Shown in pieces: positions 1 to 45,978 of a DNA stretch of 45,978 bases; within the stretch, counting starts at the first letter, position 1, and each line of letters starts with the position of its first letter. The notes below the pieces were generated by a model that was not told the DNA's origin, searched no databases, and was given only the letters and a program-made list of their open reading frames with translations. The translations under genes and the position numbers were made by a program. The stretch is from Candidatus Micrarchaeota archaeon (GTDB taxonomy: Archaea; Micrarchaeota; Micrarchaeia; Anstonellales; Bilamarchaeaceae), in NCBI GenBank assembly GCA_043816005.1, contig JBDRIM010000061.1, positions 1 through 45,978 on the forward strand. The letters run 5' to 3'.

Positions 1-119
1 TGGATATTGCGGCAGTTGGAAATATCAAAACCCCCCATTCATATCTAGATAAAGGAGCAACTGGAATTGGGGTTCGGTTGGTTACTGAAACATTAGTGAA
101 ATTAGCTAAGAAAAAATAG
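1..119 (+). CDS. 3' end of a gene entering the window (partial, unknown product)
   Basis: Open frame from position 3 reads DIAAVGNIKTPHSYLDKGATGIGVRLVTETLVKLAKKK, with TAG at 117-119. Confidence 0.55.
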   Translation, partial: DIAAVGNIKTPHSYLDKGATGIGVRLVTETLVKLAKKK

Positions 120-218
120 AGATGTTTCCATACAAATTTGAAAAATTTACTGATACAAAAAATAAAAAAGGCAGCGTATGATATATAGGTGGAGAGAAAC
201 TTAACACGAGTGATAACT

Positions 219-620
219 ATGGTCAAATATGCATTTAATGAATTCTCAGTTGAATGGTTAAAAGAAAATAGATTTAATGACGATGAAATTGATGAAATCC
301 AAACAATTTTGAATAAAGTTGAGATTGCAGAAAAACGAGATGAACTGCTAGGCAAGGTGCTCCGAAGTGTAGAACCAAAAATTGATGCCATAATTACACT
401 TTTATGTACCATCACAGATGCAAATGGCAGACCAATATGTTATGAGGATAATGGATTGATAGATATTCCTGACGAAGCAAGGGACCATTTTGAAAATGAT
501 CTTGAATTCGAGAAATTGGATATGTTTGTGGATAAGTTTAAGAAAGTAAAATTTGCCAAGCGATTTTCCTATCAAAAACGAAGAAGCGAAAAGAAAGGGG
601 AAAGACATCAATCACTCTAA
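219..620 (+). CDS. Hypothetical protein
   Basis: ORF 189..620. ATG at 219 follows GAGTGA (RBS-like). No recognisable motif. Confidence 0.6.
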   Translation: MVKYAFNEFSVEWLKENRFNDDEIDEIQTILNKVEIAEKRDELLGKVLRSVEPKIDAIITLLCTITDANGRPICYEDNGLIDIPDEARDHFENDLEFEKLDMFVDKFKKVKFAKRFSYQKRRSEKKGERHQSL

Positions 621-892
621 CGAATTATTGAAAATTTAGTTAAGTTATTTTTTGATTCACCCCAGATATATTCGAGTTCCTTTACCTCAGCTTCAGCCGG
701 ACCGTAATAACACCATTCAAGGAGTTTTTCTAGGCTTTTATGATCCCCTTCTGCAAGAATCTCAACAGAACCATCAGCTATATTTTTTACCCAGCCATAC
801 AAACCAAGTTTTAGTGCAAGATTTGTTGTTTCTATACGGAAAAAAACACCTTGTACTCTTCCAAAAACTTTGATATGTAGAGTTAACGTCAT
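617..892 (-). CDS. acyP: Acylphosphatase
   Basis: Signature motifs GRVQGVFFR and GWVKN..DGSVE; 91 aa. Confidence 0.95.
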   Translation of the reverse strand: MTLTLHIKVFGRVQGVFFRIETTNLALKLGLYGWVKNIADGSVEILAEGDHKSLEKLLEWCYYGPAEAEVKELEYIWGESKNNLTKFSIIR

Positions 893-983
893 AGAATTAT
901 GAATTAGAGCTAAAAGTATAAATAGTGAACAAATGATGAGGAAAACATACCTTTAAAACCACTTTCTCACACTAACTGTTAGA

Positions 984-2165
984 ATGACTATTAGGAGAAT
1001 GCATAGCGAGCAGCCTGGAGTAGGATTACGAACTGCACAACTCACACCTACGGGAATGGCTAGATGCATCACTAGACGAAGAGGATGGCCAGTTTTGGAA
1101 CCTCTTAGAATTGAACCAGCAACAAATACTGCAGCTGCATTTGGAAGAATTGCAAGTTCTTGGATGGATACTGGTCACAATATGGTAACTAGTAATCATG
1201 AAATAAGGAATTCGTGGTTACGGGACTATGCTGAGCAAGGAAATTTGCGCGGAATTAGAAAAATGTTAAGAGAAGGTGCAAATGTAAAAGCAATTGATGA
1301 CTTAAACGAAACTGCAATGGATAAAGCAAGAGCACAGTTTCATAGCGAGCATATTGGTTTTTCTGGAAAATTATTGATGCTTAGGATAATAAAGGAATTA
1401 AAAAAAGCTGAAGAACATACACTTAATCCAGAAACTAAAAAAGAAAGTATTGGAGTTATTGTTTCAGATCAAGTGAAAAAAGTTGCTAAAGCAACCATAA
1501 AGTTTACAGTTGGAATTCCTTTGACAATTGTTACAGTTGGAGCAGTAGTAACGGCAGGACTTTGTGGTAGTATTGGTCTGATTACATACCCATTCGAAAT
1601 AGTCTATGGTAATCTGCCTGAAGAATTTACAAAATTTGCATTGAAAATCCCAAATATACCACATAGCATATCTACAATCTTAGCAGCAACAGGAACAATA
1701 GTAATAGCCGCAGTTGGTATGGCCACTTTTAATAGTTTTTTCATGAGAAAAAAAGAATTCAGAAATCTTGCAGAAAATATAAAAACAGAAACTGTAAAAG
1801 TTTGCAAAACAGCATTTATTTGTACCTCATTTTCTGGATATCTTATTGGTGCAGTTGCAAATATAGCACATATAGCACAAACAGGCATCATATCCCAAGC
1901 TGGAGGCGTTCTACTAGTAGCAGGTTCATTTACATACAGATTAAGCAGATTTTTGATGGAAAATGAAAAGTTTGATTATGCTAAATTTTTGAAGAGAGGA
2001 GCACAAGACTTAGCAATAGCCGCATTGACAACTGTTGCTATTGGTGCAGGAATTGCTTACTACAACGGAGTAGCTATTTGGACTGGAAACTTTGTTGTAC
2101 CAGCCGCAGCTGTAGCAAATTATGCATTAGTAAGATGGTTGCTCAGAAACAAGAAAAAAAGATGA
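984..2165 (+). CDS. RRGWP-leader protein with an ankyrin-like repeat and a multi-TM C-terminal domain
   Basis: RRRGWPVLEPLRIEP near the N-terminus; ankyrin-like AEQGNLRGIRKMLREGANVKAIDDLNETAMDKA; several hydrophobic segments paralogous to 3282..4193. Confidence 0.75.
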   Translation: MTIRRMHSEQPGVGLRTAQLTPTGMARCITRRRGWPVLEPLRIEPATNTAAAFGRIASSWMDTGHNMVTSNHEIRNSWLRDYAEQGNLRGIRKMLREGANVKAIDDLNETAMDKARAQFHSEHIGFSGKLLMLRIIKELKKAEEHTLNPETKKESIGVIVSDQVKKVAKATIKFTVGIPLTIVTVGAVVTAGLCGSIGLITYPFEIVYGNLPEEFTKFALKIPNIPHSISTILAATGTIVIAAVGMATFNSFFMRKKEFRNLAENIKTETVKVCKTAFICTSFSGYLIGAVANIAHIAQTGIISQAGGVLLVAGSFTYRLSRFLMENEKFDYAKFLKRGAQDLAIAALTTVAIGAGIAYYNGVAIWTGNFVVPAAAVANYALVRWLLRNKKKR

Positions 2166-2169
2166 TTAT

Positions 2170-3264
2170 ATGGAACCAAGAACATTAAAATTTGGAATAA
2201 GGATGAAAGAGTTAGTAGCAGCTAGAAGAGGATGGCCAAAATTTGAACCACTTAGAGTGATGCCACCCCGATTGACAAGAGAAGAACAAGAGGCAGTGAA
2301 TCTCAGGCTTATTCGAGCTGAAACAGTAGAACAAGCAAGAGATGCTTTGAAAGATGGAGCTGACATTAATTGCGGAGTACAAAACAAATCCAGGGGGATA
2401 GATAATGCAACTGTCCTCATATTTGCAGTTATTGATGATAAACCGGAATTAGTAGAATTTTATTTAGAGCAACCTGGGATTGGTATTAACAAGAAAGATA
2501 ATGATGGATATTCAGCAATAATGCATGCAGAATTCCATGGAAGAGAAAGGATAGTAACTGCACTCAGAACAAAAGGTGCTACTTTTACTGAAGAAGATAG
2601 ACAAAAAATTTACAATCTCAAGCTTATTCGAGCTGAAACAGTAGAACAAGCAAGAGATGCTTTGGAAAATGGAGCTGATATCAATTGTAGTGTACAAAAC
2701 ACATTCATAGGGATACGTGATGCATCAGTTCTCATATTTGCAGTTATTGATGATAAACCGGAATTATTTGATTTCTATTTGGAGCAACCTGGGATTGATA
2801 TTCACAGGAAAGATGATAATGGATTTAGTGCTATTATGCGTGCTGAATTTCGTGGTAGACCAGAAATGATAGCTAAACTCAGAGCAAAAGGTACTACTTT
2901 TACTGAAGAAGACAGAAAAAAAGTTTACACGCTCAGACTTATTCGAGCTGAAACAGTAGAACAAGCAAGAGATGCTTTGGAGCATGGAGCTGATATCAAT
3001 ACAGGTGTTTGGCAAAAAGACCAGCTTAGCAATGCATCAGTTTTGATAGCCACAGTTATTAGGAATAGTAGTAAACTCTTTGATTTTTATCTTTCTCAAC
3101 CAGGAATTGATGTGAATAAACGAGATGCATTTGGTTGGAATGTATTGATGTATGCTGTACACCACAAACGTACTAGCATGGAAAGAGCATTACGAAAGAG
3201 TCTTACTTTATCACGAGCTGAAGAAGAAGCTGTAACTGCATACAAAGCTTATCGCCCAGAATAA
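2170..3264 (+). CDS. RRGWP-leader ankyrin-repeat protein
   Basis: ARRGWPKFEPLRVMP leader, then three ~105-aa units with ankyrin signatures (GADIN, D.DG.SAIM.A, DVNKRDAFGWNVLMYAV). Confidence 0.85.
   Translation: MEPRTLKFGIRMKELVAARRGWPKFEPLRVMPPRLTREEQEAVNLRLIRAETVEQARDALKDGADINCGVQNKSRGIDNATVLIFAVIDDKPELVEFYLEQPGIGINKKDNDGYSAIMHAEFHGRERIVTALRTKGATFTEEDRQKIYNLKLIRAETVEQARDALENGADINCSVQNTFIGIRDASVLIFAVIDDKPELFDFYLEQPGIDIHRKDDNGFSAIMRAEFRGRPEMIAKLRAKGTTFTEEDRKKVYTLRLIRAETVEQARDALEHGADINTGVWQKDQLSNASVLIATVIRNSSKLFDFYLSQPGIDVNKRDAFGWNVLMYAVHHKRTSMERALRKSLTLSRAEEEAVTAYKAYRPE
2308..3250 (+). repeat. Three tandem ~315-bp intragenic repeats (third more diverged)
   Basis: An identical 42-mer CTTATTCGAGCTGAAACAGTAGAACAAGCAAGAGATGCTTTG starts at 2308, 2623 and 2938 (period 315). 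Confidence 0.9.
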
Positions 3265-3281
3265 TTTAGTGAAATGATTAT

Positions 3282-4193
3282 ATGGAACCAAGACCATTGA
3301 GAACCAGAGAAATCGCACATGCATTAACAGCTAGGAGAGGATGGCCAAAACTTGAACCACTTAGAATTGAACCTGTTTCGGCTAGGCTAGCTGAACATAT
3401 TTTTGTTAGACCTCCTGAACCATTACCTCCAATAAAAAAAGAAAGACCATTTGTTGTAAAGGCTTTTATTAGTGGAGCAACGTTGATAATGAATGTCGCG
3501 GCTGTACTTTTATTAACAGCAACAACAATGGTTGGTGGAATTGCTGGTGGATTAACAGCACTTGCAAGCACTGTTGCATTGCCAATAGAATTAACATTCG
3601 GCAGACTTTCTGGAGAACTTAGAATACTCAATACTTTCCCTCATATCAAAGAATTACCTGCTTCGCTTTCAACATTTGTATTAGGCATTGGAATTTGGAT
3701 GGTAACTGCATTTCCACTTCAAATGATGGATACTTCCCCAATTAATGTAAGGGAATTTTTACATTCAACAAAAGAATTTTTCAAAGACAGTGCTAATGTT
3801 GTAGCACATACACTTGTTTATTCAACATTAACAGTTGGTTTTGGCGCAAATATAGTTCATTGTATTGAAACTGGGGTGATTTCTACAACTGGTATTGTAA
3901 TGCTTGCTTTAGCAGCAGTTGGTCATGGAATTCTTAAATTTAGAAGAGAACAAAACAAGTATGTATTTGGTAGACCAAAAAGTGAAACAATAGAAAAAGT
4001 TGCAAAAATGGTAAGTGATAGCGTTAACGCATTAATGGTAACTGTAGGGATAACCAGTGCTGTTGAGGTTGGAATTGGAATTGCACAAAATAATGCGATA
4101 ATTGCGATGTCTTCTGTTCCTTATTTGGCTGCTTTACTTATCTTAGAAATAGCTAACATTGTACTAATACGACAAAGTCAAAAAGGAAGATAA
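3282..4193 (+). CDS. RRGWP-leader multi-pass membrane protein
   Basis: ARRGWPKLEPLRIEP leader. TM region aligns with 984..2165 (PIELTFGRLSGE vs PFEIVYGNLPEE; ANIVHCIETGVIS vs ANIAHIAQTGIIS). Confidence 0.75.
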   Translation: MEPRPLRTREIAHALTARRGWPKLEPLRIEPVSARLAEHIFVRPPEPLPPIKKERPFVVKAFISGATLIMNVAAVLLLTATTMVGGIAGGLTALASTVALPIELTFGRLSGELRILNTFPHIKELPASLSTFVLGIGIWMVTAFPLQMMDTSPINVREFLHSTKEFFKDSANVVAHTLVYSTLTVGFGANIVHCIETGVISTTGIVMLALAAVGHGILKFRREQNKYVFGRPKSETIEKVAKMVSDSVNALMVTVGITSAVEVGIGIAQNNAIIAMSSVPYLAALLILEIANIVLIRQSQKGR

Positions 4194-4221
4194 AATAAAA
4201 AAGAAGATGAAAATGTATAAA

Positions 4222-5868
4222 CTAATCCATGCCCATCATTCCGCCAGGACCTCCTGGTGGCATACCGCCTCTAGAACCGCCTCGTGAACTGATGATATCA
4301 TCGATTCTTAAGATCAGTCTTGCGGTTTCTGTTGCTGAAACAATTGCTTGTTTTTTGACTTTTGCAGGCTCAAATACGCCAGCACTTTTCAAATCAGCAA
4401 CTTTGCCATGCATAACATCAACACCAACATTTTTGCCTGTTGCTTCTTTGTGTTTTGTTCTGAGGGCAACGATAGTATCAATTACATCCATACCTGCATT
4501 TTCAGCTAATGCTCTTGGTATAGATTCCATGGAGTCTGCAAATGCCTGAACAGCAAGCTGTTCTCTACCGCCTATTTGTATGGCATAATTTTGAAGCTCT
4601 TTGCTGATTTCCATTTCAACACTGCCTCCACCCACGACGTACTTACCATCTTGTAATGCACTTGAAACAGCACCCCTAGCATCAACAACTGCTCGTTCTA
4701 CTTCACTGACTACATGGTCAGTTCCGCCACGAACAAATATAGTAACTGATTTTGGATCTTTGCATTTTTCAACAAAAACCATTGATTCGCCTGCAATTTT
4801 TCTCTCTTCAACAAGACCAGCATTACCAAGATCTGCTTCTTTGAGATCTTCTAAAGTAGATACAACAATACCACCAGTTGCACGTGCAAGTTTTTCCATA
4901 TCACTTTTCTTCACACGTCTGATAGCTGAAATTCCTTTCTTCGCAAGGAAATGTTGAACTAAATCATCAATACCTTTTTGACAGAATACAATAGTGGCAT
5001 TTGCTGCAACGATTTTCTCAACCATATCCCTCATCATTTTTTCTTCTTGGTGAAGGAATGCTTCCATTTTGTCTGGTGATGTTATTTCGATCTTTGCATC
5101 TGTTTCTGTTTTTTCTATTTCAAGAGCTGCATCCAAAAGTAGGATTTTTGCATCTTTTACTGATTTTGGCATTCCTGCATGAACAATTTCTTTATCAATA
5201 AGAACTCCTCTAATAAGTTCAGTGTCAAGAACTTCTCCACCTGCCTTCTTTTCTATTTTAATAAGATCAAGATCAACAACTGTCTTGGCGTCTTTTTTCT
5301 CTGCGACCTGTATAACTGCTTCTGCCATCAGAGTTGCGATTTTTTTCTTTTCATCGTCAGTACCAATACCTTTTGACCCCATTGAAATGTTTGCAATTTT
5401 TACCAAAATTTCTTTGTCAGCAGATGTAACTGGTTCTGCAATCTTAGCTAAAACTTCTTCTGCTTTTTTTGCTGCAAGTTCGTAACCTTTGATAATAACT
5501 GTTGGGTGGATATTTTGATCAAGCAATTCACCTGCTTTTCTAAGCAAGTTACCAGCCAAAACAACACTTGTTGTAGTTCCGTCACCAACTTCTTTGTCTT
5601 GAGTTTTTGCAACTTCAACCATGAGCTTTGCGGCTGGGTGGTCAACATTCATTTCTTCAAGAACAGTTCTACCGTCGTTTGTTATTACTATATCCCCTAA
5701 ATCAGAGACAAGCATCTTGTCCATACCTTTTGGACCTAAAGTAGTTTTTATTATATTGGCAACTGCATAACCAATTGCAATGTTAACTCTCATTGCATCC
5801 CTTCCAATAACCCTCTGGGCTCCTTCTGGGAGCACATATGTCTGATCTCCACTTACTTGTTTACTCAT
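4222..5868 (-). CDS. ths: Thermosome (group II chaperonin) subunit
   Basis: [23 protein letters not shown], and a Gly/Met-rich tail. Confidence 0.97.
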
Positions 5869-5898
5869 AGATACACCTCATAAAAATTCCGATTTTGG

Positions 5899-5979
5899 AA
5901 AGAAACGCATAGCGTTTCTTTACTGTCGTGAAACCTGGTTTCACTTCATTATTAAGTAAAAACACACTAGCGTTTTTAC
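5899..5979. repeat. Cluster of three short hairpins upstream of the thermosome gene
   Basis: AAAGAAACGC-ATA-GCGTTTCTTT (5899-5921), GTGAAACC-T-GGTTTCAC (5928-5944), GTAAAAAC...GTTTTTAC (5956-5979). Confidence 0.8.
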
Positions 5980-6114
5980 ATCTCTAAATGTTAGTTTCCA
6001 TTCTAGTTTTTTCATTAACCAAAACAAGACAGATACTTATATTTATCAAAAACGTTTAAAAAACTAGCTAAGGCAGCTGCTAAAAACCTTTTGAGCCAGA
6101 TTACTATTGAAAAC

Positions 6115-9100
6115 ATGGATTTAGGCAAAAAACTTCGTGAAGCGCTAGCTAAACTTACTAATCGCCCTTATGTTGACGAGGACGACGTAAAAGCGCTCAT
6201 AAAAGACCTTCAAAGGGTCTTGATTTCTTCGGATGTCAGCGTAAAGTTAGTCTTTGCCTTATCAAAAAGAATAGAAGAACGGGCTCTCAAATCTAAAAAA
6301 ATTGAGGCACTTACACTCAAAGAACATGTCACAAAAATTGTCTATGAGGAATTAGTTTCGCTCATGGGACAGAGTTATACAACCAGACTAGATAAACATA
6401 AAATTTTGATGTGTGGCCTTTATGGTTCTGGAAAATGTGTCCATAAGGATACAATCATTCCACTTGCCAGTGGCAATGTGAAAACGATAAAGGAGATATA
6501 TGAAACATATCTAGTCAGAGGGGAACAGCAGATAGATAATGGATATTTGATAAAATGCCACTCCAACGGACCGGAAGTATACGCTTTTGATAAGGAAACT
6601 CTGAAAATATCGAAAAAGCGTGCGACAGCATTATGGAAACTCAAGAAAACATCGAAATTATTAAAGGTGAGTCTTGATAATGGAAACGCTCATTCGATAA
6701 TAGTAACTCCAGAACATCCTTTTTTCGTTCTTGATAACGGGGAGATAAAACAGGTTCGAGCAGACCAACTTCGTAGTAACGAATGTATTGCAACCGCTGC
6801 GATTCTTGAATTTGATGGAACCGAACAAAATTTTTATAAGGAAATAATACAGAAATTCGATGATTGTACAATCGAAAATAATGAGATGGCATCGCAAATA
6901 ACAAAAGAATTATTAGCCAGGTTTGGAACACTTCGAAATGCATATGAAAAAATACGACCCAAATCAGGATATTCGATTTTTACCACGAATCTGAAAAATG
7001 GACGCATGCATATCGATGTTATCAAAAAAATGGAGTTCTATGGAATATCGTTAATGACATTGGAACGGATAATGATAAAAGGTTCCAAAGCAGGCAGACG
7101 TAGTGGATCCGTTTCTGCTTCAATAACTTTGCCGACAAACCTTGATGAAGAACTGGCAGAATTTCTCGGATATGTGTGGGGCGACGGATACATATATCAC
7201 AACTACGTCGAGGTAACAAATAATGATTCTGAAATTCTTTCCAGATTAGACTACTTGTCAAAAAGATTATTTGGGACAAATGGAAAAATAAAAATAGACA
7301 AAAGAAACAATGTCAAAAAATTTACCATATGTTCGAGATTACTCGTCATGTTTTTAAATAGGATTTTTGGTGCTCCGATTGGGAAAAAAAGCAAAATTAT
7401 TAAGATCCCCGAATTAGTGCTGAAATCCAAAAAAACCGCCATACGGGGGTTCGTAAGAGGGTATTTCGATACAGATGGGTATGTTGAAAAAAATAGTCGC
7501 CACGTGGAATTTTGTTCTGCAAGTAAAAACTTAATTGAACAATTGCGTATTGTCCTCTTACGATTCGGAATGTTTTCTAATATTTCGCAAAAAACCATCA
7601 ACCAAACCGAATACTACAGACTATTTTTGAAAAGTGATGATGTTATAAAATTTGGAAAGGAGATATCATCAATTTTACCAAGAAAAAGGATACGGTTTGA
7701 AGAATTATCAAAAATATCCGGACAGGGACCTGGCTGTCATCAAATTATACCAGTTGGTAGACTGATACAAAGAATTAGGGAGAAATACGGCTTTTCAATA
7801 GGAGAGATTCAAAAGTATGTCAGTTCTTACGGAATTTATGAGGCTAATGGAGTTATCACCAGAAGTTCTTTAAGAAATTTTTTAGCTGCACTGGAAAAAC
7901 CGCATAAAAACTGGCTGGGACTTATCAAAAAGATTAAAAGTGGGTCGACTTACGGAAAGGTAATAGAAGAGAATAGAGAATGGGCAACTGCATCCCTTTT
8001 TAGACTAGAACAGCAGGGCCACATTTCAAAACAAAATGGAGGATTTGCACTTACACCAGCAGGGCATCAAATTCTAGAAGATGCTGAAGAAGATAACTAT
8101 ACTGGAATAGATAAATTGAAATCGCTTGCATTTTCAGACGTATGTTGGTTGGAAATAAAATCGATTGAGATAGTGGATGATGAAGAATGGGTTTACGATT
8201 TGACAGTTGATGATTTGCACACTTTTGTCGCAAATGGAATTATAGTTCATAATACAACATCTTGTGCTAAACTTGCTCATTTTTACAAAACAAAAGGTCT
8301 TAGTGTTGGGTTGGTTGCAGCAGATACTGATAGACCAGCTGCACAAGAACAATTAGAACAGCTTGCCAAACAAGTTGGTGCTGCCTATTATACTACTAAA
8401 GGAGAGAAAAGCCCTACAAAAATAGTTAAAGATGCTTTGAAAAAAGCCAAAGAAGATGTAATAATTGTTGACTCTGCTGGACGAAGCGGATTAGATGGCG
8501 GATTAGTAGAAGAACTTCGTGAAGTTGCTGAAGTTTTGAAACCAGAAGAATGTTACTTAGTTATCAGTGCTGACATTGGACAGGTTGCTGGAAAGCAAGC
8601 AACTGAATTCAATGCTGCGGTTCCACTTTCCGGCGTTTTTGTAACAAAGATGGATGGGTCTGGAAAAGGGGGTGGTGCATTAAGTTCTGTAGCTGCCTCA
8701 AATGCAAAAATTTCTTTTGTTGGTATTGGTGAAAAACCAAATGATATTGAAGTTTATAATTCTGAAAGATTCGTCGGTAGATTGCTTGGAGTTCCAGACA
8801 TTGGAGCATTAATGGAAAAAATAAAAGAAATTTCAGAAACAAGTGACCTTAAAAAAATTGAAACAGATGAACTTACAATTGAATCTTTTTACGAACAGCT
8901 AAAAGCAGCAAAAAAACTCGGCCCTCTTGGAAATGTACTTGGTATGCTTGGCGCTGCAGATGTACCTAAAGAAATGGTTCAGCAAAGTGAAGAAAAGCTG
9001 AAAAAATTTGAATGTATGATTAATTCAATGACAAAACAAGAGAAAAAAGATGCTAGTGTACTGAAAAACAATGCTGGTAGAATAGCACGAATTGCAAAAG

Positions 9101-9252
9101 GAAGCGGCTGTAGTGAAAGAGAAGTTCGAGAATTTTTATCCCAATTTGAAAAAATGGAGAAAATGATGGGGATGTTCAAGAAAAACCGTGGCTTCAGAAA
9201 GAAAATGGAAAAGATGATGTCGGGAAAGCAAGGCTTTCCCGGAATGAAGTGA
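6115..9252 (+). CDS. srp54: Signal recognition particle protein SRP54, intein-containing
   Basis: N domain DLQRVLISSDV; GLYGSGK/TTSCAKLA P-loop split by an intein; DTDRPAAQEQL, DSAGR, TKMDGSGKGGG; M domain MINSMT..RIARIAKGSG. Likely start is ATG 6115. Confidence 0.96.
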   Translation: MDLGKKLREALAKLTNRPYVDEDDVKALIKDLQRVLISSDVSVKLVFALSKRIEERALKSKKIEALTLKEHVTKIVYEELVSLMGQSYTTRLDKHKILMCGLYGSGKCVHKDTIIPLASGNVKTIKEIYETYLVRGEQQIDNGYLIKCHSNGPEVYAFDKETLKISKKRATALWKLKKTSKLLKVSLDNGNAHSIIVTPEHPFFVLDNGEIKQVRADQLRSNECIATAAILEFDGTEQNFYKEIIQKFDDCTIENNEMASQITKELLARFGTLRNAYEKIRPKSGYSIFTTNLKNGRMHIDVIKKMEFYGISLMTLERIMIKGSKAGRRSGSVSASITLPTNLDEELAEFLGYVWGDGYIYHNYVEVTNNDSEILSRLDYLSKRLFGTNGKIKIDKRNNVKKFTICSRLLVMFLNRIFGAPIGKKSKIIKIPELVLKSKKTAIRGFVRGYFDTDGYVEKNSRHVEFCSASKNLIEQLRIVLLRFGMFSNISQKTINQTEYYRLFLKSDDVIKFGKEISSILPRKRIRFEELSKISGQGPGCHQIIPVGRLIQRIREKYGFSIGEIQKYVSSYGIYEANGVITRSSLRNFLAALEKPHKNWLGLIKKIKSGSTYGKVIEENREWATASLFRLEQQGHISKQNGGFALTPAGHQILEDAEEDNYTGIDKLKSLAFSDVCWLEIKSIEIVDDEEWVYDLTVDDLHTFVANGIIVHNTTSCAKLAHFYKTKGLSVGLVAADTDRPAAQEQLEQLAKQVGAAYYTTKGEKSPTKIVKDALKKAKEDVIIVDSAGRSGLDGGLVEELREVAEVLKPEECYLVISADIGQVAGKQATEFNAAVPLSGVFVTKMDGSGKGGGALSSVAASNAKISFVGIGEKPNDIEVYNSERFVGRLLGVPDIGALMEKIKEISETSDLKKIETDELTIESFYEQLKAAKKLGPLGNVLGMLGAADVPKEMVQQSEEKLKKFECMINSMTKQEKKDASVLKNNAGRIARIAKGSGCSEREVREFLSQFEKMEKMMGMFKKNRGFRKKMEKMMSGKQGFPGMK
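6436..8253 (+). mobile_element. Intein (606 aa) with LAGLIDADG homing endonuclease, in the SRP54 P-loop
   Basis: Begins CVHKDT after GSGK; block B TPEHPF; LAEFLGYVWGDG and FVRGYFDTDG; ends VYDLTV..HTFVANGIIVHN followed by +1 Thr. Confidence 0.95.
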
Positions 9253-9310
9253 ACGGTTCGCCGTTCACAACATGGGTGGAAAAGGTCTGCAGGGAATGCC
9301 AGGAATCTAA
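9250..9310 (+). repeat. Hairpin followed by a relic alternative SRP54 3' end
   Basis: TGAACGG-TTCG-CCGTTCA (9250-9267). Then 9272-9310 encodes MGGKGLQGMPGI*, versus the real end MSGKQGFPGMK*. Confidence 0.7.
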
Positions 9311-9349
9311 ATAACAACTTTTATAAACATTTTTTGACACAGTTATGGC

Positions 9350-10348
9350 ATGGCTCATGCTACTAAATCTTTATATTCAGCAGTAAATGATAGACGATCG
9401 GTTAGAAATTTTCAAGGTAGATCAATAGAACCAGATAAAGTAGCAGTGATGATAGAAGCTGCACAAAGAGCACCATTTTCAGAAACACCATACCGAATTG
9501 TAGCTGTTAAGAATAGAGAAAGAAAACTAGCATTGTGTAATGCAGCACTTGGACAACCATGGGTCAAAAGGGCAGATGTTGATTTTGTAGTCTTAGCTAC
9601 TAGCTCTGGTGTACCTGGCGTAATGAGCACTGCTGCAGCAACTGCTTATATGGATATTGCAGCCCACGCATTGGGATTAGGAAGTGTTTGGGTTGGGGCA
9701 TTTTATCCTGATCAAGTTGGTAGAATTGTTGATGCAGAAAAAAATGAAATTCCAGTTGCAATTCTATGTTGTGGTTATCCCGATCCAAGAGCAAGAGAGA
9801 TGAAAACTCCAAGAAGAAATCTTAGTGATCTTATTGCAGTCATTGATTCTTCAGACCAGATAAAAAGATATCAAGGTATACCAGATCAATCACTTGGAAG
9901 TATGCCATTTTTCGATGTTGTTGCTAGACGAAGAGCAGCAACATTATTACAGAGAACAGAAATTGAACCAGGTAAAATACATAGAATTTTAGAAGTAGCA
10001 AATAGAGCACCATCAGCAGGAAATTTACAAGCTTATGACCTTCTTTTATTGGATCCTGCATGGGAAAGTGAAGGATTAATGGACAATATAACAGATGGGA
10101 CAAGTGCTGGTGCAGAATTAATTATTTTTGCAAACAGAATGAGATCTGCTGGAAAATATGGGGAACGAGGAGCGTATCTTTATTGTTTACAAGACGCAAC
10201 AATTGCAGCAGCTTATGCTGAACTTGCTGCTCAGGATGTTGGACTTAGTACAAGATGGAATACTGGATTTGATGCAGATATGCTTATGGATATTGTTCAA
10301 CCAAGCCAACACCACTTACCAATTGCTATTTTATCAATTAGCAAATGA
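9350..10348 (+). CDS. Tandem two-domain nitroreductase-family protein
   Basis: RRSVRNF..AAQRAP..GLGSVWVG in domain 1; RRRA..ANRAPSAGNLQ..GLSTRW in domain 2. Confidence 0.9.
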   Translation: MAHATKSLYSAVNDRRSVRNFQGRSIEPDKVAVMIEAAQRAPFSETPYRIVAVKNRERKLALCNAALGQPWVKRADVDFVVLATSSGVPGVMSTAAATAYMDIAAHALGLGSVWVGAFYPDQVGRIVDAEKNEIPVAILCCGYPDPRAREMKTPRRNLSDLIAVIDSSDQIKRYQGIPDQSLGSMPFFDVVARRRAATLLQRTEIEPGKIHRILEVANRAPSAGNLQAYDLLLLDPAWESEGLMDNITDGTSAGAELIIFANRMRSAGKYGERGAYLYCLQDATIAAAYAELAAQDVGLSTRWNTGFDADMLMDIVQPSQHHLPIAILSISK

Positions 10349-10375
10349 TTTTATACACAATTTACCATAATATTG

Positions 10376-10689
10376 ATGAGTGAGGGGTAGATAGCCAACG
10401 TTTTTTAGTAATAAAAAATGAGGAAGTTCTGCCCTCTATGAGGATAACTGAAGTGAACCTTTGTTCATTACAAGCCGACCTAGTCGGCTCTGGCTTTAAG
10501 GGCTAGAGAGTGCTACAGAAACGATACCCTTCGGGGATGCAACGCGTACTCTTTTATCCGATGACGGAGCAAGGCCTTTGTGCCGCGTTCTAAAATTCGC
10601 AAGAATTTTGGAAACTTTTGGACGAGTAATCGACCAATTGTAAGTCAAATGCTATCAAATACAAAAGGCAGACTATTCCCCTCACTCGC
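10376..10689 (+). ncRNA. rnpB: RNase P RNA
   Basis: P1 GAGTGAGGGG/CCCCTCACTC; P2 GATAGC/GCTATC; CR-I GAGGAAGTTCTGCC pairing with CR-V ACAAAAGGCAGAC; also ACAGAAAC and GAGCAAG conserved elements. Confidence 0.93.
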
Positions 10690-10733
10690 ACCTTTTTAGG
10701 AAACAGATGCGTCCAAAAACTTGTTAGTTAAAA

Positions 10734-11666
10734 TCATCTAAACGGCCTTGTATTTCTCCTAAGTGGTTTCATCCCAGAAAGAGAATTGAGAGAATCTTCA
10801 ATTGGTTCAAGTTCTTTTGGATCCATAACAGCGCACATATCAGCTTCAATCAGAACAGCAGGATATGCAAAATTTTCACTGAAAGCTGAGAGACTACAGA
10901 TGATAGATGCCACAGTATCTATTTCTGTTGATGTTGTTTCAATTCGAAGCGGAAGATCAAATTTTGATGGTTTAACATAGAAAACCGAAATGTCACGTTC
11001 TTTATCAGAATACGGCATTGTATTTGTCCGTTCTAATTCTCCAAGCAAAAAATTACAAAAAATGCCGTCAGAACAATTAAGTCCGAATTCTTTTGTAAGT
11101 TTTTTAGAACGTGAATCTTTTATCACACCAATTAACATACAGTTTCCTTTTGAAAGATCATATAATTTTGTATAAAGTGTGAGCACTTCAGTATAGACCA
11201 CGTTAAGCTCGCTTTCTTCTGGTGGACGATCAGAGGGTAATGGAAGAAGAGAACCATCCATCAACAAAACTTGCGGAGAAAATTTTTCTAAACAGGAGAT
11301 GGCACATTGTAATTCCTCTTTCAATCTGATTAATGAACGAAAAACTAATGCTTCATGTTCATCTAAAGAACTTTTCATAAAAATTTCTGATTTTGGATTT
11401 TTTTCTGGCCAATATGAACAGGATTTAAGAGTGGAATTAGAATAAATAAAATTTACACCAACCGCCCTTACTACGACGATATCAGCACCATGCATCCTAT
11501 GTGCAAGAAGCCCGCCATCAACTGCACAAACAGAAAGATCAATTTTGGTTGTGTTAACTGGATATACCAAAGAGGAATTAGAGATTTTGATTTGTTTTGT
11601 TTTGTTTTGGAGTAAATTGTAGCTTTCTTTAATTTCTTTTGCAAGTGCACCAATCCGTTCTCTCAT
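10734..11666 (-). CDS. nurA: NurA nuclease (double-strand break repair)
   Basis: AVDGG, LLMDGSL, GVIKDS and C-terminal YPAVLIEAD..A motifs. Confidence 0.88.
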   Translation of the reverse strand: MRERIGALAKEIKESYNLLQNKTKQIKISNSSLVYPVNTTKIDLSVCAVDGGLLAHRMHGADIVVVRAVGVNFIYSNSTLKSCSYWPEKNPKSEIFMKSSLDEHEALVFRSLIRLKEELQCAISCLEKFSPQVLLMDGSLLPLPSDRPPEESELNVVYTEVLTLYTKLYDLSKGNCMLIGVIKDSRSKKLTKEFGLNCSDGIFCNFLLGELERTNTMPYSDKERDISVFYVKPSKFDLPLRIETTSTEIDTVASIICSLSAFSENFAYPAVLIEADMCAVMDPKELEPIEDSLNSLSGMKPLRRNTRPFR

Positions 11667-11882
11667 ACAACAGAATAGGAAGTTGTATAATTAAATTATT
11701 CCTGTAAATAACAAAAACAAAATTAAAAAAATCGAAGAAATCTGGACTTAAGACAAACAGATGTTCAGATCCCGAATATCTAATAAAAACCGCCCCTCTG
11801 GTTTTTGGTTGATGTTTTTGTTAATTTTTGTTTCGGTTGCCAGAAGAAAAACATATTTTAAGTCTGTGTAAGATAGAATAAT

Positions 11883-12395
11883 ATGATCCTTTCTGATAGA
11901 GACATAAAGAGAATGCTCAGGAACAACGAAATAGAAATAACCCCGCTTGAAAAGGACCAGATTGGGCCGGCAAGCATAGACCTTACACTCGGCGAAGAAT
12001 GGTATTTTTTTAAAAAATCAATTCGTGGAAAAGTTGATTTATCAAAAACGGGTTTTGAGAAAGCGTTTGATAGAAAAAATGCCAAAACAATAACACTGAA
12101 ACCAGGTGAAATGTGTCTTGGAAAAACAATTGAAAAGATAAAATTGCCTGCTCATATTATGGGAAAATTAGAAGGGAGAAGTAGATTTGCACGAATGGGA
12201 CTTATCATACACACAACAAGTGCGTTAGTACAGCCAGGAAGCAACAACCGCCAGGTTTTAGAGATTGTAAATTTGGCGCCATTTCCAATAGTTTTACATG
12301 CTGGGATGAGAGTTTCGCAGGTTGTTCTTGAGTTGCTTAAAAGTCCAACAACAAAACCTTATGCAAAATTCGGGGAAATAGCTAAGAATCAGTGA
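11883..12395 (+). CDS. dcd: dCTP deaminase
   Basis: ILSDRDI, QIGPASIDLTL, GRSRFARMGL, LEIVN, RVSQ. Confidence 0.93.
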   Translation: MILSDRDIKRMLRNNEIEITPLEKDQIGPASIDLTLGEEWYFFKKSIRGKVDLSKTGFEKAFDRKNAKTITLKPGEMCLGKTIEKIKLPAHIMGKLEGRSRFARMGLIIHTTSALVQPGSNNRQVLEIVNLAPFPIVLHAGMRVSQVVLELLKSPTTKPYAKFGEIAKNQ

Positions 12396-12399
12396 AATT

Positions 12400-13005
12400 A
12401 TGAAATTGAGTATAGTTCATATTACAGTAATAACTGTGTTGGTACTCCTAGTTCTTGCTGTTCTAAGTTACAAACCAATGTTTGACAATCCAAAAACCGT
12501 CTTTATAGAGGAACCAATTCAGAAAAACAAGGAGATACAATTGTTACCTGGTCAACAGTATATTTATTCATATATGCTAAATGACAGTCAAATAAACATG
12601 ACATATAATGTCTTATACGATCCAACTTGTGTAAGAATACGATTATTGGAAAGTAAAGATATATCCGAGAGTTGTTTGGATAGATGGGGGATGGATAGCC
12701 AGGGATATAATTCCACCTTAGAGAATGATAAGATGATACTTTTCAAGCCATGGATGCTTGCTTTGGAAGAAGGCTGGCGATGGAAAGTTGCTATGTATTT
12801 GGACTATAATGGAGTACTGCATCATATTTCAGAATCCAACTATCGGGTGATTAGAACAGATGAATACATGAATAGAACTGTATTTATTGTTGAGATAACT
12901 TCGCAGGGTGGAGTAAAAGAATATCAGTGGATTGATACAGAAAAGAGAATAGCTTTGAAAATAGCTGGCACTGGATATGAAGTTATTTTAATCGAACAAA
13001 GTTAG
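12400..13005 (+). CDS. Membrane-anchored or exported hypothetical protein
   Basis: N-terminal hydrophobic helix followed by a polar, beta-like domain. Confidence 0.7.
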   Translation: MKLSIVHITVITVLVLLVLAVLSYKPMFDNPKTVFIEEPIQKNKEIQLLPGQQYIYSYMLNDSQINMTYNVLYDPTCVRIRLLESKDISESCLDRWGMDSQGYNSTLENDKMILFKPWMLALEEGWRWKVAMYLDYNGVLHHISESNYRVIRTDEYMNRTVFIVEITSQGGVKEYQWIDTEKRIALKIAGTGYEVILIEQS

Positions 13006-13166
13006 ACAACTTTAAGCGGAATCACGTTCTGTTCAAGCTCCTGCTCTGCAACTTGAACAAATGATGCCGAATCGCTGCTAACTTTTATCAACGGTGGGGC
13101 ACCCATTGAAAGTTGAAGGGCACGTGCACCAATTAATCTTGCGATTTCATATTTAGTCAGTTCCAT
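13002..13166 (-). CDS. rpoK: RNA polymerase subunit Rpo6/K (not in the ORF track)
   Basis: Manual translation MELTKYEIARLIGARALQLSMGAPPLIKVSSDSASFVQVAEQELEQNVIPLKVV*; GGTGA RBS upstream. Confidence 0.95.
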   Translation of the reverse strand: MELTKYEIARLIGARALQLSMGAPPLIKVSSDSASFVQVAEQELEQNVIPLKVV

Positions 13167-13201
13167 AGTTAAAGTCACCAAAATGCGTGGGATATTATAG
13201 T

Positions 13202-14389
13202 TTACAAAACAATATAAACATTGCTTTTTTTAGCAAGAGTAAGTGCAGTCTCGCCACCAGCAAAATTAAAGGCCTTGGCAATACCAGAAACAATCTTTAT
13301 TCTCATCCCTGTCTTAATCTCACTACCCCTACCATCAAATAGATACACTACACCTTCATTTCCGATTTCATCATTAATAATAATCCTCATCAAAGATGCT
13401 TTTTGTTTTTTTGTTTTTTGATATTCCATTGTTTCTACGTGTTTTACAATAAGCATATCAGTATTGATATTACGCATGCCAGATTTGATTTTGGTTATAT
13501 TTGTGATTTTCAATTCTTTGAACGTTCTTCTAGCCATTTTGAATGCTTGAAGGATTTCGCGTCTGGCCTCATTCACCATGTGCTCCATTTCTTGCTTCAT
13601 GATAGACTCGTCACCGCCAGAAAGCATCATGGTTTCATATGCTTTTTTGAAGAAGGTATCTGGAAGATGAGTGATTTCTTCTCTTTCTTTGAGTTCCTCC
13701 ATTTCGTTTGATTCAAGAGTTGCGATTTCTGCTGATACATTGATAAGTTCAGTTTTTTTACCTACTTCACTCAGTTCACCTGATATTTCATCCCCTATAT
13801 TTACCTCAGTTGTAAGTATACGCTCTTCAGGCCTAACGATGATTGGTTTTGATTGAGAAAGAGTTGGAACACTGCCGATTTGGTCAAGATCTGACATCAC
13901 TTCAAGATAGCTTGTCAGAAATTCTTGCATAACTTTGCGGCCAGCTTCCTCGGTCTTTTTTTTGCTGCCATATTGCTGGTGTGCCTTGAGATAAATCTTT
14001 TCTATAGTTGGCATCATCTTGCTTTTTGCAACTTCTGCCCTTTCCTTACCAAGACGCTTTTCAAAAATCTGAGTGATAGGTTTGAGCATCTTTTCTTTTG
14101 TTTCGGTTGAGATCTCTTCCATTTTATCTTCATTAGATTTTTCACTTTCAGATGAGAATATTTTGGCAAACGACATCAGTTCTGGTTCTGTTTGTTTTTT
14201 CTTCTCAAGATATTGCTGTGCAAGCACTCTTACGGATGGATCTTTATCATAACTAAGTTCTACCAAAGCAAAAACTGCTGCAGGGTCATTCACTTCACCT
14301 AAAGATTTGGCTGCGCGCTTTCTGACTTCTGGTTTTTCATCGAATGTGAGGGAAACAAGTTTGTTAATATTTGCAGTAACCGAGTCCAT
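13202..14389 (-). CDS. HEAT-repeat protein with probable C-terminal OB-fold
   Basis: HEAT repeats DEKPEVRKRAAKSLGE and DKDPSVRVLA. C-terminus IINDEIGNEGVVYLFD..IKTGMRIKI resembles RPA/SSB OB folds. Confidence 0.65.
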   Translation of the reverse strand: MDSVTANINKLVSLTFDEKPEVRKRAAKSLGEVNDPAAVFALVELSYDKDPSVRVLAQQYLEKKKQTEPELMSFAKIFSSESEKSNEDKMEEISTETKEKMLKPITQIFEKRLGKERAEVAKSKMMPTIEKIYLKAHQQYGSKKKTEEAGRKVMQEFLTSYLEVMSDLDQIGSVPTLSQSKPIIVRPEERILTTEVNIGDEISGELSEVGKKTELINVSAEIATLESNEMEELKEREEITHLPDTFFKKAYETMMLSGGDESIMKQEMEHMVNEARREILQAFKMARRTFKELKITNITKIKSGMRNINTDMLIVKHVETMEYQKTKKQKASLMRIIINDEIGNEGVVYLFDGRGSEIKTGMRIKIVSGIAKAFNFAGGETALTLAKKSNVYIVL

Positions 14390-14418
14390 GACGATACCCT
14401 ATTTTAATCCATGTTAAA

Positions 14419-15489
14419 CTATTTAATGATTGTTTCTATTCCATCTAAGCACTTTTCAATCCAACTCATTTCAAAATTGCCCATATGTGCTATCCTAAGA
14501 CCATTGTCTTGATAAACTCCTCTAGCACCGACGATTTTTATTTCGTAGTCAGATACTAATTTTGATTTGATCAATTTTGCCTGTTCGGGAGTATTACATA
14601 CGAAACCAGTAACAGTATTTGATTCAAAACCGTTTTCTGCAATGATTTTGAAGCCCATTTCGGTTAGACGTTTTCGCGTATATAATGCAGCATCATTATG
14701 CCGTTTTACGGTGGCATGCAAACCACCATTTCTATCAAGAATATCAAATGCTTTTTGCAGTGCCCAAAACAAAGTAATTGCCGGCGTATTTGGAGTCTGC
14801 TGGTCTTTTTCATATCTTTTCTTGTGCCTTTTCAGATCCATATAGTACGAGGGTGTGTTTGTTCGTTTAGAAAAAACTTCAACTGCTTCTTGACTTAAAC
14901 CTAGAAGTGCCATTCCAGGGGGGGCACCAATGCCTTTTTGACTTCCTGTGACAAAACCATCAACATGAAATTCTTTCATATTAAACTCAGTGCCTGGCCA
15001 GGCTGATATACCATCGATTATGGTTAGCATTCCTTTTGATTTTGCATACTTGCAAATTTCTTTTATTTGATTTTTTACACCGTAACCAGTCTCGTTGTAG
15101 ACCATTGCTAGAACTTGGGCTTTGCTATCATCAATATGTTGTTTTGCTCTTTCAAGATTCCATCCTTTTCCACCATCAAGTTGATGTGGTATGGTAGTCG
15201 AATATATGCTAAGTGTAGTAACAAGATGATTGCCAAACTCTCCATTTGGAAAACTAACTGTTTTTTCTGATTTTTCACATAAATTTAATGCTAAAGTTTC
15301 TAGACCTAAGGCACCAGATCCAGTAATTATATAGGATTCTTGGGAGTGGAGATATTTTTTCAACCTTTCAACAAGATCTCCGTAGAGTTTTGTAAAATCA
15401 CTGCTTCTGTGAGTTATCATTTCTTTTGTTTGTGCTTTTGAAATTTCATCCAAAAGAGGTACCGGACCTGGAGCTAAAAGTATTCCCAT
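14419..15489 (-). CDS. Class V PLP aminotransferase (serine-pyruvate/alanine-glyoxylate family)
   Basis: PGPV, HRS, NETG, DGIS, GSQKG.GAPPG, TPNTP, RIAHMG. ATG 15489 follows GGTGA. Confidence 0.92.
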   Translation of the reverse strand: MGILLAPGPVPLLDEISKAQTKEMITHRSSDFTKLYGDLVERLKKYLHSQESYIITGSGALGLETLALNLCEKSEKTVSFPNGEFGNHLVTTLSIYSTTIPHQLDGGKGWNLERAKQHIDDSKAQVLAMVYNETGYGVKNQIKEICKYAKSKGMLTIIDGISAWPGTEFNMKEFHVDGFVTGSQKGIGAPPGMALLGLSQEAVEVFSKRTNTPSYYMDLKRHKKRYEKDQQTPNTPAITLFWALQKAFDILDRNGGLHATVKRHNDAALYTRKRLTEMGFKIIAENGFESNTVTGFVCNTPEQAKLIKSKLVSDYEIKIVGARGVYQDNGLRIAHMGNFEMSWIEKCLDGIETIIK

Positions 15490-15610
15490 AATTTCACCAA
15501 ATAGTAAATTCAATTTGGAAAGGAAAATTATAAAGCTATGGCATTTTTGAGCTAGATAGTTAAAAACAATTGTATATATGATTTAGAATTAGAAAAAATG
15601 GTGAATTTTT

Positions 15611-15922
15611 ATGACAAATGAAAAAAGCGAACCAGAAGTAATTGTTTATTCCACACAAACATGTCCCTATTGCGTCAGAGCAAAGGAATATTTGACAGCC
15701 AAAGGAATAAAATATAAAGATTATGATGTTTCCATAGATAGGCAAAAGGCCAAAGAAATGGTAGATGCAAGCGGACAAATGGGTGTTCCTGTTCTACAGA
15801 TTAATGGTCGGATAATTGTCGGATTTAACGTACCATTGATTAACGATGCTTTAAGTAAAAAACCACTCAGGAAAAGAGAGGACGTTATTGGAAATATTGT
15901 ATTCGATCCATTTAGTCAATAA
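15611..15922 (+). CDS. Glutaredoxin/NrdH-like redoxin
   Basis: CPYC active site and GQMGVPV. Confidence 0.92.
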   Translation: MTNEKSEPEVIVYSTQTCPYCVRAKEYLTAKGIKYKDYDVSIDRQKAKEMVDASGQMGVPVLQINGRIIVGFNVPLINDALSKKPLRKREDVIGNIVFDPFSQ

Positions 15923-15925
15923 CAC

Positions 15926-16720
15926 CTAGTAGATTACGATGACTGGTTCGTAATATTTTCTTACATTTCCACCATAAACCCGTGCCTCAAGCATTCTCTG
16001 AAGCTCTGATTGTGCTTCTTCTTTTGTTCTGTTAAGCCAACCAAGTTTCATATTGAGCCGAATGATTCGACCCGGTATTAAATGGCGAGTTGATTTTGGT
16101 GGGAATGGAGTGTGTGCTTTTGCTGTTTTAATTATTTCTTCCTTTGTATAGGATCTTCTGATAAAAAGTGAATTGTTAAGCTCGGTTACTTTTGCTACTT
16201 CTTCTTCAGGGATGTAATCTATGAGCCCTCTTTCCAGTAGAGAAAGAATGTAATTTTGTTCTTCGACCATTTCCATTAGTTTGTAATCCCCCGGATTGAT
16301 AAGATAGCATTCTTCTTTCCAAGTAAGCATGAATGGTGCTTTGAGTTTCTCGATAGCATCCTTTCCTGTTTTATAATCAACTTTTTCATATTTCAATGAA
16401 TCTAATTTGAAAATTTGTTCTGGTTTTAATGTTACTGCCGGATACCAAGTGCCGACTTTTATTTCATCGCTCATATAGTCAATAATTTGACAGGCAGCAT
16501 GCTGACATTCTATAATTTCAAGGACTTTGAGCCTATGATTACCATCTAGAACAAGTCCGGTTTTATCATCTATTACTAGAGGATCAACAAGATGTCCAAT
16601 GTTTAGCATTGCTTCTTTGAGTTTTTTAAGATTTTGAGAAATAACCTGTTCGTGGGAAAGAAGCATTTTGACTTCTCTTATTTCTAGGCTCTTTAGCATC
16701 TCATCTACTAGTGTACCCAT
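15926..16720 (-). CDS. serK: ParB/Srx-fold protein, SerK-like ADP-dependent free-serine kinase
   Basis: HEQ, LDGNHR, IDY..KVGTWYP and PPKSTRH, matching the motif order of Thermococcales SerK as recalled. Confidence 0.75.
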   Translation of the reverse strand: MGTLVDEMLKSLEIREVKMLLSHEQVISQNLKKLKEAMLNIGHLVDPLVIDDKTGLVLDGNHRLKVLEIIECQHAACQIIDYMSDEIKVGTWYPAVTLKPEQIFKLDSLKYEKVDYKTGKDAIEKLKAPFMLTWKEECYLINPGDYKLMEMVEEQNYILSLLERGLIDYIPEEEVAKVTELNNSLFIRRSYTKEEIIKTAKAHTPFPPKSTRHLIPGRIIRLNMKLGWLNRTKEEAQSELQRMLEARVYGGNVRKYYEPVIVIY

Positions 16721-16789
16721 AATTTCACTGTGATAACATATGTTTAAAAGCTATCGGAAACTGTTACGGCAATTGCCAGGGGAATTGGT

Positions 16790-16889
16790 TTAACGAGTAA
16801 TGAGTTCGTCTTCTTTTTTCCATCAGTTTGAACTGCGGTTCAAATCTGGCAAAAATTATTCATACACCACTTCGTCTTCTTTTTTCCAT
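16790..16889 (-). repeat. Duplicated cupin 3' end with an intervening hairpin
   Basis: TTCGTCTTCTTTTTTCCAT at 16805-16823 and 16871-16889. Hairpin CAG-TTTGAAC-TGCG-GTTCAAA-T-CTG at 16824-16848. Confidence 0.9.
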
Positions 16890-17218
16890 GCTGGATCTAC
16901 AATAACTAAGAAAATAAGGTCGGTATTTCCTGTGTTTTTTATTTTTTGAGAATGCCCTGGTGGAACGTAGATGGCTTGACCAGCATAAACTTCTTTTGTT
17001 TCTCGTTCTATATACATTAGCCCTTCACCTTGAAGAATGTAGTAAACTTCAGATGTTTTAAGTTTATGATTAAATGTTGTATCACCAGGTTTGACAATTG
17101 CGTGTGCAAGACTATAACGAAGATCTAGATCATCTTTCAGTGGGTTGAATAGTTCCTTTAATTTGCAGTTATCTCCGGCAGTAATTTCCAAACAGTCTTT
17201 TAGATCTCTGATGAACAT
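16856..17218 (-). CDS. Cupin domain protein
   Basis: H..KTSEVYYILQGEG and IYVPPG..QKIKNTG cupin motifs. Confidence 0.9.
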   Translation of the reverse strand: MFIRDLKDCLEITAGDNCKLKELFNPLKDDLDLRYSLAHAIVKPGDTTFNHKLKTSEVYYILQGEGLMYIERETKEVYAGQAIYVPPGHSQKIKNTGNTDLIFLVIVDPAWKKEDEVVYE

Positions 17219-17315
17219 GAATGAGATTAGGAAGAGAAAATTATTTAGCGTGTTCCAAAATTTTTGATCATAGATTTTGCCAAAATTTACCGCAGGAAAT
17301 TTTTAGCAAAACAAA

Positions 17316-17430
17316 TGCGACCGCCGGGAATTGAACCCGGCCCGCGAGATTGGCAATCTCGAATCATACCGTTGCACGCCGTTGGCGGGCAAAAAATGGC
17401 CGCCAGGCCATAGCTATAGACTACGGTCGC
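17316..17430 (-). tRNA. tRNA-Gly(GCC) with a ~44-nt insertion or intron in the D-loop
   Basis: Acceptor GCGACCG/CGGTCGC+A; anticodon arm CGAGA-TTGCCAA-TCTCG; T arm CCGGG-TTCAATT-CCCGG; D arm GTCT..CGGTA-TGAT interrupted at ~17372-17415. CCA not encoded. Confidence 0.9.
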
Positions 17431-17554
17431 TAAAAGAAGTATGACAAAAATATACACAAAACAATAAAAACCGTGTCTTTTGCGGAAAATTAATTAGTGT
17501 CTGCGGAAATGAACTCCCGAAATTCTTTAATAATTCAAATGCCATATTGCAACC

Positions 17555-18706
17555 ATGGGAATGAGTAAGGGATCTTACCTCAAAAGAATTACATCGAACA
17601 TGCACATGAAAAGCATCGAAGTAGGAGAAAAAATGGATGGTAGTTCTCCACCTTCAGTATTCATTGGAAGTTATGGCTATCCAAAAGTGCAAATTGGTCC
17701 AATGCTTAGCCCAGAACAAGGTGACACTGCAATATTAGATACACCGGAATCTTGGATTCCAAAAAAGAAAAGTCAGGAAGATATTATAAATTTCAGACTT
17801 GGTTTAGTACGAGGAAAACAAGTAGTTGGGATCCAAGAATTCAACAATAAACTTGTGCAAAAATTACAGGAAATTTCACTTGCAGCTGGTTCGGTTCAAA
17901 GTGAAGCAACATTTCATGGAAAACCAAGAGGATTCACTTTTGATTCTGAACATCAACCATTTGGCCCGAGTGCAAGTCTAGAAAGATTTGACATTGATAA
18001 TGTTAGGTGGCATCCTGAAATGGAAAAAACATTTTATGATACTGATTTCAGATCAAGTGAAGCAATTGTTGAACTTTACAAAGAAGGAGTTTTGTTTTCA
18101 CAAATACAAAAAGCATTGTCAACAGGGACTATGGGAATCGGAAAAAATAGGAGGATGGTTCCGACAAGATGGTCTATAACAGCAGCAGATACCATCCTAG
18201 CAGATCATTTGTATGATGAAATAAAATGGAATGAAATAATTGATTGTTACGAAGTTTACGAATTTTCCAGTTTGAATAATTATTATGCAGTTATACTTAC
18301 GCCAACGCCATGGCAATATGAATGGTTAGAAGCATTTATTCATGTTATGGGAAATGAAGAACTAATATTTGCAGACCATGAAGGCACACGCGGAAAAGAT
18401 GGATATTCAACTGTTGGTGGTTGCTATTATAGTTGCAAATTCGGCGTACTTGAAGCATTAAAGAGAATGAAAAAACAGGCAGGAGCTATTGTTCTTCGTG
18501 AAGCATACGACGGATATGTTCCGCTGGGTGTTTTTAATGTACGAGAAAATGTTAGAAATGCTATGAAACAAGTTCCTAGGAAATTTGCAGACTTTAGAAG
18601 TTCAATGGGATATGTTTCAAGCAAACTCAGATTGCCAATCTCACGATTCGTGGATCAAAGTGTTTTGATTAAAGATATGTTGAGTTATAAACAAACAACA
18701 TTGTAG
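17555..18706 (+). CDS. nreA: Nre-family DNA repair protein
   Basis: GSSPPSVFIG..GYPKV, RRMVPTRWSITA.D, GGCYY, PLGVFNVRENVR, and a C-terminal PIP-like QTTL. Confidence 0.92.
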   Translation: MGMSKGSYLKRITSNMHMKSIEVGEKMDGSSPPSVFIGSYGYPKVQIGPMLSPEQGDTAILDTPESWIPKKKSQEDIINFRLGLVRGKQVVGIQEFNNKLVQKLQEISLAAGSVQSEATFHGKPRGFTFDSEHQPFGPSASLERFDIDNVRWHPEMEKTFYDTDFRSSEAIVELYKEGVLFSQIQKALSTGTMGIGKNRRMVPTRWSITAADTILADHLYDEIKWNEIIDCYEVYEFSSLNNYYAVILTPTPWQYEWLEAFIHVMGNEELIFADHEGTRGKDGYSTVGGCYYSCKFGVLEALKRMKKQAGAIVLREAYDGYVPLGVFNVRENVRNAMKQVPRKFADFRSSMGYVSSKLRLPISRFVDQSVLIKDMLSYKQTTL

Positions 18707-18714
18707 CTGATTAT

Positions 18715-20049
18715 ATGGAAGTTGTTCAGTACTTATACTCATTGAAAAATCAAGGTTCTAAATTGGGCCTTGGAAGAATGGAAAAGCTACTGGATTTACT
18801 TGGAAGACCAGAAAGATCATTCAAATCAATTTTAGTTGCAGGAACAAATGGGAAGGGATCGACAGTAGCAATGATTTACTCTATTTTAAGAAACGCAGGT
18901 TTCAGTGTTGGAAGATATATTAGTCCACATATAACTTGTTTGAACGAGAGAATTGTAGTTGATGATAAACAGATAACTGATCAAGATTTATTCAGAATTA
19001 TAAATGAGATAAGAAAAAAAATAGAAACATTGAAAAACGAGGAAAATTTTGATCATCCAACTTTTTTTGAGGTTACTACAGCTGCCACTTTTGTTTATTT
19101 TAGAGAGAGAAAAATTGATTTTGCAGTCTTGGAAGTTGGAATGGGCGGAAGACTTGATGCAACAAACACCGTAATCCCTCTTGTTTCAGTTATCACAAAT
19201 GTTTCCTTAGAACATACAAAAATACTTGGAGATAGTATTGAAAAAATTGCATATGAAAAAGGCGGGATAATAAAAGAAAATGGAATGGTTGTCACTACTA
19301 CTGAAGGAGAAGCATTGAAAAAAATTACAGAAATTTGCAAAGAAAGAAATGCAAAACTCGTAATGAATGGATCTGAAATAAAAACCAAAAACAGATCATC
19401 CACTGGCTGGATTCAGAAATTTGATGCTGACATTCTTGATAAAACTTATGTTGGACTTGAACTTAATCTTATTGGCGAACACCAAATAAAAAATGCAATT
19501 TGTGCACTTAGTACAATAAAGTTTATACAACAGCAAGGGATAACAATCCCAGAAGATGCGATCAGAACTGGTTTGAAAAAAGTTGATTGGCCAGGAAGAA
19601 TGGAGATTGTCCAAGAAAAACCATTAGTGATATTAGACTGTGCAAAAGATGCTGACGCTTCAAAAAAATTAGCTGAGACAATTCGAAATGACATAAAACC
19701 AAAAAAACTTATTGTTGTTATCAGCATTTCTTCTGATAAAAATATCTCTGAAATGATTGGTGCTATTATTCCACTTGCCAATATGGTTATTTTAACTGCT
19801 CACCATGTGATGGAACGGGCAACAGACCCCCAACTTTTGGCAAATGAAGTAATAAAATACAACAAAAAATTCGAGATCATTCCAGATGTAAAAGATGCAG
19901 TAAGGACCGGAATAAAAATGAGCGGAATAGATGGTACTGTGATTGTTACGGGTTCAGTATTCACAGTAGCAGAAGCACGAGAGATTTGGTTTGGAAAAAA
20001 TAATGCTGAACTTGGCCTGAATATTAACGATTTGCCAACCCGCAAGTAA
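18715..20049 (+). CDS. folC: Folylpolyglutamate synthase/dihydrofolate synthase
   Basis: VAGTNGKGST, SPH..NERI, TFFE, EVGMGGRLDATN, WPGRME, TGS. Confidence 0.93.
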   Translation: MEVVQYLYSLKNQGSKLGLGRMEKLLDLLGRPERSFKSILVAGTNGKGSTVAMIYSILRNAGFSVGRYISPHITCLNERIVVDDKQITDQDLFRIINEIRKKIETLKNEENFDHPTFFEVTTAATFVYFRERKIDFAVLEVGMGGRLDATNTVIPLVSVITNVSLEHTKILGDSIEKIAYEKGGIIKENGMVVTTTEGEALKKITEICKERNAKLVMNGSEIKTKNRSSTGWIQKFDADILDKTYVGLELNLIGEHQIKNAICALSTIKFIQQQGITIPEDAIRTGLKKVDWPGRMEIVQEKPLVILDCAKDADASKKLAETIRNDIKPKKLIVVISISSDKNISEMIGAIIPLANMVILTAHHVMERATDPQLLANEVIKYNKKFEIIPDVKDAVRTGIKMSGIDGTVIVTGSVFTVAEAREIWFGKNNAELGLNINDLPTRK

Positions 20050-20077
20050 TTTTAAACTTGACGGTTAATTTGTGGAC

Positions 20078-21349
20078 ATGAATTACCGTTATATGATACT
20101 GTTTTTGGTTTTATTACAAATCAGTGCAGTTTATGCAGGCTGTATTGGATATACTGATACTTTTGATGTAAGAGTACTGGATGCAAAAAACAGACCAATA
20201 AGCAATGCGGATGTTCAGGTGAAATTTGACAGAGGTGCAACATTTGGAGATAAGTACTTTGTCACACAACCAGAAAAAACAAATACGCAAGGAATTGTAC
20301 ATTATAGTATACTGAATCAAGGGGCAAATTCACAGTCAGTAGATTGTAATATAGTCATAAATGCAACTATTAGCGGTTCAGTGAAAACATCGACGATAAT
20401 TGTAGGACAGCATGGGAATATAATTGATCTTGCGTTGGTAGATGTCTATCCTATTAAATTTTATATAAGAGACCAGTTCAAAGCTAGTATTAGTAATGCA
20501 ACTATAAATGTTGATAGTTGGGGACCAGGAAAAACAGATAAACAAGGAAGTGTTAAAGGATATCTAAAAACAGGACAACACGAATACTTTGCAAGCTATC
20601 TTGATGCAAGTACATCAGGAGTGGTTGACATTGTAAATGATAGTGATTTTGAGATCATCTTTTCGCATTATCCACTTGAGATTACTGTCACAGATGATCA
20701 GGGAACACCTCTGGATGCAATGATAACAATAAACAACCAAACATTTACTATGCAAAATGGACATTTGCAATATCCAAAAGTATATGGACAACAAGTGCCA
20801 TACCAAATAGAGTATATGGGCATTGTAGTATCTGACATAGTATATCCAGAAACAGACCAGGAAATAGAAATACGTTATGATATCCATCCACCTGTCATTT
20901 CAGAGGTTATATCAGAAAGTAATGAAAATCGCCCAAAATTAAAGATAGTTGCTTTTGATAATGGGATATACGCAAGCGGTCTTGATGTTTCAAGTATGAA
21001 GGTTTGGTATAAAGTTGAACCATCAGTTGAAAGCGAAGCTTGGCACCCTGCTGTTGTTTTCACAACTGCAAAGAACACTTTTGCTGCCGAATTCCCAGAA
21101 ATGGAAAGTAACACGATAATAAAATTTAAAATCGAAGTAAAAGATAAGGGAGGGAATAAAGCAGGAATGGAGGGGAAATTCACAACATTAATCATACAAA
21201 ATACCACCCAAAACGGTTCAAATCCACAGCCAGATCCGCCACCAGAACAGGAAATACCACTTTTATACATATTCGGTGGTGTAATTTTAATAGTTTTAGC
21301 TATTTATTTGGTAATTCACATAAAAAGTAAAGGAACTGGAGGTGGATAG
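20078..21349 (+). CDS. Cell-surface protein (signal peptide, beta-rich domains, C-terminal TM anchor)
   Basis: Signal peptide ending SAVYA; many N-x-S/T sites; Pro-rich linker then a TM helix and short basic tail. Confidence 0.75.
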   Translation: MNYRYMILFLVLLQISAVYAGCIGYTDTFDVRVLDAKNRPISNADVQVKFDRGATFGDKYFVTQPEKTNTQGIVHYSILNQGANSQSVDCNIVINATISGSVKTSTIIVGQHGNIIDLALVDVYPIKFYIRDQFKASISNATINVDSWGPGKTDKQGSVKGYLKTGQHEYFASYLDASTSGVVDIVNDSDFEIIFSHYPLEITVTDDQGTPLDAMITINNQTFTMQNGHLQYPKVYGQQVPYQIEYMGIVVSDIVYPETDQEIEIRYDIHPPVISEVISESNENRPKLKIVAFDNGIYASGLDVSSMKVWYKVEPSVESEAWHPAVVFTTAKNTFAAEFPEMESNTIIKFKIEVKDKGGNKAGMEGKFTTLIIQNTTQNGSNPQPDPPPEQEIPLLYIFGGVILIVLAIYLVIHIKSKGTGGG

Positions 21350-21442
21350 TAAGGATTATCTTTATAAATTGTGTGTAGTATAGTATAAACACGTGTATTC
21401 ATAAATTATAATAAAATATAAAGTTTATCAAGGTGGTAAAAA

Positions 21443-22174
21443 ATGCCTCGAGGAAAAAAAATTATTATTGAAACGGAAATAAATGACGACTTTGTCGATA
21501 GGTTTAGATCGATCAATCTTGACGAGATAAAAAAAGATCGTGAGCATACTGAAGAAGGTTTATCGTCTTCTGTGGCAAGCGTCTTTAAAGTGGCCCAAAA
21601 TCTTTATCGCCAGAAAGCAAGCGAAGATGAACTTGAGGGCAAACATAAATTATATTCGGTTAGAGCAGCTTATGATTTCCTAAAAGATAATAGCGTATTC
21701 ATATCTTTCAGGGCTTTTGGAGGAAGGATAGAAAGAGGCACTATCCCATTCGTCAAAGTCGGAAGAAAAAGATACATACCAGTTAGTGTTTTGGAAGATA
21801 TCACAAAGACAAAAACAGACTTTTACACTGTAAAAGAAGCATTTGAAGAATATAAAAAAGCAAACCAAAAAATCAACTTCAGAGCATTTATAGGAAGAAT
21901 TGAGAAGGGATCCATACCATCAGTGAAATTTGGAACAAGGAGACTTGTCCCAAGAGATGCTGTTGAATCTTTGACTCATATTAGTTCTAATTATTACACC
22001 GTAAGCCAAGCAATAAAGGAGCTTTACAGGGGCGGTATTAGAATTAAGAGAAATGCATTTGAAAGACGATTGGATCGTGGAAGAATCCCACATGTAAAAA
22101 TCGGTGGAAGGCGATTTATCCACGAAGATGTCATGAAAGAGCTTGTAGATAAAGAAGTTGCTCTTAAAAAATAA
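21443..22174 (+). CDS. DNA-binding protein with three tandem excisionase/MerR-like (HTH_17-type) domains
   Basis: Three ~49-aa units of the form Y[ST]V..A...I.F/R.AF..R[IL][ED][RK]G.IP.VK.G.[KR]R.[IV]. Confidence 0.8.
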   Translation: MPRGKKIIIETEINDDFVDRFRSINLDEIKKDREHTEEGLSSSVASVFKVAQNLYRQKASEDELEGKHKLYSVRAAYDFLKDNSVFISFRAFGGRIERGTIPFVKVGRKRYIPVSVLEDITKTKTDFYTVKEAFEEYKKANQKINFRAFIGRIEKGSIPSVKFGTRRLVPRDAVESLTHISSNYYTVSQAIKELYRGGIRIKRNAFERRLDRGRIPHVKIGGRRFIHEDVMKELVDKEVALKK

Positions 22175-22197
22175 TTTTTTTATTTTAATTTTCTCTT

Positions 22198-22236
22198 TCT
22201 ATTAAAACCCAAACTCGCGAAGCGAGTTTCAATAGA
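22198..22236. repeat. Intergenic hairpin with GCGAAGC core
   Basis: AAACTCGC-GAA-GCGAGTTT (22211-22229), extendable by TCTATT/AATAGA. Confidence 0.75.
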
Positions 22237-22270
22237 CCAAAATTTATTACTTTTCCTTTAAATTAATCAT

Positions 22271-24652
22271 ATGGTTAGAAAGAAAGCTTATTTCATTGAC
22301 GCGAGTTATACTGTAAAAAATAACGAAACATACATTTCATTATTATTAAAAGGTAAAACAAGTATTAGACGCTATTATAGGTATGATCCTTACTTTTACG
22401 TAGATGCCCCTCCAGAGGCTAAAAATCGACTTTTAGAGATAAAAGCACCTAAAATGAACGGTGAGTTGGTTAGTCCGATCAGGATTGAAGAATACGAAAA
22501 GAGAACCGGGCTGACAACCAAAAAAATGTTAAAAGTATATTGTAGAGAACCATCCCATGTCCCAGCTGTAAAGGCTGCAGTACCATACCCATGTTATGAA
22601 TACAACATCCCATTTGCAAGAAGGTTCATATTTGATATGCAACTCACACCATTTTGTTCTGTGGTTTATGAGAAAGATAAGAGGATTATTACAAAAATAA
22701 TCTCCATACAACCAGCCACCCCCAAATTATCTGCCATGAGTTTTGATATTGAAACGTATAATCCGATAGGAACGCCACGGGGGGACAAAGATCCTGTAAT
22801 CATGATTAGCTACTGTGGAAAGAAAAAAGGAGTAATAACATTCAAAAAATCAGCAAAAGAATTTGTGGAGACAGTAGCAGACGAAAAAACCATGTTGGAA
22901 AGATTTTTCCAAATAGTAAAAGAAGAGGATCCGGATGTTCTTCTTGGGTATAATTCTGCAAATTTCGATCTGCCTTATTTGAAAACACGATCAGCAATAC
23001 TGAAAACGCAATTAAAATTGGGGAGATATGGAACTGGAATACACGAGGTTAAAAAAGGCCTTATTACTGGCATGCGAATAAACGGAAGAGTACATTTTGA
23101 TCTTTATCCGATGGCAAAATTCTTTGGATTTATTGGTGTGATAAAGAGCCAAAAATTTACGCTTGATGCAATTGCAGAAGACGTGCTTGGAAAGAAAAAA
23201 GTGAAGGTAAAAAAAGAAGAGATTTGGCAGATGTGGGACAGTAATGATATAGAAAAGCTTTGTGAATATTCGCTTGTTGATGCTGAACTTACTCAAGAGT
23301 TAGGAGGGAGATTTCTACCAATAGACGAGGAACTTTCAAGTGTTGCAAAATTGCCATTGTTCGACACCACGATTTCAACTAGTGGCCAACTTGTGGAAAA
23401 TTTACTTATGTTTCATGCAACTGAAAGAAATGAATTGATTCCCTCAAAACCAATTGGCGAGACAGTTAATGAAAGAATGAATGCACCGATACAAGGGGCA
23501 TTTGTTAAACTACCAGAACCTGGGATTTATGAAAATGTCGCGGTTCTTGACTTTAGGGGACTGTATCCATCGATAATTGTATCCTATAATATTGATCCTG
23601 GAACGCTAATTGAATCGAAACCAGGTCAAACAACTGATGACCATTTTGAATCCCCAACAGGCGCAAAATTCTCAAAAAAACAAACAGGACTTATTCCATT
23701 TGTACTTGATTATTTGATTGATATGAGGATGGCTTTGAAAAAAACCATCAAAGGATTGGATAAAACAGAAGATAAGTATGTACGTGTCAGCGCACGATCG
23801 CAGGCACTGAAAATTCTTGCAAATAGTTTCTATGGTTACATGGGGTATGCAAGATCAAGATGGTATTCTCGGCAGTGCGCTGAAAGCGTTACTGCATGGG
23901 GTAGAAAACATATTATGGAAACAATTGAAAACGCTGAAAATGCTGGTTTCAGTGTTCTTTACGGTGATACTGATTCCATTTTCTTACTTTATAAAAATAA
24001 AGAGGATGTTAACAAATTCATGGAAGTAGTAAACAAATCACTTCCAGAAAAAATGGAACTAGAACTTGAGGGATTTTATCCGCGCGGAGTGTTTGTAAGT
24101 AAAAAGGGAAGTGGAGAACGAGGAGCGAAGAAGAAATACGCACTTCTTGGTGAAGATGGTAGGATTAAAATTCGCGGTTTTGAACTTGTGAGACGAGATT
24201 GGTCAAAGGTTGCAAAGGACACGCAATTGAAGGTTCTTGAAGCAATATTGAAAGATGGGAGTAAGGAGAAAGCAGTAAAAATAATAAGAGATGTTGTAGC
24301 AAAGCTACAAGAAGGAAACGTACCACTTGAGATGCTTGCAATCAGCACTCAACTTAATAAAAATCCAGATAATTATGAGGTGGCAAGTCCAGAACTAACA
24401 GCAGCCAAAAAAATGCTTGCTGCAGGACTTAACGTCGAAAAAGGAACAATGATTTCATATGTTGTTGGTAAACGCGGAAAAACCATATCTGAAAAAGCAG
24501 AACCACTTGAACTTGCAAAAGATTATGATGCTGATTATTATATAAACAATCAAATTTTACCTGCAGTAATGAAGATAATGAAGGAACTTGGTTACGACGA
24601 ACATAGTATGAAATTTGGTGGAAAACAAAAAAGTTTAGATGCCTTCTTTTGA
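22271..24652 (+). CDS. polB: Family B DNA polymerase
   Basis: Exo I SFDIETY, GYNSANFD, DFRGLYPSII, KILANSFYGY, YGDTDS, KKKY; C-terminal PIP box QKSLDAFF. Confidence 0.97.
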   Translation: MVRKKAYFIDASYTVKNNETYISLLLKGKTSIRRYYRYDPYFYVDAPPEAKNRLLEIKAPKMNGELVSPIRIEEYEKRTGLTTKKMLKVYCREPSHVPAVKAAVPYPCYEYNIPFARRFIFDMQLTPFCSVVYEKDKRIITKIISIQPATPKLSAMSFDIETYNPIGTPRGDKDPVIMISYCGKKKGVITFKKSAKEFVETVADEKTMLERFFQIVKEEDPDVLLGYNSANFDLPYLKTRSAILKTQLKLGRYGTGIHEVKKGLITGMRINGRVHFDLYPMAKFFGFIGVIKSQKFTLDAIAEDVLGKKKVKVKKEEIWQMWDSNDIEKLCEYSLVDAELTQELGGRFLPIDEELSSVAKLPLFDTTISTSGQLVENLLMFHATERNELIPSKPIGETVNERMNAPIQGAFVKLPEPGIYENVAVLDFRGLYPSIIVSYNIDPGTLIESKPGQTTDDHFESPTGAKFSKKQTGLIPFVLDYLIDMRMALKKTIKGLDKTEDKYVRVSARSQALKILANSFYGYMGYARSRWYSRQCAESVTAWGRKHIMETIENAENAGFSVLYGDTDSIFLLYKNKEDVNKFMEVVNKSLPEKMELELEGFYPRGVFVSKKGSGERGAKKKYALLGEDGRIKIRGFELVRRDWSKVAKDTQLKVLEAILKDGSKEKAVKIIRDVVAKLQEGNVPLEMLAISTQLNKNPDNYEVASPELTAAKKMLAAGLNVEKGTMISYVVGKRGKTISEKAEPLELAKDYDADYYINNQILPAVMKIMKELGYDEHSMKFGGKQKSLDAFF

Positions 24653-24686
24653 TTGTTTTTTATAACTATTGCAGCAAAATAAGAAT

Positions 24687-25208
24687 ATGGGAAAACATAA
24701 AGAGAAACCACCACACGATGATATTCTAGTACCTAAAATTGATTTGAGTTTCCCAGTTAAACCAAGCAGAGAAACAGAAATTAGCTGGCTTAAAAAAAAC
24801 TTAGAGAATCCAAGAACTCCAATAGATACCAAGTTATATACAATAAGAGAACTTGCCAAATATGGTGAGATGGAATATCTACGTAATGTTCATTCAGAAT
24901 TAACAAATCAAGGTGATGCATTAAAACGCGAAGTAGAGAGAATGAAAGATGGAAGATTAAAACTATACCTAGATGCTCACCGTCCAATATATGAGGCAGC
25001 TGGTAAGAGAGAAGATTGGAAGGAATTAACAGTAGAAAAAAGAGAAGAAATAGTTCGTGAAATGACAGTAAGTAATCCTGGAATCTTGAGCAGATTAGCA
25101 AGATACGACGAAAAAATTGCACTTATAGAGAGAAAAATAAAGTTTGTTGAAAAACTTAAGGCAGAAATAGATAAAGTTCTCCCAATAACAAAAGACAGCT
25201 TATTCTGA
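24687..25208 (+). CDS. Hypothetical coiled-coil protein
   Basis: Long, charged, helical-looking ORF; ATG at 24687. Confidence 0.65.
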   Translation: MGKHKEKPPHDDILVPKIDLSFPVKPSRETEISWLKKNLENPRTPIDTKLYTIRELAKYGEMEYLRNVHSELTNQGDALKREVERMKDGRLKLYLDAHRPIYEAAGKREDWKELTVEKREEIVREMTVSNPGILSRLARYDEKIALIERKIKFVEKLKAEIDKVLPITKDSLF

Positions 25209-25241
25209 AATCATTAAAAACTATGCATAGAATAATGATAT

Positions 25242-25589
25242 ATGGTTGCTGCAAAAAGGAAGGAAAAACCTATTGTTACGGATTTTGGAGACTTTCTCAG
25301 GGACGTATTTCAAAGAGCAGGAGAAGTTGGTGGCGATGCCCTAAGAACAAGAGATAAAGGGTTCGCTGAGAGAGTAGCAAGTCAACAACCACATAGAATA
25401 GTACCTACGAAAAAAGAAGAACCACGAAAAGTGGCAGTAGTACCAAGAAAAGAAGAACAGGCTCTTCCACCTCAAGTAAGAACAGTAATGAAAGATGCTG
25501 CCATAATTGCTTCGGAAGAGTTGGCCAGTTTACTGACAAAAGGAGTGGAAGGTAAAAGAATAAAATATAAAGATTGGATTGGTGCGTGA
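25242..25589 (+). CDS. Hypothetical protein
   Basis: 115-aa ORF co-oriented with and closely packed against downstream genes. Confidence 0.65.
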   Translation: MVAAKRKEKPIVTDFGDFLRDVFQRAGEVGGDALRTRDKGFAERVASQQPHRIVPTKKEEPRKVAVVPRKEEQALPPQVRTVMKDAAIIASEELASLLTKGVEGKRIKYKDWIGA

Positions 25590-25593
25590 TACT

Positions 25594-25941
25594 ATGGTTG
25601 CCTTAGACATTATTGACGAAGAAAACAAAGCGAAAATAATCACTATGTGGAAAAACATGAGTGAAACAGACAAAACACACTTCATAAACCAGGTTGCAAT
25701 AGCACTTAGTGTTTGGGGAAGCAACGAACAAGGAAAGAAACTTGTTGTTGAGGTACTCAGATCACTATCTAATAATGGTACTCGTACTCTTGCCGATTTT
25801 GGTCTTTACGTAGAATATGTTGCTGAGAGAAAAGAAGCAAATGGACTAGAAGATAAGATAAAAAGAGCTGCAAAAATTATCGAAATATATAGGATAAAAA
25901 ATTCCCTTTCCTCAGAACCTCATAGAGATTTGGATGTCTAA
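25594..25941 (+). CDS. Hypothetical protein
   Basis: ORF 25579..25941; ATG 25594 follows GTGA; abuts pus10. Confidence 0.7.
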   Translation: MVALDIIDEENKAKIITMWKNMSETDKTHFINQVAIALSVWGSNEQGKKLVVEVLRSLSNNGTRTLADFGLYVEYVAERKEANGLEDKIKRAAKIIEIYRIKNSLSSEPHRDLDV

Positions 25942-25943
25942 TT

Positions 25944-27050
25944 ATGCAACTTTGTCAAATATGCAATGGTGCTAATGGTTCTACTTTTGAAGCAGGCCAG
26001 TGTTATATTTGTGAAGAAAAGGCAATGAAGACAGATGAGATGATAACAACTGCAATTAGATTTTTAAAAGATGAAAATGCAACAAATTTTTCCATTTCAA
26101 CAATTATACCAAAGGACTGGCAAAATCGAGAGGAGATGGTCTGGGATAGAAAACTAAGTAAAGCAGAGAGCATCAAAAACATCCTAAATAGAAAAATAGT
26201 TAGTGCAATTAATGCAACAGGGTTGATTTATGATATAGATGGGGATTTTAGAGTGGTTTTCAATTATTATGAAGGAAAAATAGAATTGCAAAAAAATAAT
26301 ATGTTTATTTTTGGAAGATACAAAAAAATTAGTGCTGGGCTTTCGCAGAGTAGGTGGAGATGTCCGAAATGTGGAGGGGAAGGAACAAATTGTAATAATT
26401 GTTCTGGAAAAGGCAAATGCTATGAATCAGTGGAAGAACGAATTGGTGAACCGATAAAAGAAGCTGCACAAGCTAAAGATTATGTTATGCATGCATCAGG
26501 AAGAGAAGATGTTGATGCAACAAATACTGCAGGGCGGGCATTTGTATTTGAGATTAAAGAACCGTCTGAAAGAAAACTTAATCTTGTTGAACTTACGAAA
26601 ATTATTGGCAAAAGCAACGAAGTTGAAGTTTGTGATCTCCAAGTAGTAAGGAGAAAATTTATTGAGATGGTTACTGAATCTCATTTTGATAAAACATATG
26701 ACGCAGAGATTGAATTTGGTAGAGAGATAACTGAAAATGATGAGAGAAAAATCCTTGAACTTGCAGGAGAGACACTGCTTCAACAAACACCAACTAGAGT
26801 TGCACACAGGAGAGCAAATTTAGTTAGACATAGAAAAGTAAAAACAATTGAAGTCAAAAACAGAGATAAAAATAAGGCAACAATAATCGTGAAAGCAGAG
26901 GCAGGAACTTACATAAAAGAGTTGATTTCAGGGGACAATGGAAGAACCAATCCAAGTATTTCTAAACTCCTTGGAACAAGTGCTGTTTGTAAAAAATTGG
27001 AAGTAACAAAAATAGAAGACGGATTTTTGGATTTTTGTTTAGCGAAGTAG
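25944..27050 (+). CDS. pus10: tRNA pseudouridine(54/55) synthase Pus10
   Basis: GRYKK..QSRW, HASGREDVDA, QQTPTRVAHRR, AGTYIKELISGDNGRTNPS. Confidence 0.95.
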   Translation: MQLCQICNGANGSTFEAGQCYICEEKAMKTDEMITTAIRFLKDENATNFSISTIIPKDWQNREEMVWDRKLSKAESIKNILNRKIVSAINATGLIYDIDGDFRVVFNYYEGKIELQKNNMFIFGRYKKISAGLSQSRWRCPKCGGEGTNCNNCSGKGKCYESVEERIGEPIKEAAQAKDYVMHASGREDVDATNTAGRAFVFEIKEPSERKLNLVELTKIIGKSNEVEVCDLQVVRRKFIEMVTESHFDKTYDAEIEFGREITENDERKILELAGETLLQQTPTRVAHRRANLVRHRKVKTIEVKNRDKNKATIIVKAEAGTYIKELISGDNGRTNPSISKLLGTSAVCKKLEVTKIEDGFLDFCLAK

Positions 27051-27716
27051 ACGTTTTTGAACCCCATCGCCTGTTAATTCTCGCAATGCATCATTTGCAA
27101 TCCATTTTGCGGATTTTGATTCTTTTTTGCTAATTTTTTGTGCGCAAAAAATGGCGGCCCTATTTAAGTTCTTGTTTCTTTTACCAATTTGTCTTAATGC
27201 CCAATTTACTGCCTTTCTAACGAAATTCCTCTCATCAAATGAATACTTTTCTATTAGTGGAAAAAATACTTTAAATTTGCTGTCTGACGCTTTTTTATCA
27301 TGGACTGCCAAAGCAGCCATTAAAGCAAAACCAGTTCTCCTAACAAATTCTTCATCTCTTGCTGTCCATTCTAATGCTTTTCTATGAGCAATTTTGGTCT
27401 TGCTAAATAGGTTCATACAAACCTGATCACAAACATCCCACGAATCAAAATCTTTCACCCAGTGTTCCATCTGTTTTTCAGTAAGTTTTTTTGGATCTGC
27501 AACTAGACCTGCCAAAATTCTTGCTTCGTGGATCTCAGAATCCCAAAGTTCTTGGGCTAGTTCATGGTTTTTACCGATTTCCTTTCCAAGTTTACGCAAA
27601 ATTGGCATAGATACTCCGAGAGTATTTTTAGAACTAATACCAAAACGAACCATACCTTCAACATTTTTCGGATTGGACGCTGCACGAAGTTTTTTGATAA
27701 TTGTTTGATAGTCCAT
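27039..27716 (-). CDS. DNA alkylation repair protein (AlkD-like)
   Basis: LAQELW..HEARILA, DSWDVCDQ, DERNFVRKAVNWALRQIGKR. Confidence 0.9.
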   Translation of the reverse strand: MDYQTIIKKLRAASNPKNVEGMVRFGISSKNTLGVSMPILRKLGKEIGKNHELAQELWDSEIHEARILAGLVADPKKLTEKQMEHWVKDFDSWDVCDQVCMNLFSKTKIAHRKALEWTARDEEFVRRTGFALMAALAVHDKKASDSKFKVFFPLIEKYSFDERNFVRKAVNWALRQIGKRNKNLNRAAIFCAQKISKKESKSAKWIANDALRELTGDGVQKRLLR

Positions 27717-27717
27717 A

Positions 27718-28392
27718 CTAGAAGGTTTTAGCACCATATTGTTTCATGTATCCCTGGTATTTTTCATAAATTTTATCAGTAACATAAATTTTACCATCGA
27801 TTGTTTTACCCTTAAGATGAGTGAAGATATTGGAAATGGTTTCAATTGAATGGACTGGGACCGAGGTTTCATCGCTAAATTCTTTTAGTGCACTTTCTCT
27901 TTTGCCGATTTCCATTCTATCAACTGCAATAACAATGCCGACAACATTTGCACCGAGTGCTTTTTGAAGTTTTTCTATTGCTTCAAACTTTGTACCGCCA
28001 GTTGTCATAACATCGTCGATAATAACAATCCTCTGGCCAGTGTCCATATTCTGACTACCTACAAAAATACTGTTTGCATCTGCTCCATGAATCTTTTTTT
28101 CTTTTCTGTCAAAAAGCCATTTTTTGTTTGAGCCAGAATTGTTTAGTGCAAGAGTAGTTGAAATTGCAAGTGGAATTGCCTTGTATGCAGGACCAAAAAT
28201 AACGTCGAAATCATTTTTGAAAACTTCTGTTATTTTGCTTGCATAATATCTTCCAAGTTCAGCTGAAACTGAACCGCTACTGAGAACCCCCATATCTATG
28301 AAATAAGGGGATGAACGCCCACTTTTCAGAGTAAATTCACCAAATCTGATTGCATTATTTTTAGCCAGAAATTCTATAAATGAGGTATTCAA
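27718..28392 (-). CDS. pyrE: Orotate phosphoribosyltransferase
   Basis: FGEFTLKSGRSSPYF, FGPAYKAIP, RKEKK.HG, IIDDVMTTG. Confidence 0.95.
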   Translation of the reverse strand: MNTSFIEFLAKNNAIRFGEFTLKSGRSSPYFIDMGVLSSGSVSAELGRYYASKITEVFKNDFDVIFGPAYKAIPLAISTTLALNNSGSNKKWLFDRKEKKIHGADANSIFVGSQNMDTGQRIVIIDDVMTTGGTKFEAIEKLQKALGANVVGIVIAVDRMEIGKRESALKEFSDETSVPVHSIETISNIFTHLKGKTIDGKIYVTDKIYEKYQGYMKQYGAKTF

Positions 28393-28433
28393 AAAACCAC
28401 CGAAAGGACTAAACAGGTAAGATATTTATTGTA

Positions 28434-29015
28434 TTAGTTTTTTTCCGCAATTTTCAATAATTCAAGTGCATGTTGTAGATTAAGTTCAGCAATTTCTTTG
28501 GGCAATCTTTTCAAGTCAGAACTATTAAGAGCGAGTTCAAGTTTTTGTTTTAATTCTCCTCGGGCCCTTGCCATTTCTTGCAAATTCACATCCCAAAGCA
28601 TAATAAGAACGGGATCTTTTGGCAAAATTCCATTGATTGCTTGGAGAATATGATCTTCGGAGATAAAACCAGCTGTAACCCTGTCTTTCAGAATCTGTTC
28701 TGCAATATGAAGTGCACCACAATTTTGATGTTCTTCGCAACTAAAAGAAGGATCAAGAGCAGCCACGCAATCAAAACCACCGCATTTATTGAATAGTCGT
28801 CCAACGGTAGTTTTCTCGCCATCAATAGTAATCTCGAGGTTTTCTTTTGTAGTAGAACATATAACCGTAAGAAAATGACCGAGAATATCTGGGGTGAGTT
28901 CGAATTTACCTTCTACCCCCGCAGTTTTGAAAACTAATAAGGAATAATGATGGATTAATGTCGTGTTCTTATCAAGCAGATTTAGGTCACTACGTACTGA
29001 ATATCCTTCTTCCAT
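28434..29015 (-). CDS. Hypothetical protein (Cys/His cluster)
   Basis: 193-aa ORF containing KCGGFDC..SCEEHQNC; no family recognised. Confidence 0.6.
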   Translation of the reverse strand: MEEGYSVRSDLNLLDKNTTLIHHYSLLVFKTAGVEGKFELTPDILGHFLTVICSTTKENLEITIDGEKTTVGRLFNKCGGFDCVAALDPSFSCEEHQNCGALHIAEQILKDRVTAGFISEDHILQAINGILPKDPVLIMLWDVNLQEMARARGELKQKLELALNSSDLKRLPKEIAELNLQHALELLKIAEKN

Positions 29016-29064
29016 GATTTATTTTAACAATTAGAATTTATAATATTACCAAAGATAGTTTGGT

Positions 29065-29190
29065 ATGGCAGAGTTATGTTTTTTCTGTAAAACTCCAAAA
29101 GAGTTTGTCATTAGGATCTATGGAAATCAAGGATACGCACCTCAAGGAGAAGGATTCATTTGTACTGATTGCCTGAAGAGTAGGATGTGA
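29065..29190 (+). CDS. Small C4 zinc-finger protein (41 aa, not in the ORF track)
   Basis: MAELCFFCKTPKEFVIRIYGNQGYAPQGEGFICTDCLKSRM*, with two CxxC pairs. Confidence 0.65.
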   Translation: MAELCFFCKTPKEFVIRIYGNQGYAPQGEGFICTDCLKSRM

Positions 29191-30429
29191 TCATTTTTCT
29201 TTATACACCCAATATGTTTTATCCTCTTTTGCGCCCATCTGTCTTTTTGCATCATCTAATTTTTTCTCCTCGGAACCACCGAGTTTTATCCATTCAACAC
29301 CAGATTGAAAGAAATAATTGAACAAATTGAAGATAGAAATTGCACTGAATCCTTCTGCTCGTGAAACTGTTTTTGGCCCATTTTTTATTTCAGGTAGATT
29401 TGGGATTGTTTCGTATGGATCAAGACCTAGAAGTTCACCCAAAACATATTCATTGTCTCTTAATGTTATTGAAGTATACAATCCTAAAGTATCAAAACCC
29501 CCATTTTTTGATCTTCGGATTCCTTCCCCCACAAAAATTGAAACTGGCACATCATTTAGATACCCGATGGATGCGCGTATATCAGGAAGTTTTAGTATTT
29601 TCGGATGTACAACTCCGAAATGATCTTCTGCCATAGAACCAACAGGATCAACAAGACGAGAAAAATGCTCTCTTATGATTTTTTGACCAATTCCAGATGC
29701 GTGTTCGCACTCCTTTGGAAAGATTTGTTGCATTCTGAAATCGATTTGATTTCTCTTCAGAAAATTCCTGAATCTTTGAACTGCCATTCGAGATTTCCTT
29801 CGATGTTCTTTATTTTCTGTATTTTCAAGATCAAGAACCTCGAATTCAGTCGGTAGAATTGGTCTTAATATTCCTGGGATCCATAAAGTCGAATGATAAA
29901 ATGTTTCATCTTCTTGAGGTGCTCTTGGATTCCACGGATTAGATTCAAATGTTACTGGATGGAATCCGTGACCAACGAGTAGATTTTTGCCATATTCATT
30001 AAGGAATCGAACATATACACCCTTACAAGGAATGGTTCCGTCTTGGAAAATTTTTTCTATGAACGGTGCGATTCTTTCGAGTGCCCGAAGAGTAGGAGCT
30101 ATAAGCATCAAATAACTATCATCTTCGCTAGTGCCTTCTTTTCTGAAATATCCGATTCCAAAAACTGCATCATCAACAGTACTGCAAGTGGTAGCTTCGT
30201 GATAATATAACCCCAAAGGTGCGATTCTGCTTACCCCTCTTGGATTATAGCCATTTGCATAAAGTGCAATGGCTGCAGGACTCATTCCAAAATTTCCCTC
30301 TTTCCTATCAAGTTGCCAGGTACCCATATCAGGATCTAAAATCTTAACTTGTTTGAATTTAGCTAAAAGTTTTTGTTCGACTATCTCTCGTTTTGTTCTA
30401 CCAATTACAGATAATGTGTGACTATTCAT
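29191..30429 (-). CDS. Hypothetical protein, possibly GNAT-fold (DUF2156/Fem-like)
   Basis: 412-aa ORF. C-terminal WIKLGGSEEKKLDDAKRQMG resembles the 'DLGG....L..FK..G' motif of Fem/DUF2156 proteins. Confidence 0.5.
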   Translation of the reverse strand: MNSHTLSVIGRTKREIVEQKLLAKFKQVKILDPDMGTWQLDRKEGNFGMSPAAIALYANGYNPRGVSRIAPLGLYYHEATTCSTVDDAVFGIGYFRKEGTSEDDSYLMLIAPTLRALERIAPFIEKIFQDGTIPCKGVYVRFLNEYGKNLLVGHGFHPVTFESNPWNPRAPQEDETFYHSTLWIPGILRPILPTEFEVLDLENTENKEHRRKSRMAVQRFRNFLKRNQIDFRMQQIFPKECEHASGIGQKIIREHFSRLVDPVGSMAEDHFGVVHPKILKLPDIRASIGYLNDVPVSIFVGEGIRRSKNGGFDTLGLYTSITLRDNEYVLGELLGLDPYETIPNLPEIKNGPKTVSRAEGFSAISIFNLFNYFFQSGVEWIKLGGSEEKKLDDAKRQMGAKEDKTYWVYKEK

Positions 30430-30523
30430 GATATTTTATGGTGCTTAACTTAGATATAAAACTTTAAATTAAAATTTTGACAAAAAGATAGTTTTTTTAA
30501 GTTTTAATGATGTGATGTAAAAT

Positions 30524-31525
30524 ATGCGAAATAGAAAAGTAAAAATAGATAAAAAAGATAGACGCATAATTTATGAATTGGAGAATAATTGTAGACGAAG
30601 TCTTAATAAGATAGCAAAAAAAGTCGGTTTGAGTAAACAAGCTTTGCACTATCGAATCGAGCGATTAGTGCGTGAAGGTGCTATTATTCAATTTATAGCA
30701 AATATTGATTATTCAAAATTAGGGTATGTAAATCATGAAGTTTGGTTGCAATTTAATGAGATAACAAAAGAACAAAAAGAGGAATTTATCAATTTTCTCA
30801 AAAATCACCCAAACATCAGGTGGTTGGCCAGTTGCGGCGGAAAGTTTGATTTGGCAATGGCAATAATGGCTAAGGATGTTATCTTTTTTTCTGAGATTTT
30901 AAACCAAATTCTTGGGAGATATAATGGTTATGTCCAAAACCATTTCATAACAATATCCAAGGGAGTATGGACTTACCCGAGAAGTTATTTGATAAATGAT
31001 AAAGAAAACAGAAATCAAGGACATTTGCTTTTTGGTGGTGCCTTGAAAACACAACACTTAGATGAAAAAGAACTGAAAATCCTCCACCTACTTTCAAAGA
31101 ATGCAAAATTATCTACTGTAGAAATAGCACAAAAAGTTGGCTTAACACCAATAACTATCAGAACAAAGATAAGGCAATTTGAAAAAGAAGGCATAATTGT
31201 TGGGTATAAGGCGATTATTCAGCCCGCAGCAATTGGAATTGAAAATTATGAAGTTCTAATAACTACTCAAAATGTTTCTGAAGATAAGATGAAAGGATTT
31301 CAGACCTATTGTCAACTAAATCCATACATAACATTTTTGCTTAAGATAGTTGGAAGATGGGATTTGAATATATCATTTGATGCTGAAAATGGAGAGCATT
31401 TCCAGCAAATGATGATTGAAATAAGAAGCAGATTTGGGTCCATAATAAGAGATTATGAATATGTGCCGATCTTATGGGTGTATAAATTTGATTTTGCTCC
31501 TGTGAATGAATGCAAAGGCAATTAA
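30524..31525 (+). CDS. Tandem (double) Lrp/AsnC transcriptional regulator
   Basis: Two HTH+RAM units: IDKKDRRII..N.R.SL..IAKKVGLS and LDEKELKIL..NAKLS..EIAQKVG. Confidence 0.92.
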   Translation: MRNRKVKIDKKDRRIIYELENNCRRSLNKIAKKVGLSKQALHYRIERLVREGAIIQFIANIDYSKLGYVNHEVWLQFNEITKEQKEEFINFLKNHPNIRWLASCGGKFDLAMAIMAKDVIFFSEILNQILGRYNGYVQNHFITISKGVWTYPRSYLINDKENRNQGHLLFGGALKTQHLDEKELKILHLLSKNAKLSTVEIAQKVGLTPITIRTKIRQFEKEGIIVGYKAIIQPAAIGIENYEVLITTQNVSEDKMKGFQTYCQLNPYITFLLKIVGRWDLNISFDAENGEHFQQMMIEIRSRFGSIIRDYEYVPILWVYKFDFAPVNECKGN

Positions 31526-31548
31526 AGTTTAGGCGTGAATTTTAATAG

Positions 31549-31941
31549 ATGGAAACTGTAGAAATAACTAAGGCACTTGAGATCATCAAAAAAAAGCAAG
31601 GTGTTTTAGCAGTTTATATTTTCGGATCTGTAGCAACAGGCAGACAGAACAAAAACTCAGATATTGATATTTGCGTAATACCTGAAAATATGGATGACAG
31701 CCTTGACATTGTTGTTGATGCTAGTTCTAAACTTCCAAAAAATTTTGATATTGTTAATTTTTACCGCTTACCAGTCCAGATAAGACATAGAGTTTTCAAG
31801 GAGGGTAGGTTGTTATATGAAAAAGACCAAAATAGGGTTTCAGTAGTTATATTTAGGACGATCAAAGAGTATCTTGATATGAAACCAGGACTTGATAGGA
31901 TATACGATGCAATTTTAACTGGGGTGCGGCAACATGGATAA
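31549..31941 (+). CDS. MNT minimal nucleotidyltransferase (MntA-like antitoxin)
   Basis: YIFGSVATG..SDIDI motif; overlaps the start of the HEPN gene. Confidence 0.92.
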   Translation: METVEITKALEIIKKKQGVLAVYIFGSVATGRQNKNSDIDICVIPENMDDSLDIVVDASSKLPKNFDIVNFYRLPVQIRHRVFKEGRLLYEKDQNRVSVVIFRTIKEYLDMKPGLDRIYDAILTGVRQHG

Positions 31942-32338
31942 GGATCGAATATCAAGTATAATAGCGAGTATCGAAAAGAACATGGCAGAAGTAGAAGAAC
32001 GATTTAAACTAGAAGAAGCATTTGGAAATAAAGTAGTATTTGATGCTGGGTGTATGTCACTTTTTCAGGTAATAAACAGGTCCATAGATCTTGCAGAAGA
32101 AACGATTGCAGTAAAACGCTTTGTAGTTCCAGGAAGTTATTCTGACTCTTTTGAGATTCTAAAGTAAGCAAAGGTAATATCCGAAAGAACATCAGAAGGT
32201 ATGAAAAAAATGGTACAATACAGAAACATAATATCCCATGAATACTACAACATAACACCTAAAGATGTGAAGGAAATACTAAAGAAAATCCACTTTGTTG
32301 ATGAATTTTTAGAAGAAATAAAAAAATCAGTCAGATAA
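31934..32338 (+). pseudogene. HEPN/DUF86 (HepT-like) RNase toxin with a premature in-frame stop
   Basis: TAA at 32165-32167. The same frame continues AKVISERTSEGMKKMVQYRNIISHEYY..SVR* to 32338 and contains the R-x4-H motif. Confidence 0.88.
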
Positions 32339-32344
32339 TATTTT

Positions 32345-33118
32345 CTACTTACTCTTCGCACCTTCCCTAACAGCCTTAACCATCTCTTTCATCTTAGAAA
32401 CAGAACATTCTTTCTCAAACGCAGTACCAACCTGAATAATATCTGCTCCAGCCTGGATTATAGCTTTGGCCTGATCTGGTGTTTTGATTCCTCCTGCAAC
32501 AATATACGGAATAGAAATACAAGATTTAACAGTTGCAACCATCTCCAAAGGAATTGGTCCTGTTTCAGGATTGCTTCCAGTATCTGTTATGAAGAATCTA
32601 AATCCCATACATTGTGCAGCCATACCAAATGCAGCTGCTATTTTTGGCTTGGTTCGTGGAATGCGTTTTGCATCTCCAACCCAACCAACTGTCCCCCCTG
32701 GTTCAACAACAACATAAGCAGTTGGAAGTGGTTCAATTTTATAGTGTCTTACCATTGGTGCTGCAAGCATCTGAGCTTCGCTTATCCAATAAGTATTTCT
32801 TGAATTAAGCATGGACATAAAATAGACTGCATCTGCGTATTTTGTAAGAGTGCCAATGTTACCTGGAAAAAGTATTACTGGTTTTGATACATTTTCCTTG
32901 ATCGTTCTTGTTATAGTGTCTAGATCCTCACCCTGCACCCCCGTACTTCCACCAATGAGTATAACATCTGCATCAGCTTCATCTGCATTTTTGGCTGTTT
33001 TTACTGCATCCTGAGGGCTTTTGTAATCTAAAGGGTCAATAAGAGCAAAAAGAAGGCCTTTTTTCTTCTCAAGCTCTTCGTTGATGTATTTTTCTGTTTT
33101 ACCCATTTGAATAGTCAT
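32345..33118 (-). CDS. Geranylgeranylglyceryl phosphate synthase (group II)
   Basis: LIDP, IGGS, PVILFPG, ADA..FMSMLNSRNTYWI, YVVVEPG, AGGIK, GAD.I.VGT. Confidence 0.93.
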   Translation of the reverse strand: MTIQMGKTEKYINEELEKKKGLLFALIDPLDYKSPQDAVKTAKNADEADADVILIGGSTGVQGEDLDTITRTIKENVSKPVILFPGNIGTLTKYADAVYFMSMLNSRNTYWISEAQMLAAPMVRHYKIEPLPTAYVVVEPGGTVGWVGDAKRIPRTKPKIAAAFGMAAQCMGFRFFITDTGSNPETGPIPLEMVATVKSCISIPYIVAGGIKTPDQAKAIIQAGADIIQVGTAFEKECSVSKMKEMVKAVREGAKSK

Positions 33119-33177
33119 AAAAAATCACCATTTTTTATTATTGAACGAATCGTCGTTCAATGTCATAAATATCACCA
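33114..33177 (-). repeat. Duplicated RBS+start of GGGPS around a perfect hairpin
   Basis: GTCATAAAAAATCACCA (33114-33130) and GTCATAAATATCACCA (33162-33177) flank ATTGAACGA-ATCG-TCGTTCAAT (33140-33161). Confidence 0.85.
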
Positions 33178-33296
33178 ATTAGACGATAAAGAATGATATA
33201 AAGATGTTTAAAAGATAGCGTTTTTGGTTCGTTGCACTCGGCTCTGCCTCGTGAAGGCATTAATCTGGCTCTGAAACACTCACATAAACCAGGACA

Positions 33297-34370
33297 TCAG
33301 ACGGCTCCGACAAAATTTTTTAGAAGATGTAGAACAATTGCAGGTTGTATCATTTTTGTTGGTTTGTCCATATGACCATTTTTCGAAAGGTAACTATCAA
33401 TATTCATTGTTTTGAGTTGTTTTCCAAGAGCAGAAAGTGAGCTATCGGATCGAGAAGCAAGATAATCATGTATGAATTTGTGCATAGTAAGATCTGGGCC
33501 AAAACGTAAACGCCATTCTACTTCGTATCTGTGTGGATCAGTAATGAATTTTCCAGCTAATGCAGCACAATTCCCCCCAAATATTACACCCCCACCAGTA
33601 GTTGATTTCACTTGGCCAGCAGCATCACCAACAAGCAGAATATTTTTTCCATTTTTCTTTAGGGCAGTTTTAGGCCTTGTTTCAATTGGAATAATAGCAC
33701 CACTTGGTTTGGGAGCATTTTCAATTTTTTTTAGTTTGAGAAGATTTTTCCACCCGTCAACAGCACGCATAGGTACTTCTACACCTACACCAAATTCTGC
33801 TTTTTCCTCATGATGAGGAACTACCCATGCAAAGAAACCAGGAAACAACTTATTTGAAAGATAAATTTCAACAATGCCAATATCAGCACATGCAAAATTA
33901 ACATCAGTTTGGAGTGTTGCTACGAATTTTTTTATTTTTGGAAAATTAAAATGCCTTGCCACATACGAAAATGGACCATCTGCACCGATGATGTTTTCAG
34001 TGTGGAAATCACCAGTCACTTTTTCTCCATAGTTGATTTTTGCTCCTTCGGATTCTGCATTTTTTGCAAGCATAAAATCGATATTGGAACGATTGCATAC
34101 ATAGGCAATTGGATTGGGTCTTCGGATTTGTAGCACAGTACCATTAATGTGAATATTTGCCCCGTAGATTTTGTTTATTACAGCTTTTTTATGATCAACA
34201 AAATTTTTTAGAGAATTAAGTCCGTCAACTGAAAAAAGTCCAGAACAGTTTTCCGGCAGACCTGGAACTGAATGGTCTTCTGAGATGATTACATTGTGAT
34301 TGTGACGAATAGCACTGATAGCAGAAATAGTACCTGCTGGGCCAGCACCAACAATATGAACATCTGCCAT
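33297..34370 (-). CDS. Geranylgeranyl reductase-family FAD oxidoreductase
   Basis: VGAGPAG, CSG, GADG, PGFFAWVVP, LVGDAAGQVKSTTGGG. Confidence 0.9.
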   Translation of the reverse strand: MADVHIVGAGPAGTISAISAIRHNHNVIISEDHSVPGLPENCSGLFSVDGLNSLKNFVDHKKAVINKIYGANIHINGTVLQIRRPNPIAYVCNRSNIDFMLAKNAESEGAKINYGEKVTGDFHTENIIGADGPFSYVARHFNFPKIKKFVATLQTDVNFACADIGIVEIYLSNKLFPGFFAWVVPHHEEKAEFGVGVEVPMRAVDGWKNLLKLKKIENAPKPSGAIIPIETRPKTALKKNGKNILLVGDAAGQVKSTTGGGVIFGGNCAALAGKFITDPHRYEVEWRLRFGPDLTMHKFIHDYLASRSDSSLSALGKQLKTMNIDSYLSKNGHMDKPTKMIQPAIVLHLLKNFVGAV

Positions 34371-34422
34371 AGCCCAATGGATAAGAGGAAGATTTTTTAA
34401 GCGTAAAACATAGATTGAGTTG

Positions 34423-35718
34423 ATGCTTGAAATTCATGGCGGATGGGTTATTCTACCAAATTACATATCAAAAGACAGTTCAATAGTCGTAAATGGCAAT
34501 AGAATAATTGACATTGGTACAACAATAGAAATTAGAAAAAAATTCAAATTTTCAAAATCAGTAGGATCAAAGAATGCAATAGTATGTCCCGGATTTATTG
34601 ATACGCATTTACATAGCCCTCAAATCGCCACCATAGGCCTTACATCTGATAAAAGCCTACTTGATTGGTTGAAAAAATATATTTGGAAATGGGAAGGACA
34701 AATGACTAAAGAACAGGCTAGAGTCTGTGCGGAACTGAGTTATTTGGAACTCTTAAGATCAGGAGTAACTAGTTTTGTTGATTATACCTCAGTACGTCAT
34801 ACTGAAGAGGCATTCAAAACTGCAAAAAAATTCGGACTGCGTGCAACAATTGGAAAAACAATGATGGATAGAAATTCACCGCCAGAACTTCTTGAAAATA
34901 CAGAAAAATCTTTGAAACAAACAGAACGATTGATCAAAAGATGGCATGGTAAAGAAAATGGAAGACTAAGATATGCAGTAACACCAAGATTTGGGATAAC
35001 TTGCACGGATAGATTGCTAAAAGGTGGGGTGGCACTTGCAAAAAAATATAAAACTATGATCACTACTCATGCACATGAAAACAAAAATGAAGTTAAACTA
35101 GATAAAAAAAATTATAAAAAATCAGCAATAAAACATTTTGACGAGATAGGCCTTCTTGGTAAATACACCCTTTTGGCTCACGGAATTTGGTTGGATGATG
35201 ATGAGATACGAATAATTGCTAAAACTGGTACAAGTATAGCACATTGTCCAGGATCTAATATGATGCTTGCAAGTGGTTGTGCACCAATCCAAAGAATGCA
35301 ACAACATGGGATCAGAATTGGATTAGGAAGTGATGTTGGTGCATATTATAATTTCAGTTCTTTTGACCAAATGCGTCTATCCATTCTTTTACAAAAAGTA
35401 CAAAATTTGGATCCTGTTGCCTTCGACCATAAAAAAGCATTTGAATTGGCAACAATAGGCGGAGCAAATGCAATTGGTCTTGGAAACGAAATTGGAAGCT
35501 TGGAAAAAGGAAAAAAAGCGGATATTGTTCTATTAGATGGAAAACATATTGTACCTGAAAATGATCTTATTGCACAGATAGTATATTGTGCTGAACCCAA
35601 TTGGATTACAGACGTAGTGTGTGATGGAAAAATCTTAGTTAAAGATGGAAAGGTATTAGTGGCAAATGAAAATAAGATAACGGCCAACGCAAAAAAAATA
35701 TTGAAGATTAAAAAATAG
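34423..35718 (+). CDS. Metal-dependent amidohydrolase (purine or nucleoside deaminase family)
   Basis: PGFIDTHLH, TPRF, HAHE, AHG, HCPGSNM.LASG, GLGSD, GSLEKGKKAD. Confidence 0.88.
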   Translation: MLEIHGGWVILPNYISKDSSIVVNGNRIIDIGTTIEIRKKFKFSKSVGSKNAIVCPGFIDTHLHSPQIATIGLTSDKSLLDWLKKYIWKWEGQMTKEQARVCAELSYLELLRSGVTSFVDYTSVRHTEEAFKTAKKFGLRATIGKTMMDRNSPPELLENTEKSLKQTERLIKRWHGKENGRLRYAVTPRFGITCTDRLLKGGVALAKKYKTMITTHAHENKNEVKLDKKNYKKSAIKHFDEIGLLGKYTLLAHGIWLDDDEIRIIAKTGTSIAHCPGSNMMLASGCAPIQRMQQHGIRIGLGSDVGAYYNFSSFDQMRLSILLQKVQNLDPVAFDHKKAFELATIGGANAIGLGNEIGSLEKGKKADIVLLDGKHIVPENDLIAQIVYCAEPNWITDVVCDGKILVKDGKVLVANENKITANAKKILKIKK

Positions 35719-35724
35719 AATTTG

Positions 35725-37026
35725 TTATTCTTCATTACGAAGTTTCTGTATTCTGCTAATTTTACTTGCAACAAAATCTTTCGTACCTATATCGCTTCTA
35801 TGCCAAACAGGACCAGAAACGTACTTACATCCTTCTTCAGCAATTTTTTCTGCCTGCTCAAGTGTTTTTCCTTTACCAATTATACCAAATGCCCTTGAAC
35901 CAGTAGTACGAATTTTGCCCTCGTTCTCGTAAACAGCTGCATAATACACTTGTGCTCCGCACCTTTCCATATTGTGTGCATCAACAACTACCTCTGCGTC
36001 CTTGAGTGGTTTGTTTGGATAACCTTCAGGGACGAGATATTTTACCACTGTACAATCCTGTGAAAATTTAGTTGGTGTAAGTTGGCCTTCTGCAATCGAA
36101 AGGAAAATATTACTAAGAGAATCTTGTAGCAAAAACAAAACATTCATTGCTTCAGGATCACCAAATCTCGCATTGAATTCAATTACCTTCAGACCATTCT
36201 TAGTTAGTATAAATTGACCATAAAGAACTCCTTTGAATGGTGCACCTTCTTTTTTCAGTGCATGCACGGTATTTTGCATTATTTTAATTGCATCGTCAAT
36301 TTCTTTTTTTGACAAAAATGGAAGAATTTCACCGGTTGAATAGCTACCCATCCCACCAGTATTCGGTCCACGATCTTGTTCGAATGCTCTTTTGTGATCT
36401 TGTACAGGGGGCATAGGAATCACTCTAGAGCCATCGCAAAATGCCTGGAGGGTGAATTCTTCACCGATTAATTTTTCTTCAATTAGAGCGACTTCATCCT
36501 TATCTATCAAAGAATTTGCATAATCAAGCCCATCGTTTAATTCAGTAAAATGATCTCCGGTAACTTTAACACCTTTTCCGCCAGTAAGACCAAGCGGTTT
36601 TATGGCAACTTCACCATACTCTTTCATAGTATTTGCAGCTTCTAATGTGTTTCTGACAAGTTCGTGTCTTGGCAAACCATCTATCTTGTATTTTTTCATG
36701 AGATTGCGCATGAATGATTTATCCCATTCTATTCTGGATGCTGCTTTCGACGGGGACGCAACAAGCATACCAGTACTTGCAAGTGCATCACTGACACCTG
36801 CTGCAAGTGTTGCATCTGGACTAGCAAAACCAAGATCAAATGATTTACCAGATATCGCATTTAGAATTGCGTTGGGATCTTCTATATTACATACCCAATA
36901 CTCCTTCGAAAGTTGTGCTATTGCAGGATTCTTTTTTGACATTACTGAATAGAGTTCACAATCTTGAGCCAACCTTTCTGCTATTGCATGCTCACGTGCA
37001 CCATTACCGATAAGTAGAATTTTCAT
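35725..37026 (-). CDS. purD: Phosphoribosylamine--glycine ligase
   Basis: GNGAREHAI, GLTGGKGV, QDHKR..GPNTGGMGSY, EFNARFGDPE. Confidence 0.97.
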   Translation of the reverse strand: MKILLIGNGAREHAIAERLAQDCELYSVMSKKNPAIAQLSKEYWVCNIEDPNAILNAISGKSFDLGFASPDATLAAGVSDALASTGMLVASPSKAASRIEWDKSFMRNLMKKYKIDGLPRHELVRNTLEAANTMKEYGEVAIKPLGLTGGKGVKVTGDHFTELNDGLDYANSLIDKDEVALIEEKLIGEEFTLQAFCDGSRVIPMPPVQDHKRAFEQDRGPNTGGMGSYSTGEILPFLSKKEIDDAIKIMQNTVHALKKEGAPFKGVLYGQFILTKNGLKVIEFNARFGDPEAMNVLFLLQDSLSNIFLSIAEGQLTPTKFSQDCTVVKYLVPEGYPNKPLKDAEVVVDAHNMERCGAQVYYAAVYENEGKIRTTGSRAFGIIGKGKTLEQAEKIAEEGCKYVSGPVWHRSDIGTKDFVASKISRIQKLRNEE

Positions 37027-37053
37027 AAATAGTATATAGAGTTTAAATTTAAA

Positions 37054-37395
37054 TTATTTTCCAGCACCAAAAAGCTCGAATAAAATGTCTTTTACTTGTT
37101 TTTTCAATGGCTGTTTTATTATATAAGAACGAATAGTTGGATATGGTTTTGTCAATTCAAATGCGAATACATAATCACTAAGAATATTTTGTGGGATTAT
37201 GTCCTGGTGAATAATAATTTCTTTAGGCGATCGAATTTTGCTTTTTCGTTTTGGATATTTTTTTGGTTTTGACATGTTTTTTGTTTGAGTTTTACTTCTA
37301 ACAACGTGCCGAGTTTGTTTTTTTATCCTGGATTTTTTTGATGGTGATTTGGTTTTTTTAATTGATTTTGATTTTTTTTGTTTCTTTGCCTTCAA
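37054..37395 (-). CDS. Small protein with a very Lys/Arg-rich N-terminus
   Basis: TTG start overlaps the stop of the upstream gene; basic low-complexity first half. Confidence 0.55.
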   Translation of the reverse strand: MKAKKQKKSKSIKKTKSPSKKSRIKKQTRHVVRSKTQTKNMSKPKKYPKRKSKIRSPKEIIIHQDIIPQNILSDYVFAFELTKPYPTIRSYIIKQPLKKQVKDILFELFGAGK

Positions 37396-38096
37396 TCAGA
37401 CCGCCTCTTTATGTAGCCCTCACGAATAAGAAGGTTGAGCCCTTCTTCTACTCTAGTTATGGCAACCGAATTTGCTTTGGCAAAATCTCGAATATCTATG
37501 GCACCGCCATGCACTTTTATCCAATTATATAATGATTCTTTAAGCAAATCATCGCTCATGCCAGTCATATGAGCAAGTTTTTTCTGAAGTTCGTCTCTTT
37601 TTCTTTCGCATTCAAGCAATAGTCTTGTGTTTGTTTCACCTGATCGTACCAGATCATCATATTTAGCAGTAAGATCCTCATATTTTACTTGTAGTTCTGT
37701 GAGCTGGGTTGAGAATTCTATTGCATCACGATCGATTATTTTTGCAGCTTCTGCCATGATATAATTCACTTGAGAAAAGATGGTTGATGGTTTTACATCG
37801 TAATAATCTTCTGCAACTTGCAAAATATTTAGGAATGTGGGTATCAGATCAAGAAGCCTTGCCGTTTTTCCTCTTTTTGCTGAGTACCCATAATGGAACT
37901 CAATTGTATCATGCTTAAACTCCACACGATATTCAAGATGCGGCCTGCCCTGGAGATCAGAACCTTTTATTTTTTCAACTGAAAGCACATTTTTTATAAA
38001 TGCGATTTTTGTAAAACCAAGGCCACTTAAGAGTGATGCAAGATGTTTGAGTTGTCTTTTCTGCTTTGCAACAATAATTATTTTTTCCTCAGACAT
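37392..38096 (-). CDS. Coiled-coil protein with C-terminal winged-helix-like motif, coupled to the ATPase gene
   Basis: Heptad region LTELQVKYEDL..LQKKL; tail IDIRDFAK..VEEGLNLLIREGYIKR; overlaps the ATPase stop. Confidence 0.7.
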   Translation of the reverse strand: MSEEKIIIVAKQKRQLKHLASLLSGLGFTKIAFIKNVLSVEKIKGSDLQGRPHLEYRVEFKHDTIEFHYGYSAKRGKTARLLDLIPTFLNILQVAEDYYDVKPSTIFSQVNYIMAEAAKIIDRDAIEFSTQLTELQVKYEDLTAKYDDLVRSGETNTRLLLECERKRDELQKKLAHMTGMSDDLLKESLYNWIKVHGGAIDIRDFAKANSVAITRVEEGLNLLIREGYIKRRSD

Positions 38097-41000
38097 TGTT
38101 TTCCTCCAAAACGACGTTTACTACGCCCTTTGTGGCCTTCCTCATCCTAACTAGAGAAAAGACCCGAATAAGATTCTTCTCATCGATGCCAAGCTGACGT
38201 AGAAATGAGATAATAGACGGCCTAGCATAACCAAATTTCTCTAACACTGCAACCAATTGTTCACCATCAAGAAGACCATCACCTTTTGAAAATTCGTTTT
38301 TGATCATATTGAGCTGACCTTCATTGAGACCTATTTCGTATAACATCCTGACAAATTGTTCACGTTCAACTTCAACTATCATATCCCCACCTTTGATTTT
38401 ATATATGAGAAGTGGTTCCTCCCCATCTATCTTATCCATTAAAAACGTCATAACTTTTGTCTGTCTTTCAGCGAATATCATATTTACTGCTGCATCACCA
38501 ACACCAAACTTTGATATTTCACCATCGATAAAATCCGAATAGCCAATTGAATTTCGAACATAATCACGAAATTCTTTGAGTATGAGCCTAAGCACGAAAA
38601 CACTGCCGATGTTGCTAAAGATAGTTTTATGCATGTCAGTAGGATTTTGCGTGGCGATAACTAATGAGAAATTGTATTTACGTCCTTCACGCACAATTGC
38701 GATAACATCGCTTCGTTCGTCCTGTGCTATTTTCCAAGCTTCATCTAATACAACAAACAATTTCACTTTTTTATTATCAGACTGCATCCCTTCAGCACGC
38801 ATAAGTTCCTTTATGTATTGTAAGATTGTCAAACCAGCAAGACTCCTCATTTCCTCGCTTGGAAGATCATGAAGATCGATACATACAAGACCACTAGAGG
38901 TAAGTTTTTTGATATCCATAGTTGAGGTCCCTGCAAAAAAATCAGTTCCTTCTGCAGTGAATCTTTTTAGAAGCCTGGCTGCTTTCTTTTTGTGGGATGT
39001 TTCTAGGAGTTTTACTACGTCATTTAGAGTTGGTTTCATCTTGCTTGGACCATGATCTTCTTTTTTAGTTTTTGCTTTGCCTTTGCCGCCATAATATACA
39101 GTTTCCAATGCTTCTTCTATTTCGTCCCTCTCATTTGGATATGATTTAAGATCTAGAAGGATATCAAGTGCAGACATAATTTGTTTGATTCTGCTTCTTT
39201 TTGGAAGACCAACCAAGTCGAGAATGTTCAGCTTTTCTTTTGCAAGGTTGATAACTTTGCCCCCTGCTTGTTTCACCCAGGGTTCATATTCACCAACCCA
39301 ATCCAAGATTATAGCATTAGTATTCCAAATCAATGAGGCGCGGGTGAGGAAGGTTTTGACTGTGTAGGAATTATGCACAAAAAGCCCGCCAAATCCGGCC
39401 ATGAACACTTCGTTTTCAGTTGTTAGATCATACACAAATCCGCCATCTGTTTCGATTTCTCTTTTAGCTACGATTCTGTCCCAAAACAAATCGCTTTCTG
39501 AGAGTAGTTTGAGAAACTCGTGATCAGAATCATCTGGAGAACCGACTGAATTTACAAATGAATGGATATAGGATCTGGATGGTTTTCTTAAGCCAGATTT
39601 TATTGAATAGGTCATTTGTGTACGTGGAACTGAATATCTTTCACGTACGGCCTCGAACACCATAGAAACATTTGGTATGATATCCACATTAGTGCTCTCT
39701 TTTTTTATCTTGTTGCACAGAATTTCGAGCTTCTTAATCTTTGCAGAAGAAACGAAATTGATTTGGTTTTTGAATGCGTCAATATTTTGTTTACCGGAAA
39801 TAGATATTCTATGGTAATATGCTCCAGTATGCGCCGAATTCGTAGCCATCTTCCAATGGTTGTGCATACGGCACACGATCCCATAACGCAGTAGCATATA
39901 ACCCAGATGGTTAGTAAGCTCTTGAGATTTAGTAGTACATGAAACAGAAACGCCGTCCACTCCCCCATCCCCTTCGAAATAAGCAGATAGATATTCTGAG
40001 AGGTATTCTTTAGGAGAGTTGATTAATATATCCCCCATATGTTTATCATGCGATTTCCCGAAGAAACCAAGTGCCTGAACTAGTTTGAAGAAGACTTTAG
40101 AACCGCTGATTACTGCAGTTTTGGTTTTAAAATGGGGTATGTCAAGGGCAGTAAAACAATTTGTAATATCACAGATGGTTTCTTCATCCATGGCACTGAT
40201 CATCACTGTTCTTTTTGTTATGCAACCTTCAGCTGTAATATAACCAAGCAACCGGAACAGAAAGGGGAGTTTGTCTTTAGATATGATAGCAGGAAGATAT
40301 TTTTTGCTTTTGGTGGCTTTGATGGATAAGTGATCCGTGAATTCCGGACAAACAAAAAGAAGCTGTTTGAAATAGTCCAATGGGATAGATCTGCCATTTT
40401 TGTAGAAACGAAGATATTTGTCGTATTTTTGATTAATGATAATTTTTTTAGTATATGCTAGACCTGCCAGTCGGGCAGCTCCTGACACAAACAGATCATT
40501 GCCACTCAGAAGATCAATAAGATTGATCTCATTCAGACTGCCCTCGTAATCAACCCGTCTCGGGAGTGGGATGTAATCTCCAACCGTTACCTCTGTTCCT
40601 TTAGACATGGTAATTTTTGAGTCTTTCAAAAGAACAAAATTATGGTCGCCAGTAGTGGTTATTTTTCTTCCGCTTGCTGTTTCGAAATAGTACTGTCGGT
40701 CTGGAATTGATTTTCTGCCGGCAAACAAAACTTTACACCAGCTTGATTTTAGAGTACCATCGAAGGAAAAAACCTCAATACCAGGATTCTGTATTCCTTC
40801 CAGATCATCGATTTTGGAAACAACAAAAGAACGGGAGATAATAGTATCTATAAGTTCCCCGATCTTGACAAGTTTGACTCTATTATTCATGCGGACAAGA
40901 ACGCTCTCGTTCCTATCAATCGACTTTCCTGACCCAGTAATTCCAATAACTGCTATATGTGGATTAATAAGTTTACTTGGATCCCAAAAAACAGGAGTGT

Positions 41001-41133
41001 GGAGAAACCTAGTTTTACCTATATAGACCCCATGGGATGGATTGGCAAGAAGAAGTTCTTTACGTGGCTCTGGTGGGTGCACTAGAATCATCTTTCGTGC
41101 AATTTCTTTCGAGAGCATATATGATGGTTTCAT
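38089..41133 (-). CDS. VirB4/HerA/CedB-like (DUF87) ATPase, intein-containing
   Basis: NPHIAVIGITGSGK/SYTVK Walker A, ILDWVGEY, Walker B FVVLDEAW, REGRKY, ATQNP. Extein is 496 aa. Confidence 0.9.
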   Translation of the reverse strand: MKPSYMLSKEIARKMILVHPPEPRKELLLANPSHGVYIGKTRFLHTPVFWDPSKLINPHIAVIGITGSGKSIDRNESVLVRMNNRVKLVKIGELIDTIISRSFVVSKIDDLEGIQNPGIEVFSFDGTLKSSWCKVLFAGRKSIPDRQYYFETASGRKITTTGDHNFVLLKDSKITMSKGTEVTVGDYIPLPRRVDYEGSLNEINLIDLLSGNDLFVSGAARLAGLAYTKKIIINQKYDKYLRFYKNGRSIPLDYFKQLLFVCPEFTDHLSIKATKSKKYLPAIISKDKLPFLFRLLGYITAEGCITKRTVMISAMDEETICDITNCFTALDIPHFKTKTAVISGSKVFFKLVQALGFFGKSHDKHMGDILINSPKEYLSEYLSAYFEGDGGVDGVSVSCTTKSQELTNHLGYMLLRYGIVCRMHNHWKMATNSAHTGAYYHRISISGKQNIDAFKNQINFVSSAKIKKLEILCNKIKKESTNVDIIPNVSMVFEAVRERYSVPRTQMTYSIKSGLRKPSRSYIHSFVNSVGSPDDSDHEFLKLLSESDLFWDRIVAKREIETDGGFVYDLTTENEVFMAGFGGLFVHNSYTVKTFLTRASLIWNTNAIILDWVGEYEPWVKQAGGKVINLAKEKLNILDLVGLPKRSRIKQIMSALDILLDLKSYPNERDEIEEALETVYYGGKGKAKTKKEDHGPSKMKPTLNDVVKLLETSHKKKAARLLKRFTAEGTDFFAGTSTMDIKKLTSSGLVCIDLHDLPSEEMRSLAGLTILQYIKELMRAEGMQSDNKKVKLFVVLDEAWKIAQDERSDVIAIVREGRKYNFSLVIATQNPTDMHKTIFSNIGSVFVLRLILKEFRDYVRNSIGYSDFIDGEISKFGVGDAAVNMIFAERQTKVMTFLMDKIDGEEPLLIYKIKGGDMIVEVEREQFVRMLYEIGLNEGQLNMIKNEFSKGDGLLDGEQLVAVLEKFGYARPSIISFLRQLGIDEKNLIRVFSLVRMRKATKGVVNVVLEENNV
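39370..40923 (-). mobile_element. Intein (518 aa, Ser1) with LAGLIDADG endonuclease, in the ATPase Walker A loop
   Basis: Starts SIDRNESV after GSGK; TGDHNF; LGYITAEG and YLSAYFEGDG; ends VYDLT..FVHN followed by +1 Ser. Confidence 0.95.
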
Positions 41134-41206
41134 GTTAACAGTTTTCCTCCCAATATACCTATATTTGTAAACTTAGAGGATATATAAAGTTATCTTAAGA
41201 GGTAAT

Positions 41207-41989
41207 TCAAAATAGAGCATCATTTATCTCTTCTGGACTTGTTGGGAAGAAATGATCCCATTCAAAGCATTTTAACATTTCCAAATCATGAAGTTCGCGG
41301 ATATCACAACCCAATGAACTTGAAAGAATAGTTTTGAGTTCTTTTGCTTGTCTTGAAACTCGGCTTACTGCTTCTTCTCGTGTTAGTCCAAATGCAGTTG
41401 TTGATGCAAATGCAATAATCTCAACCGGTCTTTCACCCTGAGTGATGCGATCAAGAAGACGATTCCAGTAAGCTAATTCACGATCCATCCTCATTGATTC
41501 GTCTGCAGCAAGTTTTACCTCCTTTGCTTTTTTGGATTCTGCTGCACTACGCTTTGTTTTTATTTCGTCTATGTGCTTGGAAAGATCAAGAGTGCTGATC
41601 ATCAATGAGATTTTAACTATGTACTTCAAAGAACTGACTGCTTTTTCAAAAGATTCAAACATATTCTTCTTTTCTTCGTTGTTTTTGTCCATAGAACTTT
41701 CATAGAACTTGATTTCTAAAAATTTGGATGTATAATAACCTGATTCGGTTTTCTTTATGATGTACTCTCGTGAAGCAGGAACTTCATAGCTATCATGAAT
41801 TTCTATGATGTTGGTTGCTTTTGTGAAAAATGGTACAATCAGATAACCATATTTCCATAAAACAAGGCTCATGAAAAAGAAAAAACCTGAGATGATTGGA
41901 AGTAGTGGATTACCATATAGCAAAGACAAAATTACTGCCAGTACACCCCCAATAAGGGCGAATGCAGTGACTGCTCTATTGAGAAACAT
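41207..41989 (-). CDS. Two-TM protein with a cytoplasmic domain resembling VirB4-associated (PrgI/VirB4 N-terminal-like) proteins
   Basis: Two N-terminal TM helices; F..AVSSLKY.VK.S, a coiled segment and ..LKTILSSSLGCDIREL..LEML; adjacent to the ATPase. Resemblance judged by eye. Confidence 0.55.
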   Translation of the reverse strand: MFLNRAVTAFALIGGVLAVILSLLYGNPLLPIISGFFFFMSLVLWKYGYLIVPFFTKATNIIEIHDSYEVPASREYIIKKTESGYYTSKFLEIKFYESSMDKNNEEKKNMFESFEKAVSSLKYIVKISLMISTLDLSKHIDEIKTKRSAAESKKAKEVKLAADESMRMDRELAYWNRLLDRITQGERPVEIIAFASTTAFGLTREEAVSRVSRQAKELKTILSSSLGCDIRELHDLEMLKCFEWDHFFPTSPEEINDALF

Positions 41990-42153
41990 GATATCACATA
42001 CACTTGTATGGTTTAAAAATCAGATTGCCAAGTAGAGCTGTTTTAGGCCCTCGACAACCAATAAAATTTGACTCTTGACGAAAATCTGGATATTGGATAA
42101 ATCATGACGGTCTTATTCCGAACATCTGATGATTTGTTGTTTTTTATTTTTGA

Positions 42154-43239
42154 CTAGATTGCGGCAAACGCTTTTAGATTAATTTCCCCTCCGAGAATGC
42201 CTGCAAGTTCCTTGACGAATACAATTGTTATTATCAGAGAGAATAATGGGGCTAATACAGTATAAAGAACAGATTTGGAAATAGAATCATTATTGCTTTG
42301 TGTTATAATTGTCAGATCGCCTGCAAGATCAACAGAGATATTTTGAGTATAGTTTTGTTGATCATATAACAAAATATCACAGGAAGTGGCATTTGGATTA
42401 GTAGTGCCATCTGGCATAGTAAGATTTTGGATTGTACCATTTATGTAAAATACACTTTTAGTTAAACTGCAACGTCCACTCATAACGTCAAGTTTTCCTG
42501 CAAGTATGTAATTATCATTTAGATCTATTACTGGGATTGTTGAATAGTAACTATTATTAGTAAAATTTTGCATGATAAATGTTGATGCTTCTATTGATTC
42601 TGATGGATTTGGGAAAATCATAATGAATGTTGGGTAAAATATGTATAGACCAATCGCGAGTGCTATCAAAAAGCCACCCAGTTTTCTTGTTGCAAAAAAT
42701 GTCCTCAAAACAAGACCAAGAGGAAATAGAAGGCCAAGAGCATTCTGACCAATGAATGTTGTTATATTTACATTAAGTTGTCCAAGCATCATAATTGCAT
42801 TTATACTAAGCAACTGAACTGTAAATATGTTTGATATTGATCCAAGATTAGCAAATGGTGAAAGAGCAAATGCACCAAAATCAAGAGAAATTGTTTGATA
42901 GTAGCTAACTATTGTTGATACTTGCAAGAGTTGGTTGAAAAGTGTAAAAAGAGAGTTATTTGCATTAACAAGAGTGCAACTAAGCTGCGAAACAACATTA
43001 CCAGTAGCACATGTTCCTAGAATAATTGATGAGCTAATTGCAGCTACTAACTCTACAATAGCTGCAAGTGATCCTATTATTGCGGCATTCACGACAGATT
43101 GTACGAGTTCTTCCACCCCAAAATGTTCAACTTTTTTATTGCCGATTGCCTTACCTACACCGATAAGAATTCCAGCTAGAATAATTGATGCAGTTACTAT
43201 GATAACAGCGATTTCAATACCAACAAATGTTTCGGCCAT
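42154..43239 (-). CDS. Polytopic membrane protein, CedA/VirB6-like
   Basis: EELVQSVVNAAII; LLFPLGLVLRTFFATRKLGGFLIALAIGLYIFYP hairpin; N-x-S/T-rich loop; C-terminal TM ending LGGE. Confidence 0.6.
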   Translation of the reverse strand: MAETFVGIEIAVIIVTASIILAGILIGVGKAIGNKKVEHFGVEELVQSVVNAAIIGSLAAIVELVAAISSSIILGTCATGNVVSQLSCTLVNANNSLFTLFNQLLQVSTIVSYYQTISLDFGAFALSPFANLGSISNIFTVQLLSINAIMMLGQLNVNITTFIGQNALGLLFPLGLVLRTFFATRKLGGFLIALAIGLYIFYPTFIMIFPNPSESIEASTFIMQNFTNNSYYSTIPVIDLNDNYILAGKLDVMSGRCSLTKSVFYINGTIQNLTMPDGTTNPNATSCDILLYDQQNYTQNISVDLAGDLTIITQSNNDSISKSVLYTVLAPLFSLIITIVFVKELAGILGGEINLKAFAAI

Positions 43240-43262
43240 TGGTTTGAATGATTGTTTTAGGA

Positions 43263-43919
43263 TTAAATAGATTTCGGATGATGGCCAAGTAGTTTTTTAC
43301 CCAAATGAACTAGTGTTGTTGTACCTCGAACATAGATTGGAGCTTTTTTTGTAACAAATTTTGCAGATTTGAGTGCTTTAAGAAGTGCTTTTGGATTGTC
43401 CAGGTCAAAAGCAGGAAGTTCGGTGTATGTTTTCCCAAATTCAAACAAAAAGTGACTGTCACTGCCAGCAGCTTTGAGTTTTTTGTGCTTTATAGCAAAC
43501 TTTTCTGCTTTTTCATTATATTCTTTTTTCATGCACCTGGCATTGAAAACTTCAATAATATCAACTTTTTTTGCCTCATTTTCTGGTGCATGTGCACCAG
43601 ATCTGCCATAATCAAACATATGTGGGAGATAGGCCAACCCACCTTGTTCATGAATTTTATCAATTGCCTCGAGAAATGGTATTTTTTTTGGAATGAAATC
43701 ATTAATATAAAGACCAATAAGGTCCCCTTTATCAGTTGAAATTTCCTCTCCTGGAATAAATTTTGCACCAAGTTTTTGCATTTCTTTATGTGCACCAATA
43801 GAATTGTGATCGGTGATAGTAGGAATGATTCCGAGTTTTTTTGCTTTTACCACCAAATCTTTTGGTTTGGTACGCGAATCAACTGAATAATTTGTATGAA
43901 TATGGAAATCGATTTTCAT
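43263..43919 (-). CDS. PHP-domain phosphoesterase
   Basis: DFHIHT.YS.D, ITDHN, PGEEI, PH, EVFNAR, GSDSH. Confidence 0.92.
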   Translation of the reverse strand: MKIDFHIHTNYSVDSRTKPKDLVVKAKKLGIIPTITDHNSIGAHKEMQKLGAKFIPGEEISTDKGDLIGLYINDFIPKKIPFLEAIDKIHEQGGLAYLPHMFDYGRSGAHAPENEAKKVDIIEVFNARCMKKEYNEKAEKFAIKHKKLKAAGSDSHFLFEFGKTYTELPAFDLDNPKALLKALKSAKFVTKKAPIYVRGTTTLVHLGKKLLGHHPKSI

Positions 43920-43920
43920 G

Positions 43921-44202
43921 TTAATCAATTATTGCATTGTTTTTTTCAAGGAGCATGATAAGATCTTTTGCAAGAGAATTGCCAGTTTTGTTACTGATTT
44001 TTTTGCTCCCTTTGATCATAACTCTTCCACTTGCATATAAACTTACGGCATATCCATTAAATTTAACCAATAAGACAACTGGGCTTGTCCCAACTGGTTC
44101 GAAAATTAAGGCTGTTTTCTTCAAATCTATTTTTTTTCCTTTTAGCCTGATTTCTATACCATTAGATGAACTGCATGGTTCAACCACAAAATAATCCATC
44201 AT
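43921..44202 (-). CDS. Small protein resembling the C-terminal domain of long-form MoeB/ThiF
   Basis: VEPC..IEIR..IDL..VSLYASGRVMIKG; ATG overlaps the ThiF stop (ATGA). Confidence 0.6.
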   Translation of the reverse strand: MMDYFVVEPCSSSNGIEIRLKGKKIDLKKTALIFEPVGTSPVVLLVKFNGYAVSLYASGRVMIKGSKKISNKTGNSLAKDLIMLLEKNNAIID

Positions 44203-44876
44203 CCGAGTTTCGCCCTCCAAAAAATATCTTTCTTATCAAGATCAAAAAACAATGCATCAGGAGCAATGACAACTGGTTTTTTTAGCAAAAAATTTATTGC
44301 TTGGGAAACAGCAAGAGAACCTGCAAGTGAAGCAGCCGGACATATGATGGATGAACAAGTTTGATAATGTTTTAGTTCGATATTTTTTGGCAGCTGAAAT
44401 GCTCTTTCAAATTTGTAATTAGTAAAAGTTGTTACTATTCCTCTAGACGCTAAAGTAGAACAGAAAACGTAGGGTATTTTTTTCTTGCGGGCCGTTTGTG
44501 CCATAATTAATTTGGATTTAATATTGTCAGTACCATCAAGAAATATTGATGGATTAATTTTAGTATTTCCATCGAAATGACTGAATGTAGTTATTTTGAT
44601 ATTCTTGTTTATGTTTTTTGCTCTTGCAATTGCAGCATGTACTTTTGGCATATCAAGAAACTCTTCTGTTGCAAGAGTTTGTCTATTGAAATTAGATAGT
44701 TCAAAACGATCATGATCAAAGACTGTTAAATTTTCTGCTCCAACCCTCAATAAATTTTCTAAGATAAATCCTCCCGTGCCACCAAGCCCAACAATCGTAA
44801 AATTTGTCCTCCTGATTTTTTCTTGTTGGGACTTTGTAAAGGGATTTTTTATAAATTTTTGTTCATAAAAGTTCAT
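44199..44876 (-). CDS. ThiF/MoeB/E1-like adenylyltransferase
   Basis: VGLGGTG, DHDRFELSNFNRQ, PKV, DGTDN. Confidence 0.9.
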   Translation of the reverse strand: MNFYEQKFIKNPFTKSQQEKIRRTNFTIVGLGGTGGFILENLLRVGAENLTVFDHDRFELSNFNRQTLATEEFLDMPKVHAAIARAKNINKNIKITTFSHFDGNTKINPSIFLDGTDNIKSKLIMAQTARKKKIPYVFCSTLASRGIVTTFTNYKFERAFQLPKNIELKHYQTCSSIICPAASLAGSLAVSQAINFLLKKPVVIAPDALFFDLDKKDIFWRAKLG

Positions 44877-45286
44877 TTTTTCGAATGCTCTCTTGAAATT
44901 CTATTTAATTTATCTTTAATCATACGAACTTCTTCCTTTTTTACATTGCCACTTTGAAGCTCTGTGAGATTCCGTAGGATTTCAAGCCTACGATGGACAT
45001 GTGGATCAAGTGCTCTTTCTTGGAATAACCCGAAGTGAGTAACATGATAGAAGAAAATTGATACTCCCGAGAATAAAACAAACACTGTGAATATTTTTCC
45101 AAGATCAGTCTGCGGGATTATATCCCCATAGCCAACAGTAGTAATGGTAGCTGAAACAAAGTAGATGGCATTTACTAATGAAAGATTTTCAAAATGCATG
45201 TAGAATGGCACTGCAATAAGATAGACTAGGAATAGCATGATAAATGCACTGAAAAGACTTTTGCTCACTTGTTCCGAACTAGTCAT
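44873..45286 (-). CDS. Two-TM potassium channel (no RCK domain)
   Basis: AIYF...TITTVGYGD selectivity filter between two TM helices. Confidence 0.92.
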   Translation of the reverse strand: MTSSEQVSKSLFSAFIMLFLVYLIAVPFYMHFENLSLVNAIYFVSATITTVGYGDIIPQTDLGKIFTVFVLFSGVSIFFYHVTHFGLFQERALDPHVHRRLEILRNLTELQSGNVKKEEVRMIKDKLNRISREHSKK

Positions 45287-45351
45287 GGTAGGTAACTTAG
45301 TAAATAAAAATTTAAATCATAACTGTTGAGTGGCACGTAAATAATGTGGTA

Positions 45352-45936
45352 TTAATGATGTTTTTTTGGTTGTTTTGTTGGTTTTTGTGCCACCAGAACA
45401 AGGTCATTCGGAGATGTCTTAGCACTTGGATAATGAACGAAAATAGATTTTCTACCGCTAAGCATAAACCACGTTGAGGATACTCTCACTGCGCTCCAAA
45501 AAAAGAAAAGGGGTAGAATACCAAAAATTAAAGAGAACCAATTGAAGATATCCGGAAGTGCAAGAAGATTTATTATTAGGAAATAGTTTGCAAAGACCAG
45601 GAAAAACAGTACGGATATAGTAAAATTACGGATGATGTGGCCTTTTTTGGCTGACGCAGTTGTCTGAGAAAAAACTACGGATAGTGCATCAAGAAGACGT
45701 TTTGTAGAAGAGAGAAGTCTATAACTAGGTAATATAAGTATCAAGGCAAGAAATAAAAACAACAGATGATCTGCCTGAATCTCAAAGTCGCTTAACAAAA
45801 TGCCAAATTGAAGGTATGAACGTGAAAACCAGAATATCAAAACAGAAGCAGTGATGTAAATAATATCCCACCTAACAGAGTATATTTCTGAAACGAATTT
45901 TGTATGGAAATAACCCCGAGGTTCGAACGCAGTCAT
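45352..45936 (-). CDS. Hypothetical membrane protein
   Basis: About four hydrophobic helices. Confidence 0.65.
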   Translation of the reverse strand: MTAFEPRGYFHTKFVSEIYSVRWDIIYITASVLIFWFSRSYLQFGILLSDFEIQADHLLFLFLALILILPSYRLLSSTKRLLDALSVVFSQTTASAKKGHIIRNFTISVLFFLVFANYFLIINLLALPDIFNWFSLIFGILPLFFFWSAVRVSSTWFMLSGRKSIFVHYPSAKTSPNDLVLVAQKPTKQPKKHH

Positions 45937-45978
45937 AACATTCCTAAAATATCCGGATGCATTCTTTAGGGTGTCAAG

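Follow-up and report, generated by a model that had tools for sequence, protein, structure and literature searches.

Short hairpin inserts of Bilamarchaeaceae-like Micrarchaeota probably spread through recombination at short similar sequences and may lack a dedicated transposase

Hairpins at the SRP54, cupin and GGGPS genes are members of one insert family of Bilamarchaeaceae-like Micrarchaeota, whose units probably move by recombination between short similar sequences, perhaps with no dedicated transposase. The window – the whole stretch of DNA analysed – comprises 45,978 nt of contig JBDRIM010000061.1 (assembly GCA_043816005.1), with positions given on the forward strand; its genome, G000, is 86% complete, and relatives' genomes are denoted G023, G049, G016 etc. 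Family units are ~48-66 nt long and mostly contain two hairpins (twins) with 7-11 bp stems. The duplicated cores differ by family (CATG/ATG, GAC, GGTG), the target duplications span 2-21 nt, and the insert ends invert over 2-5 nt only. Units are located at gene starts, gene ends and in RNA genes, on both strands of genes, and also form head-to-tail (tandem) arrays and nest within one another.

The initial annotation proposed that the three genes share a layout, with a hairpin between a gene end and a displaced older copy of that end. This layout is present in the sequence, is real and genome-wide, and is not due to chance: G000 has 204 hairpins with stems of at least 9 (14-24 in shuffles), 79 twin hairpins (0-3) and 35 TGAAC-arm hairpins (0-2; n=5 shuffles throughout). 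Duplicated termini beside hairpins are likewise enriched: flanking repeats of at least 15 nt accompany 7 of 124 family hairpins, against a single one of 1104 control positions. Where a 3′ end is duplicated, the native end is in most cases the downstream copy, as its designation as the older copy implied. The sole control position with such a repeat also carries a GTGAAC hairpin. The core motif occurs in 51 of 80 family genomes, at 0-37 copies per genome among kin, and the orthologous site is empty in 22 of 47 clusters anchored in G023. As with MITE-type elements, the inserts are short, non-coding, and present or absent at orthologous sites with a target duplication. An assembly artefact of strain mixing is ruled out by an identical, independent contig that bridges the cupin site, recurrence in G023 at SRP54, and the bridged upstream junction at GGGPS.

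The SRP54 locus contains:
6115..9252, plus strand: SRP54 gene with LAGLIDADG intein; the last 10 codons and stop come from the insert
9220..9274, plus strand: SRP54 twin-hairpin insert, 55 nt; ATG duplicated at 9217-9219 and 9272-9274
9221..9241, plus strand: hairpin 1, 9-bp stem, 3-nt loop; family arm coding GKQGFP
9249..9268, plus strand: hairpin 2, GTGAACGG arm, 4-nt loop; contains the new stop
9272..9310, plus strand: displaced SRP54 tail MGGKGLQGMPGI-stop, the probable native end

The layouts first described were borne out, and the single hairpin drawn at SRP54 and GGGPS was not, both sites being twins (second hairpins at 9221-9241 and 33117-33138). Nor is the new SRP54 end, SGKQGFPGMK-stop, a foreign orthologue terminus as had been supposed; it is the first hairpin of the 55-nt twin insert, a stock family hairpin. 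The insert recurs in G023, where 52/56 nt are identical to the G000 copy while four-fold sites are 47% identical, and hairpin 2 shows a compensatory change between the two genomes. The insert is common to both and the relic tails differ; identity 5′ of the insert is flat at 0.74-0.84, with no co-converted tract, and the G023 target has little in common with the insert junction beyond ATG. Compared with insert-free tails, the G023 relic has six synonymous codon changes and one non-synonymous change (P<=0.02 under neutral decay). Only 2 of 99 genomes carry this allele, and, as far as the tree alone goes, a single gain plus a loss in G049 may account for it. Two metagenome matches to it are unrelated coding sequence.

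The cupin locus contains:
16856..17218, minus strand: cupin gene, present end EDEVVYE-stop
16824..16889, minus strand: cupin unit, 66 nt; 19-nt repeat, VVYE-stop, short tail and single hairpin
16827..16844, no strand assigned: hairpin TTTGAAC, 7-bp stem, 4-nt loop
16790..16823, minus strand: relic end LITR-stop and second copy of the 19-nt repeat

The 19-nt direct repeat lies at 16871-16889 and 16805-16823 (minus strand), and both ends place the stop at the same codon. The expectation that the relic would resemble the end of a homologue was confirmed for both ends, which match natural types: xxYE-stop in Micrarchaeota homologues, and ELIL-stop, ELIIP-stop or ELIFD-stop in others. Because both ends are natural types, the cupin locus – alone among the three – looks like a true allele swap.

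The GGGPS locus contains:
32345..33118, minus strand: GGGPS/PcrB-family gene; orthologues begin near the second ATG (33104-33106)
33116..33163, minus strand: twin unit, 48 nt, at the start codon; the second hairpin bears GGTGA and restores the ATG
33162..33176, minus strand: older ribosome site and ATG, remaining upstream of the unit

The two hairpins (33140-33161 and 33117-33138, minus strand) are accompanied by an 8-nt repeat, TTTATGAC, at 33162-33169 and 33114-33121 (minus strand). The new start had also been attributed to a foreign orthologue; it belongs to a stock 48-nt unit, near-identical copies of which lie at unrelated genes and, in other contigs, in tandem. The junction on the 33164 (upstream) side is bridged; cover at the 33116 junction reaches only 12-13 nt to one side.

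Three further sites in the window carry inserts:
5872..5988, minus strand: thermosome leader insert, a ribosome-site-type twin that encloses another twin (5899-5944)
10449..10491, plus strand: RNase P RNA insert, 43-nt twin hairpin with TGAAC arm; relatives lack the insert
17372..17415, minus strand: tRNA-Gly(GCC) insert, 44 nt, at position 15/16 in the D-loop; gene at 17316-17430

Of two weaker cases raised initially, 5872-5988 proved to be a twin nested within a ribosome-site-type insert, and 42020-42180 was dismissed, having no stem of at least 7 and a best repeat of 7 nt. The RNase P RNA (~10380-10686) was recognised by likeness to relatives, with no Rfam match at gathering score, and its twin is as originally described; the tRNA-Gly insert is real and does not belong to the TGAAC family. 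The latter is intron-like, is common to a second tRNA-Gly and absent in G023, and forms 3/4 central bulge-helix-bulge pairs (by hand). In a tRNA-Ala, one twin constitutes the whole 52-nt intron, with the perfect central helix of a bulge-helix-bulge.

The junction and first arm of the inserts match their own targets far above chance, and the first arm often spells anew the terminal codons and stop of the host gene, or its ribosome site and start, with the previous end left in place. Among 125 isolated twins, 21 match at 8/12 nt or more where 2.5 would be expected (maximum 11 in 2000 permutations), and within one family 9 of 30 do so against 1.9 (maximum 7 in 5000 permutations), with two of these nine coming from one tandem array. 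At 10 of 11 non-cupin gene ends, chosen by hand and by eye, the new end and the relic specify identical peptides, and the codon differences in those ten are nine synonymous and none non-synonymous; counter-examples are the G016 GGGPS end, G000 C20:8093, and C80 (extra codon). One insert allele is present at the same codon of three paralogues that are 35-39% identical, its stems kept by compensatory change.

Six mid-gene inserts were sized by comparison with orthologues, and every one has a length of 48, 51 or 54 nt and contains no stop; two in MetRS genes, judged from their repeats, are also in frame and stop-free, unlike terminal units, which are of any length. A frame screen of 256 clusters in four genomes gave 14 with matches on both sides, among which no out-of-frame or stop-containing insert within a conserved coding region was found (0/14; G000 C60:37636 set aside). 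Mid-gene inserts are presumably translated rather than spliced, because they are always in frame, and spread without gene breakage, as envisaged in the initial annotation, is consistent with the data. An apparent chimeric gene at a G049 insert is an artefact of a variable N-terminus.

We consider the chances about even that these tiny hairpin modules integrate by single crossover at short identity and are then filtered by selection. The crossover would occur at 3-19 nt of identity between the insert's joined ends and the target, and the crossover stretch would consequently be duplicated on both sides of the insert. The travelling form may be a fragment or a circle, single-stranded and folded, that is released by excision between the unit's own repeats; host annealing or recombination would reinsert it where sequence resembles the junction. 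Insert junctions include ATG, GGTGA and TGA/TAA, so that in-register landing at a gene start or end would rebuild it; selection would purge inserts that fail to do so and leave mid-gene survivors in frame. Template switching could re-perfect the arms to give target-tuned alleles able to enter that site again in another species (SRP54) or in paralogues, and alleles may carry a captured gene end, as at cupin. The e14 element at icd and fungal mobile endonuclease ORFs likewise supply a substitute for part of the gene they enter, but are kilobase elements with their own nuclease or integrase.

Several observations count against single crossover, including that no circle, free fragment or excision event of the inserts was observed. 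Spacer pairing with insert ends, at 3.16 versus 1.98 bp, speaks for the reading, but in several families the spacer is 1-3 nt long and makes no such pairs; the rule that the spacer always pairs with the joined ends holds for some families only. Predicted folds of circularised inserts are no more stable than linear ones, and the weak Y1 enrichment described below is a further point. Many inserts have just 2-4 nt in common with their target; homology alone would not suffice there, and these sites may be selected by an enzyme. More tentatively, the inserts may represent a novel class of selfish DNA, consisting of folded, single-stranded circles of ~50 nt that bring no enzyme of their own and in which the duplicated junction would be the attachment site and arms re-copied from the host would retarget the element, so that it homes into gene termini, paralogues and tRNAs (becoming new introns) and rewrites protein ends between species.

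It is rather unlikely that the units are instead non-autonomous elements moved in trans, as in REP/BIME or PATE, by an HUH/Y1-type or other transposase that binds the hairpin and cuts a short core, with gene ends rebuilt by selection alone. Their fixed geometry and short family-specific cores fit such a scheme, their arrangement in tandem arrays and nests recalls the BIME model (PMC3333891), and the dinucleotide cut at variable distance described for TnpAREP (PMC8266576) would account for a captured end at cupin. Y1 genes occur in 10/23 hairpin-rich and 7/41 poor genomes (Fisher p=0.037), a statistic that ignores kinship and treats kin as independent. However, the HUH/Y1 lead gave no partner: a search including a protein query found no Y1 transposase in G000 or G023, and eight hairpin-rich genomes have neither Y1 nor reverse transcriptase. 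Of 33 matches to Y1 loci 26 were fetched and 25 parsed, and these have their own GC-rich IS200-like ends, by eye unlike the TGAAC/AT-rich arms; no Y1 gene flanked by cognate repeats was found in G000, G023 or these 25 loci. Twins within the left end of four Y1 elements (G049, G069, G074, G086) appear to be targets, not cognate ends. GTAG/GTGG at the hairpin 5′ foot is absent among the twins listed, whose flanks are ATGG, GACC, GAGGT and similar, and the occurrence of one allele at a single codon in three paralogues calls for more than selection.

Searches for other enzymes gave IS110, GIY-YIG, serine recombinase and Cas1 each in 0/5 hairpin-rich genomes (the first, third and fourth also none in the 86%-complete G000), and tyrosine recombinases in 4/5. 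The reverse transcriptase of G000 is a frameshifted gene at C41, probably DGR-like, and such genes show no significant tie to hairpin load (9/23 rich, 9/41 poor genomes, p=0.16). No endonuclease gene lies inside the 48-66 nt units, and free LAGLIDADG genes elsewhere are not bracketed by twins. NucS was found in 0/81 family genomes and MutS in 0/5, so a looped heteroduplex would be tolerated; the patchy copy number in a uniformly NucS-lacking family suggests a missing factor. A restriction-site idea, from the resemblance of cores to CATG, GGWCC and CCWWGG, was dropped, with no strong avoidance in G000.

The earlier model amounts to homology-facilitated illegitimate recombination (HFIR) and is decidedly unlikely; in it, homologous recombination within the gene brings in linear foreign DNA, an illegitimate joint forms at the hairpin, and the terminus is swapped. 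HFIR with 3-10 nt joints is reported in bacteria (PMC6382021), and the two natural cupin ends with one stop codon position and the SRP54 insert common to two species with different relic tails would accord with it. Long one-sided homologous recombination is not needed, however: identity is not raised upstream of the SRP54 insert, the new SRP54 and GGGPS ends are stock hairpins, one allele is shared by paralogues with no more than 35-39% identity, and most copies carry no gene end. In-place building by replication template switching (fold-back copying and a switch to another hairpin copy), with no free mobile form, is improbable. Some first arms do copy local host sequence and have a perfect complement (G049 C6:296673, G000 C27:13980, C41:64887, C73:15208), and homogenisation of inverted-repeat arms by template switching is described (PMC8604942), but near-identical whole units lie at unrelated loci and in other organisms' contigs, and motif counts of 0-37 among kin imply transfer. 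Removal of inserts from the message by bulge-helix-bulge splicing, or skipping by ribosomes, with the relic end still used, is most improbable, for although the G023 SRP54 relic has a purifying-selection pattern, ATG on both flanks resembles matched take-off and landing codons, and the tRNA-Ala intron and splicing-endonuclease genes are present, mid-gene inserts stay in frame, inserts lie on both strands of genes, and a bulge-helix-bulge is formed in 0/20 registers at cupin and in 1/9, with weak flanks, at GGGPS, while the SRP54 ATG registers give at most 3/4 central pairs (by hand).

These inserts can be set beside several known repeats. REP/BIME with TnpAREP (RAYT) are similarly short, species-specific hairpins in pairs and tandem arrays, sometimes in frame in genes, and a single-strand circle intermediate is proposed in the portions of those reports used here (PMC3333891, PMC8266576, PMC6006769); the Micrarchaeota inserts lack the GTAG/GTGG foot, no REPtron-like gene was found for them, and they have short target duplications, target-matched arms and rebuilt gene ends. 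PATE (down to 52 bp) and SMR-A of Haloquadratum are also archaeal and transposase-free, and SMR-A insert into IS605-type terminal palindromes, as four twins do here; however, PATE palindromes resemble IS605 ends, whereas the Micrarchaeota arms differ from the resident IS200/IS605 ends, SMR-A have terminal inverted repeats and a length of ~110 bp, and both are described as making no target duplication (PMC3119063). Rickettsia RPE, Methanocaldococcus repeats and bacterial MITEs are palindromic and are found within RNA genes and, in frame, within conserved proteins, but are ~100-200 bp, mostly with terminal inverted repeats and TA ends, and the passages drawn on mention no re-spelled termini (PMC2229807). 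Mitochondrial GC clusters and double-hairpin elements are ~40-60 nt modules with conserved stems that merge, shuffle and are exchanged between species by recombination, with no assigned enzyme; they are organellar, GC42 has a fixed AG target, and the passages drawn on for them report no target-matched arms (PMC4478555, PMC2800124). Micrarchaeota twins resemble them in working, not sequence, keeping stems by compensatory change (SRP54 hairpin 2, the paralogue allele). MobA HomR likewise brings a differently spelled host copy, keeps the gene functional and inserts repeatedly at one site, but is described as a kilobase element with its own nuclease or integrase (bioRxiv 10.1101/2022.08.31.505936), whereas the unit here is ~50 nt and codes nothing.

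Accounts of RPEs, SMRs and mitochondrial hairpin elements, in the parts cited, leave the mode of spread without a settled answer, and the spread of enzyme-less repeats becomes directly testable here through empty sites, arms that match their targets, and recurrent insertion at one codon. The inserts would also account for start codons annotated in error and for tRNAs overlooked in DPANN genomes. If the reading is true, protein termini, leaders and tRNA introns would be rewritten in reduced archaeal genomes without killing genes.

The window corresponds to contig C61 in a 1.26 Mb, 86% complete genome (G000), and the genes concerned are SRP54 (with an intein), a cupin gene and a GGGPS/PcrB-family gene. 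All relatives that have a name belong to Micrarchaeota, several with Bilamarchaeum or Bilamarchaeaceae as their label, and family f1 is accordingly taken to be Bilamarchaeaceae-like. The initial annotation described TGAAC...GTTCA hairpins between a new gene end and a displaced older copy of that end (here termed a relic), and this layout is present at all three genes; independent contigs span the cupin site as well as one of the junctions at GGGPS, which argues against an assembly artefact. The hairpins are there, but they are not all single: second hairpins at SRP54 (9221-9241) and GGGPS (33117-33138) make these sites twins (inserts of two adjacent hairpins), and at 42020-42180, listed as a weaker case, there is no hairpin. 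Genome-wide, G000 contains 204 hairpins with stems of at least 9 bp and 79 twins, compared with 14-24 and 0-3 in five dinucleotide shuffles. The anticipated enrichment of repeats at hairpins was also seen, with direct repeats of at least 15 nt at 7 of 124 family hairpins versus 1 of 1104 control positions.

Comparison with related genomes, covering 1.19 Mb (G023) and 0.4 Mb apiece (G049, G069), indicates that twins are insertions. G000 has 214 hairpin clusters, 47 of them anchored on both sides in G023, for which automatic labelling gave 22 empty in G023, 18 shared (at least some of these being tRNA introns or hairpins that arose by chance in coding sequence) and 7 other; clean gaps at empty sites mostly measure 48-57 nt or roughly double. 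Twin families sort by the spacer between the hairpins, each with its own duplicated core, and 65 of 135 twins are unclassified.

Spacer families of twins and their duplicated cores
ACTGYC: core CATG/CAAG
GGWCC: core GAC
TTA: core GAGGTG
GCATGC: core AT

Twins nest in one another, form head-to-tail arrays, and are located within tRNA introns, within RNase P RNA and, in four IS200-like elements, inside the left end. In the IS200-like elements of the Bilamarchaeaceae-like family f1 (loci L185-L205), tnpA is immediately preceded by a GC-rich leader that forms a stem-loop and is conserved among them, and in those four the twins occupy this leader or the left end. Near-identical repeats of about 110 nt, each with a twin, flank a Fic-like gene (motif recognized by eye) at G000 C70:623-735 and 1935-2047 (L119), and a twin at G023 C9:323388-323432 repeats the last 12 nt of tRNA-Gly, resembling a miniature att site.

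The motif TGAACG-N5-6-CGTTCA has 25 copies in G000 and occurs in 51 of 80 family genomes at 0-37 copies each (reversed control, 0-2). In a draw of 301 genomes across the phylum, only two outside the family, both of the same order, have more than four copies. None of the claims depends on G136, an unpublished genome. A 20-base twin pattern searched against all species genomes gave nine matches: six in archaea, of which five bear the label Micrarchaeota, and three in bacteria, where the twin is absent. No published description of such elements in Micrarchaeota was found in a literature search that reached a minority of subscription papers, and 'repeat', 'palindrom' and 'intron' are absent from the main text of PMC8561730, which names the family.

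In all, 61 ORF ends lie close to an element, and an orthologue was available for 45 of them. Eleven non-cupin cases with a stop-bearing relic beyond the insert were picked by eye, cases and codon windows being author-chosen, and in ten the same peptide of 1-6 residues plus stop lies on either side of the insert, with nine synonymous and no non-synonymous codon differences; in the eleventh, native GVKIA-stop is now GVKIE-stop. Counter-examples also occur. The first arm matches its own downstream flank at 8 or more of 12 nt in 21 of 125 isolated twins (2.5 expected), and in 9 of 30 within one twin family (1.9 expected; two of the nine from an array). These unbiased tests agree with the hand-picked ends, and the pattern is general. 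One allele recurs in three paralogues that are 35-39% identical, found in G049, G069 and G086, each time at the same Phe-Glu-Pro-Leu position, with no further carrier among 91 genomes. As a separate observation, a large, clustered and expanded paralogue family, of about 530 aa or two split halves of about 260 aa, lies at:

G000 C54:32266-43045
G049 C6:71000-92500
G069 C3

At GGGPS, the 48-nt unit duplicates TTTATGAC. Its ribosome-site hairpin has copies at three unrelated loci, with 2-3 mismatches, and the unit is tandem in other contigs with different flanks; orthologues begin with M(I/Q/E)GK and lack MTIQ. The new start therefore derives from the element itself, not from an orthologue as had been supposed.

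The sequences show short duplicated cores, target-matched arms, arrays and same-site recurrence. We give about even odds to a mechanism in which a folded single-stranded intermediate would re-enter the chromosome by a single crossover at short identity, selection would retain insertions that rebuild a gene terminus, and arms would be tuned through template switching.

An HUH-like enzyme acting in trans is unlikely. Y1 (HUH single-strand) transposase, a lead from the initial annotation, was not found in the incomplete G000 and G023 genomes. It is present in 22 of 81 family genomes, with weak enrichment in hairpin-rich ones (p=0.037; kin not independent); the parsed loci are IS200-like elements with ends unlike twins. 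Reverse transcriptase has no significant association with hairpin richness, and eight rich genomes have neither enzyme. IS110, GIY-YIG, serine recombinase, Cas1 and MutS were each found in none of five incomplete genomes, tyrosine recombinase in four of five, and NucS in none of 81 incomplete family f1 genomes. An integrase-linked island at G000 C41:51000-55300 (L112) carries a reverse transcriptase with a frameshift, next to what is probably a target gene of the DGR type.

Uptake of foreign DNA by one-sided homologous recombination, as first proposed, is quite improbable, since identity upstream of the SRP54 insert is not raised. Twenty-eight of 30 SRP54 loci are insert-free, with a Gly-rich tail following MEKM(M/L) directly; the other two, in G000 and G023, have a 55-nt twin, and its first hairpin reads SGKQGFPGMK-stop. 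A related arm is also present elsewhere, and no third carrier was found among 99 genomes. The two inserts are identical at 52 of 56 nt, with one compensatory change, over a background of 47% identity at four-fold sites and median protein identity of about 74%. Their relics differ. Compared with the tails in two genomes that lack the insert, the G023 relic, MKGGIPGMGDMKMG plus stop, has six synonymous and one non-synonymous codon changes, a pattern with P<=0.02 under neutral decay, which argues that it was selected until recently or is still read. LAGLIDADG inteins lie in SRP54 (window 6115-9252) and a HerA-like ATPase (38089-41133), and the long SRP54 frame occurs only in G000 and G041 among 40 genus genomes. 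The cupin ends are closer to what was proposed: both allele-like types are natural, Micrarchaeota homologues ending in IIYE, KIYE or TVYE and others in ELIL, ELIIP or ELIFD, and either could be the native one. The 66-nt cupin unit has an exact 19-nt duplication, after which five codons differ and the stop position is the same; most simply, a hairpin carrying the end of one allele would have been inserted into a second allele at the 19 nt common to both.

Template switching in place as the sole process has a slim chance.

Splicing or bypass is very improbable: the sequences indicate that inserts in protein genes are not spliced. When 256 clusters from four genomes were screened for reading frame, 14 had protein matches on both sides. 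Five of these contain an insert of 48-54 nt, in every case in frame and free of stops, and there was no out-of-frame insert; LeuRS has an additional in-frame insert of 51 nt and MetRS probably two more. Strict bulge-helix-bulge (BHB) structure is present at the tRNA-Ala twin intron, and protein-gene junctions have scattered BHB matches at best (SRP54 scored by hand). At G000 C60:37560-37991 a twin seems to split a toprim-like frame, with no matched G023 homologue, out of frame; this may be a pseudogene. The canonical tRNA-Ala(TGC) intron at G000 C85:2146-2190 consists entirely of a 52-nt twin; its central helix is perfect, and G023 lacks an intron at this site. Many G000 tRNA genes have long multi-hairpin introns of shared modules, missed or miscalled by ARAGORN, for example:

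C22:27436-27576
C34:6386-6612
C40:1562-1693

A second tRNA-endonuclease-domain protein (C5:14421-14663, L103) accompanies the 391-aa enzyme on C64. There are four free-standing LAGLIDADG genes in G000, two of which extend into tRNA genes and one of which immediately precedes MetRS:

C64:76545-77219
C64:37237-37983
C27:15504-16478
C5:38248-38898

These tiny hairpin inserts are a real, lineage-wide family. In how they work they resemble REP elements, RPEs or the hairpin elements of mitochondria, although tests did not place them in any of these groups, and beyond them they add target-matched arms that rebuild gene termini.
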